A stretch of 64,000 nucleotides of DNA from Bacillota bacterium (lineage in GTDB: Bacteria; Bacillota; DTU025): NCBI GenBank assembly GCA_050951805.1, contig JBMNJT010000002.1:352001-416000 (forward strand). The letters run 5' to 3'. This document shows, one piece after another, positions 1 through 64,000 of the stretch. Position numbers and translations under genes: made by a program. Positions within the stretch are counted from its first letter, which is position 1. Each line of letters opens with the position of its first letter. The notes beneath the pieces are model-generated. The model ran no database searches. It was not told the DNA's origin and saw only the letters and a list, made by a program, of their open reading frames with translations.

Positions 1-1117
1 GCCTGCTGAGCCCAAGCCCGAAGCCGGGGCATGTTTTTGGTTGCGGAAGCGCGACGTGGCCTTTGCCGAGCTTGCTGAAGTGTGGCTCAGGCGGCAGGTT
101 GCTGAAATAGCGGGGGAGGATGGGTATGGCCATTTCCGTGGATGCATTGGATGTGATGAGCTCCTCGATAAAATGGCCGCCACTGTTTTTGACGTGCGGC
201 CCTGGTCTGCAAACTCGCTCAACGAATACATAAAGTGCCCGTTCAGTTTCTTCTGCCAAAGCGTGCTAGGAATCGAGCCGCCGGATGAGGTCGGCGACGA
301 TGTGGACGCAAGGGACAAAGGCACATGTCTGCACGAGATCGTCAAGGAATTTATCAGTCGCCACATAGGCGAGCCGCTGGATCCAAACAAGGCCGATCAG
401 TACTGTGAAGAGATTACTAGGATAGCCTCTGACGTGGTGGACCGCACTCCTTCCGAACGCTCCGGGGTCCCCGCGTCTGTCTGGGATGCCTACTTTGCTG
501 GGATCATCGCGGCGTCTCGCGACTTTGTAATCAAGGAGTTGGAGTTTACTGAGGCTACGGGAGGGGTATGGCGCCCAATACATCTTGAATGGCCATTCGG
601 TTCATCTGTCCGGCAGTTGGCTGTGGGGGAGGGTCGGGTGCCCGTTACAGGCCGGATCGACAGGATAGATGCGGGACCAGGCGGCGCTCTTGCCATATAC
701 GATTACAAATCAGGGAAGACAGTGCCCAGTGCGAGGAATATCAAGGAGGTTGCCGACATTCAGCTCGGGCTTTATGCATTGGCAGCCGAGAGTCTGCTGA
801 AAGCGGAGGTTGCAGGGGTGTGGTACTACCAAGTTCCCTCCTTAGGGAGAACTGAAGGCGTTTGGAGGGCAGGTTACCACCAGCACTTCAATGCTGGACG
901 GAAGCGCGCCGGTAAGCTCGACGATGACCAGTGGCGCGCCTTCGCGGAACTGGTGGAAGAGACTGTTGAAAGGTGCGACAGGGGTGCGCGGCAGGGCATG
1001 TTTTCCCCCCAGCCTTCTGAAGAAGCATGCAGGTATTGCAGCTTCCCTGATGTTTGCAGGGTTGTGGAGCTCGATGCTGGCGATGCGTTTGGCAAAGGGG
1101 GTGGGCAAGATGTCTGA
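1..1117 (+). CDS. addB: AddB-like PD-(D/E)XK nuclease subunit, 5'-truncated by the window edge
   Basis: Frame is open from position 2. Motifs SANSLNEYIKCPFSFF, GTCLHE, GRIDRID, IYDYKSG, QLGLY and terminal CRYCSFPDVC. Overlaps the start of a UvrD-type helicase-nuclease. Confidence 0.8.
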   Translation, partial: PAEPKPEAGACFWLRKRDVAFAELAEVWLRRQVAEIAGEDGYGHFRGCIGCDELLDKMAATVFDVRPWSANSLNEYIKCPFSFFCQSVLGIEPPDEVGDDVDARDKGTCLHEIVKEFISRHIGEPLDPNKADQYCEEITRIASDVVDRTPSERSGVPASVWDAYFAGIIAASRDFVIKELEFTEATGGVWRPIHLEWPFGSSVRQLAVGEGRVPVTGRIDRIDAGPGGALAIYDYKSGKTVPSARNIKEVADIQLGLYALAAESLLKAEVAGVWYYQVPSLGRTEGVWRAGYHQHFNAGRKRAGKLDDDQWRAFAELVEETVERCDRGARQGMFSPQPSEEACRYCSFPDVCRVVELDAGDAFGKGGGQDV

Positions 1118-4100
1118 GTGGACTCCATCTCAGCGTAGAGCCGTTTTTGATACTGACAGATCAATGGTTGTGGCCGCGGGGGCAGGCTCCGGCAAGACAA
1201 GGGTATTAGTGGGCAGATACCTCTATCTCCTCGAATCTGGCTTGGCTGACTTGGATGAGATCGTGGCGATTACGTTTACGGAAAAAGCGGCCACCGAGAT
1301 GAAGGGGCGGGTCTGGTCAACCATTGTCCAACGCCAGGCTGAGGCAGAGGCCTGTGGTGAGGACGCTGGGCGTTGGCGCGACCTTTCCCGCAGGCTTGCA
1401 AGTCAGGCCAGGATAAGCACGATAGATGCTTTTTGCTCCCGGCTTGTGCGGGACTATCCGCTGGAAGCCGGGGTTGACCCTCACTTCACGGTTTTAGATC
1501 CGCTCGATGCCTCGCGCCTCATAGACCAGGCGGCTATGGAGGCTATCGATGCGCTGATCCGCGAGGGCGATGAAAACATGGCCAGGCTCATCGCGGATTT
1601 CGGGGTGTCGAGGGTGGCGAAGGGAATTGCGTATGTCTATGGGAAAATGCGCACAACGGGCAGGCCTATGCAGGAGTTTGCCCGGATCAGCTCGGAGAAG
1701 ATTAGACGGTGTGCAGAGGAATCCAAGGATGGCCTGGCTGAAGAGTGGGACGACATAGTGGACACGCTTGCCGCGGGCGGTGCCGATGTGGGCCTGCTTT
1801 GCGCACTGGATTGGGATTCGCCCGAATTCATCGAGGAGTTCCTGAAGATCCATTCCACAGCGCAGCCGGTGCGGAGCGTAGTGACCGCGAAGGAGCTCGA
1901 TAAAATCGCCAAGCAGGTGCGGGAGAAGGCTGCGAATTTCGTTTACGCCGATATGATGGTGTCGACTGTGGAGACTGTTGTTAGGGCGTGCGAGGTGTTG
2001 GATGAGACGTACTTGTGGTTGCGGGGCAACGGAGCGTCCATGGATTTTGCCGGACTGGAGCTGGCTGCGCGGGATCTGCTGCGTGATACCGATGCCGGCG
2101 AACGGGTGAGGAAGCAGATCAAGTTCGTGATGGTAGATGAGTACCAAGACACGAATAGTCTGCAGCACGAGATAGTGATGGAGCTTGCGGGGGATCCGCC
2201 TGGAAACCGGCTGTTCATAGTGGGAGATGTTAAGCAGTCGATATATGGTTTCCGCGGGGCGGAAGTGGAGGTTTTCAAGGGCGCGATGGACGATGCGCAG
2301 ATGGATGGCGGGTATGCGGGAATGGAGGATCTGGGACAGAACTTCCGCTCAATCGATCCTTTGGTGCAGCTCACTAATTACGTTTTTAGCCCAGCCTTGT
2401 GCGATATCTGGACTAGTGACGCCACGGCGTTTCGAAGTATGCCCGCCTCGGCTCATCCCCGGACGGAGCTTCACGTTATTACCTACGGCAAATCCGAGCT
2501 CGGACGCGCATCACTGGCAGAGGCTGATCTTGTGGCATCGCGAATCGCGCAGATGGTGGCCGATGGGGAGCAGCTCGTATGCGAGCACGACAGGGAAACC
2601 GGAGAGCTTGTGGGAACGCGGCCGGTGAGATACAAGGATATTGCCGTACTGCTCAAAACCACTAGCAGGCTGGAGAATTTCGAGGCCGCTTTGGAGCGGT
2701 ATGAGGTGCCGTATTACGTCGTCTCCGGTAGGGGGTTCTATGGCCGTCCGGAGGTAGTCTGGGTAGTAAACATGCTCAAGGCTATCGACGACCCATGTGA
2801 TGACCTGTCCCTTGCGGCGGTGCTCAGACATCCGGTCTTCGGGCTTTCCGACGAGTCTCTCTTGCGTCTAGCTCTTGCAGGCGGCCTTGCTCACGCGTTT
2901 TGCGATATGGATGTGGCGGTTGACGGGTGGGAGGCAAACGAAAGGAAGAAGCTCGGGCGGGCGAGAGAGTGCATGGAAAGCTTGAGGCGGCTTGCCGGCA
3001 GGTTGAGCCCTGGCGGGATGATTCAAGCAGTGCTCGATGCCACCCAATTCGAGCCATATCTTGCCATGACGGCTGACGGACTCAAGGCCATAGGCAATGT
3101 CCATAAATTGGCTGAAATGGCCAGGGAAGCTTCCCGGTCGGCTACGTCGATCAGGGATTTCATAGACATGATCGAGCGTGCAGCCATAGATGACGCCAAG
3201 GAGGCTGAGGCGTCGCTCGTGGAAGAAGAAGCAGATGTTGTGACGGTGATGACGGTCCACAAATCCAAGGGTTTGGAGTTCCCGGTCGTAATCGTTCCCG
3301 AGCTTAACCGAGGAACTGGGAGTTGGAACACGCCCATCTTCGAGTTTGCTGCAGACATGGGTATTGCCGTGCCGATCTCGCCTGAGATCCGATACCGTGA
3401 CACGTCATTTGGAAGTCTGGTCGCGGACGAACTGGCCTGCGCTGAGAATGAAGAGAGCATGAGATGCCTCTATGTGGCCTCCACCCGTGCCTCCGACTAT
3501 CTGGTGCTAACATCTACCCTTGAGGCGTCTGCCAATCTTATGTCGCTGGATGGAGCTCCTGAATGGTTGATGCCATATGGCCAGGCTGTTGTGGAGTCCT
3601 TCTTCGCGGCTGCGGGAGGAGATGTGGCCTCAGGATGTGGAGATGCTGAGGAGGTATTCGAGGCTGTTGTGGCGCTTGGGCCTGGCAGCGAAGCGTTGGT
3701 GCATGTGAGGATGCTTCCTCTTGCAGGCTACATGTGGGACAAGGGGGCAGAAGAGGCCGGAAAGGGGCCTGCGGCGGGATATGTTTCGGGGCTGGCGTTA
3801 GAGCCCGCCCAGGAGGCGGCAACAGTGCCAACAGGCTCAGCAGTGCTGCGAGCAGAGTCGGTGGCAGATCAGTTCAGGCTGGTTGGCCCTGTAAAGGTTG
3901 CTCCCGATCAGGATGATCCCGTTCAGGTGTCGGTCTCGGCTTTGATGTGCCTTGACAGGTGTCCCCGTTGGTACGTCTACGAGTACGTGCTCGGCCTTTC
4001 AAGGGTTCAGGGGAGCCTCGTCGCGCCATCGGTCGGGATGGAGATGGAGATGAGGCTCAATGCGGCTCAGCGCGGGTCGGTGGTCCACTCTGTATGTCAG

Positions 4101-4769
4101 TGGGCACGGAATGAAAATGAGGCTATGACTCTCCTCAAGAAGCAGCTAGGGGCGTACGGGCTTAGGGGTCGGGCGTTTGTGGAATCCGAAGAAGAGCTCT
4201 GGCCCTTGATACGCAATTACCTTGATAGCCCTGAAGCGTCGGCAGAAGGCAGGAGGGAGCAGGCGTTCCTGCTCGACCTGGGCGCCGCGGTTGTGTCGGG
4301 GATTGCAGACTACATAGCTGTTGATGAGTTCATGGTGGGCACCGTTGTTGACCTCAAGACGAACAGGCTCGATGACGAGGGCATCGATCTGGCCGCCCGT
4401 GACTACCGCACCCAGATGGATGCGTATGCCCTCGCAGTTCACAGGGGGTTGGGGGCGAAACGGGTCACTGCGGTTCTGAATTTTCTCCATCCCAACGTGC
4501 GTGTGGCACTTGAATACGGCCAGGAGGAATTTGCTGAGGCAGAGGAGAGACTGATTCGCCTTGCCGCGAGAACGGCGGATTGCAGATTGGAGTCGACGAA
4601 GCCTGAGTGGAGCCGCCACTGTAGGGTCTGTTACTACTCTAGGATGTGCTGGCCTGAAAGGGACGACGTAGACGCGGTGCAGCCTTTAGATGCGTGGCAT
4701 GAGGTGGAGCCTGAGGTTGGGGATGATGACGGCTTCCTCGAGGCTGAATTGGGCGGAGAGGCAGAGTAA
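1110..4769 (+). CDS. addA: AddA-like UvrD helicase with C-terminal PD-(D/E)XK nuclease
   Basis: Start moved to ATG 1110 (MSEWTPSQ). Motifs AGAGSGKT, TFTEKAA, STIDAFC, VDEYQD, VGDVKQSIYGFRGA, NFRS, MTVHKSKGLEF, YVASTRA; C-terminal GIAD...VDLKT...QMDAY. Confidence 0.9.
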   Translation: MSEWTPSQRRAVFDTDRSMVVAAGAGSGKTRVLVGRYLYLLESGLADLDEIVAITFTEKAATEMKGRVWSTIVQRQAEAEACGEDAGRWRDLSRRLASQARISTIDAFCSRLVRDYPLEAGVDPHFTVLDPLDASRLIDQAAMEAIDALIREGDENMARLIADFGVSRVAKGIAYVYGKMRTTGRPMQEFARISSEKIRRCAEESKDGLAEEWDDIVDTLAAGGADVGLLCALDWDSPEFIEEFLKIHSTAQPVRSVVTAKELDKIAKQVREKAANFVYADMMVSTVETVVRACEVLDETYLWLRGNGASMDFAGLELAARDLLRDTDAGERVRKQIKFVMVDEYQDTNSLQHEIVMELAGDPPGNRLFIVGDVKQSIYGFRGAEVEVFKGAMDDAQMDGGYAGMEDLGQNFRSIDPLVQLTNYVFSPALCDIWTSDATAFRSMPASAHPRTELHVITYGKSELGRASLAEADLVASRIAQMVADGEQLVCEHDRETGELVGTRPVRYKDIAVLLKTTSRLENFEAALERYEVPYYVVSGRGFYGRPEVVWVVNMLKAIDDPCDDLSLAAVLRHPVFGLSDESLLRLALAGGLAHAFCDMDVAVDGWEANERKKLGRARECMESLRRLAGRLSPGGMIQAVLDATQFEPYLAMTADGLKAIGNVHKLAEMAREASRSATSIRDFIDMIERAAIDDAKEAEASLVEEEADVVTVMTVHKSKGLEFPVVIVPELNRGTGSWNTPIFEFAADMGIAVPISPEIRYRDTSFGSLVADELACAENEESMRCLYVASTRASDYLVLTSTLEASANLMSLDGAPEWLMPYGQAVVESFFAAAGGDVASGCGDAEEVFEAVVALGPGSEALVHVRMLPLAGYMWDKGAEEAGKGPAAGYVSGLALEPAQEAATVPTGSAVLRAESVADQFRLVGPVKVAPDQDDPVQVSVSALMCLDRCPRWYVYEYVLGLSRVQGSLVAPSVGMEMEMRLNAAQRGSVVHSVCQWARNENEAMTLLKKQLGAYGLRGRAFVESEEELWPLIRNYLDSPEASAEGRREQAFLLDLGAAVVSGIADYIAVDEFMVGTVVDLKTNRLDDEGIDLAARDYRTQMDAYALAVHRGLGAKRVTAVLNFLHPNVRVALEYGQEEFAEAEERLIRLAARTADCRLESTKPEWSRHCRVCYYSRMCWPERDDVDAVQPLDAWHEVEPEVGDDDGFLEAELGGEAE

Positions 4770-4778
4770 GGTTGCGGG

Positions 4779-5204
4779 GTTAGACGAGTCCGTCAACATG
4801 GGCAGGGCATACGAAATCGGCTTTGAAGTCTTTGGCAAGTTCTGCTATGGCGTTTATGGGGTACATTGTTGGGCTTCTGGCGTGGCAGACGACAGGCTCC
4901 ACCTGGATGTGCCCGATGCGCTGATCGATCTGCGTGGGGTACCATTGACCATCACATTACAAAACTGCATATTGCGGCCTTTGTCCCCGGGTTCTGTCGA
5001 CAGCGGAACCCAGGTTTTGCTTTGGAGAGATTCGATTGCGCGCTCGCACCTAGACATGTCGCCTGAGAAGACGGAGTAGGCAATGTCGTTGCACGGTAAC
5101 CGGTGAATAACAACACCGTTGTGTCTGCCTGTTCGACCAGTGAAACCAGGGCCTCTGGAACTGGCGGACATCACCTTGTTGGCCAGGTCATCGAGGCGTT
5201 TCAT
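4779..5204 (-). pseudogene. Degraded coding remnant, possibly the C-terminus of an MBL/beta-CASP nuclease
   Basis: Protein-like peptides in different minus frames (EALVSLVEQADTTVLLFTGY; VCHARSPTMYPINAIAELAKDFKADFVCPAH) with no intact ORF. Confidence 0.2.
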
Positions 5205-5400
5205 TCTGTCTGCGGGTCCGAGCGGGTCTGGCGAGGAGACTAGGTTTTAGACATATCCTGCGAAAGGTGGCTGAGGGTGCCTTTTTGTGGACCTACTGAT
5301 CGCATAATCCGCCCATTTGGTGCCAAGCGGAGCTCAATAGGAATACAATGAGTGGAGGCGAGCACGAAGCAGCGGATCTCGGAGCGGAAACATGGCCTTA

Positions 5401-5433
5401 TTCTGTCTGGAACACGGCCAGAGCCAGACGGAA
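5401..5433. terminator. Hairpin downstream of livF
   Basis: TTCTGTCTGG...CCAGACGGAA imperfect inverted repeat about 35 nt past the livF stop. Confidence 0.3.
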
Positions 5434-5467
5434 TTGGGTAGATTCCCCTACTCGATCCGGACCTCGC

Positions 5468-6184
5468 CTACGCCGTTACATCCTGCCCTAAGTATGCACG
5501 CCGAACCGCTTCGTCGTTGAGTAGGTCGGCCCCGTTTCCCTGAAGCACGATGGTTCCTGATTCCATCACATAGCCGTAGTCGGCGATGGCCAGGGCGGCC
5601 TGGGCGTTCTGCTCTATAAGGAGCACGGTGACGCCCTCGGAGTGTATCTCCGAAATCACGCGGAAGACTTCTTCCACGAGGATGGGGGCGAGGCCGAGTG
5701 ATGGTTCATCCATGAGCAGGAGCGATGGTTTTGCCATGAGGCCCCGGGCTATTGCAAGCATCTGCTGTTCGCCGCCTGACAGAGTCCCGCCCTTCTGGGC
5801 AGCGCGCTCTTTCAGCCGCGGGAAAAGGTTGAAAACGCGCTCGCGATCGCGGGCGATCTCATCTTGGTCAGTTCGGGAATAGGCACCAAGGTGGAGGTTT
5901 TCAATGACTGTGAGGTCGGGAAAGATCTGTCTTCCTTCAGGGACCATGGTTATGCCTGCTTTGACTATCTGGGTCACGCCCATGTCGAGCAGGTTATGCC
6001 CCTCGTAGAGGAGTCGGCCGGATGAGGGCTTTTTTAATCCGCAGATCGTTCTGAGCAGGGTGCTTTTGCCTGCGCCGTTGGCGCCTACCAAGGTGACGAG
6101 AGTCCCTTGGGGCACGGTCAGAGAGACGCCCTTGATGGCATGGATTCCGTCGTAGTAGACCTCAAGATCCTTTATTTCCAACAA
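5468..6184 (-). CDS. livF: Branched-chain amino acid ABC transporter ATPase
   Basis: GANGAGKST, VPEGRQIF, LSGGEQQMLAIAR, DEPSLGLAP, VRRAYLG. Confidence 0.95.
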   Translation of the reverse strand: MLEIKDLEVYYDGIHAIKGVSLTVPQGTLVTLVGANGAGKSTLLRTICGLKKPSSGRLLYEGHNLLDMGVTQIVKAGITMVPEGRQIFPDLTVIENLHLGAYSRTDQDEIARDRERVFNLFPRLKERAAQKGGTLSGGEQQMLAIARGLMAKPSLLLMDEPSLGLAPILVEEVFRVISEIHSEGVTVLLIEQNAQAALAIADYGYVMESGTIVLQGNGADLLNDEAVRRAYLGQDVTA

Positions 6185-6962
6185 CTGCTCCGCCCCCCAG
6201 ATAAGCTTTGATTACCCTCTCGTTTCGCTGGATCTCCGCCGGGGTGCCTTCGGCGATGATCTCGCCGTGATCGAGGACTGTCATGCGCTCGCAGATTCCC
6301 ATAACCACTTTCATCTCGTGTTCTATCAAGAGTATTGTCACGCCAAACTCTTCCCGGATATCGGTGATGAGGCGCATAAGGTTTTCTGTTTCCGCGGGGT
6401 TCATTCCGGCTGCAGGTTCATCCAAGAGAAGGACTTTGGGTTTTGTGGCCAGGGCCCGGGCGATTTCCAGTCGGCGCTGCTGGCCATATGGAAGCGCGTT
6501 GGCGCGGTAGTCGGAGAAGTCGTCCAGGCCGACTTCCTCGAGCAGTTGGGTTGCGGTCTGGGCCATTCGGGCTTCCTCAGCCCTGTGCTGGGGCAGGGCA
6601 AGTAGGGCCTGTGCGAGATTGACCTCGCGCCTGAGATGGAGGCCGACAAGTACGTTGTCGAGGACTGTGAGGTTCTGGAAGAGCCTGATGTTCTGGAAAG
6701 TCCGGGCTATGCCGCGATAGGCGATCCGATCCGGGCTGAGCCCTGTGATGTCGTCGCCGAAGAGCTTGATTGCCCCGGCAGATGGGCGGAGAACGCCTGA
6801 CACGATATTGAAGACGGTTGTCTTGCCGGCGCCGTTGGGGCCGATCAATCCGTAGAGGGCTCCTTCCGGCACGCGCAGATTGAAGTCGCTCACCGCTGTG
6901 AGCCCGCCGAACTTCATTGTTACGTTTTCGCAGACTAGTGCGGGAACCGTGTTCTTGGACAT
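6162..6962 (-). CDS. livG: Branched-chain amino acid ABC transporter ATPase
   Basis: FGGLTAV, GPNGAGKTT, RTFQNIRLF, LPYGQQRRLEIARA, DEPAAGMN, IEHEM. Confidence 0.95.
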   Translation of the reverse strand: MSKNTVPALVCENVTMKFGGLTAVSDFNLRVPEGALYGLIGPNGAGKTTVFNIVSGVLRPSAGAIKLFGDDITGLSPDRIAYRGIARTFQNIRLFQNLTVLDNVLVGLHLRREVNLAQALLALPQHRAEEARMAQTATQLLEEVGLDDFSDYRANALPYGQQRRLEIARALATKPKVLLLDEPAAGMNPAETENLMRLITDIREEFGVTILLIEHEMKVVMGICERMTVLDHGEIIAEGTPAEIQRNERVIKAYLGGGAVVGNKGS

Positions 6963-6968
6963 TTCGCA

Positions 6969-8045
6969 TTACCCCTGTCTGCTCGTATTTGTACGGCACA
7001 ACCGCGTTGCAAATCTCTTTGCCCGATCGAGAGAGATCTCTCTGTCGCCCATGAATCCCTTGGGAAAGAAGAGGATGACTATCATCAGGGCGATTGAGAA
7101 GACCACCATTCGCATCCCCGGAATTCCCGGGAGCGCGAGGCCGAAGATTACCCGGGGTTCTTCGAGCGCCCGCAATGCCTCCATAGCCACTGTGACGAGG
7201 ACGGCGGAGATTACTGTGCCGGTGATGCTCCCCAACCCCCCGAGGACTGCCATCATGAGGACTGTGAAGGTGAGCGGAAACCTGAACATGTTCGGGTCGA
7301 TGGTGGTTATGAGGTTTCCGAGTAGTCCTCCGCCTACGCCTGCCATCATGGCCGACAATACGAATGCGAGGCATTTGTGGGAGAAGAGGTTGACCCCCAT
7401 GGCTTCAGCGGCGATCTCATCATCCCGGATGGCTTTGAGCGCCCGCCCGAAGCTCGATTTCATGAGTCTTGCCATGATTGCGATACAGATCAGAGCGAAA
7501 CCCCAGCTCCAGACGAGGTCTGTGTGTGGGGGAATCCCTTTAAGCCCCAGGGCGCCGTTGGTAATTGGTACGATGTTCGTAAAAACGACGCGGATGATCT
7601 CGGCAAAGCCCAAGGTGGTGATGGCCAGGTAGTCCCCGCGGAAGCGTATGGCCGGGGCGCCCACGAGAAAGCCCACGATTCCTGAGACGACGGCTGCCAT
7701 GAGAAGGGCGGGGAAAAAGCCCCACTGAATCGAGTTGAGCGGGTATATTAGTGGCTCGATGAAGTAGACTGCCTGCTTTATCTCTGGCGCCATTGTAAGG
7801 AGCGCTGTGGTGTACGCGCCGACTGCCATGAAACCAGCGATCCCCAAGGAAAACTGGCCTGTAAACCCGTTGCAGAGGTTGAGGCCTAAGGTTATGGCGA
7901 TGTAGATCCCGCAAAGATTGAGTATCCGAACGGCGTAGGCGTCCCAATGCTCTTGCCCCCACCAGAGAAGTAGGAAGAAGAGGACGAGGGCTGCGCAGAC
8001 CGCCGCTATCTTCAGTATTGGCTTCAAAATGCTCTTTCCTGCCAT
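6969..8045 (-). CDS. livM: Branched-chain amino acid ABC transporter permease
   Basis: Start at ATG 8045 (MAGKSIL), overlapping the livH stop. Motifs GFTGQFSLG, RFRGDYLAITTLGFAEI, AIRDDEIAAEAMGV, GGLGS. Confidence 0.93.
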   Translation of the reverse strand: MAGKSILKPILKIAAVCAALVLFFLLLWWGQEHWDAYAVRILNLCGIYIAITLGLNLCNGFTGQFSLGIAGFMAVGAYTTALLTMAPEIKQAVYFIEPLIYPLNSIQWGFFPALLMAAVVSGIVGFLVGAPAIRFRGDYLAITTLGFAEIIRVVFTNIVPITNGALGLKGIPPHTDLVWSWGFALICIAIMARLMKSSFGRALKAIRDDEIAAEAMGVNLFSHKCLAFVLSAMMAGVGGGLLGNLITTIDPNMFRFPLTFTVLMMAVLGGLGSITGTVISAVLVTVAMEALRALEEPRVIFGLALPGIPGMRMVVFSIALMIVILFFPKGFMGDREISLDRAKRFATRLCRTNTSRQG

Positions 8046-8938
8046 TATATTTTCACCCTTTGCTTGTCGCCGAGTAGGCCCGTCGGCCTGACCAGGAGAA
8101 TCAGAATGAGCACGATGAAGGCGAAGGCGTCCCTGTATCCGGCGAGCCCTGGAAGTAGGGCTACTAGCATGATCTCTCCGAAGCCGAGTATGAATCCGCC
8201 GAGCACTGCTCCGCTTATGTTGCCGATGCCCCCAAATACTGCGGCTATGAAGCACTTCAGTCCTGGGAAGAGGCCCATGTTCGGGTTTATCTCTGCAAAC
8301 CTGAGGCCCCACATGATCCCGCCCACTGCTGCTAAGGCGGAGCCGATCGCGAAGGTGATGGAGATCGCACGGTCCACGTCCACGCCCATGAGGCGGGCTG
8401 TGTCGAAATCCCACTGGGCGGCCCTCATGGCAAGGCCTGTTTTTGTCCTGTATACGATGTAGTTGAGGATGACGAGGAGGATGGCTGTGAGCAGCGGGAT
8501 GACGAAGAAGAGCGCTACTACTTTGACTCCTCCCAGTTCGATTGGGGTCTGGAAGATGGGAGGCCGATAGAAGGTCTTCGGCCTCCCGCCGAATATGACA
8601 AGCCCTAAGTTGGCCATGAGGAAGGAGACGCCTATGGCGGAGATCAGGACGGAGATCCGGGGCGCGTCTCTGAGCGGCCTGTAGGCGGCGCGTTCAATGA
8701 CGACTCCCAAAAGGGCTGTGAGGACGATGGCTAGCACGAATGCCACCTGCCATGGGAGGGCAAAAACGGCCGTCCCATAGAAGGCGAAGTAGGTGCTGAC
8801 CATGAAGATCTCGCCGTGGGCGAAATTGATGAGCCCTAAGATGCCATAGACCATGGTGTAGCCTATGGCTAGCAATGCGTAGAGACTGCCGAGGGTTATT
8901 CCGTTCGCAATATTCTGGAGTAAGATCTCCACAGTCAT
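8045..8938 (-). CDS. livH: Branched-chain amino acid ABC transporter permease
   Basis: NGITLGSLYALLAIGYTMVYGILGLINFAHG and FGGIGNISGA; GGAGG 9 nt upstream of ATG 8938. Confidence 0.95.
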   Translation of the reverse strand: MTVEILLQNIANGITLGSLYALLAIGYTMVYGILGLINFAHGEIFMVSTYFAFYGTAVFALPWQVAFVLAIVLTALLGVVIERAAYRPLRDAPRISVLISAIGVSFLMANLGLVIFGGRPKTFYRPPIFQTPIELGGVKVVALFFVIPLLTAILLVILNYIVYRTKTGLAMRAAQWDFDTARLMGVDVDRAISITFAIGSALAAVGGIMWGLRFAEINPNMGLFPGLKCFIAAVFGGIGNISGAVLGGFILGFGEIMLVALLPGLAGYRDAFAFIVLILILLVRPTGLLGDKQRVKI

Positions 8939-9053
8939 CGTCTTCAACCTCCCATCAGGCGTTGGGCCGCGTGTTGTGCGAAGCCAGGTCGGCCCCTACC
9001 TGGGCGAAATCCTGTCCTATCCGGGCTCCTTTCCTCAGCAAAGGTTATTCTGA

Positions 9054-10199
9054 TTAACGCGGGTGCACGACATCGACCAGCTTGAACTGGCCATCCTTGA
9101 CCACCAGAACTACTGCGCTCTTCGTGGCATCGCCGTTCTTATCGAGGGTGATGATGCCTGTTGCGCCCATGAAATTCTTGGTTTTGGCCATGGCATCGCG
9201 GATGGCTTTGGGGTCTGATGAGCCCGCGCGCTCGATGGCGTCGAGGACCAGGTTGTAGCAGTCGTATCCCAATGCGGCGAAGGTGTTCGGGGCTATCTTG
9301 TATTTTGCCTTGTACAGGGCTACGAATTTCTCTGAGGCTGGGGTTACCGGGGCGTCCGCGCTGTAATGGGTGCTGAAGTAGACGCCTTCGACGTTCTTTC
9401 CGCCTATCTGGATGAATTCGGGGGCCTCAAAAGTATCTCCGCCGAGGAAGGGCATCTTAAGCCCTAGCGAGCGGGCCTGGGTTATGAGGACTGCTGCGTC
9501 GGCGTAGTAGCCAGGGGCGAAGACTACATCGGGTTTTGCGTTGGCCACGTAGGTCAGCTGCGCAGTGTAGTCGCGGTCGCCTGTTTGATATGAGGTGAAG
9601 GCGACTATCGATTTGGGGTTCCCAGTCATTTCAGTAAAGGCTTGCTTAAAGAAGTTGGCAAGGCCAACTGCGTAGTCTTGGGCGATGTCTTGGATGATGG
9701 CTGCGGTACGGGCGCCAAGCTTTTCGTAGGCGAACTGCGCCATGACACGGCCCTGGAATGGGTCGATGAAGCAGGCGCGGAAGTAGTAGTCATTGCCAAG
9801 TGTAACCAAGGGGTTTGTAGGCGAGCATCCCATGACCGGGACCTTTGCCGCCTGGGCCACGGGCCCGCCCGACATGGAGAGGGCGCTTCCGTAGCTGCCG
9901 ATAATTGCGCAAACCTTGTCTTTCTGGATGAGCCGGGTGACCGCTGTGGCGGCTTCAACTTTGTCGCTGCGGTTGTCGACTAGGATCACTTTGACCGGGA
10001 GTCCTAAGACCGTAGGCCTCTGTTCGTGGGCGAGCTGGATGCCTTCCATTGTCATCTGGCCGCCAGCTGCCATGGCCCCGGTCATGGGTTCGTAGACGCC
10101 GATTCTGATCTCCGTTTCCCGCTGCGCGGCAGCGATGCTGCAGAGGCTCATGAGGATCAGGCAGAGGAGCGCCGTTATCAGTCGTCGATTCAGTCTCAT
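9054..10199 (-). CDS. livK: Branched-chain amino acid ABC substrate-binding protein (LivJ/K family)
   Basis: Signal peptide, IGVYEPMTG, FRACFIDPFQG, DYTAQLT, ALGYD; AAGGAGG RBS. Confidence 0.9.
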   Translation of the reverse strand: MRLNRRLITALLCLILMSLCSIAAAQRETEIRIGVYEPMTGAMAAGGQMTMEGIQLAHEQRPTVLGLPVKVILVDNRSDKVEAATAVTRLIQKDKVCAIIGSYGSALSMSGGPVAQAAKVPVMGCSPTNPLVTLGNDYYFRACFIDPFQGRVMAQFAYEKLGARTAAIIQDIAQDYAVGLANFFKQAFTEMTGNPKSIVAFTSYQTGDRDYTAQLTYVANAKPDVVFAPGYYADAAVLITQARSLGLKMPFLGGDTFEAPEFIQIGGKNVEGVYFSTHYSADAPVTPASEKFVALYKAKYKIAPNTFAALGYDCYNLVLDAIERAGSSDPKAIRDAMAKTKNFMGATGIITLDKNGDATKSAVVLVVKDGQFKLVDVVHPR

Positions 10200-10612
10200 A
10201 TGGGAAACCTCCTTATTCAGATCAGGCTGTCCTTGAGGCGTGTCCTGATCTCAACCTCAACGGGATAGCTTCAAGGACATGTGGCACATATGTTTATATG
10301 CAGTACAGTGTATGGGGAAAGGGGAGGATATAGAAACCATACATAATGGAAATTACGGGGAGAAACGAGATGAAGCGAGAGGGGTTGGTCAGATTGGGCA
10401 GCTTGCGGGGGCAAGGCGGCATGTTCTGCCCCCATGTTTCGGCCCTGCATCGATTTTCGGGGCCGACCTGTAAGGTAACTGGCATACATGCTCAGGGGAG
10501 TTGCATGGAATGTAGGGACGGAGGGGAAATGCACCATGTGATCTGGGGACTGCCGAAACGGGTGGCGTAGTGGGAGCGGGATGCGGGGGTGGCGCGGGTG
10601 CTGGGGTTTTGC

Positions 10613-11983
10613 ATGAGGACAGAGGGATGCACTGTCGGTCGATCGGGCTCGGGGCGGGAGGCCTTCGGCAGCAGGGTTGGGTTTGTGCTTTCCACGGCAG
10701 GGGCAGCAATCGGGCTGGGAAACCTGTGGCGATTTCCATGGCTGTGCGGGGAGAATGGCGGAGGGGCGTTCCTTTTAATCTACCTTGGGATCATGTTCCT
10801 GGTGGGAATTGGGCTTTTCATGTGCGAGGTGACTCTTGGACGGGCCACACGCCGCTGTAGCGTGGGGGCTTTCAGTGAGATTCGCAAGTCATGGGGATGG
10901 GCGGGGGTGCTGGGTCCTTTTACATCCTTTCTTGAGCTATGCTTTTACAGCGTGGTTGGGGGTTGGGTCATCTGCTATTTTCTCCATGCGCTTGCTGGCT
11001 TTGGGAACATGACGCCGAGTGAATCCGCTCAGCTTTTTGCGGACCTTACTTCAGATCCGTTCTTGCCAATTGCTTTCCATGGGGTTTTCATCGGTGCTAC
11101 GATGATCATCTGCCTTAAAGGGGTGAGGGGCGGTATTGAGAGATTCTCGATGATGATGACGCCGCTTCTCTTCGTTCTCCTGTTCGTGCTGGTAGTTCAC
11201 GCTCTGGCGCTTCCGGGAAGCCGGGAGGGGATCAGGTTCTATCTGGTTCCTGACTTCTCTAAGGTAACTGCAGCGACTTTCAGGGATGCATTGGGCCAAG
11301 TCTTCTTCTCGCTCAGTATTGGCACGGGGTCTATCCTTACCTATGGCAGCTATTTGGGGAGCAAGGAGAACATACCGATGCTGTCGGTAGCCGTTTCGCT
11401 GATGGATACTGCTATTGCTTTCATGGCTGGCCTCATCATATTCCCCGTAGCGTTCTCGTACGGTTTCGAGCCGACCGCAGGCATGGGCCTGACCTTCATC
11501 ACATTGCCTGCGGTACTTGGGGAAATGCCGGCGGGGAATCTTTTCGGGGCCCTTTTTTTCTTCTTGTTTTTGGCGGCTGCCCTCACGTCGTCCATCTCGT
11601 ATCTCGAGACGATAGTGGCGTGCCTTATAGAGGCGAAGGGATGGAACAGGGGGCTGGCTGTGACTTTGTCGGGAGTTCTGGTCTTTGTTGTGGGATGCGT
11701 CTCTTCGCTTTCGCTGGGCTTGCTCAGCGGGTTTACCGTTGGTGGGCTCAGCTTGTTCGGGTTGCTTGACTGGTTGGCAGTAGTCGTGCTTCAGCCCTTG
11801 GGCGGGATGATCCTGGCGATCTTTGTGGGCTGGGTGTGGGGGAAGAACAACGTGCTTTGCGAGGTGACAAACGGGGGAGAGATAAGGTTCAGGCCGGGAA
11901 GTGCCTGGGTTGACGTAGTCCTCAAGTTGATTGCTCCGATTCTCATAGTCGTGATTATCCTGGCGGGGTTGGGCCTTATCTGA
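10613..11983 (+). CDS. Sodium-dependent transporter, NSS/SNF family
   Basis: REAFGSRVGFVLSTAGAAIGLGNLWRFP, NGGGAF, ALGQVFFSLS, AALTSSIS; many transmembrane segments. Start uncertain (10589 or 10613). Confidence 0.92.
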   Translation: MRTEGCTVGRSGSGREAFGSRVGFVLSTAGAAIGLGNLWRFPWLCGENGGGAFLLIYLGIMFLVGIGLFMCEVTLGRATRRCSVGAFSEIRKSWGWAGVLGPFTSFLELCFYSVVGGWVICYFLHALAGFGNMTPSESAQLFADLTSDPFLPIAFHGVFIGATMIICLKGVRGGIERFSMMMTPLLFVLLFVLVVHALALPGSREGIRFYLVPDFSKVTAATFRDALGQVFFSLSIGTGSILTYGSYLGSKENIPMLSVAVSLMDTAIAFMAGLIIFPVAFSYGFEPTAGMGLTFITLPAVLGEMPAGNLFGALFFFLFLAAALTSSISYLETIVACLIEAKGWNRGLAVTLSGVLVFVVGCVSSLSLGLLSGFTVGGLSLFGLLDWLAVVVLQPLGGMILAIFVGWVWGKNNVLCEVTNGGEIRFRPGSAWVDVVLKLIAPILIVVIILAGLGLI

Positions 11984-12078
11984 TATTGTCGGCCTTTAAA
12001 GAGAAAAAGGGCAACGGTTCCATTTCAGTGCATGTATTAGAGTAGGAGGAAATTCGCCAAAAACATGGATGGAGGTTA

Positions 12079-12594
12079 ATGGCTTCATGCTTGACTGGAG
12101 AAAGTCGGGGGGGCAGGGTTGTTGGAGTGGCGCTGATTCTGTTCATGATGACGGCTGCCAGCGGTTGCGGCGGAAACAAGCCGTCGTCAGATCCAAGGAG
12201 CACACCAAATGGGACCTTAAGTGAACTGGAGAAGGCTATCCGAAAGGAGGACATCACTGCCATACTTAGATGTTATACTGACCCGTATTATGTCACCAAT
12301 GACTATGAAACAACGGAGATAACCCATGATATTGCGCGCATCGCCTATGCAATCATATTTGCAGCATACGACTATTCGACATGGTCGTTGGCGGACAGGA
12401 ATATCTCAATGAGCGGCTCTGAAGCGTTCGCCTCGTGTACACAGAAGATGTACTTTGAAGGTGAATGGATGTCTGCTCCTGCGATGTACCGCATGTGCAT
12501 TGTGGGATCAAGGTGGTACATCTACGAAGAAATAGTGGTGGATTCCGGATATGACTTTAGTCCAAGTGTGAGGATGAAGGACTTGGCAAAGTAG
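12079..12594 (+). CDS. Putative lipoprotein, possibly NTF2/SnoaL-like
   Basis: GGAGG RBS; hydrophobic stretch then ASGC lipobox; ends with a RWYIYEE strand. Confidence 0.55.
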   Translation: MASCLTGESRGGRVVGVALILFMMTAASGCGGNKPSSDPRSTPNGTLSELEKAIRKEDITAILRCYTDPYYVTNDYETTEITHDIARIAYAIIFAAYDYSTWSLADRNISMSGSEAFASCTQKMYFEGEWMSAPAMYRMCIVGSRWYIYEEIVVDSGYDFSPSVRMKDLAK

Positions 12595-12893
12595 GAAGTT
12601 GATCGGTACAGGGCCCGAGCGACACCGACGGTACCGTGTCCAACGGGGTTTCCTGCATCTCGAGATATTTGCCGAGCCGGAGAGATAATGCAGCGAAAAC
12701 CTCTGGCAGGTAGGCGCTGTCACATGGCAAAGGGCCAAGTTCTGCCCGGAGGCCGGGGCTTGGATGAATCCATCATCTCTGCTGCGCCGCTTGTATCTAT
12801 GGCGTGGTTTTCGATAGTCGTCAAGCCCTTGGCCAACTAGTCACTGGACATCTATTGTCTTGTGGCTGATGCTCAGATTGAGGAGGTATTGCC

Positions 12894-13300
12894 ATGAGCC
12901 AACATACATTGGTAACCGTTCAGGAGCTGGCAGATATGCTGCAGCTTTCGGTGGCGACAATATGGCGGTACACCCGCACCGAGCAAATTCTGTATGTGCA
13001 GCTGCTCAACAGGCAGTACTGTTACGATATTGAGAAGGTTATGGATCACCTTGCAGACAGAGTCTGGACTTATGAAGACTACCTCCGGTTGCCTGATGAA
13101 GAGCGCTATTACTATGAGGTCTTCGGAGGATGCAGGTTCCGTACTACTGGACAGTCGATCCTGAAGACGAAATCATGTGAAGCACATGCATTGAAAGATA
13201 ATGCGTATGTGCTGCGCAGTTCAGGTCTTGACACGGGAGAGTCCACCCACCCTGGGCTTGCATCTGATCTTGCGGCTCTGTGGGGGCGGAGAGTGTTTAG
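12894..13300 (+). pseudogene. Excisionase-type HTH fused to an internally deleted, frameshifted Uma2 (DUF820) nuclease
   Basis: LVTVQELADMLQLSVATIWRY HTH, then the Uma2 start WTYEDYLRLPDE-RYYYEVFGG. It jumps straight to Uma2 C-terminal pieces in shifted frames (VPYYWTVDPED; EAHALKDNAY...DLAALW); the catalytic core is missing. Confidence 0.65.
13126..13176 (+). repeat. 51-bp direct repeat, copy 1
   Basis: GAGGATGCAGGTTCCGTACTACTGGACAGTCGATCCTGAAGACGAAATCAT; 47/51 identical to 15943-15993. Confidence 0.9.
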
Positions 13301-13686
13301 TGTAAGCCCCGAAGAGTCTCTGAGCGATTCCAGCGCCTGCATTGTCCGGAGTTCAGACTTTGGCCGCCCAATCAGGCTAAGATACTTCTTACGGGTCAAA
13401 CGGGCAGATCCGGTCCAATCACTCTATGCAAAGCGAAAGTAATGAGCCAATTCAAAGGAGATGGGCGAATACGCGTGGAGTGCCCATGTGGATCTGATTT
13501 CTCGTGGACTGCAAACAGGTTCAGTCGTCTCCGGTAGCCTCGATACGCGGCCGGATGGTGATTCCGGCCGCATACGGGGTTGCAAGCGAACTCCATGGTT
13601 GCCTCATCAGTAGTGATCAGGCACTGACTGCATGCAGCTTTTGCACGATGGATCTCACGTTCCAGGAAGCATTTCTTAATGCAGCA

Positions 13687-14172
13687 CTAGAAAATGTAGC
13701 CTAGCGATACTCCAGATGCTAGAGCGCCAATGAAGCCTTCTGATTCCAGCACCGTACCACCGTAGCCGAGTTCACCCGTAATTCTGAATTTGCCGAGCCG
13801 CAGTTCTGCTCCGCCAGTGACACCGAATAAGGGGATTGTGATGTTTGTTGTGCCGTCTGAAATTGCGACTATGCCTCCGAATCCGCCGCCGAAGGGCCTA
13901 ACATTGCCAGACGTTGCTATGTAGTACCTGACGGTACCGGCGGCCGATACACCAGCTATTGGGTCAAGTGTTACCGGGTTCAAAACTGCTGCCAGGCCTC
14001 CTACAATCCCGACGGCCAATCCGCTGTCGAACTCGTTCTCTATTTCGAGACCGAGTATTCCGGCCCCGGCTCCGTTCTTGAGTCCGATTACCGTGCTCGC
14101 TTCAACCGAGGAGCTTGCATAACTGCAGAGAATAACCAATAGGGCAACGAGGATCACACACGATTTTTTCAT
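13687..14172 (-). CDS. Exported protein, small outer-membrane beta-barrel-like
   Basis: Signal peptide ending VEA; Gly-rich alternating strands (TVRYY, VRPFGG, GAELR, GELGY); C-terminus VSLGYIF. Confidence 0.6.
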   Translation of the reverse strand: MKKSCVILVALLVILCSYASSSVEASTVIGLKNGAGAGILGLEIENEFDSGLAVGIVGGLAAVLNPVTLDPIAGVSAAGTVRYYIATSGNVRPFGGGFGGIVAISDGTTNITIPLFGVTGGAELRLGKFRITGELGYGGTVLESEGFIGALASGVSLGYIF

Positions 14173-14251
14173 GCTACTTTCCTCTCTTACTCAATTAGTC
14201 GCTCAACCTAGCCCTAGGCGGCCCGTTTTCTGCTAAGACTTGGCTGGGCCC

Positions 14252-14926
14252 TTAGAATCTCACCTGTAGAGCATTGGAGAACGCTCTACGAACGCTGTCG
14301 TCCTGAAATGCACTGTTTACAGCCTCGGTTAGTGATCGGCTCAATGAGTCCCTCATGTCGCTGTCTAGCCTGATGATGGTTTCTGGCTGGTCCGAACCGC
14401 TAAACTGGCCTGCCCAGATAACCTTGCCTGTCTCGACATCAGCGATTACCAGATCAAATGTAACCCGCGAATTGACCGATACAGTGACGAGCCCAGGTCT
14501 TGATTCCACCCAGAATGCTTTCAGTCTGCCTCCGGCAACGAAGTCAGAAGTGATATACTCCGGGATTGAGTCGGCGGCTAGATCCCATCCGGATGTCATG
14601 ACCACCACAAATCCCATCGACTCCAACTGCTTAATAAGTGCTGCCTCGAGGATATCAGTGGGAGTTTGGCGCGTGATCCAGGTTTCCACCTTGCTGCCAT
14701 ACATGTTGTAGCCTTCTCCCACTCGATCTTTTTGAGGGCGTTCGTCCCAGATCTTGTTCACTGCTATTGAAGGCTGCTCATTGTAGAACAGCCTTTCCGC
14801 CTGGAAGCCCGGAAGGTATTCGACATCAATTGTTTCAGTGCCCATAAAGCATCCGGTGGTAGTCAGCATGATGCCAAGAGCCAGCGGAAGTATTAGAAAA
14901 GTGTAACTGCTACGTGGACATCTCAT
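14252..14926 (-). CDS. Putative lipoprotein (loosely YajG-like)
   Basis: AGGAGG RBS, LTTTGC lipobox, IADVETGKVIWAG motif typical of CsgG/YajG-like folds. Confidence 0.6.
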   Translation of the reverse strand: MRCPRSSYTFLILPLALGIMLTTTGCFMGTETIDVEYLPGFQAERLFYNEQPSIAVNKIWDERPQKDRVGEGYNMYGSKVETWITRQTPTDILEAALIKQLESMGFVVVMTSGWDLAADSIPEYITSDFVAGGRLKAFWVESRPGLVTVSVNSRVTFDLVIADVETGKVIWAGQFSGSDQPETIIRLDSDMRDSLSRSLTEAVNSAFQDDSVRRAFSNALQVRF

Positions 14927-15066
14927 TCCGATTTCCTCCTTGATTTCAGTGCTAGGCAGACAACCACGAAGATAGCAGCTATGACAATTGGCCAGGCGTA
15001 ACCTACTATACCGGTCAGGCTGAGTAGGCTTAGGATGAGCGCTACGCCTGCGATAATCCAGTACAT
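14923..15066 (-). CDS. Small two-helix membrane protein
   Basis: 47 aa, two hydrophobic segments and a basic tail; ATGA overlap with the next gene. Confidence 0.5.
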   Translation of the reverse strand: MYWIIAGVALILSLLSLTGIVGYAWPIVIAAIFVVVCLALKSRRKSE

Positions 15067-15942
15067 GGCGGGCAAACAACCACCCCCTTTTTCAAGTGCA
15101 ATTGTGACTACGATGCAATGATCGTATTTTGGCATTTGAGATTGGCAGATAGGATGCAATGTGTGGCGCATAATACAAACTATTATCCCAAAACACCAGT
15201 ATACCTTCCTGAGATTTCGAGAAAGCATGCTATTGCCTTGCGTAGTCAAGTTCTTGCCCTTGCTTCAAGATGACACCATCGGATACGAACGTTATCCAGC
15301 CCAATCTTGTCTGCATACCCGGTGAAAGGAGTGGGATCATCAAGGAGAAATGCATAGACGGCACGCCTTATCTGGTTGTGAAGGTCCTTTGAGTTTTTGT
15401 ATTGCCGCTGTTTGAGAATTGGCCAGGGGACTGCTAAGGCCTTTACTTGTAAGTTTGGCCTTCGGTAGAAGCCTAGGGAAGCGCCGTGCGGCGTGGAGCC
15501 GGCCAAGGTTGGCCGCGGGGGCGAGCAGGTTTTACAGACCAGTCTAAAACTTGGACACCCGCGCCCGAAAAACGACTAAATAATAGACACATTCCTTGAA
15601 GGCAGCCCCAAGTTGCCCTTTCATATGAGTGTGTTGAATGCATAGACTGTCGGAGCGCTCACACGGATCTCACGGTCGGGAGTGTATGCGCGTCGCTAAA
15701 GAACATAATTGCCCGCGAGCGGCGAACCGGGAGCCATCTACCCTGGCTTTGCCCCGGGGATCATATCCCAGCGCGGCTGAATGCTGCGGGCGTTTATGGC
15801 TAAGGCCAAGATGTATACGTTGTCGATGCACAAATGCGAACCAATTACCGCACTGCGACATAGGTGCAAAGACGTGTTTATGCCTAGCAGACATCATATG
15901 GCAGGCTAACCGAGAACGCAAAAACTTATTGGGAGTTACTTA

Positions 15943-15993
15943 GAGGATGCAGGTTCCGCACTACTTGACAGTCGATCCTGAAGATGACATCAT
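15943..15993 (+). repeat. 51-bp direct repeat, copy 2
   Basis: GAGGATGCAGGTTCCGCACTACTTGACAGTCGATCCTGAAGATGACATCAT; 4 mismatches to copy 1. Confidence 0.9.
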
Positions 15994-16003
15994 TCGGGGC
16001 CTT

Positions 16004-16585
16004 CTAGTCCCCGAACAAGTCTGCGAAGTTCCCTGTAACTGCGTTTGAGAGGGAAACGCCTAGTTCGTCCTCGGGCATAATCAGCCATTTGCCGCGTTCT
16101 TTGGTAAGTGGAAAATGCACACGTGTGGTGGTCATCGGAACATTAGGGTCATTGATGGCGTTCAAGGTGAGCCGCATGCTCAATTCCTCCACTGATTCAC
16201 CGCCGTCTTCGCTAAAGGCGGATGCTAGTGCTGCACCAAACATCTGTGGCAAGAGGTTGGCCATGAGCCTGGGCATGTCGATTGAGGTTATGTTCACAGG
16301 CACGGTAGCAGTCTTTCCGTCTATCGCGGGCTTTTGGATCGAATAAGTAAGCTTGCTCAAGACGGATAAGGCCACTTCAGCTGCTTCGGGGTCTTGGTCA
16401 TCGAAGTCTTCTAGGTTTGAGGTGTTTCCTCCCAACACGTATTTGCTCATTTCCCTTGAGTCTGCCGCTTTGAATGCATCGAGGAACTTGGCCACTGTCT
16501 TATCAGGAGACATGCCGCATCCAGTGAGGGTCAGGGGTACCAGCAAGACAACCATGGCGATAATGAACCTGGTTGGTCTTTTCAT
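16004..16585 (-). CDS. Lipoprotein, DUF4878/DUF5105-like
   Basis: AAGGAG RBS, LTGC lipobox, SPDKTVAKFLDAFK, IDGKTATVPVNIT, LTKERGKWLI. Confidence 0.75.
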   Translation of the reverse strand: MKRPTRFIIAMVVLLVPLTLTGCGMSPDKTVAKFLDAFKAADSREMSKYVLGGNTSNLEDFDDQDPEAAEVALSVLSKLTYSIQKPAIDGKTATVPVNITSIDMPRLMANLLPQMFGAALASAFSEDGGESVEELSMRLTLNAINDPNVPMTTTRVHFPLTKERGKWLIMPEDELGVSLSNAVTGNFADLFGD

Positions 16586-16709
16586 CAGTCACACTCCTTG
16601 CATGTTTTGTATAGGTACTGATCGTCTCATGGTCAGAAGCTGCTGACAGCTTCAATTATGTTCTGAATTCCCAGCCATTGGGTTGCAGGGTGTTTGAGCT
16701 AGTAGCGAA

Positions 16710-16988
16710 TTAGCGTTTAGCCTCGATTGTTATGGTCCACCCATACTTGGAGCGGTTGGCGCCTTCAAGGATATGGGCGATGCTGCGGTCGAGTGTTTCG
16801 AGGCCGCTGCCAGGCTGATGGCTCAGGTGTTTGCGTATAGAAGGATCCGTTGTCTCGACCGGATCATGTATTTCGCTCCCTTCGTTTCGAACTTCGGCCG
16901 TCTGCAGCCATGGGGTATCTTCTGTTGAGGCCGCTTAGGTGCAGACCAGAACAAGCAGGCCTGACACCATGGCTTTGCGGGAGAACAT
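16710..16988 (-). pseudogene. Small exported-protein gene interrupted by an in-frame TAA
   Basis: AAGGAG RBS, MFSRKAMVSGLLVLVCT*AASTEDTPW...; the frame stays open about 74 codons after the stop. Confidence 0.45.
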
Positions 16989-17866
16989 GGTTTATTACTC
17001 CTTTTTTGGTCTCACATATCTATCTACGCTAATCATTCTTTTTGGCCTTCGTTATCATCTGAAACCCGCGATGAAGCAAGAAACTGGCGGCCCTTGTCCG
17101 CTGTGGCAGAACCTTGCGCAGCGTTGGCTGTGCTGACGGGGAAATCGAACACATCAGGCTTATGTGTGCGCGTGTCAGAGAAGAAGGGATTTTGTAAGCT
17201 GGGCAAGCCCGTCTTCGGGACGGCAGTTGTTGATGCGAGCATCTCTTGCGCATGCGTGTAATCTAGTGGTGGCCGCTTCATATGGTTTGTAAGTTGGAGG
17301 TTGGTGTACAAGGAAGCTTGTAGACATTTCGCGACAGAAGTCCTCTGTGCAGAACCAGAACCTGATGCCGTCGAGTATCTTGATATGGCATTTCGGTTGA
17401 ACGTGCTAACGGCTGCCGCCGGCAAGGAGTCCCCTAATGTGGCTACTAGGCGGCGCCCACCGGACGAAACTGTGGGGAGATGGCACTCAATAATCTCATA
17501 TGAGTCGTGTGCAGCACCGAAAACGTACTCACAAGCTTACCCAAGAATACTAAGGAACCTTAATTGCGAGGGGAATCACAACGGCAATTTACACCACTCG
17601 ACAAGATGTGATCGCTAAGTGCGTACAGGGAAGCCTTTTCTTGCTTGCCTTTACCCTTGGCTATTCAGCCGGTTACAGGCTGTCCGCTGTTACTACATTG
17701 CTTTGACATTCATATCCAGTCACTACCTGGCTAACGTCACTAAAACGGCAGCCAAAATAGAGGACAAACAAGGAATAAGTGAGAATATCATATTTAATTA
17801 CAACTGTTGCACTACGATGCCAGATATTCCAGCCAAAGAATATGAGATGCGGGTAGGTGGGCACGT

Positions 17867-20800
17867 GTGGGCAGAGTGTTCAATGTCTTTAAGGTTCGAG
17901 ATCAGCTCGTCAGTGATTTCAAGGATTACGTTACTGGATTCATACATATCAACGATGAACGCATAAGAGGAAAGGTCGATGAGGAGTTCAAGCATGGCTT
18001 CCTATGGCCGGAGCCTCTGATACAACTGAACCCCTCCTATGAACAGACGAAGTATGTTGATGATCTTGTGGAGGAGGGACTGCTTCATCCCGAATGCAGC
18101 AGGATCTTCCGGCGTGATAAGACCCCTGACAGCCTCGGCAAACCGCTTCGCCTTTACAAACACCAAGAGGAAGCGATTCGTGCGGCAAGCAGCGGAGGCA
18201 ATTACGTTTTGACTACCGGGACAGGTTCCGGCAAGAGCCTTGCTTTCATAATCCCCATCGTGGATTACGTCCTGAGGAACGGTTCAGGCAAGGGTATCCA
18301 GGCAATTATCGTCTATCCCATGAACGCCTTGGCGAACAGCCAGATGGAGGAGCTCGCCAGATATCTAAAGCATGGTTACCATGAGGGCCGCGAACCAGTT
18401 ACTTTCCGACGCTATACAGGGCAAGAAAGCATGAAGGAACGCGAGGAAATCCAGGAGAATCCTCCCGACATTCTCCTTACAAACTATGTCATGCTAGAAT
18501 TGATACTCACGCGCGTACATGAGAGAGGGCTGGTTTGGGCGGGACAAGGCCTTCGTTTTCTTGTTCTCGATGAATTGCATACCTATCGGGGCCGTCAGGG
18601 TGCCGATGTTGCGATGTTGGTGCGTCGGGTCCGGGAGGCATTCGAAGCCCCGAACCTACAATGTATTGGCACATCTGCGACTATGGCCAGTGAAGGCGAT
18701 TTCAGAGATCAGCAAGCCCAGGTGGCAGAGGTGGCGAGCTTGCTCTTTGGGAGCGCCGTTGTTCCGGATCATGTTATCGGCGAAACGCTATGCCGTGTCA
18801 CCCCTGAACGAGATTTGAGTGATCCCAAGTTCATAGAAGAGCTCAGGCAATGCATCACCCATCCAGAGTCTTTCATGCCTAAAGGCTACGAGGCATTCAG
18901 AATGGATCCTTTGTCCATATGGATAGAGAGCACGCTTGGGGTGCGCAAGGAAAAGACCACTGAACGGCTCGTTCGGCAAATACCGATGAGCATAACAGGA
19001 CCGAAAGGCGCGGGGCGGAAGCTTGCAGATCTCACCGGGCTCGACGAACGGCTTTGCACGGAGGCGATCCAAAACCAGCTAGCGGCCAGTTACGATCCTG
19101 CAAATGCTCATCCACAGACTGAGGCAGCTCCATTCGCTTTCAAACTTCACCAGATGATAAGCAGAGGCGATACAGCCTACGCGTCGATAGGATCTCCTGA
19201 CGAGCGATACATAACTCTTCGAGGGCAGCGTTACGTTCCAGGAGAGGACAGGTCGCGATTTCTGTACCCCCTTGTCTTCTGCCGCGAATGCGGCCACGAG
19301 TACTACAGTGTAACGCAGGTAACCCAGACTGGAACTGGGCGGGTGTGCTATGAACCTCGTCAGTTTGGTGACGTGACTCCCGATAACGAACGGGATGACA
19401 GATCGTGCCGCCCTGGCTATCTCTACATTGACGATGACAAGCCGTGGCCGATCGATGACGGTGAAGTTGTGGCGAGGGTTCCCGATAACTGGGTGGAAGA
19501 AATGGCAACCGGGCGGAGGGTGAAAAGATACTATCAAGAGAGAGTGCCAAGCCTTGTTGTTCTTAGTCCAGATGGGACAGTGGCCGAATCCACAGATGAT
19601 GAGCGCATCCTGTGTGCATTCGTGCCGTCTCCATTCCAATTTTGCCCGTACTGCGGAATTGCGCACACGTCAATCTTGGGGGGTGAATACGGCAAGCTGT
19701 CTACCCTCGCTACAGAAGGACGGAGCAGCGCCACAACGATCATCAGCCTGTCAGCAGTCCAATCGCTGCGAAAGTGTGATGAGCTCGACAGCAGCACCCG
19801 CAAACTATTGAGTTTCACTGACAACAGGCAGGATGCCTCGCTTCAGGCAGGCCATTTCAATGACTTTGTACAGGTGGGGCTGATCCGCTCCGCCCTATAC
19901 AAGGCCATGACGGAGGTGGGAGAGAGAGGGCTTACTCACGATGTGCTTCCTCTTAGAGTCCTTGATGCCTTAGATCTTCCTCTAGAGTCGTATGCTTACG
20001 GGGGTGAACATGGTCTTGACTATCAGGCTCGATCCCGGGCTCGAAGATCCATGCAAAGCGTTTTGGAATACACCCTCTATTGCGACTTGGAACGGGGTTG
20101 GCGAGTCAACTCCCCCAATCTGGAACAATGCGATCTGCTCAGGATCGAGTATATAGCCTTGGATGAACTGTGCGCGGATGAAAGTGTCTGGAGCAATAAA
20201 CATGTGTCTCTGAGAGAGGCATCCCCTGAAACTAGGAAAGCCGCATGCGAGGTCTTGCTTGATTACATGAGGCATGGTCTTGCGATCAATGTGGAATGCT
20301 TGGAGCCTGATTACGGGGAAGTTGTCCGACGCCAAAGCGTGCAGAATCTCATAGAGCCTTGGGCTATCGACGAAGGGGAGAAAATGAAGACCGCCGCAGC
20401 CCTGTTTCCCGGCCCTCGTCCGAAAACACGGTATGGTGGAGGCGACGATCTCTACGCTTCCGGGAGGGGCTTGTACTGCGGTTACCTCCGGAGAAGCACA
20501 ACTTTCCCGGATTATCCCGAGAAACTCAGTTTAGATGAGGCCGAAAGCGTGTTGAAGTGTCTCCTGGACGCTCTTCGCTACGGAGGGCTTATTGTTGAGG
20601 TTCCCGAATACCGCCGGCGGGACAAAAACGTTCCAGGCTATCAAGTGAGGGCCAGCGGGATGATGTGGAAGGCTGGAGATGGAACCAATCCCAGGCCTGA
20701 TCCCTTGCGCACGTGGCCTGGCTTTGAGAATCTTCATAAAGCCAATCCGTTCTTCCTGGAACACTACACTGGGAAGGCCAGAAAGCTTCAGGGGATAGAA

Positions 20801-23182
20801 GCGCGTGAGCATACCGCTCAGGTATCTGCCGAAAACAGGTTGGAAAGGGAGAGACTCTTCCGCGAAGGGCAGCTTCCGGTGCTTTATTGCTCGCCCACCA
20901 TGGAATTGGGTGTCGATATCAGAGACTTGGCCGTGGTGAACATGCGCAACGTTCCTCCGAACCCTGCAAACTACGCGCAGCGGAGCGGACGCGCCGGGAG
21001 AAGCGGACAGCCTGCCCTTGTGGTCACGTATTGCTCTACCTTCAGCTCTCACGACCAATATTTCTTCCGCCGGCCGGAGCTGATGGTTGCAGGATCTGTT
21101 CTGCCGCCACGCATGGAACTTGCAAATGAGGACCTACTTAGGGCGCACATCCACTCAATGCTCCTATATGAGGCCCAGATCTCCCTAGGGTCATCGATGG
21201 TCGAGGTATTGGACATGTCGGGCGAGAAGCCGACTCTTGCTGTAAATGAAAGCATTGCGTCTGCCCTGCGGGATAGAGCTATACTGGCTCAGACTCGTGT
21301 TCCCGCGGAACGGGTTCTTGCTTCCTTGAAGCCACAGCTTGAGACGGTTGATTGGTATACAGATCGTTGGCTTGAGGATGTGCTCAACCAAGCCTATATC
21401 AGCTTCGACCGCGCATGTGAGCGGTGGAGGGGCCTTTTCAGATCCGCCAAGGAACAGGCGGATAGGAATCACAAGATTCAGACGGACCTCTCGTGCACCG
21501 ACAATCACAAGAAAGATCGGGCGGAGAGGTTGCATAACGAAGCGATTCGCCAGCTCAAGTTGTTGGCCAACGAAGGAGAGCATGACGACTCTGATTTCTA
21601 TCCGTACCGCTACTTCGCCGGAGAAGGCTTCTTGCCTGGGTACAATTTTCCTCGGCTGCCTTTGTCGGCATACATCCCTGGACAGCGAGGGCACAGAGGG
21701 AAGCGGGAGTTCATCTCGCGCGCGCGTTTCTTGGCCATATCCGAATTCGGCCCGAGATCCTTTGTTTACCACGAAGGCTCCCGATACCAGATTCGCAAGG
21801 TGATTCTGCCCCCTCAGGCGGTTGCAGGGGATGAGAGGGATCTCGCGCTCGAGACCATCAAGCAGTGCACTGCTTGCGGCTGTATCCATCCGTGCAACGA
21901 CGGGGATGACATCGTTATTTGCTCCAACTGCGGGCAGCGACTGGGTGGCGCACTTTCGAGTCTATTCAGGATGACCAATGTTTCCACTGAACGAGCTGCC
22001 AGAATCAACTGCGACGAGGAAGAGAGGCAGAGAGTGGGTTACGACATCCGGGTAGGTTTCAGGTTCGCCAACGTTGGAGGCAAACCCAGCTTTCGGGTAG
22101 CTCAGGTGACATGCGACGACGAGGAGCTTGCCGCTATTACGTATGCGCCTTCGGCGACCATTTCCAAGATCAACTTGGGCTGGCTCAAGCGCAAGGAGGG
22201 CGATGTGCTTCCGGGATTTGTCTTGGATCTGGAAACAGGCCGTTGGGCCAGGGGCAGCAAGACGTTGGAGCGAGTCGACGAGTCTGCTGCCGATGCAGAC
22301 GAGATGTCGAGGAACCAGGAACGCGTCATTCCCTATGTTGATGACACAAAGAATTGCCTTATATTCACTCCCACCTGCATGCTAGACGAATCCGCCATGG
22401 CAACCCTTCAGGCTGCGCTGAAGAGCGCGATTCAGATCAAATATCAGCTGGAGGATTCGGAACTTGCTGCTGAACCTCTTCCCTCGAGGAGTGATCGACG
22501 CCTGATTCTATTCTATGAGGCTGCTGAGGGCGGCGCTGGGGCTCTCAGAAATCTCATCGATGATCCGCAGGCTTTGTCTGAGATTGCCAGAGAAGCCTTG
22601 AGCATATGCCATTACGACCCCGATACCTTGGAGGATCTGGGCGCCGGTTCGGATGTTGATGAAGGGTGCGAGGCTGCGTGCTATGACTGCCTGATGAGTT
22701 ATTCAAACCAGATGGACCATGCGATTCTCGACAGAAAGCACAAGAAGGTATTGGAGTTTCTGGAGAGCATGAAGGACTCGTGTACTGAGGCCTCTCCGGT
22801 GGGTATGCCTCGTGGGGAGCACCTTGAGACTTTATTGGCCAAGTGCGACTCCGATCTTGAACGCAAATGGCTGAAGTTCATATCCGATCTCGACTTGAGG
22901 CTTCCTACAGAGGCACAGAAATATCTGGCCGAGGCCAATACGAGGGTTGACTTCTACTATGAGATAGAGTCAGCTCCTGCTGTGGCCGTATACATAGACG
23001 GTCCTGTTCACGAGATTCGAGATCGTGCGCGGGTCGACAGAGACCAGGAGGCGGGCCTTGCACAACTTGGAATCATGTGCCTGAGGTTCAGCTATGACGA
23101 CGACTGGGAACGGATCATAGCAGAGCACCCGAGCATTTTCGGCAAGATCGAAAGTGGTGCACGGAGAGGTGATATGCAGTGA
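17867..23182 (+). CDS. YprA/SftH-family SF2 helicase with Zn ribbons, DUF1998 and C-terminal DUF559/Vsr-like nuclease
   Basis: TTGTGSGKS, YPMNALANSQ, DELH, SAT, CRECG, CPYCG, SFTDNRQDA, HTAQV, PTMELGVDI, QRSGRAGR, CEAACYDCLMSYSNQ; terminal RVDFYY...AVYIDGPVH. Confidence 0.9.
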   Translation: MGRVFNVFKVRDQLVSDFKDYVTGFIHINDERIRGKVDEEFKHGFLWPEPLIQLNPSYEQTKYVDDLVEEGLLHPECSRIFRRDKTPDSLGKPLRLYKHQEEAIRAASSGGNYVLTTGTGSGKSLAFIIPIVDYVLRNGSGKGIQAIIVYPMNALANSQMEELARYLKHGYHEGREPVTFRRYTGQESMKEREEIQENPPDILLTNYVMLELILTRVHERGLVWAGQGLRFLVLDELHTYRGRQGADVAMLVRRVREAFEAPNLQCIGTSATMASEGDFRDQQAQVAEVASLLFGSAVVPDHVIGETLCRVTPERDLSDPKFIEELRQCITHPESFMPKGYEAFRMDPLSIWIESTLGVRKEKTTERLVRQIPMSITGPKGAGRKLADLTGLDERLCTEAIQNQLAASYDPANAHPQTEAAPFAFKLHQMISRGDTAYASIGSPDERYITLRGQRYVPGEDRSRFLYPLVFCRECGHEYYSVTQVTQTGTGRVCYEPRQFGDVTPDNERDDRSCRPGYLYIDDDKPWPIDDGEVVARVPDNWVEEMATGRRVKRYYQERVPSLVVLSPDGTVAESTDDERILCAFVPSPFQFCPYCGIAHTSILGGEYGKLSTLATEGRSSATTIISLSAVQSLRKCDELDSSTRKLLSFTDNRQDASLQAGHFNDFVQVGLIRSALYKAMTEVGERGLTHDVLPLRVLDALDLPLESYAYGGEHGLDYQARSRARRSMQSVLEYTLYCDLERGWRVNSPNLEQCDLLRIEYIALDELCADESVWSNKHVSLREASPETRKAACEVLLDYMRHGLAINVECLEPDYGEVVRRQSVQNLIEPWAIDEGEKMKTAAALFPGPRPKTRYGGGDDLYASGRGLYCGYLRRSTTFPDYPEKLSLDEAESVLKCLLDALRYGGLIVEVPEYRRRDKNVPGYQVRASGMMWKAGDGTNPRPDPLRTWPGFENLHKANPFFLEHYTGKARKLQGIEAREHTAQVSAENRLERERLFREGQLPVLYCSPTMELGVDIRDLAVVNMRNVPPNPANYAQRSGRAGRSGQPALVVTYCSTFSSHDQYFFRRPELMVAGSVLPPRMELANEDLLRAHIHSMLLYEAQISLGSSMVEVLDMSGEKPTLAVNESIASALRDRAILAQTRVPAERVLASLKPQLETVDWYTDRWLEDVLNQAYISFDRACERWRGLFRSAKEQADRNHKIQTDLSCTDNHKKDRAERLHNEAIRQLKLLANEGEHDDSDFYPYRYFAGEGFLPGYNFPRLPLSAYIPGQRGHRGKREFISRARFLAISEFGPRSFVYHEGSRYQIRKVILPPQAVAGDERDLALETIKQCTACGCIHPCNDGDDIVICSNCGQRLGGALSSLFRMTNVSTERAARINCDEEERQRVGYDIRVGFRFANVGGKPSFRVAQVTCDDEELAAITYAPSATISKINLGWLKRKEGDVLPGFVLDLETGRWARGSKTLERVDESAADADEMSRNQERVIPYVDDTKNCLIFTPTCMLDESAMATLQAALKSAIQIKYQLEDSELAAEPLPSRSDRRLILFYEAAEGGAGALRNLIDDPQALSEIAREALSICHYDPDTLEDLGAGSDVDEGCEAACYDCLMSYSNQMDHAILDRKHKKVLEFLESMKDSCTEASPVGMPRGEHLETLLAKCDSDLERKWLKFISDLDLRLPTEAQKYLAEANTRVDFYYEIESAPAVAVYIDGPVHEIRDRARVDRDQEAGLAQLGIMCLRFSYDDDWERIIAEHPSIFGKIESGARRGDMQ

Positions 23183-26031
23183 ATAGCATGGGTTTCGGAG
23201 TAGGAACTTTGGTTCGAGCAAGGGGCCGTGAGTGGGTGGTACTGCCAGGCTCTGAAGAGGAACTCCTCCTTCTCAGGCCTTTGGGAGGCGAGGGGGAGAT
23301 TGCTGGTATATGCACATCCCTTGAGCCTGTAGAATCTGCTCACTTTGATCTGCCTGATCCGGAGCATGTTGGGGAGTCTTTTTCCTGCCGGATGTTGCGG
23401 GATGCGGCAAGGCTCACATCCCGCGCCTACTGCGGTCCTCTGCGCTGTTTGGGCAGGGTTGCCGTGGAGCCCCGCCTATACCAGCTTGTACCCTTGTTGA
23501 TGGCGCTCAAACTCGATCCGGTCAGGGTGCTCATTGCAGACGATGTAGGGGTGGGCAAGACGATTGAGGCTTGCCTCATAGCCCGCGAACTCCTCGATAG
23601 AGGAGAGATTACTCGAACCGCTGTGCTCTGTCCACCACACTTGGCAGAGCAGTGGCAGGTGGAAATGGCCGAAAAGTTCCACATTGAAGCTGAGCTTGTT
23701 CTTTCGTCCACCGCATCTCGCCTCGAACGCAACTGCGCTATGGGGCAGTCTCTCTTCGAGGTGTATCCACACGTGATCGTCTCTCTTGATTTTATTAAGA
23801 CAGACCGCAGACGCGAGGAATTCCTCAGGACGGCGCCGGAGTTCGTGATCATAGATGAAGCCCATACATGCGCTTTCGGCTTTGAAAGACGTGGAAGGCA
23901 TCAAAGGTATGAGCTGGTGTCGAAGCTTGCAGCCGATCCTGACCGTCATATGGTGTTTGTTACAGCCACTCCGCACAGCGGCAAGGAAGACGCGTTCCGT
24001 TCGCTCATAAGCTTTCTCGATCCTGAGTTTTCCTATTATCCGGAGGATCTTTCAGGACCCGACAACGAGCCCCGTCGCCGCCGGTTGGCTCAGCACTTAG
24101 TCCAGCGTCGGCGGGCTGACATAGAACACTACCTTGACGCTGAGACTCCCTTTCCCAGGCGGGATGCGCAGGAGGCTCATTACACGTTGCACACCGGCTA
24201 CAAGCAGCTGTTCGATGAGGCCATAGATTATGCGAGGGAGACTGTGGCGGACGAATCGGGAGATTTTCATAGGCAGAGGGTGAGATGGTGGTCGGCGCTC
24301 GCCCTCCTTCGCGCCTTGGGATCGAGCCCTAGGGCAGCCGCGGCTACGATGAGGACGAGAGCGGGCGTCGCTGAGGCCGAGACGGTGGAGCAGGCAGACG
24401 AGATCGGGAGGCGGACCGTCTTTGATATTGATGCAGATGAGCAGCTTCCTGAAGGGATCGACATAGTGCCGGGGAGCCTAGCGGAATTGGAAGGCGAATC
24501 CGAGGAGGATAAGGAGAGCCAACGCGAAAAGCGGCTGCTATCACGCATGGCGCGGCAGGCAGAAGCCTTGGAAGGCGATAAGGATCACAAGTTGATCAAG
24601 ATGGTTGGTTTTGTGGAGGAGTATATCGATGATGGATATAGCCCCATAGTCTTTTGCCGTTTCATTCCCACCGCTGAATACGTGGCGGAGGAGTTGAGGA
24701 AGCGTCTTCCCAAGGACGTGGAAGTGGCTTGTGTAACAGGGATGCTTCCCCACGTTCTCAGAGAAGAGCGGGTGATGGATCTTGCTAACCACAAGAAGCG
24801 GGTTCTGGTGGCTACTGATTGCTTGTCGGAAGGGCTCAACCTGCAGGAGAGCTTCAACGCTGTCATCCACTATGACCTATCCTGGAATCCTACGAGGCAT
24901 GAGCAAAGAGAGGGCCGGGTCGACAGGTTCGGTCAGAAGAGCCCAAGTGTTCGCGTCCTTACATACTATGGCCTCGACAACCAGATAGACGGAATCGTCC
25001 TCGATGTCCTCCTTCGAAAGCACCAGACGATCAGAAGCAGCCTGGGCATTTCGGTGCCAGTGCCGCTTGACGCGAAGGCTGTGGAGGAAGCTATCTTGGA
25101 AGGACTTCGCCTGCGACAGCCGGAGGACGCTGTTCAGCTTTCGTTGCCAGGCATTGAGGAACAGGTCTATGTGGCCAGGTCCGAGTTTGAAGCGATTTGG
25201 GACAAGTCCGCCCAAAGGGAGAAGCGATCGAGAACGGTGTTTGCCCAGGATTCGTTGAAACCTGAAGAGGTTCTGGATGCCCTCGAGGAGGCGCAAGGCT
25301 CGATGATGACGGCTGCCGATGTGGAGCGGTTCTTCGTAGGGGCGGTGAGAAGCTCGGGAGGCGCGGTGCTCTGCCATGATGGTGTGGCGGTTTTCGACCT
25401 GCGTGAGATGCCTCGCGCCTTGAGAGATGCTTTGGGTGCGCCAGAAGTCTTTGAGGCAGCCTTCGATTTGCCGGTCCCTGAAGGGGTTCGCTGGCTTAGA
25501 CGGACTGATCCGTTTGTGGAATCGATGGCCTCCTATGTCTTGGATACCGCCTTGGATGCGCACGGAGAGACGATTGCGCGCCGGGTTGGCGCGATGATGA
25601 CCGACGCGGTGTCCACGCTCACGACGCTGCTTCTGGTGAGGTACAGATATGACATAACAACCTACATGGACATACAGGAGGCTTCGCAGCTGGCTGAGGA
25701 GTGCATTGCCCTAGCCTATGAGGGGCTTCCTACTCAGCCTCGTTGGCTTGAAGATCACCAGGCCCAGGAGCTCCTCGATGTGGAGCCTACGGGCAATGTC
25801 TACCGTGAGCAGGCTTTGTATTTCGTGAGGCAAGCAGTAGATGGCTACGATGGGCTTGTAGAGCATGTGGAGGAGATTGCGCAGCAGAGGGCTGAGGGCC
25901 TCCTTGCGGCTCACAGGCGTGTGCGTTCGGCTGCGCGGATGAAGGGTGTTCGCTACAGGGTTCAGCCCCGTCTCCCCGCAGACATACTGGGCATCTATGT
26001 TTATCTGCCCGACAGGAGGGAGAACGCATGA
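23179..26031 (+). CDS. SNF2-family ATPase (DrmD/RapA-like)
   Basis: GTLVRARGREWVV, LIADDVGVGKTIEA, DEAH, TATPHSG, TDCLSEGLNLQ, WNPTRHEQREGRVDRFGQ; GTGA overlap with the upstream gene. Confidence 0.9.
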   Translation: MNSMGFGVGTLVRARGREWVVLPGSEEELLLLRPLGGEGEIAGICTSLEPVESAHFDLPDPEHVGESFSCRMLRDAARLTSRAYCGPLRCLGRVAVEPRLYQLVPLLMALKLDPVRVLIADDVGVGKTIEACLIARELLDRGEITRTAVLCPPHLAEQWQVEMAEKFHIEAELVLSSTASRLERNCAMGQSLFEVYPHVIVSLDFIKTDRRREEFLRTAPEFVIIDEAHTCAFGFERRGRHQRYELVSKLAADPDRHMVFVTATPHSGKEDAFRSLISFLDPEFSYYPEDLSGPDNEPRRRRLAQHLVQRRRADIEHYLDAETPFPRRDAQEAHYTLHTGYKQLFDEAIDYARETVADESGDFHRQRVRWWSALALLRALGSSPRAAAATMRTRAGVAEAETVEQADEIGRRTVFDIDADEQLPEGIDIVPGSLAELEGESEEDKESQREKRLLSRMARQAEALEGDKDHKLIKMVGFVEEYIDDGYSPIVFCRFIPTAEYVAEELRKRLPKDVEVACVTGMLPHVLREERVMDLANHKKRVLVATDCLSEGLNLQESFNAVIHYDLSWNPTRHEQREGRVDRFGQKSPSVRVLTYYGLDNQIDGIVLDVLLRKHQTIRSSLGISVPVPLDAKAVEEAILEGLRLRQPEDAVQLSLPGIEEQVYVARSEFEAIWDKSAQREKRSRTVFAQDSLKPEEVLDALEEAQGSMMTAADVERFFVGAVRSSGGAVLCHDGVAVFDLREMPRALRDALGAPEVFEAAFDLPVPEGVRWLRRTDPFVESMASYVLDTALDAHGETIARRVGAMMTDAVSTLTTLLLVRYRYDITTYMDIQEASQLAEECIALAYEGLPTQPRWLEDHQAQELLDVEPTGNVYREQALYFVRQAVDGYDGLVEHVEEIAQQRAEGLLAAHRRVRSAARMKGVRYRVQPRLPADILGIYVYLPDRRENA

Positions 26032-29000
26032 AGGGACGTCTTAATGGACGCTTTGCCGCAGTGCGAACTGAGGGCGGTCTGCTTCCTCCTGACCTCATTC
26101 AGCGGATAGCTGCAGGAGACGCCTCTCTGCCCGGCCTTGGCTCAGGGTCTTATCATCTTGCCCGGGGGGAGAGGTTGAATGAAGCGATTGCCCGGTCGTG
26201 GGTGAGGGTGCGTGGCGCGTGGGGAGGATTCTGCGAAGCTTTGGAACAGCTTCCTCAGGATGATCCTGCGGTAAGGCTGACGCGAGAAAGATGGCTTGGC
26301 GTCATATTCCAGGAACTTCACTATGGAAGGCTCCCCAGGGCCAGTGGGCTGGAGATAGAGGGAAAAGCCTACCCAATATCCCACAAGTGGGGCAATGTAC
26401 CCATACATTTGATGGGTTATGGAGTGGACCTGGATAAGCGCACTCCGGGGGTGGCGGGGGCGGCTTCTATGAGCCCACATGGGCTTGTTCAGGAGTACAT
26501 TAACCGCAGCGATGGGCATCTTTGGGGCATAGTGTCGAATGGGCGGAAGCTCAGGCTCTTGCGTGACAACGTGAGCTTGACCAGGCAATCATATATCGAG
26601 TTCGACATTGAGGCGATAATGAGAGGGGAACTGTACTCGGACTTCACGCTGTTTTGGTTGTTATGCCATCAATCGAGGCTGGAGAGCGAGGATCCGTCTG
26701 AATGCTGGCTGGAACAGTGGGCTCAGATTGCAAAGGAGCAGGGAGCTAGGGCCCTCGAGGAGCTGCGCGATGCCGTGGAGGACGCTATTGAGCGGCTCGG
26801 GTCCGGATTTTTGAAGCATCCTGGCAACCAGGAGCTGCGCAGAAAACTGAGAACAGGAGAGCTTTCGGCGGAGGATTACAAGAACCAGCTTCTACGGCTC
26901 ATCTATCGCATCATATTCCTCTTCGTAGCGGAAGATCGGGGTTTGCTCCATCCTGAGGAGACTGACAGGTGCGTTAAGGAGGTCTATGCGGATTACTACT
27001 CTGTGGGAAGACTTAGAAGGCTTGCGGAGCGCCCCCGCGGGGGCAAGCATCATGATCTATATCGTTCGCTTCAGGTGGTGATGGAGGCGCTCGGATCTGA
27101 CGACGGCGCTCCCGAGATCGGCCTTGCGCCAATGGGAGGCGGACTTTGGGCGCCGGATTTTGTGCCCGACTTGGCTCACGCGGATGTCTCCAATGCTGAT
27201 TTTTTGGCCGCCATCAGGAAGCTGACGTTCATGACTAGAGATGGCGTGAGGATGGCTGTGGATTACGCCAACATAGGGCCTGAGGAGATAGGGGGAGTAT
27301 ACGAATCTCTCCTCGAGCTCGCGCCTGACTTGGACGCAGATTCAGGGCACTTCGAGTTGGTTGGGGTCTCCGGCAGTGCCCGGAAGACGACGGGTTCGTA
27401 TTACACTCCTCGAGAGCTGATCCAGTCTTTGCTCGACTCGGCTTTAGATCCTGTGTTGAATGAGGCGGCTCGGCAGCCCTATGCTGAAGAGGCTATTTTG
27501 GGGCTCAAAGTGTGTGACCCAGCATGTGGCAGCGGGGCTTTTCTAATCGCTGCGGCCCACCGAATGGCGGGGAAGCTTGCTTCTGTAAGGACTGGGGATG
27601 ATGAGCCTTCACCTGAAGAGGTGAGAAAGGCTCTGCGGGATGTGATCGGCCGCTGCATCTACGGAGTGGATCTCAATCCTTTGGCTGTGGAGCTTTGCAA
27701 GGTGAACCTGTGGATGGAGACGATGGAAAGCGGCAAGCCTCTCTCATTCCTTGACCACAGGATATTGGTTGGAAACAGCTTGCTCGGAACAGTGCCCGCC
27801 CTCATGGAGCAGGGGATTCCCAATGACGCGTTCAGGGCCATTTCAGGCGATGATAAGAAAATTGCTTCGCAGTGCCGCAGGAGGAACCGCGAGGAAAGGG
27901 ATGCCACCGCCATGTTTGTTGCAGATGGCGAGGGGCACAGCGTGTCGCCGCGTTTTCTCCAAGAAACATCGGGTTTGGTGGAGGCTATTGCCGAGATCAA
28001 TGTACTATCGAATGATGACGTTTTAGAAATAAGGGAGAAGGACGCGCGTTACAAGAAGCTGCTCGAATCGCGCGATTACAGGGGACAGAAGTTCGAGGCT
28101 GATGCCTGGTGTGCCGCCTTCGTGTGGGAGAAGACAAAGAATGCGCCTGAACCCATAACGACTGCAGTGTTTCAGTCGATCAAAGCAAGCCCCGATTGGT
28201 TGGCGCCCGAGGTTCGCGAGGAAGTTGAGAGGATAACCCAGCAGTATAAATTCTTTCACTGGCACTTGGCATTCCCCGACGTTTTCCGCCTTCCTTTCGC
28301 GGGAGAATTGCCCGACAATCCTGACATGGGGTGGTGTGGCGGGTTCGATGTTGTGCTAGGGAATCCGCCGTGGGAGAGACTGAAGATTCAGGAGAAAGAA
28401 TGGTTTGCCAGCAGGCGCCCGGAAATCACTAATGCTCCCAATGCGGCGGCTCGAGCTCGGATGATAAAGGAGTTGAAAGCGGCCGAACCGTGGTTATACA
28501 AGGAGTTCATGGGTGATCTGCGCGTGGCTGACGGGGAGAGTCATTTCATCAGGAATAGCGGTCGGTACCCCCTTTGCGGACGCGGGGACATCAATACATA
28601 CTCCATATTTGCGGAGACGATGAAAAACATCATCTCGCTTTCAGGAAGGGTAGGGGCCGTGATACCTTCGGGCCTTGCCACGGACTACACAACGAGGTTC
28701 TTTTTCCAGGACATTATGGGGGCAGGTGGCCTCCCAGCTCTTGTTAGCTTCTATGACTTTGAAAACCGGCAGGGGATATTTCCGGGAGTTCATCGCAGCT
28801 ACAAGTTCAGCCTGGTGACGATGGCTGGCCCGGGGCAGCCAGCTACGGAAGGCGCGGATTTCGTGTTCTTTGCTCAACGGGTTGAGGACCTGAAGGACCC
28901 AGACCGCCACGTGCGTCTGACCATGCAAGACATCGAATTGCTCAACCCCAACACCCTCACGGTTCCGACATTCAGGTCGAAGCGGGATGCGGAGATCACC

Positions 29001-30005
29001 AAGAAGATCTACAGCCGGGTGCCTGTGCTTATTAGAGAGGCTAGAGAAGGAAAGACCGAGGAGAATCCGTGGGGCTTGAGCTTCATGGCGATGTTTCACA
29101 TGGCCAATGATTCCGGCCTCTTCCGCACTTGGACCCAGCTCGAGGAAGAAGGTTGGCGGCTAGAGGGCAACATCTTTGTCAAGGACGGGAAGAAGTATCT
29201 GCCGTTATATGAGGCCAAGATGGTGCATCATTATGACCATAGGTGGGCGACGTATCTGCGGGATGGGGATACCACACGAGACAAGACGTCTGAGGAGAAG
29301 GCAGATCCTGCAAACTGTGTGATGCCGCGATACTGGGTGCCTGAAGAGGAAGTTGAAGCGCGGCTTGCGGGGAAGTGGGATAGGAAGTGGTTGATGGGGT
29401 GGAGGGATGTCTGCCGAAGCACGGATGAGAGGACGATGATTGCTGGAGTAGTGCCGAGGGTGGGGGTGGGGCACAAGTTTCTTCTGATGTTCCCATCGAA
29501 CTGCAGCACTTCCACGATGCTGTGTCTTCTGGCCAATCTTTCGTCTCTAGTGCTAGACTTTGCTGCAAGACAGAAACTTGGAGGTACATCCATGGCATAC
29601 TTCGTGGTCAAGCAACTAGCTGTGCTTCCACCTTCAAGGTATCTGTCGCCCACCCCATGGAATTCTGAATGTTGTCTGGAGCAATGGATAGCGAAACGAG
29701 TAGCAACTCTCCTCATGACCGCAGATGAAATGCAGGAGTCGGATTTTGACATTGATGGAGCGTATGAACCTGCCATGTGGGATGATGAACACCGATTCCA
29801 GGCTAGGTGCGAGCTGGATGCGGCGTTTTTCCACTTGTATGGCGTGGACAGGCATGATGTTGGATACATCCTGGATAAATTCCCCATCGTCAAGGAGCAT
29901 GATGAGAAAGCATATGGAGAGTTCCGAACAAAGCATGAGATTCTGAGAACATATGATGCTATGTCGGAAGCAATCAAGAGTGGGCGAGCGTACAGGCATC
30001 CATGA
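26028..30005 (+). CDS. Large N6-adenine DNA methyltransferase, type IIG/Eco57I-like (DrmMI-like)
   Basis: GGVYESLL, RKTTGSYYTP, motif I CDPACGSGAF, YGVDLNP, FFHWHLAFP, motif IV GNPPW, C-terminal TRD (LPLYEAKM); ATGA overlap. Confidence 0.9.
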   Translation: MKGRLNGRFAAVRTEGGLLPPDLIQRIAAGDASLPGLGSGSYHLARGERLNEAIARSWVRVRGAWGGFCEALEQLPQDDPAVRLTRERWLGVIFQELHYGRLPRASGLEIEGKAYPISHKWGNVPIHLMGYGVDLDKRTPGVAGAASMSPHGLVQEYINRSDGHLWGIVSNGRKLRLLRDNVSLTRQSYIEFDIEAIMRGELYSDFTLFWLLCHQSRLESEDPSECWLEQWAQIAKEQGARALEELRDAVEDAIERLGSGFLKHPGNQELRRKLRTGELSAEDYKNQLLRLIYRIIFLFVAEDRGLLHPEETDRCVKEVYADYYSVGRLRRLAERPRGGKHHDLYRSLQVVMEALGSDDGAPEIGLAPMGGGLWAPDFVPDLAHADVSNADFLAAIRKLTFMTRDGVRMAVDYANIGPEEIGGVYESLLELAPDLDADSGHFELVGVSGSARKTTGSYYTPRELIQSLLDSALDPVLNEAARQPYAEEAILGLKVCDPACGSGAFLIAAAHRMAGKLASVRTGDDEPSPEEVRKALRDVIGRCIYGVDLNPLAVELCKVNLWMETMESGKPLSFLDHRILVGNSLLGTVPALMEQGIPNDAFRAISGDDKKIASQCRRRNREERDATAMFVADGEGHSVSPRFLQETSGLVEAIAEINVLSNDDVLEIREKDARYKKLLESRDYRGQKFEADAWCAAFVWEKTKNAPEPITTAVFQSIKASPDWLAPEVREEVERITQQYKFFHWHLAFPDVFRLPFAGELPDNPDMGWCGGFDVVLGNPPWERLKIQEKEWFASRRPEITNAPNAAARARMIKELKAAEPWLYKEFMGDLRVADGESHFIRNSGRYPLCGRGDINTYSIFAETMKNIISLSGRVGAVIPSGLATDYTTRFFFQDIMGAGGLPALVSFYDFENRQGIFPGVHRSYKFSLVTMAGPGQPATEGADFVFFAQRVEDLKDPDRHVRLTMQDIELLNPNTLTVPTFRSKRDAEITKKIYSRVPVLIREAREGKTEENPWGLSFMAMFHMANDSGLFRTWTQLEEEGWRLEGNIFVKDGKKYLPLYEAKMVHHYDHRWATYLRDGDTTRDKTSEEKADPANCVMPRYWVPEEEVEARLAGKWDRKWLMGWRDVCRSTDERTMIAGVVPRVGVGHKFLLMFPSNCSTSTMLCLLANLSSLVLDFAARQKLGGTSMAYFVVKQLAVLPPSRYLSPTPWNSECCLEQWIAKRVATLLMTADEMQESDFDIDGAYEPAMWDDEHRFQARCELDAAFFHLYGVDRHDVGYILDKFPIVKEHDEKAYGEFRTKHEILRTYDAMSEAIKSGRAYRHP

Positions 30006-30378
30006 CAAAGAGTGATTGGCAAGGAAGCGCTCTCGCCTTGTTTCATTAGGTTCGAGTTTTCATCGTTGATACATGTATGATTGAATCGAGATGTCGGAAT
30101 GTTTTTGCCAGCTGCAGTGGAGAGGCTTCCAGAGGAAGCAATGCTATCTGTAATGTGTGGTAGTGGACGTGGCAACAGTGGTACGTGCATTGCTGCGACA
30201 GTACGCTTGAGTCTCAGGGAGTGGATGGCTTGCCAACCTTGGGAATTGCAGTGAGGGAGCATGGGTCATATGCAGACTCTGGGAATGAAACGGGTGCCCG
30301 ATTTGGTTGAAAACGCAAATTGGGCAAGAGGCCACCACATTGAACGGCAGACACCGGAATCATGGAGTGGTGTGATAG

Positions 30379-31257
30379 ATGAAGACGCTTGCAGATATGA
30401 TTCAAGAGTGGCAGTTGAGTATCGTCTCGATTCTCAAGGGGCTACAGGGTTACTGTAAGGTCAGATGTTGGAATTGGTCCAGCAGCTGGGTTGTATCAAG
30501 CGGTGTTTATTGCTTCTGGGCAGAACTTCCTCCCGAAGCACGCCCTATTCAGGCTAGGGTTCTTGAGGAATATCAACGATTGCACGATGTTCTTCAGGTT
30601 CTGTTGTGCGGCCAGCCAGATGACACTCTACGAGAATTGAAACAGGCGAATGAAGTGGTAATTGGTGTGATCAAGCAGGAAGGCTGTCTTCATTATGCCA
30701 CTGCTGATGAAGCTTTTTTGGAAGCCACAGAGGCCCTAAAAACCGCGGTTGGCCTTATTTCACGTCTTTACTCTGCTGAAGAAGACACGATAATTCTAGT
30801 GCCCGACACGAATGCGCTTCTCTATAACCCTGATCTTGATAGCTGGGATTTGTACGAAGGGCGGCAGTACAGGCTTGTTCTTCTGCCAACAGTACTGGCC
30901 GAGCTAGATAAGCACAAGATCAACCACAGGAACGAGAGTGTGCGCAAATGCTCAGAGCGGTTGATCAGGCAGATTAAGGAGTATCGCAGACGCGGAAGTC
31001 TAGTAGATGGGGTTACACTTCGGACAGGAAAAAGCGTGATTCAAACGGTTGCTATCGAACCTGACGCAAGTAAATCGCTTCCATGGCTCGACGCATCAAA
31101 CGAGGATGACCGACTACTCGCAGCGATGATCGAAGTAATCCGAAGGAATCCTCGAGCCTACTGCGTATTGGTAACACGGGATATCAACCTTCAGAACAAA
31201 GCTGAGTTCGCCAGAGTCCCTTATGAGGAACCTTCTGAACCTCAGAGGGCTAAGTAA
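30379..31257 (+). CDS. Helical N-terminal domain plus PIN (PIN_4/PhoH-like) ribonuclease
   Basis: LVPDTNALL, VLAELDKHK, NEDDRLLA, LVTRDINLQNKA. Confidence 0.85.
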   Translation: MKTLADMIQEWQLSIVSILKGLQGYCKVRCWNWSSSWVVSSGVYCFWAELPPEARPIQARVLEEYQRLHDVLQVLLCGQPDDTLRELKQANEVVIGVIKQEGCLHYATADEAFLEATEALKTAVGLISRLYSAEEDTIILVPDTNALLYNPDLDSWDLYEGRQYRLVLLPTVLAELDKHKINHRNESVRKCSERLIRQIKEYRRRGSLVDGVTLRTGKSVIQTVAIEPDASKSLPWLDASNEDDRLLAAMIEVIRRNPRAYCVLVTRDINLQNKAEFARVPYEEPSEPQRAK

Positions 31258-31716
31258 GGTGAAGTCAGCTGATGTATTGAGAAACAACTGACTTTGGCCC
31301 CTGCGGTTCTGTGCATGTGTATGTTCGCAGTCTTGCTACGTGGCCGTAACTGGGTGTTGCAGCTCCATGTGCTCCGTGGTCTCGCCCGAATGTCCCCAGT
31401 CAACAGATACTTGCCCGTAGGTGTTGACCTTGGTGTGCACCGGGCTGAGGACGTGGACATAATCGTGTAACAAGTCACAGACTGCTACGAAATACTGATC
31501 TTGCCTTTAGAACTGTACTGCGTTGTTCTTACACAAGTCCACAGCTTTGCCAGGCGTAAGAAGTTTGTAGATGCAGAGCGATCATTGGTATCCGGAAATT
31601 GAATAGAGTTGTGAGTTTGTTAACGCCATTTCAGAAAACCAGATGCCTAGTGCGTAGACTGGGTGGCATTTCGGCTGTGAAGTTCTGTAACGGTATATGT
31701 TTGGGGGCTGTAATCG

Positions 31717-32757
31717 ATGAGCATAAACCTTCGTGGTTCATATCGAGCTTTGCTTGGCAATGCTATTGAGGCGCTTTCTGCAGCTGTTGAAATATACAAC
31801 AAACCAAAGATAAGCTACAGAGAGGAATGTTCGATAATACTCTTGATAAATGCGTGGGAGCTCCTATTGAAGGCACTATTATCCAAGAACAAGCAACGCA
31901 TTTACTATCCCAAGAAGCGGAATCAGCCCTATCGGACATATAGCTTGAAGGATGCATTGACAAAAGCCGAGGAATTTTTCCCGGAAAGCGTTGACTATCA
32001 TCCAACAAGAGACAATATCTTGCTCCTCAAACGGTACAGGGATACTACGATACATTTCTACAATGATGAGTCACTTCATGTTCCGCTTTATGCTTTGGCA
32101 CAGACTTCAATAGTTAACTTCAGAGATGTTGTTAGTGAATCGTTTGACCGTGACATTGCAGAAGAGATTACTTTGTCGTTATTGCCGTTGTCCATTGCTC
32201 CGCCAATTGATTCAGTAGAGTTCTTAAGGGCTTGCGGTGGTAATGGAATGCAATCAAGACGAACTCGTGAATTTACGCAAAGTATACGCAACATTGTGAT
32301 CAAATCTGAAGAGGCGGGCTATGATACAGGGAGGATACTCACTGCCTTCAACGTTCAACTTGTATCGGTCAAGAAGGTTTCGTCTGCAGACTTTGTAGTT
32401 GGCGTAGATGGTAGTCAGGTAGGGGAAGGCCGACCCGTCCTCGTCCACAAACTCAGAGATCCAAACATTACGCATCCATACAGAGAGTCAGACATAATTA
32501 CAAGCAAGGCAAACCCGAATAAAGCTGGTCTAGAGCTCACAATTGGAGGAGCGAAACTGACCCAACATACGTTCAGGGCAATTACATGGAAATATGATAT
32601 AAGGAATCAGCCCAAGTACTGTTGGATGGCCAAGAACAGACATCTTGTTCTCTACTCCCGCGAATATGTCACATTTTTGAAACGCTTGACAGAGGATGAT
32701 GTCAAACAGGCGATTGCAGACTATAAGTCGTGGTGTAGGAGCCGGAACCATAGGTAA
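31717..32757 (+). CDS. DUF3644-family (HEPN-like) protein
   Basis: AVEIYNKP...LLINAWELLLKA N-terminus; RDTTIH fits the HEPN RxxxxH motif. Confidence 0.75.
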   Translation: MSINLRGSYRALLGNAIEALSAAVEIYNKPKISYREECSIILLINAWELLLKALLSKNKQRIYYPKKRNQPYRTYSLKDALTKAEEFFPESVDYHPTRDNILLLKRYRDTTIHFYNDESLHVPLYALAQTSIVNFRDVVSESFDRDIAEEITLSLLPLSIAPPIDSVEFLRACGGNGMQSRRTREFTQSIRNIVIKSEEAGYDTGRILTAFNVQLVSVKKVSSADFVVGVDGSQVGEGRPVLVHKLRDPNITHPYRESDIITSKANPNKAGLELTIGGAKLTQHTFRAITWKYDIRNQPKYCWMAKNRHLVLYSREYVTFLKRLTEDDVKQAIADYKSWCRSRNHR

Positions 32758-33167
32758 GCAACCTCAGACTGAGACTGAAAGCATTGGTGAATCCGCATCA
32801 GGGATGCCCATCAGTGACCTACGGGTTCCCGGCAGAGTCTTGGCGAGCAGGGTAGTGATCATCACGGCCGTGGGTAGGCCGCTTCGACCGGCAGCTGGTG
32901 CCGCCGAGCGCAAGCAAATTCCCTGAGCGAGGTGTTCACCCCTATGGTGCTTGCCCATAGCCAGTCGTGACATGGCATGCGATTGTTGAACAAATCACAC
33001 AAGTTGCAGAGCGAGGTTGAAGCACAAGAACGTGCAAAGAAGCGAACTTTCTATCAAGAAGAGATAACAACCTTTCATACACAATCTTATCACAGACCTC
33101 CCAAGCTGCAGATAATCGCCAACTATCTGGTTCGGCTAGCCAAGGTTAGTTAAAGGGTGATTGCAAT

Positions 33168-36100
33168 ATGAACGAAGTGATCCGTTCGTTGGGCACGTAC
33201 AGGTCTCGGCGAAACATGTCTAGGCACGCTAGAACCCTGCAAAAAGCGTGCAAAAGCATAAGGAACGATCCATTCTTCGAAGAATGGCACTTTGTGATCA
33301 TGGATCGTGATTCACCGTATAGAGGCCTCTTCCAAGAGTGCGTTCTTGGGGTTGTTGCCTGCCCTGGTTGGGCAGATCGGAGCAACGAGAGGCTCGTGCT
33401 TATGGCGCGGCACGTGGATGCGGACGAGCTTGGCCAGAGCTGCCGTCCCCGGAAAATCGAATACGCAATCAAGACAGTTGTTCTTCCTCCCCCGGGGTCA
33501 TTGCCCATAGCTCTTGGCGGGAGCGAAGACACATATCCCCCATACACCGAATCCATCCGCCTAGCTACGGCCTTTAGGGAGAGGGCCTGCGAATGGGAGG
33601 CTGAGTTGGCGCACAGAATGACAGCCCCTACATTGGACTCGTCTTTTGGCATGGCCCAACAAGGGCTATCTTCTATGTATGCAGATCAAATGCCAGAAGA
33701 TTATCTGTCCGAGAAGAGCCGCACGGGCGAGCCGCTGATGGTTCAAAATACACTGGAATGGCCCCAAGCGGCTAGCCAGGGCATACCCGATAGCGCGCCT
33801 CTGCGGCAACAGGTCTCAGATATGCCGGAATATGATTCTGCAGAAATGCAGCCTATTAGGATCGACGTTCCCGAGGCTACAACAATAACTCAATATGAGA
33901 CTCGCATCTCGGAGGTTCTCAAAGGCGCTCAGTTCTTGGGCCGCATTGAAATGCCAGAGGAGCAGCTTGAAGCCTTATTGGGAATCATCGCATCCCAACT
34001 TGATGGAGTCATGTATCCCAAAGCATGTGCGCGCCGCCTTGCCCAGAACTACCCTGCCGCTGTTGCGTACGCCCTCGTCCAAGTTGCCGCAGAAGAGTAC
34101 GCCGAGGGTGAAGTGTGGCCAAGAATCGCCGAGCATTTGGGAGGTCTGGAAACCGCGGTCGTGAACGAGTTGGGCATCAGCATTGAAAGGTGTCAGAAAC
34201 GTTACAATCTTGTGGACTGCGAACGGGATAGCAAACTACGATATGTAACCCCTATGCTGCTTCAGGGCGGCATCCCGGATTCCTGTATTTGCGAGCTCAT
34301 AGAAATCGTGCAGCACAATTGCGTGCGACGCGGAATCGTAACCCACAGTTCAGTGCTGCGCTGGTTCAAAGATGAGGTTAGGACAGGGCACTGGCGAGAA
34401 AGACAATACCAGATCTCCGAGCCTGTTTTGGACTTTCTTGAATACGGCGGTGCCTGGGCTGAGAAATGGGTAGTTGCTACGGCCATCTTTTTGAGTTCCC
34501 GATCAGGGTCGTCTGAGGGTATTAGTGACACGACTCCTAGCCGCCTAATTCGCGCCTTGGAGAGATGGGGGCGCGACCAGGTTGCAGCCGCATCGGAGAT
34601 CGTTGGGAGAGAGTGGGGCCGTGGCACGTATCCCCGACGTCTCGATGATTCAGCTTCAGGTGGAGACTTGCGGGCACCTATGCGTGCAAGGGTGGAGACG
34701 CGTCTGGCGGACAACCGTAGTGAGATAATCCTCAGCATCGGAAAACACACGATTGAAGGAGACTTCAGCCGTCCTGACTGGCTGGAAGCCATTGTTAGGA
34801 ACATTGGGGGCTCTGAGATCCGCAAGAAGACTCTCTCCGCTACAAGGGCGCCGGGAGGCGTGAGCGTAGATGCAGTCCTCATGGAAATACCCTGGGAGGA
34901 TGGTCCCTTGCAGCTGGATATCGAATACGGAGAAGATATCCTCCAGTCGTATCCTGTGGCAACTTTGGACTATGATGAGCCTTGGATGATGTTCTCTAGC
35001 TCCGGCAGGCTAGTCAAGGAAGACGTACTGGACCACGCCAACCTCTGGCTTGTATTGCCGCGCGAAGCTCGCATTTTGCCGGAGCATATCGTGGGGATGA
35101 GAGAGCCATTCCACGACGGTGGGGTCTATGACATAGCTTGGCTAGACCTTCAGGAGTGCGAGGAATACAAGCTTAGGATCGAATATGGCGACATCAACAA
35201 AGACTATGCCGTGCAACCCGAACTTAAGAGCGAGGAGATAAGGCTGCGCGGCGGCGATGCAGTGCAGGGAGCGTTCATCAAAGGCCACCCTATCTACATG
35301 GGCTCTCTTCCACATCTCAGGTTCTTGGTCGAAGGCGAGCACGGAGAACAGGCAGAAGGCTTCGCTCAACTGGAAGTGGCGATTGAGACGCTCGATGGCC
35401 AAACCAAACTGAGGGAGAGACTTGCAGAGAACCTCGATTACCTCTTGGAAGATGATGGTTGGCTTGACCTTAACCTCCTCACAGAGCTACTCGGGATATC
35501 GGCTGAACAGGATGTGAAAGTGAGCTTCATTTGGCAAGACGCCAACGGTATGCAGAGGAGCTATTCAGTATTCCGCATCTGCGGGCTGATAATCGATTTC
35601 GACGAGAAGGCCTTCGTGCTCCAAAAGGACGAGATTGCGAAGGCTGAGATGATCCTTCCGCCAGGGTGGAAGTTTGTTGCCGGCAGTGGCGTGAAGATCG
35701 CCGGAGGGTTCGACGATGTAGTCGAGCTCTACCTCGACATGAACTTGTATACGACGACATACGGATGGTTAGTCCGAGGTGGCCTGAAGCTGCCGATTGC
35801 TATAGAACCTCCTGTGGTCGCATGGCGCTTCTTGGGCAATGGGCAGACTCGCTATCGGCGCTTTGGAGGGACAACGGAGAGTATCTGGCTTGCGGACATT
35901 GATAGCGGGAAGTATGAGGCTATTGACATCATGACCACAGCTCCGTACATCTCCAGCGTCAGGCTGGAGGCTGGGCCTGCCCACGGAGATTATCAGTATT
36001 TTGCTGGAGACCGAAGAGTTGTCCAACTCAAGCTCGGCCAGCTTGCTGAGACGATACGTTCCCAATCCCCTCGCGCCAATCTATACGCAGTAATGAACTA

Positions 36101-37343
36101 CTCCGACTCCTCCGAGACTGCCAGGGTACACGTGGCCACAGTCCATTCGGAGTGGGCGCCAGAGAGCATCGAGGCGACCATAGCGGGTCCCGAAAACCAG
36201 CGGAAGATCTCATTGAACTGGGTGGGTATCGCTCCACGTTCTAGGATTATAGCCATAATGAGGCCAGCCTGGCTTAGCGGCGGCCTACGTCTGGAATCCA
36301 CGATAGAACCGGGTGAGCGGGAGTGCATATTCGAGGCTAGCAGATTGTGCCCTGGTCCATATTGCATCAGGTTCCTTGATGAAGAGGATCTTCTTTGGGG
36401 CGGGTCAGATGACGCCTCACCCGAAAGATTGATTTGGGTATCGGATGGTGACCCCCAGATACGCGAATTTGAGTTTGTAAGGGAAGGGACAATGCTGCGA
36501 TGTTCCGGTTCAGCCTGGCCCGAAAGCGTCTGCGATCATCTGACAGGGGCGGTGGTATGGAATAGACGAAATGGCGGGTTTGAGACAATTGAAATTGAGC
36601 AACTCGAAAATGGAAGGTTCGAGTTCAGCGTCTACGACGTCAAGAAGGATGCGAGCATAGTAGGAGTATTCTCTATTGAACATCAAATTCCATACCGTTT
36701 TGCCGCTGTGGGACCACATGACAGTGCCATGGAAACAGTGACCCGCGCCTCCGCGGCCCACTGGCTCGACCTGTTCGAACGCACTCCGTGCGGATTGCCT
36801 ATGCGGATAAAGCCAAGCGGCGTACTCCCCATAACCGTTCCACGCGTCCCCGCAAAGAGGATATTGAAGGGCCTTGCGGCTAACTTGAATGAAATAGAGT
36901 TCTCTGTTGATGACCCCAATTATCCGGGTCCAATCAAGCTTATTGTAGGTAACAGCGGAGAAGAATTCGATTTCTCCTTCCAACGTTTTCTCTGCGAGTG
37001 CACGGACCCTAATTGTCCGCATCCGCCAAGAGTGATTTTCCAAGAAGAATGGAATCAGCGGCACTACCCGAAATGCAAAGAGCTTAAGACCCACTACAAA
37101 TCCATTCGGGCTCGGATTTTGATTGCTTCCGATTTTGCAAGCCCCGTAGGTCGTATCGGCAGAGGAAGCAAGGCGTTTGAGCCCTATCTTCGTACCGTAG
37201 CAGATAGCTGCTTCAGGCCGCTTGCCGGCGAAACGGGAAAGCTGCGTAATCCTACCGAGCTGAGCGAAGTTCTGCTCCAATCATATGCCAGCATGTGCAG
37301 GGAACTCCTGGCCGAATGCGGCATGGGAAAGGAGAATGATTGA
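33168..37343 (+). CDS. Large DruH-like partner of the downstream helicase
   Basis: 1391 aa with no ATPase motifs. EYAEGEVWPRI and RYVTPMLLQGGIP resemble my recollection of the DruH (STY4851/ECs_5259 family) N-terminal motif. Beta-rich middle; TGATG overlap with the helicase. Confidence 0.6.
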   Translation: MNEVIRSLGTYRSRRNMSRHARTLQKACKSIRNDPFFEEWHFVIMDRDSPYRGLFQECVLGVVACPGWADRSNERLVLMARHVDADELGQSCRPRKIEYAIKTVVLPPPGSLPIALGGSEDTYPPYTESIRLATAFRERACEWEAELAHRMTAPTLDSSFGMAQQGLSSMYADQMPEDYLSEKSRTGEPLMVQNTLEWPQAASQGIPDSAPLRQQVSDMPEYDSAEMQPIRIDVPEATTITQYETRISEVLKGAQFLGRIEMPEEQLEALLGIIASQLDGVMYPKACARRLAQNYPAAVAYALVQVAAEEYAEGEVWPRIAEHLGGLETAVVNELGISIERCQKRYNLVDCERDSKLRYVTPMLLQGGIPDSCICELIEIVQHNCVRRGIVTHSSVLRWFKDEVRTGHWRERQYQISEPVLDFLEYGGAWAEKWVVATAIFLSSRSGSSEGISDTTPSRLIRALERWGRDQVAAASEIVGREWGRGTYPRRLDDSASGGDLRAPMRARVETRLADNRSEIILSIGKHTIEGDFSRPDWLEAIVRNIGGSEIRKKTLSATRAPGGVSVDAVLMEIPWEDGPLQLDIEYGEDILQSYPVATLDYDEPWMMFSSSGRLVKEDVLDHANLWLVLPREARILPEHIVGMREPFHDGGVYDIAWLDLQECEEYKLRIEYGDINKDYAVQPELKSEEIRLRGGDAVQGAFIKGHPIYMGSLPHLRFLVEGEHGEQAEGFAQLEVAIETLDGQTKLRERLAENLDYLLEDDGWLDLNLLTELLGISAEQDVKVSFIWQDANGMQRSYSVFRICGLIIDFDEKAFVLQKDEIAKAEMILPPGWKFVAGSGVKIAGGFDDVVELYLDMNLYTTTYGWLVRGGLKLPIAIEPPVVAWRFLGNGQTRYRRFGGTTESIWLADIDSGKYEAIDIMTTAPYISSVRLEAGPAHGDYQYFAGDRRVVQLKLGQLAETIRSQSPRANLYAVMNYSDSSETARVHVATVHSEWAPESIEATIAGPENQRKISLNWVGIAPRSRIIAIMRPAWLSGGLRLESTIEPGERECIFEASRLCPGPYCIRFLDEEDLLWGGSDDASPERLIWVSDGDPQIREFEFVREGTMLRCSGSAWPESVCDHLTGAVVWNRRNGGFETIEIEQLENGRFEFSVYDVKKDASIVGVFSIEHQIPYRFAAVGPHDSAMETVTRASAAHWLDLFERTPCGLPMRIKPSGVLPITVPRVPAKRILKGLAANLNEIEFSVDDPNYPGPIKLIVGNSGEEFDFSFQRFLCECTDPNCPHPPRVIFQEEWNQRHYPKCKELKTHYKSIRARILIASDFASPVGRIGRGSKAFEPYLRTVADSCFRPLAGETGKLRNPTELSEVLLQSYASMCRELLAECGMGKEND

Positions 37344-40300
37344 TGAGCATTGATCCTATTAGAACGAGCCAAGCCGTTGCTGAGGCCTATTACGGCTATC
37401 TATGTACTACTTTTCAGTTCTCGGATGAACGTTTGAGCGAGCAATTCAAGGCAGGGCTCAGGCAAAAGGACAAATACGTAAAAGGACCGATTGTGCAGGC
37501 GACGCCGCCGTTCAAGAAATCCCTGACGTTGAATGACCTTGTTGATGAAGGCATCCTTTCACCTCTGTTTTTGAAGTGCCCAGAAGACGTTCTCACTAGG
37601 CCTCTATACGTGCATCAGGAAGCTGCCATCCGAAAGATGGTATCGGGGCAGCGCAACATCGTAGTTGCGACAGGAACAGGAAGCGGGAAGACGGAGTGTT
37701 TCATGTTGCCCATCTGTAACCACCTACTTCGTCAATACGAAGCTGGCACATTGGGGCCAGGGGTCAGAGCGCTGCTGCTCTACCCGATGAACGCATTGGC
37801 GAACGATCAAGTCAAACGGCTTCGTGATCTTTTCGAGCCGTTCGAATTCGTCACCTTTGGACGGTATACAGGCGAAACGCTCAAGACTAGGGGAGAAGGA
37901 TTGGACGCCTACAGGAACACTTTCAACTGTGATCCTTTGCCTAACGAAATGATATCTCGTGAAGAAATGCAGACCCAACCCCCTCATATCCTCATCACCA
38001 ACTACGCAATGCTAGAATACCTGCTCCTCCGCCCTGAAGATGATCCATTCTTCGGCGGCTCCGACTCTGACAATTGGAAGTTTCTCGTGCTTGATGAAGC
38101 CCATACCTACACGGGCGTAAAGGGCATTGAGACAGCTATGCTTATCCGGAGGCTGAAGGATCGCGTGGTCGAAGGGGAGACCGGTGCTCTGCAATGCGTA
38201 GCTACAAGTGCTACCTTAGGCAGGGGATTGGATGATGCTCCAGGGATCATGGAGTTTGCGTCACGCCTGTTCAGCGAGGATTTTGAATATGATCCCGCGG
38301 ATCCTAGCAAGCAAGATTTGATCGTTGCTGAAAGAGAGCCCATTGACGAAAGAAGTATCTGGGGCAGACCGGATCCCCAGCTTTATGTTGTCTGGCGTGA
38401 CATCTTATCGCAAGACGACAGTGCAGATGCCGTATCAAGACTGGCGGAGGCGGCGATTGAACATCGCGTGCCCAATGAAGTAGTAAACAGAGCTTATGAG
38501 AGGTTTAGTTCATCAGCGGACGGTTTTCTCTATGGAGTAATGTCAGGCGATGAATATGTCGTTCGCACGCAGCAGCTTCTTGCTGAGGACCCGCTCGCCC
38601 TCACTGAGCTTGCCGGCATGCTCTTCGGTTCAGGTATGTCGCCTCATACTTCCGAGCAAAGTGCAGTTTCATTAATAGGTTTGGCCGTAAGGGCTAGGCC
38701 TTCCGAGGACAGCAGCCCGCTTCTCCCAGCCCGCTACCATCTGATGCTCAAAGCACTTGGTGGAGCCTGGTTGTCCTTTTTGCCTGAGCCCAAAGTCCAT
38801 CTTGACCAGGTGGCTAGAGTCACATGGGGCGATAAAACTGCCATGGCATATGAGGCTGGAGTGTGCCAGAAATGTGGAGCGCCCTATATACTTGGTGCGA
38901 GAGTGAATTCTGATTCGGGCAATGGCTGGCATTTGGCGCCAGTTTCAGCTGATAGCAATGATAGGGAAGCACGATACTACGCAGTGTTGGCTCCTGAAGA
39001 TCCTTCTGAAATGAGGCCCGACGAAGATGAAGATCCTATCGCGTACGACACCAGCAAATCCCTGTACCAGCTGTGTCCTGCTTGTGGAGATATTCGACGT
39101 GCAGATTCACTCGGAATTGAGTGTAGCTGTGGCGTCGAAAAAGTCCGACTTCTAGAGACGAAGTCTGCTTCACGCTTGATAGGCCGCTGCATTGTGTGTG
39201 GAGGACAGAACACGAAGCATGGAATTGTACGCAGAGTGTCATCTTATCCTGAAGCTGCGGCAAGCGTTATCGCTACATCCCTATATCAGGAACTTAGCTT
39301 TGATGAATCGGGTATGGAATCTCGTAACGGTCAAAGTGCCCCAGAAGTGCAATATGATGAAGACGGCTGGGTGATAGACGTCTCAGCCCCAAGGAGTGAA
39401 GACGCTGGACCACAGAAACTGCTTGTCTTCTCCGACAGTCGACAGGATGCGGCCTACTTCGCCCCATACATGCAGACAAGCTATGATCGGATGCTGCGGC
39501 GCAACATTCTTCTAGGAGCAGCCCGAGAGGCAATAGATGAGTTGCCTGACCTGAACATCATGGTTCCGGATCTATGGACACATGCGGAGCTGAAACTGAG
39601 ACCAGTGTTGCCGACGGGTTATGATGCGCTAGTAGAGGCTCAGAAATGGGTGCTGTACGAGTTTACTGGACGCGACAAACATGGTCTTGAACGTCTCGGA
39701 CTGCTTGGGTTCGAGTTAGAACGGCCTGAGCGATGGACAGTGCCCCTACATCTTCAGAGGAAATGGGGTCTGTCGGAGTCCGAATCATGGGATCTGTACC
39801 AGGCATTGCTAGACACGTTCCGGACAAGTGGAGCCGTAAGCGTGCCACGCGGCGTGGATCCAGAGGATGAACTGTTTGAACCGGGAAATCTTCTCGGATC
39901 ACTAACCAAGGCCGACCGCGACCGTCGCTATGTAAAGGCTTGGCTTCCCACGAGCAGCTCGACCGCGAACAAGCGGTCCGATTACTTGACACGCCTTGCT
40001 CAGCAAATTGGGCTTTGGGATGATCCGGAGAAAGCTGCTTGCGATCTGCTCAGCGACATATGGGACAGAGACTTGATGCCACATAATGCAAGAAGCCTGT
40101 GGAACGACTACTTTGAACCAGTGGTAGACAAGGGTGGAGGCGTTTCATATCGGCTAGTTCCAAACAAGTGGCGGATATTGGCTTACGGAAGCAGAAATGA
40201 ACCGAAGTGGTATGTGTGCGACAAATGCGGTAGGCTGGCATTGCGGAATATCAGGGGCGTATGCCCTCAGTATAGGTGCATGGGTAGACTCAACCAGGCC

Positions 40301-42205
40301 GACATGTCCGAAAGACTCGAATCCAATCACTACGTGCGTCTTTATGAAAGTCAGAATTTCCCTAAAGAGATGGTATCCCGCGAACATACAGCCCAGCTCA
40401 GACCGGGAGCGGCGGCAAAATCCCAAACAGAGTTTCAAGAAGGGCGCATCAACGTATTGAGCTGCTCAACAACATTTGAACTCGGCGTCGACCTTGGTGA
40501 TCTCGAAGCCGTGTTGATGAAGAACGTTCCGCCTTCGCCGTCCAACTACATCCAAAGGGCCGGTCGAGCAGGCAGGCGGGCTGGCACTGCCGCCATGGTA
40601 GTCACATATGCGCAGGATAGGCCTCACGACGCGTTCCACCACAGATATCCAGAGAGGATGATCAAGGGGCATATCAAGCCTCCCCATTTTGACATAAACA
40701 ATGAGAAGATAGTCCTGCGGCATATGTATGCAGTGGCCTTGGCGGACTTCTGGTACAAGAACCCAAACTACCTGGATAAAGTGAAGGATTTCTTTTTCCC
40801 AGATGATGCGGATTCGGCAGTAGACTCTTTGATTCAGTATCTAGACTCGAGACCGGAATCTATCAGAGTGAGCCTTGAAAGGGTAGTGCCCGAGAAACTA
40901 ATCGAGCCGCTAGGCGTAGATACCTGGCAATGGGTCGATAGTTTAGTCGGCGATGGAGGTCCCCTCGCCGTTGCGCGCATGGAAGTGGAAAATGACATAA
41001 AGAGGCTCGACGCCAGGTACCGAGAACTGGCTGCTCAGCGGAAAAAATCTGACTACGTGCTCAGGCTAATAGAAACGATGCAGAAAAGGTATCTCTTAAA
41101 CTACCTATCTAGCAAGAATGTCCTGCCCAGATATGGCTTTCCTGTCGATGTGGTCACTTTGGAGACGAAGAACAATCACTATGCTACAGACGACATCTGT
41201 CTACAGCGCGAACTGAAGATTGCCATTTCCGAATACGCTCCCGATGGAGAGGTGGTAGCTGGCGGAGAAGTGTGGACCAGCCGGTATCTGGAACGCATGC
41301 CGGGGAAGGAGTTGCCTAGCTATTGGTACGCTAGTTGTCCGGGGTGTGGTAACCACGTAACCAAACTGGACGTTAGGGATGGCGATGCAAGGGCTATATG
41401 TAGTGTCTGTGGCAGAGAAGTCGAATGCAGGGAGTCCTTTATAGTCCCGGAGTTTGGCTTTCTAGTAGACCCGAACAAGCCTGCGGTTGCAGGCGGCCGA
41501 CGTCCCCAGCGGACACACTCAACAAGGGTTTTCTTCTCGGGGATTGAGGATGATTATACAAGTGGCGATCAAGGATTCAATTTCCCAAATGGCCGCGTCA
41601 TTATCAGCACGTCAAAGAGAGGGAAGCTGACAGTTATCAATGATGCGAGGGGCGCGAAATTCCGCGTGTGCCAATCATGTGGCTATGCATGTATTGCAGA
41701 AGGCAAAGACCCCGTGAAACATCATAAGAACGCCTATGGGAAGGAATGCAGTACAAAGTCCTTGACAAGGATAGCGCTGGGACATGAGTTTCTCGGAGAC
41801 ATAGCGAGAATTCGATTTGAGCCGTGTACGCGAGTAGATCAGGGCTTTTGGTATTCGCTGCTCTACGCAATGATTGAAGGGGCTTGTGAGGCGCTGGACA
41901 TTGATCGAACGGAGATAGATGGCTGTGTGCAGTGGGGCGACTCTGCCGGCCAGCCTACTTACCTCATATTGTTCGACTCTGTATCCGGGGGAGTCGGCCA
42001 TGTACAGCAGTTAGGACGTGAGGAGGCACTCCGTGACACCCTGTACACAGCCTATATTAAGATGGCCTCTTGTACCTGCGGGGATGATGCGGGCAATGGG
42101 AGTTGCTACAGTTGCCTGAGAAACTACACCAACCAATTCTGCCACGACGTACTTAACAGGGGACTGGTGGTGCGATTCCTGAAGGAACTAGGTGTGGAAG
42201 GCTGA
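37343..42205 (+). CDS. DruE-like YprA-family SF2 helicase with DUF1998
   Basis: ATGTGSGKTE, YPMNALANDQ, DEAH, SAT, several CxxC pairs, FSDSRQDAA, HTAQL, TTFELGVD, QRAGRAGR, CTCG...SCYSCLRNYTNQ; no C-terminal nuclease extension. Confidence 0.85.
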   Translation: MSIDPIRTSQAVAEAYYGYLCTTFQFSDERLSEQFKAGLRQKDKYVKGPIVQATPPFKKSLTLNDLVDEGILSPLFLKCPEDVLTRPLYVHQEAAIRKMVSGQRNIVVATGTGSGKTECFMLPICNHLLRQYEAGTLGPGVRALLLYPMNALANDQVKRLRDLFEPFEFVTFGRYTGETLKTRGEGLDAYRNTFNCDPLPNEMISREEMQTQPPHILITNYAMLEYLLLRPEDDPFFGGSDSDNWKFLVLDEAHTYTGVKGIETAMLIRRLKDRVVEGETGALQCVATSATLGRGLDDAPGIMEFASRLFSEDFEYDPADPSKQDLIVAEREPIDERSIWGRPDPQLYVVWRDILSQDDSADAVSRLAEAAIEHRVPNEVVNRAYERFSSSADGFLYGVMSGDEYVVRTQQLLAEDPLALTELAGMLFGSGMSPHTSEQSAVSLIGLAVRARPSEDSSPLLPARYHLMLKALGGAWLSFLPEPKVHLDQVARVTWGDKTAMAYEAGVCQKCGAPYILGARVNSDSGNGWHLAPVSADSNDREARYYAVLAPEDPSEMRPDEDEDPIAYDTSKSLYQLCPACGDIRRADSLGIECSCGVEKVRLLETKSASRLIGRCIVCGGQNTKHGIVRRVSSYPEAAASVIATSLYQELSFDESGMESRNGQSAPEVQYDEDGWVIDVSAPRSEDAGPQKLLVFSDSRQDAAYFAPYMQTSYDRMLRRNILLGAAREAIDELPDLNIMVPDLWTHAELKLRPVLPTGYDALVEAQKWVLYEFTGRDKHGLERLGLLGFELERPERWTVPLHLQRKWGLSESESWDLYQALLDTFRTSGAVSVPRGVDPEDELFEPGNLLGSLTKADRDRRYVKAWLPTSSSTANKRSDYLTRLAQQIGLWDDPEKAACDLLSDIWDRDLMPHNARSLWNDYFEPVVDKGGGVSYRLVPNKWRILAYGSRNEPKWYVCDKCGRLALRNIRGVCPQYRCMGRLNQADMSERLESNHYVRLYESQNFPKEMVSREHTAQLRPGAAAKSQTEFQEGRINVLSCSTTFELGVDLGDLEAVLMKNVPPSPSNYIQRAGRAGRRAGTAAMVVTYAQDRPHDAFHHRYPERMIKGHIKPPHFDINNEKIVLRHMYAVALADFWYKNPNYLDKVKDFFFPDDADSAVDSLIQYLDSRPESIRVSLERVVPEKLIEPLGVDTWQWVDSLVGDGGPLAVARMEVENDIKRLDARYRELAAQRKKSDYVLRLIETMQKRYLLNYLSSKNVLPRYGFPVDVVTLETKNNHYATDDICLQRELKIAISEYAPDGEVVAGGEVWTSRYLERMPGKELPSYWYASCPGCGNHVTKLDVRDGDARAICSVCGREVECRESFIVPEFGFLVDPNKPAVAGGRRPQRTHSTRVFFSGIEDDYTSGDQGFNFPNGRVIISTSKRGKLTVINDARGAKFRVCQSCGYACIAEGKDPVKHHKNAYGKECSTKSLTRIALGHEFLGDIARIRFEPCTRVDQGFWYSLLYAMIEGACEALDIDRTEIDGCVQWGDSAGQPTYLILFDSVSGGVGHVQQLGREEALRDTLYTAYIKMASCTCGDDAGNGSCYSCLRNYTNQFCHDVLNRGLVVRFLKELGVEG

Positions 42206-42490
42206 CTGACATTGCGGAGAAACGCTGGCCATGTAGGATGGATACGAAGGAGACCGATAAGCGCCATGTTCAGCATCGGGTCAGCATATGTTGCAGCAAA
42301 AGCGGCGGGATATTCCATTAAGAGGGGATTCGCTATCGGGCAGTTCAGATGCCAGCAGGTGGTCGCTGTCGATAAGCCGACATTACTGTCCGGCCCTGCA
42401 ATTGCGTTTGGGTTTTGGGTAGGTTGTTGGGTGCTTGCATTGTCGAACTAGAGAGTATGGAAAAATCGTTCTCGAGGTGACTGATTTATT

Positions 42491-43138
42491 GTGAATGCCA
42501 GGCGAATGGTTCAAGCGTTATTGTGTGCTCTATCCGCAATAGCGGCTATAGTTTTGTGCGTCCGCTCACCGCTGAATCCCGTGAACCGCACGGATGAGAA
42601 TGGCTATGCGCCATTGCACTACGCTGCTTCCAGAGGAAACATACCCGATATTGTGTCTCTTGTGAAAAGAGGAGCTAACCTTCGAATACGTGATCCACAC
42701 GGTAATACCCCCCTACATCTCGCTGCTCGTGCCGGCCATACAGGCAGCGTTGTTGTGCTTCTGAAATCTGGAGCGCCGGTAAATGCCAGGAACGACGCAA
42801 AGCAGACTCCTGTGGCAATCGCGATGCATTGTCAAGGAATAAATCTGTTTCAGCCCTTTGCCCCACTGTCAGACGCTAGAATTGATATGCCTAAAGTGAT
42901 GGATTCGTATATAGATTCTTCACACGTATCGCCCTTTGACACAGAATATGACCGCCAGAAAAAGGAGATCGAACGGCTTGAAGGCAAACTGGAGGCAGAG
43001 AGAAGACAAGCTGAGGCGGAAAGGCAACGTATTGAGAATGAAGCGCGGCGCAAAGCTGATCATGCGGAAAGACTTCGAGAGTATGAGAAATACGGAGATG
43101 TTGTGCAGGTACTGGTAGTATGGGGTGGAAAGGAGTAG
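42491..43138 (+). CDS. Membrane-anchored or exported ankyrin-repeat protein with coiled-coil insert
   Basis: N-terminal hydrophobic helix; GYAPLHYAA, GNTPLHLAA, QTPV; E/R/K-rich heptads. Confidence 0.8.
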   Translation: MNARRMVQALLCALSAIAAIVLCVRSPLNPVNRTDENGYAPLHYAASRGNIPDIVSLVKRGANLRIRDPHGNTPLHLAARAGHTGSVVVLLKSGAPVNARNDAKQTPVAIAMHCQGINLFQPFAPLSDARIDMPKVMDSYIDSSHVSPFDTEYDRQKKEIERLEGKLEAERRQAEAERQRIENEARRKADHAERLREYEKYGDVVQVLVVWGGKE

Positions 43139-43760
43139 TGTTAGTCCCTCCATAGAACTCGACAATATTGATGGTGCACATCGGTTGGGAGGGTACCGTG
43201 GACCGCCCGGTTGTACTAGCATGCGCTGGAAGCGTTTCCTGAAAGGGCCCGATAGTCACCACCATGTTGCTGCTGTTTGGGTCACGGCTGGCCGTTGCGC
43301 TAAAGCAGCGTTGCAAGCCGCCTTCTCAGCATTGAAGCTCCACCAGAATCCGGTCAAGCAGAATAACGGGAAGGCCAATTGGGCAAGAAGGATAATCCTT
43401 ATGGTAGAGGCTTTAGTTACCCAGGATACTGATATGACAGACAGCCAATGAGGCTCGTTTTGCAGCAGGGCATGCGGGATTGTCTCATTTCACTCAAATG
43501 ACCATCAACGATTGCCCCCACGACTCATGAACTCGTTGAGGCAGACCATATCATCGCAGGACGAAGATTATTCATTGAATGTGTACATAGTACCATGAAT
43601 GACTGGGCCTTGTCCTGCTCAAAGGCACGACAGACTATTTGCCATATTCCTGACTTGGGCGTACAAGTCGACCTAGCATCTACTATTGCTGTACATCGTC
43701 GGCACCGTCCGGGATGGATAATAGGAACTGGATCCTAGACAAGAAGGGAGTGCATTTCTA

Positions 43761-44345
43761 GTGAAAGTGAAGCACGCTCGGGTTTGTGTTTTCGTTTGCC
43801 TTCTCGTTATTTTGTTGGGTGCGCCAGGATACGCAGAGACTGAATCCGAAATGGATATTCTTGACGTGACTCAGTACCGAACTCTCGTTGACGAGTTTGG
43901 AATGCCTACAACAGAATCGGTCAAAGAGATTGCGGAGGCTGCACAATCCACATTCGATGCCGGGGATTATGAGGCGGCAATACCGCTACTAGAGGAGTGG
44001 GCACAAAGCGCCAATTGGCTCGCAAACATGATAGTGTCAGGTCTGAAGCCTTTCTATAGGGCTTCATATGATGACCGCAAGGAATTCTCGTACTCCAAAG
44101 TTGCTGCTCTTGTAGTGTATGAGACAACAGCAAATAGTCTCAAAAGGGATCGCAACCATGCCATGGTGATGATCGCCGAGTGCCATGTACAGACGGGACG
44201 GCTTGATGTAGCAGTTAGCATGTATATGAAGGCGCTGAACCTACTGGATGTAAACGACTGGGAATGGTGGACTAGGGCTGCAAATGGCCTTTTTGAGTTG
44301 ATAGGAGTGCCTCCAATGATGGAGAAGCCTTCGTCAAGGCGCTAG
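43761..44345 (+). CDS. Exported TPR-like helical protein
   Basis: Signal peptide (GYA|E); AGDYEAAIPLLE; IAECHVQTGRLDVAVSMYMKAL. Confidence 0.65.
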   Translation: MKVKHARVCVFVCLLVILLGAPGYAETESEMDILDVTQYRTLVDEFGMPTTESVKEIAEAAQSTFDAGDYEAAIPLLEEWAQSANWLANMIVSGLKPFYRASYDDRKEFSYSKVAALVVYETTANSLKRDRNHAMVMIAECHVQTGRLDVAVSMYMKALNLLDVNDWEWWTRAANGLFELIGVPPMMEKPSSRR

Positions 44346-44662
44346 TATTGCGAGACGATAAGGCCGCAACGAGCGTTCGTGTTGAGTGTTGGGTTGCGGC
44401 CTTCGATATCGAGATAAAGGGCAGTTTGCCATAACTGGCTACTTGAACTGTGCTCAGGCGAATGGTCAATCTCTATGGGCTTGCGGGAGCTATTGTAGGG
44501 GTCTCACGGTCGCGACAGCGTGATTGTGTCAATGCCTTTGCCTCCATGTCGCCTTGGAAGTAACATGCAGCAGGTTAGGGGGCAGGTGCAAGGCTCATTG
44601 GGACCAGCATATACGGAAACTACAAGCGTGGAGCTGAGATCACATGTTTCAGGCAAAGTACT

Positions 44663-45598
44663 TCAGGACCCTAAATGCTTGTCCATAGCAATTTTCAATA
44701 CGCACATCTTTGGAGATGCGAAGCTCAAACTAGTCCGATCAAATGTGAAATTATGAGCATGCAGCATGGCGTGGTGCGTTGGACACACCAGGACCAAGTT
44801 TGAGATTCGATTATCCATGGAGGTTGTGACCGGGTCGATGTGATGAGTTGTATTCACCATGCTGCCCGCCGAGTATTGTGCCTGTCTGCCGCAAAGCTGG
44901 CACGTGTGCCCGTACATCTGTCCAAGGAGGCGCTGAGCCAAACCCAGATACCGTCGGCAGTATCGCAGAGCCCTGGCGATTTCTCCGCTGTCTTCAGGAG
45001 TAATGCGCTCTATCGCAGTCACCCAATACGCGAATCGGTTCTCTGAGTCCTCTGCAAGTATTGCCTCAATATGGGGTTCGCCCAAATTGGTAAGAGTCTG
45101 CTTGACTATATCGGAGGCTCGGAATCTGCACGGCACAAGATCCACATGGTAATAAAAAGGGATACCAGTCGCCCTCCACTCTACAAACTCTGCGAAGTGC
45201 GGTGGCACCTCTGCATACAGCTTTGCGTTTGGGCCAAGTTCTCGTCGTAGCCTTTCGCGCTCCAGCTGCAAATACTTCCGGCTAGTCCAGAATGTCGCCT
45301 CGAGGACCTGCCGTAGCTCTTGGTTCGTGTCATATCTGATCTGCAGGATGTGTGGCGGGCCTTGCGGACGTCGAATACAAGTTAGCATTGCGTCGAAAGG
45401 ATGACCATCGACGAGCAGCACAACATGGCGTTTATCTTTCGGCTGCAGTTCTACCCCATCATTTTCATCCACCAACCGCTCATGGATGTCTACTGGGATA
45501 GTCCATCCACTTCTGAGTAAAGACCAGTCAACCCGCTTCCTCATGATCAAGTTCAAAGTAGCAATCTGGGGCCAGCTCCAGTCAGTATCGCATGTCAC
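44663..45598 (-). CDS. HNH endonuclease with uncharacterised N-terminal domain
   Basis: CQLCG...HHIDP...NRISNLVLVCPTHHAMLH; GGAGG RBS upstream. Confidence 0.85.
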   Translation of the reverse strand: MTCDTDWSWPQIATLNLIMRKRVDWSLLRSGWTIPVDIHERLVDENDGVELQPKDKRHVVLLVDGHPFDAMLTCIRRPQGPPHILQIRYDTNQELRQVLEATFWTSRKYLQLERERLRRELGPNAKLYAEVPPHFAEFVEWRATGIPFYYHVDLVPCRFRASDIVKQTLTNLGEPHIEAILAEDSENRFAYWVTAIERITPEDSGEIARALRYCRRYLGLAQRLLGQMYGHTCQLCGRQAQYSAGSMVNTTHHIDPVTTSMDNRISNLVLVCPTHHAMLHAHNFTFDRTSLSFASPKMCVLKIAMDKHLGS

Positions 45599-45626
45599 CT
45601 GTCGAACGCCTCCAATCAGTATGAAG

Positions 45627-45654
45627 ATTCGCTAAAATCGGACAGTATACCTTT
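45627..45654 (-). promoter_or_regulatory. Sigma-H-like promoter for the HNH gene
   Basis: AAAGGTATA-N13-GCGAAT on the minus strand, about 30 nt upstream of the start. Confidence 0.35.
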
Positions 45655-46153
45655 AGAGTTGTGGGGGAATTGGAGCAGGCCACTAGCTAGTCATTGCAAA
45701 GGCGAAGTGTCTGCCAAGCTTAGAGGAACGGAAAGCGTAGTCCGTCTGTGACCGCTTGAAAAAGACCGAGCAGGGGAACCGAGGCTACAACATCGAAGTC
45801 CTAATGTGCGTGGAGCAAGGTGTGGAACTGAGCATGTGCAGTCAATCTCAGGGCTGGGCTGGTGAAATGATGCAGGCCAAGATGCGAATTGATTGCTTTT
45901 TAGAATACGAATGTATCAAGCCCGAAATGACGGAAGGAAAGCGCACTTCGTTCCAGGGATTCATAAACATACATGCCAACAGTAACCACTCTATGACAAA
46001 GTCAAATACTGCTGGCTGCCTACCCTGAAAGAAGCCGCGATAACCCCATAAGAGGTCTCTTTCGTCGGTATGGATAACACTCAATGTGTCGACTGTGGCA
46101 GCACATCGATGCCATTTGCGAGGCTCCATATTATATGCCAGGGAGGGTGTCTC

Positions 46154-46780
46154 ATGGGCGCTATTACGGTTAAAGGTAGGGGCTACGTGTCGGCCCAGCC
46201 CGATGTCGTGACGTTGTCTTTTGATGTCGGAACCAAGGCGCGAGATTACGCGGAGTGCGTAGATAGGCTCACCGGGCGTACGGCGGCCCTACGCCGGGAC
46301 TTAGCAGCTGCTGGCGCTGACTGTGCAGAACTGAAGACTACTAACTTCAGTGTGAACGTTGCATATCGCTATGATAAGAGCCGTTACTACTTCGATGGGT
46401 ACTCGGCTTCGCATCGTCTGGAAATTGAACTACCCGCGGACAAGGACATGCTCAACCGTGTGTTGGGCGCAGTTGCCAAGGGCCACAGCGGCGCAGAGAT
46501 ACGGATCCGCTTCTCAGTCAAAGACACAGAGAATCTGAGGCAACAGGCTCTCGCGGAGGCTGTCAGGGTTGCCAAGCTCAGCGCCGACTCGTTAGCTCAA
46601 GCGGCAGGTGTAAAACTGGGTAAAATCCGGAGCATAGCACATGGTTGGGATGAGATTCGTCTGTCCGGCCCTTCCTACGGTGTTGTATGCGATAGCGTTT
46701 CAGATGCTAAGGTGGACATAGACCCGAAAGATGTATCCATCAGCGAAGACGTGACGGTCGTCTATGAGATCGAAGAGTAA
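46154..46780 (+). CDS. SIMPL-domain (DUF541/YggE) protein
   Basis: ITVKGRGYVSAQPD, ALAEAVRVAK, LAQAAGVKLGKIRSI, VTVVYEI; GGGAGG RBS. Confidence 0.88.
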   Translation: MGAITVKGRGYVSAQPDVVTLSFDVGTKARDYAECVDRLTGRTAALRRDLAAAGADCAELKTTNFSVNVAYRYDKSRYYFDGYSASHRLEIELPADKDMLNRVLGAVAKGHSGAEIRIRFSVKDTENLRQQALAEAVRVAKLSADSLAQAAGVKLGKIRSIAHGWDEIRLSGPSYGVVCDSVSDAKVDIDPKDVSISEDVTVVYEIEE

Positions 46781-46864
46781 ATCACAATGCCCGTTCATGT
46801 GGGGGACGGTCGAGCAGCATGAACGGGATAAGGCAATCGGGCCGACTGGAACCTTGGAGGTGGT

Positions 46865-48858
46865 GTGATCATGCCTGTTTCCGATGTGGGCGTGGACAAG
46901 ATTGTAGAGGCACTGGAGTATTTCGATGACACGATGCGTGACACCGATGCCTGGCAGGGATGGGAGTCGCGCCGAAGCCACTTGTACGCGATACGATGGC
47001 GCGACAAGTTGTATCCTGCCTGGGAGGCGGTTCGCACTGCTACCGGGTCTTCCGGGTTTCGCGGGGGATTCCAAGCCAATCAGTATCTTCGGGCTCGTGG
47101 CTTCGAGGTCATTCCTTTGCGCCATGACGAAATCCGTTTTTCGCAAGACATCCTCGCAAGATTGGACAGGATGCTTCAGAAGTTCGCCGAGTACAGGTCC
47201 GACGAAGCCTGCTACCTTGCAGAGGAACGCACCTACAAGGAGGAGCTCTTCGATCATCTCGGCACCATCTGGGATCTGCTGTACACCGACCCGGAAGCCA
47301 GCCAAAAGGCGCTTATCAAGTTCATCTCGGGTGAGGATGCCCCAGCCGGGCTTTTAGCAGCCTTCAACAACCTCCAGGGTGGTTACGGGTTGCCTGTCCG
47401 CGACGACTTCCTGGTATACCTGAGAAACACAAGCGCTGATGAATACTGAACCATGATGTTGCAGCTATTTGAGGGTGAGGCCACCCCGGCGGTCCGCCTC
47501 AGCCAGTTCCGACAGGCGACCAAAGCCGCCTATGACCGCTTATATGATGAAGGCAAGTTCTACGAAGGCAAAAAGTCTCGGCCATCGATGCCGCTGAATT
47601 TCGCGGCCATCCTGCTCGCATCGTATGATCCCGAATCGTACATTCTGTATCGCAGTACTGATTATGAGGCAACTGCAAAGTGGCTTGGGCTGACGGTCCC
47701 TTCACAGCCGGAGCAGCGGTACACTCTCTTCTTCGATATGGCCACGTATATCCTCTCATACGCCCAGGAGAAGCAATACCCGGTTTCATCCGCGACCGAG
47801 GGTTTGTATTCCCCTCGTGGCTCGTAACCGACTATCTGATTTCACTTGCCAGCAAGCCATTTGTTATCATCTCGGGGATATCGGGCACAGGCAAGACCAA
47901 AATGACGCAACTGGTAGCCGATTACATGTCCAAGGTTTCTGGAGTGGACGAGAGCACCGCGTTTGTTCCAGTAAGGCCCGACTGGACCGACAACTCACAC
48001 CTTCTTGGCTGGTACAACGCCATTGCCGAGCGATATGAGACTACTCCCGTCCTTGACCTGATTATCAAAGCATCCGACGCTCCGGCAGCGCCCCATTTCA
48101 TCATCCTCGACGAGATGAACATAGCCAAGGTGGAGCACTACTTCTCCGACTTTTTAGGCTGCATGGAGAGCAGATGGATAGATGTAGACGATCGGGTGAG
48201 ACAGGAACCTATCCACCTTCACAGCCACGTGGCCGACTACGAGGCTGGCGAAGGCTCAGTTAGCATTCCCCCGTGGCTCGACTTGCCGCTTAACGTGTAT
48301 GTCGTTGGCACGGTGAACGTCGATGAGTCTACGTACATGTTCTCGCCCAAAGTCCTGGACAGGGCAAACGTAATTGAGTTCAACGATGTTTGCCTTGACC
48401 CGGATTCACAGATGCGTGAAAGTACGCTGGCGGATCCGAAAACACCGGGCTCATCGGGATTCGTGCTTAGGTCGGATGTAAACCCCGTCGAGCTGCTTTC
48501 AGGTTACACGCCTGCTCCACCGAAGCTGTGGATCCGAATGAAAGACGAGATGCCTGAGCATTTTGAACTGCTGCTTGAGGTCCATGAGGCGCTTCGCCCA
48601 TACTACCTCCACTTCGGTTATCGTGTGGCCAATGAGATCGCAGCGTTCATGCTCAATACGCGTAAATACTGCGCAGACGGCGATGACGCATTGTCTTCCA
48701 CCTTTGACCTACAGGTCTTGCAGAAGATACTTCCCAAGATGCATGGCGCGGTAAACTCAGTCGCATGGAGGCGCGCCTGGAGCAGGTGGGGTTCGCGTCC
48801 TTCATTGAGTAGGCAGGCCTGGCGGGCAGAGATGTTAAGGTGGAGAGCAGGGAGGTGA
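46865..48858 (+). pseudogene. mcrB: McrB-like AAA+ GTPase, disrupted
   Basis: N-terminal domain (LYAIRWRDKLYP...FRGG...YLRARGFEV), in-frame TGA at 47447-47449, frameshift near 47780. Then GISGTGKT, VRPDWTD, LDEMN, GTVNVDE, FSPKVLDRAN, FGYR, QKILPKMHG and an abnormal tail. Confidence 0.85.
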
Positions 48859-48864
48859 GCAGAC

Positions 48865-50496
48865 ATGACGGCTGATGTAGTCTCTCAGCTCGTGCAGTAG
48901 GGGGCCTGGTGCGAGGATGGAGTCTTGCGGGTTCCGTCCGATTCGGTATACTACCTTCGCTTCGAAGATGGCCATGGCCCGACTTGGTTTGAGCAATCAC
49001 TGCTCGTTACCAGGCTTGGGGGCACGCCGGGCCTGTTCCAGTTGAACTTGGTGAACTGCGTGGGCCGTCTCCGCCTAGGCCCGGTCGAGCTGGACGTCGA
49101 ATGCGCGAAGCTCACATCCTCCCAGTTCCGCGCCATGATAGATGATGTATCTGGTTATCTCGCGCAGCTGCCATTTTCGCACAAGGGTGCGGGGTCGTCA
49201 TACGAGCGCGCGGCCGAGCCCGGAAGACCTATCGATTACCATGTGCTCGTCTACATAAGCAGCTTACTTCGCGCAAACCTTCTGCAGTCGGCGGTGGCAT
49301 GCATCGCTGCCGATCCCCATGTGTCGTTCGTCAAGGAACGACAGCGCGTCAGAGTCGAGCAGGCACGCCGAGCCGACTCAGTCACGGTGCGGGACATATG
49401 TGCCAATCCCCGGCGTTTCGAGCCCATACGGCCAGGGTCGACCTTGGCAGCGAGCGCACTCTGTGCCCGTCTCGAAGGGAAACCTCTTGCGCGGCATTTC
49501 CCCGGGACAGTCGTATCAAGCGCCATGATTCCAATAGTCGACAACCCCGAGAACCAGTTCGTGCGGCATGTCCTAGAGTCGATGCAGCTGGTTGCGTCAT
49601 CGTTGGCTTCGTTTGAAGGCTGCACGAGCGATATTCGCGCTGAAGCGCGCCGGGTACACCATGAGCTGGAGCGCCTCCTGGCATACGATCTGTTCCATGA
49701 GGTCTCGCCGCCGCATGCCTTAAATCTATCATCACAGGTACTACAGCGTCGGGCAGGTTATCGGGAGATGCTCACGTACCATTCACAGATGTCTCTGCCG
49801 CCCACACCCGCCTGGCCTTATGATATCAAGGAAATCCTGGAACTGAAAGACGCTGCCACGCTCTACGAGTATTGGGTGTTCATACAGGTTTGCAACGTTG
49901 TTCAGGATCTTGTACGGACCCGTCCCAACCAGGCATCCGCGGCTGACGTGGCTTTCGATGCGAACGCGATCGCAGCCATGGACGCACGCGTGGGTGTAGG
50001 CGAAAGTCTGGGCGCACAGATGAATTGCGATCGGCTCGGGGCGAGACTCGCCAGAGGAATTCGCGTCCAGTTTCCCGGAGAGATCGAGGTCAGCTACAAC
50101 CGGGGGTTTAGGGGATACTCGGGCTGGTTCCGCCCGGATGTAACCCTTATCACGCCTGTGGGCATGTGGGTGTTTGACGCCAAATTCCGTTTTGACAGGC
50201 AGTCGGAATCCGACCTCAGCGCGAAGGCAGACGACATCCACAAGATGCATACTTATCGTGACGCATTGCCCAAGTGCAGGGGGGCCTATGCAGTCTACCC
50301 GGGTGACGCAGCCATAATGTATTCTTCTCCTGCCTCGGCTTGTCCCACAGATGTCAATCCGTCAGTAGCTGGGCGCGGTGGCATCGGCAGTGTCGCCAAT
50401 CGCGTCACCGATGGCGTGGGCGCCATCCCTTTGAGGCCGTGTTCCGATGTGAGCAGCCTATCCAGTGTGATTCGGAGCCTGCTGAGCCTGGGGTGA
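48865..50496 (+). pseudogene. McrC-like DUF2357 + PD-(D/E)XK nuclease with in-frame TAG at codon 12
   Basis: GGAGGT RBS, ATG 48865, TAG 48898-48900, then open frame with DNPENQFV, LYEYW, RPD, FDAKFR, DIHKMHTYRDA. Confidence 0.75.
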
Positions 50497-50604
50497 GTAT
50501 GCCAGACACAGGAATCGCGGAACGCTAGTGGTCATGCTATACTGCTCGTTTGAATGCTTGTGTTATGCAAGTCAACGATCCACCAATGATTTGGGGTGTT
50601 GTGT

Positions 50605-50955
50605 ATGGACTTGTCTGCTGCTAGAGAAGAGTTGGAGAGGAAGATTGCAGCCAGCAGCGACCCATATGAGGAGCAGAGCGTTGTCCTTGGATACGTGGAT
50701 GGGGCAGAGGTCTGTTTGATGGGATGGGCCGAGAGGCCTTTGCGCCGGGATGTTAAGGACGTGCCTCCTCAAGCCAATTCCGCAGATTCCATGCAGATCG
50801 TTTTCGAGGGCGGCATGGAGATATACTATCCGGACGAACAGACTACGGTTATTATGCGGCCCGGGGATTGTCATGTTGTCCCCGCCGGCAAGCGCCATTC
50901 CTGCGTGTCGGCGATGAAGTCTGTCGTGCTGGTTGTAGTCGGTTACAGGGCTTGA
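50605..50955 (+). CDS. Cupin-domain protein
   Basis: VFEGGMEI...MRPGDCHVVPAGKRH. Confidence 0.75.
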   Translation: MDLSAAREELERKIAASSDPYEEQSVVLGYVDGAEVCLMGWAERPLRRDVKDVPPQANSADSMQIVFEGGMEIYYPDEQTTVIMRPGDCHVVPAGKRHSCVSAMKSVVLVVVGYRA

Positions 50956-51346
50956 GAGACATGATAGGAGGCGCGGGTCTTGGAACTAGGTATCGGTTGG
51001 GGGCAGTCTGCATTAATGCCGTGCCGGCAACACTCACTTCGCAGGCGCTTATCATTTGTAATGCACAGCCAGCCATTGTGGCGTGCAAGAACGAAGCACG
51101 TGCAAGGCCGCCCACAAATGAACCGGCTTCTTTATACTGATCAAGTGTGAGGTCGACTATGGTGATCCCCAACGGCTCGCATTGGGATTCATGGAGGCCG
51201 TTAACCTCTTCGAATACAGGTTTTATTACATGCAGCTTCCCAAGGTGTTTTGAAATCAGAGGCACGATGGACCTGTCGCTGTCGAGAAAGTCAATCAAAG
51301 CTGTAGCATCGATCACAATTGACTGAGAGCTATGTTCCATGCTCAT
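50943..51346 (-). pseudogene. PIN-domain protein, frameshifted
   Basis: IVIDATALIDF and VFEEV. The PIN tail CFVLARHNGWLCITNDKRLRSEC lies in another frame after about 51100. ATGA-coupled to the upstream gene. Confidence 0.75.
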
Positions 51347-52506
51347 GGACAGTCTGCCCATGACAAAGTCATGTTCCGCATCGACTGAATATCTATGCCC
51401 ATCATGTCTGCAGCGCGACTCAAAGAGATCACCTCATCTTCCAGTGCCTGCCTTACCAGTCGAGCAAGTTTATCTGGAATGAAGTCGGTTTCGCTGAGCC
51501 TTTCGGGTTCATGAGCCCGATAAGACTCAGAGTAGGAAGCCATGAACTTGTCAGTTGATGCAGGCTGGGGTTCATCTGCTCTTTTCAGGGTTTTCCCATA
51601 GCGCTTCTTGTAATCAACCTGGAACTTGCGCCACACATTATCGGCTGGATTCATGGTTTCTGCAAGTCTACAGAGCACGGTCTGGTAGCTGACTCTGAAC
51701 ATCCTCTTTACTTTGAGGACGCGGTCTAAGAATGGCAACCCTCGGGCATCTTGCCACTCCTTTTGAAATACTGCCTCAGGCATGAGAAAGTAGCTTGCGA
51801 AGATGTTTGCTTCTCGTTCTTCAGCATCATTCTCGTCGAGTTTGTCTACGTCGTACGAATCCATGTGGAGCAAGAGATGGCCGAGTTCATGCGCAGCGGT
51901 GAATATCCAACGCTCCACTGAGATCCTATCCCATACGTTCACAACTACAAGAGGCCCCCCGCAATCCGGCCCAACTGATAGGCCAAAGAAGGCTTCCGAC
52001 ATTACCTCTTTCGGATATACCTTCACCCCTGCGGACTCCAGCAGTCCGCATATGTCCCGGATTGGTTCTTCCTCATCCAACCCGAGCAGGTTTCGGGACT
52101 TACGGGCACACAATATAGCCCGCTTCTCTCCGCTTTCAAGCGCGCTCATTTCGGTTGATAGGTCGCTCAATGCCCACCGGGTTTGTTCGTCAAGGGCTTG
52201 CTCCAGCCAGTTGTAGTCCTGCATCCATTTCACTACATCGAACAGCACCATATCTCTGGTGTTCATTCGCTTGGAGGATCGAAATCTAATCTGAGCAGGC
52301 TTCTTTATCGGGACGAAAAGGTCATCAATCTCCGCGTCGAGTGCCTTTGCTATGCTTCTCAGAGTTGATATCTTTGGATCGGATCTACCGGTTTCAATGT
52401 TTCTATAGGCATCTCGCGAAATCCCTGCAGCGTCTGCCAACTCCTGTTGGGTGAGACCCTTGGCGTAGCGAAGCATCTTCAGATTTGAAATGCTCTGGTA
52501 GTCCAT
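51343..52506 (-). CDS. XRE HTH + ImmA/IrrE (DUF955) metallopeptidase
   Basis: LRYAKGLTQQELADAAGIS...NIETG; RWIFTAAHELGHLLLH; EREANIFASYFLMP; GGAGG RBS before ATG 52506. Confidence 0.92.
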   Translation of the reverse strand: MDYQSISNLKMLRYAKGLTQQELADAAGISRDAYRNIETGRSDPKISTLRSIAKALDAEIDDLFVPIKKPAQIRFRSSKRMNTRDMVLFDVVKWMQDYNWLEQALDEQTRWALSDLSTEMSALESGEKRAILCARKSRNLLGLDEEEPIRDICGLLESAGVKVYPKEVMSEAFFGLSVGPDCGGPLVVVNVWDRISVERWIFTAAHELGHLLLHMDSYDVDKLDENDAEEREANIFASYFLMPEAVFQKEWQDARGLPFLDRVLKVKRMFRVSYQTVLCRLAETMNPADNVWRKFQVDYKKRYGKTLKRADEPQPASTDKFMASYSESYRAHEPERLSETDFIPDKLARLVRQALEDEVISLSRAADMMGIDIQSMRNMTLSWADCP

Positions 52507-53071
52507 TACCGTCAGCACCTCCACACACATTATACCCCAATATACACAATTGGAAAACATACGCATTGTACTTATTATAGTTTAGTACTATGAAAAGATA
52601 AGTATAGCATCTAGAATCAAGATGAATACGCCCTATTGCCTGCGATAGACAGTTCGCACCATGTACTCGGTCTTTAGCACTCTCCTTGTCAGAGTCAAAC
52701 TGATAGCAGAGTGACTGGACTAGGAACTCGACATGGTCACACGCAAGGATAAACCCGGACTCGAACCTTTAGTGACGGAGGCTTAAGTTAAGAACGAAGA
52801 TGGAAACGTGGAAAATCGATATCCAAGCCTTAGTTACCCTTCAGGGCCTGTGATCGGAAAACGCCACAGTCGACGAGAGCAGTATGGACAAGACGGGCAA
52901 GTTTCAGTATGTTGTTATGGGGCCAGTGCTGCCTACATAGAATCGCATTCAGACCGGCCAATGGTTGTAGATGCAGCAGACAAGGGATGCTCGGCGGACT
53001 GTGGGTTCTGGCTGAGGAAGCCTAACTCCGGTCAGTGACCGGCAAGAATGTCTGTAGGGTGGTGATAGAGA

Positions 53072-53563
53072 GTGGTGGTGCGCAGTGCATTTGATGGAGA
53101 TGACGAGCAGCTAGTAGCCTTGATAGCGGCGTTTCGCGTCGAGTTGGCTGCGTTCAAGCAACAAGAATCGAATCCTAACCAAGACGCGGCTTCGACGGAA
53201 TTGGCAGACTATCGATCCAATCGTTTCCGCCTGGCAGTAGCAGAGTCAGATGAGGGCCATGTTATCGGCTTCATAGCTTGCCGTATCGAAGATGATGTCG
53301 TTTGGGCAGAGTCGTTGTATGTCTTGCCGGAATACAGACGGGTTGGAGTAGCCTCAAGGCTCTACGGATATGCAGAGGGCATTGCGGATGAGCTTGGCTC
53401 CGACACGGTGTACAACTGGGTTCACCCGAACAACGCCGCCATTATTGCCTTTCTCAGAAAGCGTGGCTATGATGTATTGAACCTTATAGAGGTCAGGCGG
53501 AAATATGCCGGTGAATGTATCAGTGGTGATGTTATGGTCGGTTCGGAGCGGTTCCGTTACTGA
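53072..53563 (+). CDS. GNAT-family acetyltransferase
   Basis: LYVLPEYRRVGVA; NNAAIIAFLRKRGY. Confidence 0.85.
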   Translation: MVVRSAFDGDDEQLVALIAAFRVELAAFKQQESNPNQDAASTELADYRSNRFRLAVAESDEGHVIGFIACRIEDDVVWAESLYVLPEYRRVGVASRLYGYAEGIADELGSDTVYNWVHPNNAAIIAFLRKRGYDVLNLIEVRRKYAGECISGDVMVGSERFRY

Positions 53564-53912
53564 CCGGACGCGGCGTCTGTGGCCGCGAACCGCCAGGAAT
53601 CGAATAGGGATGCCGGGAGCTTTTCAGTTTGCATACTGATATTGCCGGACAAAGGTAATTGGCTGAAGAGAGAGGCTGCGATGGTTCGGTGGAGGTTATC
53701 AAGTGCCTTGAGATTGTGCAGGTCTACGGAGCCCGGTAGGTTCCCTGTCATGTCAATGGCCCTGGATTGCCGAGCGGCAGCCATCGAGTGTCAACCCCGT
53801 AATTCCATGGGCCTGGATGATCTGTTCCGGAACCCAGCTTTAAGGGCCATCGTACCTTTCGCCCAGCAGAACAGTTTGCAGAGGGAACACGATTTCAGGC
53901 GTATGCGACATG

Positions 53913-54629
53913 TCAGATATGAAACCCTCCGTTGACATTGAGTATTTCTCCGGTAATGAACTGATTTTCTGCAAGGAAGAGGGCTGCCTGTGCAATATGA
54001 TCGGGAAGGCCGATCGTTCCTAATGGCGTTTGCTCTTTTATCAACTGTCTGTCATAGTCGGATAGCTCTTTGTTCATGTCTGTTTCTATTACTCCTGGAG
54101 CGATGCAATTCACGCGTATTCCGGATGGGGCCATCTCCTTGGCCAGGGCCTTAGTGAAGCCGATCACTCCGGCTTTTGCTGCGGAATAGTGTACCTCGCA
54201 AGAACCGCCCGTAACACCCCACACTGAAGAGATGTTTACAATAGCTCCATGTTTGCGCTTTATCATGTGTGGAATGACGCAGTGAGTGCACAGATAGACG
54301 GATTTCAGGTTCACAGACATCATGTTGTCCCAATCAGTCTCGGACATGTCGACGAATTGCTTGAACTGCGCTATCCCTGCATTATTGATGAGAATATCAA
54401 CTCCATTCGTCTGCGAGACCATATGCTCCACATCGTTGCTATTCGAAACATCTGCATAAAGAGGGATCAAGGTACATCCGCGCTCGGAGAGCTTCTCGGA
54501 AAGAAGCTCCAGGCTTTTGGGGCTGCTGCGATAGTTGGCATAGACCGTGTATCCATTGACCGCGAACAACTCCGCAGTGGCATACCCAATTCCCCGTGAC
54601 GCTCCGGTAATCAGAACAGTTTCTCTCAT
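53913..54629 (-). CDS. SDR oxidoreductase, FabG/YmfI-like
   Basis: TGASRGIG, NNAG, ISSVWG, YSAAK, RVNCIAPGVIETDM. Confidence 0.9.
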   Translation of the reverse strand: MRETVLITGASRGIGYATAELFAVNGYTVYANYRSSPKSLELLSEKLSERGCTLIPLYADVSNSNDVEHMVSQTNGVDILINNAGIAQFKQFVDMSETDWDNMMSVNLKSVYLCTHCVIPHMIKRKHGAIVNISSVWGVTGGSCEVHYSAAKAGVIGFTKALAKEMAPSGIRVNCIAPGVIETDMNKELSDYDRQLIKEQTPLGTIGLPDHIAQAALFLAENQFITGEILNVNGGFHI

Positions 54630-54776
54630 GGCTCTATGTAACCTCCAGGCCGCCTATGGCTGTGTTTCCTCAGAAATGTCTCTATTCAGTATTGTAGCTT
54701 TTTCTCCTCCAATATAATGTCCTCCTTGTTCATGGGCGGCAATACCACAGATGCCCAATATACAGTTTCCAACTCA

Positions 54777-54805
54777 TTGTTAGTTTCAAATGGTAATGAT
54801 ATAAT
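54777..54805 (+). promoter_or_regulatory. Sigma-A promoter ahead of the riboswitch
   Basis: TTGTTA-N17-TATAAT with an extended -10 TG. Confidence 0.65.
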
Positions 54806-54827
54806 TAAACATGAAAACTAAACATCT

Positions 54828-54996
54828 AATGGAAGTGGTGCCCCGAAGTTCCCGGGGAGAATAGGGAATCAGGTGGAAGTCCTGAGCGGTCCCGCCACTG
54901 TAAGCGTGAGTTCGCTGGCATGCCACTGTCTAATGCATGATAGACGGGAAGGGTCAGCAGAACGATGAGCGTAAGCCAGGAGACCTGCCCTTCCAG
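54828..54996 (+). ncRNA. Cobalamin riboswitch
   Basis: GGTGC...AATAGGGAATCAGGTGGAAGTCCTGAGCGGTCCCGCCACTGT...GCCACTG...GGGAAGG...AAGCCAGGAGACCTGCC (B12 box), all in canonical order. Confidence 0.95.
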
Positions 54997-55075
54997 AAAG
55001 TACGCCGCCTTCGGAGGAAAGGAGGAGTGCGATATACCAGGCATCGGATGCAAGATAGATGGCCTAGGTTAGTCG

Positions 55076-55112
55076 GTCCCTTATGCCTTCACGGCGTGAG
55101 GGACTTTCTTAT
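55076..55112 (+). terminator. Intrinsic terminator (riboswitch expression platform)
   Basis: GTCCCTTATGCC-TTCAC-GGCGTGAGGGAC followed by TTTCTTATTT. Confidence 0.8.
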
Positions 55113-55188
55113 TTAGCTAGCTCAATCAGCTCATGTAGTGTTCTTGTAACGAGAGTAGGAGTTATTCAGACACGAGGGGGATGATCAG

Positions 55189-56304
55189 ATGAGATTATTC
55201 GAATACATGGGAAAACAGTTATTCATCGATTTTGGCATACGTGTGCCCCGAGGTATGGTGTGCGACACTCCCAAGACCGCTGCGCAGATAGCACAGAGGT
55301 TGGGTGGCCCGGTAATGATAAAAGCTCAGGTTCTTTCGGGTAAAAGAGGCAAAGGCGGGGGTATTCGGCTGGCTGATGGCCCCAAAGAATCAAAACTTGC
55401 GGCTGAACAGTTACTTCAATCTACAGTGCAAGGCTTCCCTGTGGAGCTGCTTTTGATAGAGGAAAAACTGGCCATCGGGCAGGAACTGTATTTGTCCTTG
55501 ATAGTTGATGGTGTAAGTAAGAAACCCGTGCTCATTGCCTCTGCCCAAGGCGGCATGGACATTGAGAATGTGCCAGAAGAGCAGATTATCAGACAACCGA
55601 TAGATGTAGAGCTTGGATTGCCTACTTTCTTGGCGCGAGATATTGTCCGTAGGCTTAAAATTGTGCCCAGCAGCCCCTGCGGAAAGGCACTAACGCAAGT
55701 AGTCACGGCGCTTTACCGACTGTTTACCGCCATAGATGCTGAACTGGTGGAGATCAATCCGCTGGCGATCTGCGGTGATACTGTCTATGCAGCCGATGCC
55801 AAAATCACTGTCGATGATGCCTCGCTGTATCGCCATGCCCATATTCCGACGGTAAGTGAGCTCACTTTAGGTGAGCAAGAAGCTAGCAAGTTGGGACTAT
55901 CATATGTGGATCTTGACGGTGAAATAGGTGTGATGGCCAATGGAGCTGGAATTACCATGGCTACGCTCGATATGATAACCTATTTCGGCAGCAAACCAGC
56001 TAATTTTCTGGACATCGGCGGCGGAGCTAACCAAGAAGCTACCCGAAAAGGACTGGAACTTGTCTTGGCTAAGCAGCCCAAGGCCGTACTCGTCAATATC
56101 TTTGGAGGCATAACGCGCTGCGACGAAGTGGCGCAGGCCATTGTCGGCATCAGGAGACAATACGGCAAATCAATTCCCATGGTGGTTCGTTTAGCAGGCA
56201 CAAATCAGGATGCTGGGCGTGCCATTCTTGAGAAGGAAGCCGGAATCGAGGTTTTTGATCTCATGCAAACTGCTGCTCAGCGAGCAGTGGAATTAGCAGG
56301 TTAG
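55189..56304 (+). CDS. sucC: Succinate--CoA ligase (ADP-forming) beta subunit-like
   Basis: MRLFEYMGK, KAQVLSGKRGKGGGI, EINPL, DAK, NGAGITMATLD, PANFLDIGGG, NIFGGITRCD, VRLAGTN. Confidence 0.9.
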   Translation: MRLFEYMGKQLFIDFGIRVPRGMVCDTPKTAAQIAQRLGGPVMIKAQVLSGKRGKGGGIRLADGPKESKLAAEQLLQSTVQGFPVELLLIEEKLAIGQELYLSLIVDGVSKKPVLIASAQGGMDIENVPEEQIIRQPIDVELGLPTFLARDIVRRLKIVPSSPCGKALTQVVTALYRLFTAIDAELVEINPLAICGDTVYAADAKITVDDASLYRHAHIPTVSELTLGEQEASKLGLSYVDLDGEIGVMANGAGITMATLDMITYFGSKPANFLDIGGGANQEATRKGLELVLAKQPKAVLVNIFGGITRCDEVAQAIVGIRRQYGKSIPMVVRLAGTNQDAGRAILEKEAGIEVFDLMQTAAQRAVELAG

Positions 56305-56352
56305 GTCAACCAGTTACAGAGCATTGCTTCTACTATATTGAGGAGGTTTAGC

Positions 56353-57276
56353 ATGTCTATCCTGATTGATGAGCAGACCTCGGTGTTGGTACAGGGAATC
56401 ACGGGTAATCAGGGCCGTTTTCACACCCAGCAGATGCTTGCTTACGGCACTAATGTAGTGGCGGGAGTCACTCCTGGCCGTTGTGGCATGGAAGTAGAAG
56501 GCGTTCCTGTTTTTGATACTGTACGTGCAGCGACAGAAGAGTATTCTATCGACGCTTCGGTGCTCTTTACACCGGCAGCTGCAGTTAAAGATGCAGCACT
56601 GGAGGCTATGGAGGCCGGCATCAGAACATTGGTGATAATAACCGAGCATGTACCGGTACATGACTGCCTGGAGATTATGGCTTATGCAGATCGTATTGGG
56701 GCCACGATCATAGGCCCAAACACGTACGGGATTGTCTCTCCCGGCCGATGCAAGATAGGCATCGCACCTAGCTCTATCTTTTTGCCGGGGAGTGTAGGTG
56801 TGGTCGCTCGCTCTGGCACGCTATCCTATGAGATAGTTGGCAATCTCACGGCTTCTGGCGTTGGTCAATCAACGGTAGTGGGTATTGGTGGCGATCGTGT
56901 CGTGGGGCAATCATTTATCGATATTCTGCGGCTTTTTGAAGCCGACTCTGCTACCTCAGTGGTTGTCTTAATTGGAGAGATCGGAGGCAGTGCCGAGGAG
57001 GAGGCGGCACCCTATATCACTCAGATGACCAAGCCTGTAGTTGCCTACATCGCCGGCCAAAGTGCTCCCCCTGGTAAACGTATGGGACACGCTGGAGCTA
57101 TTATCGAGCGAGGTAGGGGCACTTATCACCATAAACGCAGGGCGCTTGAAGAAGCCGGTGTACGGGTAGCCGAATTGCCCTCGCAAGTGACCGGCATTGT
57201 GCAGACAGAGTTGTCTATGTTGCATGCAGATCCTTTTTATGGGCTGATCTGGTCTTTCAGCCGACCGCAGCAGTAA
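56353..57276 (+). CDS. sucD: Succinate--CoA ligase alpha subunit-like
   Basis: MSILID, VQGITG, GPNTYG, RSGTLSYE, GIGGD, GEIGG, GKRMGHAGA (phospho-His). Confidence 0.92.
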   Translation: MSILIDEQTSVLVQGITGNQGRFHTQQMLAYGTNVVAGVTPGRCGMEVEGVPVFDTVRAATEEYSIDASVLFTPAAAVKDAALEAMEAGIRTLVIITEHVPVHDCLEIMAYADRIGATIIGPNTYGIVSPGRCKIGIAPSSIFLPGSVGVVARSGTLSYEIVGNLTASGVGQSTVVGIGGDRVVGQSFIDILRLFEADSATSVVVLIGEIGGSAEEEAAPYITQMTKPVVAYIAGQSAPPGKRMGHAGAIIERGRGTYHHKRRALEEAGVRVAELPSQVTGIVQTELSMLHADPFYGLIWSFSRPQQ

Positions 57277-57323
57277 AGTGAAACACTTTGCACGGCGTGA
57301 CCAAGGCAGGAGATGAATGACAC

Positions 57324-58562
57324 GTGGACTTGCTGACGAATTCACTTTTTCTATTGAGCTTGGCCATCCTTTGCGGTCATTACTTGGGAAAGATCAGCCT
57401 AGCACGTTTCAATTTGGGCGCATCCGGTACACTCTTTGCGGGTATGGGTTTGAGCTGGTTGATATACGACCGTTTCGTGGCTCCCTATGAGATCGCGGTG
57501 GCGAACGGGGCTATTGATGTTCCTTCCTATGCAGTGCGCATACTGCAAAATGGATTTGTGGACAAGGCCAACTTCGATTTCTTCCTGCTTCTATTTGTGG
57601 CTTCAGTTGGATTACTCGCCGCCAAAGATGTAGCAAGAGTTTTTAGGGGTAATGGAGCCAAGTTTCTGCTACTAGCCATTTCCATAACCACTACTGGTGC
57701 TGGCGTGGCCTACTCGCTTTTTCGCCTGATCGGAAAGCTGGATATGCACGCTATAACCGGACTGTATGCTGGTGCGCTGACCAGCTCGCCTGGGCTTGGT
57801 GCGGCTCTGGAATCTGCCGCCTGCATGTTCCCGGATCCCGCATCAGCGGCAGCTCGTGCTGCGCAAGCCAGCGTAGGCATGGGTTATGCCATCGCCTATC
57901 CGTTTGCCGCGATTACAGTCATCATATGCATGCAGCTGCTTCCGAAGCTTTTCGATGTGGATTTGCAGCAAGAAGTTGCCCAACTAGATAGCGACCTGGC
58001 CAATGGTCACACCTGGTCTGCATCCAAGCCTGCCTCGTTTTGCGTACCTGGCATAGCATTCGTTTCCCTAATTGGATATATACTGGGCAGCATCAGTATA
58101 CCCTTGGGTTCCGTGGGCAAGGTCAGTTTAGGCACCACGGGAGGAGTGCTGGTTACGGGCCTGATTCTAGGCGACCGTGGCCGTCTGCGTATGGATGAGC
58201 GGGCCCTCAACGTGACCAAACAAGTAGCTCTGTATTACTTCTTGGCTTATGTCGGCCTTAACTACGGATATCAGGCTGCAACCGCCATGACTGGACCGAA
58301 TGCCATGTTGGTTCTGGTCGGTATCCTGACTACAGCGACTTCCGTTCTTGTCGGCTTCTTGTTCGGACGTTATGTGTTGAAGATGAACTGGATCATTCTG
58401 TCCGGCGCTATATGCGGCAGCATGACTTCCACTCCTGGCCTGGGCGCAGCTATTGATGCTACTGGGCGTAACGAAGCTGCTGGTGGTTATGGCGCTACCT
58501 ATCCTGTGGGGTTGCTCTGCAAGGTGGTGATAGTGCAGGTATTGAGCAAGTTAGTCTGGTAA
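57324..58562 (+). CDS. AAE-family (AspT/YidE/YbjL/SucE) transporter lacking TrkA-C domains
   Basis: Duplicated motifs GLYAGALTSSPGLGAA / GAICGSMTSTPGLGAA and GYAIAYP / GYGATYP; only 412 aa. Confidence 0.85.
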   Translation: MDLLTNSLFLLSLAILCGHYLGKISLARFNLGASGTLFAGMGLSWLIYDRFVAPYEIAVANGAIDVPSYAVRILQNGFVDKANFDFFLLLFVASVGLLAAKDVARVFRGNGAKFLLLAISITTTGAGVAYSLFRLIGKLDMHAITGLYAGALTSSPGLGAALESAACMFPDPASAAARAAQASVGMGYAIAYPFAAITVIICMQLLPKLFDVDLQQEVAQLDSDLANGHTWSASKPASFCVPGIAFVSLIGYILGSISIPLGSVGKVSLGTTGGVLVTGLILGDRGRLRMDERALNVTKQVALYYFLAYVGLNYGYQAATAMTGPNAMLVLVGILTTATSVLVGFLFGRYVLKMNWIILSGAICGSMTSTPGLGAAIDATGRNEAAGGYGATYPVGLLCKVVIVQVLSKLVW

Positions 58563-59496
58563 GGCCGGTGGAAAAGCGAATAAGCAGTAATCATAATCAG
58601 CCATCGGTTGCGAATTGAGCTGAACCTGGAGCGTTTAAGCCAGTTTGGCACTAGGCCCCGGTTCTATCGAAGGACGCTAAACGCCAGCTGAATGCGGTGC
58701 TAATCGACATGGCAGAAGGTCAGGGAGTTATCCTTCGCCCACGCCTGATCAAAGCTGTGCTCGGTGTTGTCTACGCGACTCACCTTCAGCCGCCATCCAG
58801 CAGCTACGCTGTTGAAACCCGTGAAGTTTACAGAGTCACTGGGATCGGAGACCTTGCGAGAATTTGGAGTTAATTTCTACTTTCGCATCATTCACCTGCG
58901 CTGTTGATTTTGCTAGAGCCAAACCCTTTGGAGAATGCAAGGGGAGTCCCGGCCAAACTCGTATTTGGCGCAATCTGACTCGTAGTGAAGCCCGAGAACC
59001 TGCTTGATCTTAGATGCGATCGAAGTTCCAGGTATACAGATCGACCTTTCGACCCATCATGTGATACATCGGGAAGTTTAGGCATTTCACTGTGATGCCC
59101 GATATAGATGGCAAATCCCCAAATGCCAACGGTTATCTGCTGGGTTGTTCCATGATTTTACCTGACGCATGCTGAGCAGCGCAACATTGATGCTGGTGTA
59201 TCGAGGCACAGAGCATTGGAAAGGAAACTCAGCCCTTTCGCGTCTAAGCGCGAGCACTAGTATGGTTAACACACAAACGGGCTCGCTTGCTTCTCCCCGG
59301 TCCTACATCTGGCAGATAATTGGGCAACATCTACCGGGTGCCGCCGACCAAAACCCGATATGTCGCCGCCTATCATGCTATAATAGGACTTGCTAGAGTC
59401 AATTCCTGGGGCGGCTTGGATCTATCTCAATTCGAAAAAGGAAGTCCCGGTCCAGGCATAAGCTCCCAAAAATCAGGCGAAGCGGAGGTATTAAGA

Positions 59497-60618
59497 TTGA
59501 AGCGACTGGCGTCTGTTCTGTTCATCGTTTCCCTTTTGGTCTTGGGTTCGCTAGGCGCACTCGCGGCAGATGATCCTCTTCTTTTCAGCGGCAAGATTGT
59601 CACAGTTGACAAGTATGGCAATGTGCTAACCGACATAAGCGAAGAGGCTGTTGCAGCTTCGGGGGCTGAAGTAGGGGACATGGTCATCGTGAAGATAGGG
59701 GACAAAACACTTGTAGTTCCCTTTGTCACTATCTATGGGGATGTCGACCGGGGAACCCCCTTGATGAGAACGACAAATAACGCTATCCAGTTCGCCATAA
59801 ACTACGGCAACTTTGCACAGACATACGGAGCTTCCGAGGGGACTGAAGTATCGGTCTATCTGAAGGAGAAAGGTGCTTACCTGTCTGAAATACAGATCCG
59901 CAGTCTCAAGAAACTTGAGAACCGCGACGAGTACGACAGTGACGAGGCCTTTGCCAACTTCAGAGAAGTCACGGCAGGGAATATCAAGCCAGGCATCTTG
60001 TACAGAGTCTCCCACCCGTCACTCGGCGACGAGCGTTCCTCATACGCAGCCAGGCTGGTGGAAGAGCACGGCATCAACACGGTGCTTAACCTGTCAGACA
60101 CCCCAGAGGAATTCGAAGCGAACCTCGCGCACTCCGAGTACTATCGCCAGCTCAACGAGAAAGGAAACATCGTTGCAGTCGGTATGGGAGTGGACTTCGC
60201 GGCGAAAGAGTTCACCGAGAAGTTCAAGACGGTCCTTGAGTTCATGATCGACCACGATGGCCCGTACGCCGTCCACTGCGTGGAAGGGAAGGACAGGGCT
60301 GGATTGGTCATAGCGGTTCTCCAGGGCCTTGCCGGAGCGACGGTCGAAGAGATCGTCGAAGATTACATGGTCTCCTATGAGAACTACTACAGACTGGAGA
60401 AGGGCACCAGAGGGTATGAGCTAGTCTCCAAGATAATGTACGACCAGCTCCGTGAGATGAATGGCGGCGAAGCGGTCACCGATGCCAACCTCAAGGCCGT
60501 TGTAGTGAACTACCTCAAGAACATGGTGGGGCTGGATGACGATCAGATAGAGGCACTCGAAACGATACTGGTCGGCGAGGCATCGGCCCGGGCAGAAGTC
60601 GTCTTCTTGGCTGCTTAA
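59497..60618 (+). CDS. Exported fusion of a SAM hydroxide adenosyltransferase/halogenase C-terminal-like domain and a Cys-based (tyrosine-type) phosphatase
   Basis: GGAGG RBS, TTG start, signal peptide. GKIVTVDKYGNVLTDI...YGDV...FAINYGNFAQTYG, then ANFREV and HCVEGKDRAG (CX5R), IVEDYMVS. Confidence 0.8.
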   Translation: MKRLASVLFIVSLLVLGSLGALAADDPLLFSGKIVTVDKYGNVLTDISEEAVAASGAEVGDMVIVKIGDKTLVVPFVTIYGDVDRGTPLMRTTNNAIQFAINYGNFAQTYGASEGTEVSVYLKEKGAYLSEIQIRSLKKLENRDEYDSDEAFANFREVTAGNIKPGILYRVSHPSLGDERSSYAARLVEEHGINTVLNLSDTPEEFEANLAHSEYYRQLNEKGNIVAVGMGVDFAAKEFTEKFKTVLEFMIDHDGPYAVHCVEGKDRAGLVIAVLQGLAGATVEEIVEDYMVSYENYYRLEKGTRGYELVSKIMYDQLREMNGGEAVTDANLKAVVVNYLKNMVGLDDDQIEALETILVGEASARAEVVFLAA

Positions 60619-60698
60619 AGCACTTCATGAATCCCGAACTCTAAGAAGTGGAGTTCTCTGTACATACTCGCGATTGAGTAGATTCCAGAATAGTCAAT

Positions 60699-60748
60699 GC
60701 GGGAGCTGTCTGATCTATGGCAAGCCCATGGAGCCCGGCAGCTCCCGC
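60699..60748. terminator. Long hairpin between convergent genes
   Basis: GCGGGAGCTGTC...GGCAGCTCCCGC arms (12 bp with one G-U) around an inner TATGG/CCATG stem. Confidence 0.5.
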
Positions 60749-60750
60749 TG

Positions 60751-61119
60751 TTATGCCAATGGCTTCAGGTTGTCCGGCGGCCGCCAGCCCTCGGGGCTAT
60801 GGTACCTTTCGCCAAAAAGGCGGCTTGTCCTGAAGATGGCGTCATCGGATTCGGGTAGTTGCTTCGATGCCCCTTTGTAACTTTGTATCTCATCCCAATC
60901 CCCCAAGTTCAAACCGTATACCAGCAACTCCACGACGCCTGAACGAACGCTAGAGGGGAGAAAAGCAAAATAGTGGAAAAGCAGCGTTCTCCTGTCAGCT
61001 TCCAGCCGAAGCCCGAAGATGCTGATGATAACCTGATCGAAGTCGAGCCTGCGTACAGGAACGGGAGATAATGATAGTTCTCTTGCCGCTTTTATGACTT
61101 CGACGAAATGGTTGAGCAA
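60751..61119 (-). CDS. Hypothetical protein or gene remnant
   Basis: 122-aa ORF co-directional with the protease gene; no recognised motif and no RBS. Confidence 0.25.
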   Translation of the reverse strand: MLNHFVEVIKAARELSLSPVPVRRLDFDQVIISIFGLRLEADRRTLLFHYFAFLPSSVRSGVVELLVYGLNLGDWDEIQSYKGASKQLPESDDAIFRTSRLFGERYHSPEGWRPPDNLKPLA

Positions 61120-61147
61120 CCAACACCCAAGCAGCCAGAGAGCGTGA

Positions 61148-61996
61148 TTATTCGACGCTCACCTTTGTATTGTCCACGATGTTTTGTGCGAACCCGTGGT
61201 AGCCGCGTTCAAATTCATCGACAAGCGCAGGAATGCCGCCCTCTCTCCATCTTTTAGCGAGGAACAACATGCCTGCCATGCACGCGTATTTGTCATAATA
61301 GCTGCCGCACACGGCATCAAGCAGATATTGCTGCTGCCTTGGCGGATCGGTTTCTGCCAGAGCTAGTTTCAGCCGCGCAATGCTTTTTTTGTATACATTC
61401 CTGAGGGTTTCAGACTCCCAATCCACTTTATCGATGGGCGTGTAATTATAGGAAACCAAATGGGCGAACCCCTCATTGAATGCCATTGCGTCTATGCACA
61501 TGATATGATCAGCAGATTCCGAATCGGTTTCAATATCTGTGTAGATGGCACCGATACATACATGGCACAGTTCATGTGTGAGCAGGTTGCCGACTACATC
61601 AGATATGTTGTGCTTTCCCTCGTATCGCAGCCAGTTGGGAAGATCATAGACCACTTGAATGGCGCCGGAAGGATCCGAAAGAGCCAATGCATCATATATG
61701 TCGGGGAGGCCTACAACCATGTTGATCTTGGTTGCGTCAATGATGAGCCTCCAGCCGGAAAACAAAGCATCCCATACTTCCACGTTATTGGGAACAAACC
61801 CGTCAACAGCCTCTCTGATCTCCTGCGCAACGCGGCGAATCGCCGCACGGGCCTCCTCACTCTCATCAGGTGGGGTATATGCGGACTGGCCCTGGGGGAG
61901 AAATCTGTCGACCGTTTGGAATATCCAGTGTTCGCTGAACCTCTCAGTGGATTCTCCGCGAAGGTATGTGTCGAGTATTTCCGACCTAATCTGCAA
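61148..61996 (-). CDS. Putative Zn-dependent protease (DUF5700/DUF2268-like)
   Basis: HELCH zincin motif with downstream NEGFAH; AGGAGG RBS. Confidence 0.8.
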   Translation of the reverse strand: MQIRSEILDTYLRGESTERFSEHWIFQTVDRFLPQGQSAYTPPDESEEARAAIRRVAQEIREAVDGFVPNNVEVWDALFSGWRLIIDATKINMVVGLPDIYDALALSDPSGAIQVVYDLPNWLRYEGKHNISDVVGNLLTHELCHVCIGAIYTDIETDSESADHIMCIDAMAFNEGFAHLVSYNYTPIDKVDWESETLRNVYKKSIARLKLALAETDPPRQQQYLLDAVCGSYYDKYACMAGMLFLAKRWREGGIPALVDEFERGYHGFAQNIVDNTKVSVE

Positions 61997-62051
61997 ATAG
62001 AGGACCTCCTATCCGCATCGGTTCTTCGTCGGATAGTATTTAATTTATCGC

Positions 62052-62078
62052 ATTCGCCATTTGCCACACAATTCCTTG
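62052..62078 (-). promoter_or_regulatory. Sigma-H-like promoter
   Basis: CAAGGAATT-N12-GCGAAT upstream of the protease gene. Confidence 0.5.
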
Positions 62079-62778
62079 CCCACTACCGTGTTCGATCGGT
62101 CCTCAGATCGTGTGCAAGGTAAGCTATGGGGAGGCTTGCCTAGTCCGCCTATCGCAGCTATCCTTTGGCTCACATTTCGCCTTCAAATTGATGCTGCTCA
62201 ATACTCGGCCAAACAGTGTGCCGTGGGGCCCGGAGCTGAAGAAGAGGCAAGCTTCGTGGGCCTACTATAGAGATTCCGCGGTTGGCCGATGACCGCTGTC
62301 GTGCTAATGCCAGACGCCTTGGGCGCTGAATACGCACGTAGGTTATATCCCTGTCAAGTGCTCAATAACTGGGATTTCAACTGCCTTCATCCTCAATTCT
62401 GTAGGCTTTAGTTCGCGCAAGTATACTCAAATGAGGATTTTGTCTCCGGTCGCTGCGAATGGCTTGAGACCTAACAGGCTTCAACCAGGCTTTGGAGAAC
62501 ATCGTCGCGCGTGGTCTCTAGCGACTCTGATCTGCTATCGATCATGTGAAGAGGAGGGCGTCGGGATTCATGGAACCTACAGTCCCTTCTGGCGCAAAGC
62601 TTGACAGGGCGAAGGTGTTTGGGGCTGCAACATTCTCTTGTCTCGCGTGCTGATCGAATCTGTCCTAGTCCACGGCGAGCACGGAGCATGCAGCAAATAT
62701 CAATTCCAAGCCTTCGCCAAAGCTCGAGAATAAGTTATTCCGATAAAGACATACAATGCAAATAAATTTTCCTAATCG

Positions 62779-62805
62779 GAAGGATTTCCCGCATGGAGGC
62801 CGAAT
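62779..62805 (+). promoter_or_regulatory. Sigma-H-like promoter upstream of the ABC binding-protein leader
   Basis: GAAGGATTT-N12-CCGAAT after an AT-rich tract. Confidence 0.4.
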
Positions 62806-62849
62806 TGGTATTACTGGATTGACCCGATTAGGCGTAGCAAATGCTGTCA

Positions 62850-62879
62850 GTTACCCCCGCGCGGGCGGGGGATGTACCG
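62850..62879 (+). repeat. Solitary type I-E CRISPR-repeat-like element
   Basis: GTTACCCCCGCGCGGGCGGGGGATGTACCG: 7-bp stem, 4-nt loop and 8-nt ATGTACCG tail; single copy. Confidence 0.5.
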
Positions 62880-63001
62880 AGACGTTATCAAGCGGAAACT
62901 TGCTCGGAAGGGACTGATGCGATGCGAAGGGATGCTGTGTCTGAGATGTCATGGATAACCCAGGTTCTTAGCTAATACCTTAACATAAGGAGGGTCTTTC
63001 A

Positions 63002-64000
63002 ATGAGACGTCGTCTTTGGTTGGTTGTCGTTCTCTGCTTGCTGATGACCACCCCGGCGCTGGCTGCACCTTATGTCGAGAAAGAAGATCTCACACCTTCA
63101 ACAAAGCCAGTCCGCGGAGGCACACTCCGTCTCGCGCTCCCGGCTTCCCCGCAATCGTTCCTGTTCTACGGGGCGCTCGACAACAACGCCTACACCGTCA
63201 TCGGTCAGACCATGACCGGACTTGTCGAATTGCATCCTGTAACAAACGCCATCAGGCCGGGTCTGGCCGAATCGTGGGAAACTTCTCCCGACGGAAAAGA
63301 AGTCATCTTCCACCTAAGAGACGTGAAATGGTCTGACGGAGCTTCCTTTACCGCCGATGATGTCATCTTTACCTTTGAAAACTTCATCATGAACCCGGTG
63401 GCCAAGGGTAATTCTGCCGACAGGTTCACCATCGTGGATGTAACTGACGGGAAGAAGAAACCTGTCCAGTGGGTCAAGATCGACAACAGGACAGTCAAGG
63501 CGGTTCTTCCGTCGCCATTCGGGCCGTTTTACATGAATCTTTCCCATGCTTACATCTACCCCAAGCACAAACTTGAGAGCAAGATCGACAAGAAGAGGCC
63601 CGACTCAGTCAATGAGCTGTGGCTTACAAACGTCAATCCCAAGGAGATAGTGGCCAACGGCCCATACAGAATCGCAAGCTACGTAATGGATCAGAAAGTC
63701 GTCCTAGAGAGGAACCCAAACTACTGGAAGGTAGACAGGTTCGGAAACCAGCTCCCATACTTCGATAAGCTGGAGTATCTGATCATCAAGGATGACGAAG
63801 TGAGGCTCGCCAAGTTCATGTCGGGCGAGATCGATTACATGGCGGTTTCGGCCAAAGACTTCCCCGTACTGAAGGGGAAAGAGCGGGCAGGGGCACCCTT
63901 TACCGTTTACATGGCCCAGCCCACGCAGCCGACGCCCAGCCCAGTCCATATCTCCTTCAACTACGATGTGGAGGACCGCAACCTCAGGACGCTCTTCACC
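63002..64000 (+). CDS. Family-5 (OppA/DppA-like) ABC substrate-binding protein, 3'-truncated
   Basis: Absent from the ORF track because it has no stop in the window. AAGGAGG RBS, MRRRLWLVVVLCLLMTTPALA signal, RGGTLR, PGLAESWETSPDGK, KWSDG..FTADDVIFT, NGPY, LERNPNYW, NQLPYFDK. Confidence 0.92.
   Translation, partial: MRRRLWLVVVLCLLMTTPALAAPYVEKEDLTPSTKPVRGGTLRLALPASPQSFLFYGALDNNAYTVIGQTMTGLVELHPVTNAIRPGLAESWETSPDGKEVIFHLRDVKWSDGASFTADDVIFTFENFIMNPVAKGNSADRFTIVDVTDGKKKPVQWVKIDNRTVKAVLPSPFGPFYMNLSHAYIYPKHKLESKIDKKRPDSVNELWLTNVNPKEIVANGPYRIASYVMDQKVVLERNPNYWKVDRFGNQLPYFDKLEYLIIKDDEVRLAKFMSGEIDYMAVSAKDFPVLKGKERAGAPFTVYMAQPTQPTPSPVHISFNYDVEDRNLRTLFT

Follow-up and report, generated by a model that had tools for sequence, protein, structure and literature searches.

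Whether seven neighbouring genes read in one direction over 24 kb make up one anti-phage system or several is the question raised by this locus, which lies in a 64,000-nucleotide stretch of a Bacillota genome (hereafter the window). The initial annotation had taken the array for one cooperating, multilayered unit. Our analysis favours, with a probability of roughly 75%, four independently inherited anti-phage modules lying co-directionally in a hypervariable defence island. This reading builds on direct observations: which genes are present, that their motifs are intact, that modules recur independently of one another and that a recombination boundary lies within the array. As judged from their sequences, the modules correspond to an ARMADA type I triplet (g1-g3), a PIN gene (g4), a gene combining HEPN and restriction endonuclease-like domains (g5) and a Druantia III-B-like pair (g6-g7). 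All of these parts are known kinds of system, and the locus is in this respect an ordinary defence island. We recovered the seven plus-strand ORFs intact at their original positions, with their catalytic motifs preserved, and the original naming of the genes was essentially right: an ARMADA-type helicase-nuclease with an SNF2 protein and a methylase, a PIN protein, a HEPN-like protein and a DruE-like helicase paired with a large protein.

The first gene (g1, 17867-23182, plus strand) encodes a 1771-residue, ARMADA type I-like helicase of the YprA family, with DEAD (residues 98-275), Helicase_C (971-1047) and MZB (1514-1609) domains in Pfam and the motifs GTGSGKS118, DELH235 and SAT270. It scored 343 bits against the PADLOC DruE3 model and was matched by the YprA structure 6znp (E=1.4e-24). 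For the C-terminal tail (residues ~1625-1771), a direct Pfam scan returned no nuclease family and a PDB sequence search likewise gave nothing usable. When 7998 candidates were scored against residues 1300-1771, 3239 homologues were found, many of them carrying PF04480 and named 'YprA/very-short-patch-repair endonuclease'. The tail is ~50% identical to homologues annotated with PF04480 (DUF559/Vsr-like), and it has lost none of the positions that are conserved in at least 90% of 19 sequences. Because its homologues carry PF04480 and the conserved positions are kept, we read the tail as a probable nuclease of the Vsr/DUF559 type.

The second gene (g2, 23179-26031, plus strand; 950 aa) encodes an SNF2 helicase resembling BrxHII, RapA and DrmD, with Pfam SNF2-rel_dom and Helicase_C domains and the motifs GVGKT124, DEAH226 and QREGR576. 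It is followed by a PglX/DrmMI-like N6-adenine DNA methyltransferase (g3, 26028-30005, plus strand; 1325 aa) with Pfam Eco57I and N6_Mtase domains, a SAM motif DPACGSG at 497 and NPPW at 779, which scored 233 bits against PADLOC DrmMI and matched the NCBIfam BREX-2 PglX model weakly. By gene content, order and domains, g1-g3 appear to match ARMADA type I. In the accessible part of its description (Bell et al. 2025; 10.1101/2025.09.15.676423), type I has the same succession of YprA helicase, BrxHII/RapA-like SNF2 protein and PglX-like methylase, with a Vsr/DUF559-type nuclease at the C-terminus of the helicase as in g1. Homologues of g1 were found in many phyla including archaea, and the paper says the same of type I; the experimental validation in that part of the paper covers ARMADA type II only.

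Two other assignments were considered for these genes and rejected. The combination of a DrmD-like SNF2 helicase with a DrmMI-like methylase recalls class 1 DISARM, but g1 fuses the helicase to the OB-CON-DUF1998 part that DISARM splits between DrmA and DrmB, and no PLD DrmC gene was present among the ORFs scanned. Moreover, the DrmD score of g2 (283 bits in PADLOC) was 314.8 bits in NCBIfam, below the cut-off of 610. The same protein reached 785 bits against the PADLOC DpdE model PDLC02853 and 177 bits against its NCBIfam counterpart, again below the cut-off (500). Despite the high PADLOC score, no queuosine or Dpd biosynthesis family was found among the window ORFs scanned, and a Dpd system, in which 7-deazaguanine synthesis and insertion genes accompany DpdE/DpdJ-type helicases, was discarded.

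At the other end of the array, g7 (37340-42205, plus strand; 1621 aa) encodes a compact, Druantia III-B-like YprA helicase of the DruE type, lacking a nuclease domain. Pfam identified DEAD, Helicase_C and MZB (1509-1593) domains, the motifs GTGSGKT112 and DEAH252 are present, and the PADLOC scores were 569 bits for DruE1 and 530 bits for DruE3. Its best PDB sequence match (254 bits) was 9tu7, a 2108-residue chain titled 'DEAD/DEAH box helicase' that is probably E. coli DruE. Both g1 and g7 thus have DEAD, Helicase_C and MZB/DUF1998 domains, and BLASTP aligned them at 38% identity over 315 residues and 28% over 387. In agreement with the initial annotation, the alignment showed the motifs YPMNALAN, F[ST]DxRQDA, HTAQ, ELGVD and CYxCL to be common to both proteins. 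The proposal that only the first helicase bears a nuclease tail also held, as g1 continues for ~160 residues past MZB whereas g7 stops after 28.

The partner of this helicase was more difficult to place. The gene (g6, 33168-37343, plus strand) encodes 1391 residues that may serve as a sensor or scaffold. An AlphaFold2 model of residues 192-1391 (pLDDT 82) suggests a helical N-domain (~224-483), about eight beta-sandwich domains of the Ig/Fn3-like type and a C-terminal region, the last containing the invariant residues C1278, C1283, H1299 and C1303. No match was found in Pfam, PADLOC or NCBIfam, or in the PDB by sequence. Foldseek searches with the large model returned only generic Ig/Fn3/MG arrays (TM at most 0.13), with no identifiable DruH among the matches listed, and with a model of the N-domain (pLDDT 85.5) the best match was at E=0.14, so that this domain was assigned to no fold. 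In a set of 1.84 billion representatives, 244 relatives of the family reach E<=0.001; its hallmarks are a conserved helical N-domain and a variable middle insert. The earlier description of g6 as 'DruH-like' is upheld by its position and size and, tentatively, by an architecture that appears rich in Ig-like domains, but not by its sequence. The PADLOC model of DruH, which belongs to the YjiT/STY4851 family, matched neither g6 nor 15 partner ORFs nor 35 remote relatives, and the PDLC00038 profile had no match anywhere in the genome. Likewise, BLASTP against E. coli DruH gave E=0.87, hhalign of the g6 family with the YjiT/DruH alignment gave a probability of 0.55%, and homologues of g6 carry no PF27201 or PF27205 annotation. 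A lead-level ESM Atlas assignment to YjiT_N (scores 0.89-0.88) was not upheld by the BLASTP and hhalign results and was dropped.

As a pair, g6-g7 most resemble Druantia III-B, which is defined, in the part of 10.64898/2026.05.13.724758 available, by a compact DruE and a partner. The accessible text on the M. smegmatis system (MSMEG_1253/1254; PMC13316683) describes two overlapping genes, a DruE of ~1620-1670 aa with DEAD, Helicase_C and DUF1998 but no PLD nuclease, and an upstream partner of more than 1100 aa without an annotated catalytic domain, and all of these features are seen here. The same holds for the faster evolution reported for DruH than for DruE: compared with the related contig L066, dN/dS was 0.33 for g6 and 0.115 for g7. 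The difference is that g6 belongs to a separate family, beyond the reach of both the PADLOC DruH profile and the YjiT/DruH alignment.

Two genes of a different type lie between the helicase modules. The first (g4, 30379-31257, plus strand; 292 aa) is predicted to encode a stand-alone RNase, with a PIN_4 domain at residues 140-282 (60 bits in Pfam), the acidic residues D143, E175, D243/244 and D268, and an N-terminal region of ~135 residues without assignment; neither PADLOC nor NCBIfam gave a match. The second (g5, 31717-32757, plus strand; 346 aa) combines DUF3644 (129 bits) with an EC042_2821 restriction endonuclease-like domain (40 bits) and matches the PADLOC candidate family PDC-S19 at 398 bits. 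DUF3644 is a HEPN family according to the sections of PMC3710099 available, which also describe EC042_2821 proteins as fused to REase domains in restriction-modification operons. The protein carries R108-x4-H113, conforming to the HEPN Rx4-6H motif, and the original HEPN-like call therefore stands. In its domains and in its place between restriction-like systems g5 resembles the EC042_2821 HEPN/PDC-S19 kind, whereas the DUF3644 HEPN defences HEC-08 and Ishtar have other C-terminal domains. PDC families derive, as stated in the accessible part of 10.1101/2024.01.29.577857, from genes embedded within defence systems. PADLOC catalogues PDC-S19 as a single-gene candidate, and a full-text literature search for 'PDC-S19' found no paper.

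The distribution of these modules was analysed in 400 other genomes of the phylum, scoring two candidates per genome for g1- and g7-type helicases. In both readable g1-type loci the triplet occurs alone: in one genome (G369) it has the same order, at 41, 45 and 42% identity, and in the other (G372) it is decayed. No homologue of g4-g7 was found within ~20 kb and ~14 kb, respectively, downstream of these triplets. Among 20 g7-type loci, examined mainly on their upstream side, the helicase is directly preceded by a complete ORF of 941-1691 aa in 18; in one of the remaining two the contig ends within the partner ORF, and in the other a 464-aa ORF takes its place. An HMM of the g6 family matched the directly upstream ORF in 14 of the 20 loci. 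Homologues of g3, g4 and g5 were absent from all 20, the ~14 kb upstream of one locus contained only a weak SNF2-domain match, and ARMADA was found upstream of none of these helicases. Genes like g5 occur in seven of the 400 genomes, none of them near a g1- or g7-type gene, and for g4 we found PIN-domain-level matches only and no full-length relative. A Nostoc plasmid with two matching places was set aside as a different, SMC-associated Druantia-like locus.

These data also bear on whether g4, g5 or both might be accessory subunits of one flanking system, for instance an abortive back-up arm of ARMADA I. A precedent of sorts exists in ARMADA II, which, in the available text of 10.1101/2025.09.15.676423, is almost always accompanied by a RelE-like RNase fused to a fourth helicase, ArmD, and g5 does stay beside g6-g7 in contig L066. 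However, the ARMADA I loci of G369 and G372 have no homologue of either gene, four contigs related to the window (L063, L064, L065 and L068) lack g5 upstream of their g6-g7 homologues, the g5-like genes of the seven other genomes lie away from YprA helicases, and PDC-S19 is itself a single-gene candidate. We consider accessory subunits highly improbable.

Comparison with the related contigs revealed a recombination junction between g5 and g6, at 33053-33167, which forms the left edge of the g6-g7 cassette. Identity to L066 falls from 96% over 32150-33149 to 76-90% over 33150-42149, and in L063, L064, L065, L067 and L068 homology to the window starts only at 33053-33138. In four of these (L063, L064, L065 and L068), whose g6 homologues are 73-80% identical, 1.4-2.1 kb of upstream DNA is present and is unrelated to that of the window. 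Relative to L066, a contig that keeps g5, g6 and g7 together, the C-terminal part of g5 has a dS of 0.06, g6 of 0.43 and g7 of 0.61. Composition is uneven as well, with a GC content of 0.54-0.575 in g1-g3, 0.48-0.50 at 30-34 kb and 0.51-0.55 in g6-g7.

An obligate seven-gene machine, in which methylation marking, two translocases and RNase fail-safes would be selected as a unit, is difficult to reconcile with these results. It would account for the shared orientation and intactness of all seven genes, for their conservation as an array and for the contigs from RNA libraries that cover them. Yet the ARMADA triplet, the g6-g7-type pair and g5-like genes each recur without the others, which largely refutes it; g4 was seen nowhere else in the sampled genomes; GC and dS are discontinuous, and g6 begins at a recombination junction; and the 4-bp overlaps are all within modules (g1/g2, g2/g3 and g6/g7), as against gaps of 374 bp (g3-g4), 460 bp (g4-g5) and 411 bp (g5-g6) between them. 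The order g1-g7, which the initial annotation proposed to look for in unrelated genomes, was complete only in two same-strain contigs, 99.9% identical to the window, and the array was kept at a level of at least 0.97 of sampled words in 14 runs (10 labelled as DNA, from six studies, and four of unstated kind, from one further study). Such conservation among near-identical DNA reflects inheritance, not independent recurrence. DNA of this organism occurs in many runs with anaerobic-digester and sludge metagenome labels.

As for transcription, most of 17500-37450 is represented in contigs from three RNA libraries, among them one contig that bridges the gap between g4 and g5, so that read-through may occur. 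RNA-library contigs extend over all seven genes, coverage that does not show strand, ends or a single transcript and to which DNA carry-over may contribute. When the inter-module gaps and both ends of the array were scanned for promoters and terminators, sites were no more numerous than in shuffled sequence. Since modules recur singly, g4 has no full-length relative in the 400 sampled genomes and the g5/g6 boundary is recombinant, the claim of one cooperating unit is unsupported by comparison, and we regard an obligate machine as highly improbable. Of the independent occurrence and merely additive protection named at the outset as evidence against a single unit, the first is largely what we find; protection may be additive or synergistic.

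A weaker form of cooperation is also conceivable, in which ARMADA I and the Druantia-like pair each work alone and are kept adjacent for more-than-additive protection. For example, both could act on the same DNA intermediates, g1 supplying the nuclease that g7 lacks. ARMADA II and Druantia III-A are recurrently adjacent and synergistic in their native E. coli host, as reported in the accessible part of 10.1101/2025.09.15.676423, and for this reason the adjacency seen here may not be pure chance. As in the Zorya II-Druantia III-A-ARMADA II island of E. coli ATCC 8739 and EDL933, two YprA-helicase systems lie side by side and co-directionally. Here, however, the subtypes are others than those tested in E. 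coli (ARMADA I instead of II, III-B-like instead of III-A), the order is opposite, Zorya is missing, PIN and HEPN genes are intercalated, and we saw no integrase or tRNA attachment site. Three of the four other genomes with a g1-type helicase also have a g7-type helicase, compared with 35 of 400 overall (hypergeometric P ~0.002), a value that comes from small numbers, with two of three ARMADA copies decayed and defence-rich genomes as a confounder. These three genomes carry the two systems either ~750 kb apart or on separate contigs, and no second ARMADA-Druantia adjacency was found in the 400 sampled genomes of the phylum. The seven genes have stayed intact beside a decayed McrB gene, which would fit a selected partnership, but the g6-g7 cassette has been exchanged independently of its left neighbours. 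On balance, we consider facultative synergy unlikely. Also unlikely, and speculative, is a broader conjecture: that ARMADA-Druantia III pairing is a general rule across subtypes and phyla, joining II with III-A in E. coli and I with a III-B-like pair here, because the two YprA helicases use each other's DNA intermediates, and that g6 represents a second family of Druantia sensors, distinct from YjiT, in which an Ig-like array and a swappable middle insert set phage specificity.

Under the favoured reading of four separate modules, we infer the biochemical steps and any defence phenotype as follows. The PglX-like methylase g3 would mark host DNA, and the SNF2 translocase g2 together with the helicase-nuclease g1 would find, unwind and cut unmarked invading DNA, the cell surviving; this scheme is modelled on what was shown for ARMADA II. 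The PIN protein g4 would act as a stand-alone RNase and g5 as a one-gene HEPN and REase effector like others of the EC042_2821/PDC-S19 kind, which usually lie among restriction-like systems. The fast-evolving, Ig-like-rich g6 would sense infection or act as a scaffold, and the nuclease-less g7 would engage ssDNA-containing phage replication intermediates, blocking replication or circularisation. Such an action on phage intermediates has been shown for the DruE proteins of E. coli and M. smegmatis.

Should the modules be independent of one another, as the data indicate, the locus is one more defence island, and a co-oriented 24-kb array, however striking, is no proof of a single system. It nevertheless provides what appears to be a clean, intact Bacillota example of ARMADA type I, it ties compact Bacillota DruE helicases to a partner family missed by current DruH profiles, and it offers a natural test case for ARMADA-Druantia synergy beyond the E. 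coli subtypes.

Finally, the surroundings of the array were inspected. A genome of the same genus (G360) has no DNA match to window positions 17137-59373, and its contigs end or diverge at ~17137 and ~59373. As initially noted, no integrase is visible: none was present in the ORFs scanned, and the window is devoid of tRNA genes. The observation that McrBC and PIN genes nearby are broken was confirmed in part. No broken PIN gene was detected among 99 stop-to-stop ORFs of at least 60 aa at 12.6-17.9, 42.2-47.7 and 50.4-53.1 kb (Pfam, E<=0.001). By contrast, in the McrBC region (46865-50496, with AAA_5, DUF2357 and PDDEXK_7 domains) the McrB gene (46865-48858, plus strand) is indeed a pseudogene with at least two frameshifts and an in-frame stop, an orthologue from another genome mapping onto the window in three frames, whereas the McrC gene (48925-50496, plus strand) is intact.

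The seven plus-strand genes at 17867-42205 of the window (g1-g7) are best read as a defence island of four independent modules: an ARMADA I module, a PIN gene, a PDC-S19 HEPN-REase gene and, last, a pair resembling Druantia III-B in which the partner is non-YjiT. All seven ORFs were found where the initial annotation had placed them (1771, 950, 1325, 292, 346, 1391 and 1621 aa), and its naming of the parts was largely correct. A family could be assigned to six of the seven using Pfam, PADLOC and NCBIfam. Both g1 (17867-23182) and g7 (37340-42205) carry DEAD, Helicase_C and MZB/DUF1998 domains and match DruE models, g2 (23179-26031) is an SNF2 helicase, g3 (26028-30005) an Eco57I/N6_Mtase methylase matching DrmMI models, g4 (30379-31257) a PIN_4 protein, and g5 (31717-32757) combines DUF3644 with EC042_2821 and matches PDC-S19 at 398 bits. 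The same three collections gave zero matches for g6 (33168-37343). Catalytic motifs are complete across the array, with Walker A and DExH in all three helicases; g3 has DPACGSG and NPPW, g4 keeps four acidic residues of the PIN domain, and g5 has the HEPN motif R108-x4-H113. The motifs said to be common to both big helicases were recovered by alignment in g1 and g7, which share 38% identity across RecA1 and 28% across RecA2-OB.

ARMADA is described as combining a YprA-like helicase, which carries a Vsr-type nuclease at its C-terminus, with a second helicase of the BrxHII/RapA type and a methylase resembling PglX, the YprA gene generally being first in type I (10.1101/2025.09.15.676423). In agreement with this, g1-g3 match the gene content and order of type I, with overlaps of 4 bp at both g1/g2 and g2/g3. 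A nuclease tail had been claimed for the first helicase alone; g1 indeed extends about 160 residues beyond MZB, whereas g7 ends 28 residues beyond it. As no nuclease was found in the g1 tail either by scanning it directly with Pfam or by searching its sequence against the PDB, the putative assignment was drawn from homologues. Among 7998 candidates scored, 3239 homologues of residues 1300-1771 were found at E≤1e-5; those listed show about 50% identity over 97-99% of the stretch, and their hosts span archaea as well as many phyla of bacteria. Many carry PF04480, with the source name 'YprA/very-short-patch-repair endonuclease', and all positions conserved in at least 90% of 19 aligned tails are kept in g1 (R-x-DF-x-Y, Y-x-DGP-x-H, D, G, RF, W). 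When two candidates were scored per genome, a g1-type helicase was found in 4 of 400 other sampled genomes of the phylum (G369, G372, G373 and G389; 43-65% identity), and the context was readable in two. G369 keeps g1-g2-g3 homologues in order (41, 45 and 42% identity) and G372 has them as decayed pieces; downstream, no g4-g7 homologues were found within about 20 kb in G369 or about 14 kb in G372. An ARMADA I module is thus the best-supported reading of g1-g3 from sequence comparison. The accessible text of the ARMADA source describes experimental tests for type II only (10.1101/2025.09.15.676423).

With regard to g4 and g5, HEPN families are reported to include DUF3644, and the EC042_2821 group to comprise REase-domain fusions located in R-M operons (PMC3710099). 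The genes from which the PDC families of PADLOC were built lay inside BREX, DISARM and type I R-M systems (10.1101/2024.01.29.577857). The anti-phage HEC-08 and anti-plasmid Ishtar proteins are described as having a DUF3644 HEPN domain, as g5 does, but with other C-terminal domains. Genes resembling g5 occurred in 7 of 400 other genomes, none of them near a g1- or g7-type gene. For g4, no full-length relative was found in the 400 genomes, which yielded PIN-domain matches only (26-35% identity, within ORFs of 327-504 aa).

Helicases of the g7 type are common: with two candidates scored per genome, near-full-length matches were present in 35 of 400 other genomes (32-84% identity). In 18 of 20 fetched loci a complete ORF of 941-1691 aa lies directly upstream on the same strand; of the remaining two, one has its partner cut by the contig end and one has a 464-aa ORF. 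An HMM built for the g6 family (alignment A2, 12 sequences) matched the ORF upstream of the helicase at 14 of these 20 loci, namely those where helicase identity to g7 reaches 40% or more. The matches cover a conserved N-domain and, past a variable insert, an extended C-terminal region. Partners in five of the six HMM-negative loci showed no relation to the g6 family detectable with this HMM; in the sixth (L036) the N-domain alone was matched, in a 488-aa ORF farther upstream. The recurrent partner ORF and these HMM matches therefore mark g6-g7 as a two-gene cassette that is conserved and belongs with Druantia III. Lacking a nuclease after MZB in g7 and having one large upstream partner, it resembles III-B, described as a single partner joined to a compact DruE that lacks PLD domains (10.64898/2026.05.13.724758); a system of this kind from M. 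smegmatis has overlapping genes for DruH (1132 aa) and DruE (1667 aa) (PMC13316683). Partner ORFs of the g6 family in L020-L033 (e.g. L024:9623-14554, L032:5947-9828 and L028:9459-14522) have a common N-domain and C-terminal region, and since their middle inserts differ, the partner looks modular. The insert is a coiled-coil, LmuB/JetC-like, in L024 and L026, and PADLOC 'C3a139 HKD+Snf2' was matched strongly in L032 (582 bits) and L033 (258 bits) and weakly in L028 (93 bits).

Whether g6 is itself a DruH was addressed by sequence and by structure. PADLOC DruH models (PDLC00038 = DruH3) found no match in the genome, g6, 15 partner ORFs or 35 remote g6 relatives. Homologues of the E. coli reference DruH (NZ_CP134663.1, L050:8647-11937) carry PF27201/PF27205 and are named as YjiT or STY4851 family; g6 matched this reference with a BLASTP E of 0.87, and hhalign gave the g6 family a probability of 0.55% against 16 DruH sequences. 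An exhaustive search with g6 residues 192-1391 returned 244 relatives at E≤0.001 (11 at E≤1e-30), most having in common the N-domain alone, which starts proteins of 1000-1900 aa. In the AlphaFold2 model of g6 (32 sequences; pLDDT 82, pTM 0.55) a helical N-domain is followed by about eight beta-sandwich domains, and the invariant C1278, C1283, H1299 and C1303 would sit in an alpha/beta part at the C-terminus. The Foldseek matches listed for the model were generic Ig/Fn3/macroglobulin arrays (TM≤0.13), and the N-domain modelled alone (pLDDT 85.5) gave no convincing fold match. Published DruH is multidomain with Ig-like domains, is thought to be a sensor and evolves faster than DruE (10.64898/2026.05.12.724681); g6 is likewise predicted to be multidomain and beta-sandwich-rich, and evolves faster than its helicase (dN/dS 0.33 versus 0.115 for g7), but has no detectable sequence relation to the PADLOC DruH models or E. 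coli DruH. Together, the negative sequence tests and the predicted architecture and rate of evolution indicate that g6 is probably DruH-like in position and architecture only. The search for g6 relatives also returned P0047, an 824-aa protein with a g6-type N-domain (12-255) fused to a stretch matching the middle (insertion-domain) part of the PADLOC DruE1/2/3 profiles, which hints at a physical link of this N-domain with DruE.

The initial annotation had proposed a single cooperating seven-gene unit, and on this point spacing, GC, independent recurrence and exchange of g6-g7 argue for separate modules. Gaps of 374 bp (g3-g4), 460 bp (g4-g5) and 411 bp (g5-g6) contrast with 4-bp overlaps within modules, and GC is 0.54-0.575 in g1-g3, 0.48-0.50 in g4-g5 and 0.51-0.55 in g6-g7. 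In about 14 kb upstream of the 20 g7-type loci, fetched to cover mainly that side, no homologues of g3, g4 or g5 were found, and one of the 20 had a weak SNF2-domain match. Firmicutes bacterium UBA5389 (L001/L020), a genome of the same family, has a different co-oriented array around its g6-g7-type pair. On contig DHON01000096.1 (L001) the pair is preceded, at 1-9168, by an 880-aa ORF, a type III methylase (PADLOC 1412 bits), a NERD/UvrD helicase resembling GajB and a 439-aa ORF; after it, at 19399-24063, comes an ORF of over 1555 aa with no family assignment.

The array order was also sought in other genomes; it did not recur in the 400 sampled, and the full array appeared in same-strain contigs only. 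Among eight metagenome loci with close g6 relatives, two contain the full array at 99.9% identity to the window and therefore belong to the strain of the window. In L066 (85% nucleotide identity) g5-g6-g7 stay together, four loci (L063, L064, L065 and L068) have DNA unrelated to the window upstream of g6, and L067 is too short to tell; in these four and L067, homology begins at 33053-33138. In the comparison with L066, identity drops from 96% to 76-90% after position 33149, and dS rises from 0.06 in g5 to 0.43 in g6 and 0.61 in g7. This break at the start of g6 and the unrelated upstream DNA show that the g6-g7 cassette has been swapped independently of its left neighbours. Some observations point the other way. 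Window 28000-36000 was present at ≥0.97 of sampled words in 14 runs: ten are DNA-labelled, from six studies (bioreactor, anaerobic-digester or sludge metagenome), four of them possibly the source of the window DNA, and the other four, of unstated kind and label, belong to one further study. Contigs from three RNA libraries covered 29, 25 and 21 of 30 bins of 17500-37450; one crosses the g4-g5 gap. These contigs reveal neither strand nor a single transcript.

Separate modules could still act in synergy, as reported for the adjacent ARMADA II and Druantia III-A of E. coli (10.1101/2025.09.15.676423). Three of the four other genomes carrying a g1-type helicase also have a g7-type helicase, against a base rate of 35/400 (P about 0.002, our own arithmetic). 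In these three the helicases of the two types sit on separate contigs or some 750 kb apart. The comparison draws on a tiny sample in which two of the ARMADA copies have decayed, and it is confounded by genomes rich in defence systems. Functional synergy is possible but draws no support from the window genome itself.

Around the array, the whole stretch appears to be a variable island, since a genome of the same genus (G360) had no match to g1, g4, g5 or g7 and no DNA match to 17137-59373. Consistent with the claim of no visible integrase, scanned ORFs contained no integrase family, and no tRNA was found within the window. An HTH_17 (excisionase/AlpA-type helix-turn-helix) protein is encoded at 12894-13442 (+), 4.4 kb upstream of g1, in a stretch common to G360, whose DNA matches the window to about 17137; no integrase was found beside this gene, which could be a relic of a mobile element. 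On the right, window position about 60620 abuts, in contig C149 of G360, DNA that in the window's own genome lies some 17 kb farther along (C2:429937), which suggests a second insertion just right of the 432-aa phosphatase-like gene. Directly after g7 lies an ankyrin-repeat protein (42491-43138, +; PDC-M72A, 42 bits), a region weakly conserved in L066 (68% identity, one 500-bp bin computed), followed by a 311-aa HNH endonuclease protein (44663-45598, -). The McrBC-type locus at 46865-50496 had been called broken, which is true of McrB but not of the 523-aa McrC, which is intact. The McrB pseudogene is disrupted by two or more frameshifts and by a stop codon in frame near 47447, its orthologue in the related genome G084 maps to it in three frames, and a fragment matches PADLOC PDC-M26A at 176 bits; homologous McrBC occurs in G084 and in the related G195, where it shares a contig with a DruE pair. 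An HTH and IrrE/M78 peptidase regulator follows at 51343-52566 (-; PADLOC RmrA 121 bits, capP).

Finally, a third YprA/DruE-type helicase locus lies outside the window on the minus strand of another contig of this genome (C3:149035-155705 = L071:1036-7706). After the helicase (1476 aa; DEAD, Helicase_C, MZB; PADLOC DruE3 252 bits) come an ORF of 279 aa and a TPR protein of 446 aa, the latter scoring 205 bits with PADLOC PDLC01170 ('TPR fused to cold-shock-like OB fold'). This signature of a helicase with a TPR/OB-fold protein resembles TALON, described as extremely rare and largely confined to Chloroflexota (10.1101/2025.09.15.676423); if the locus is TALON-like, the genome would hold three YprA defence systems.
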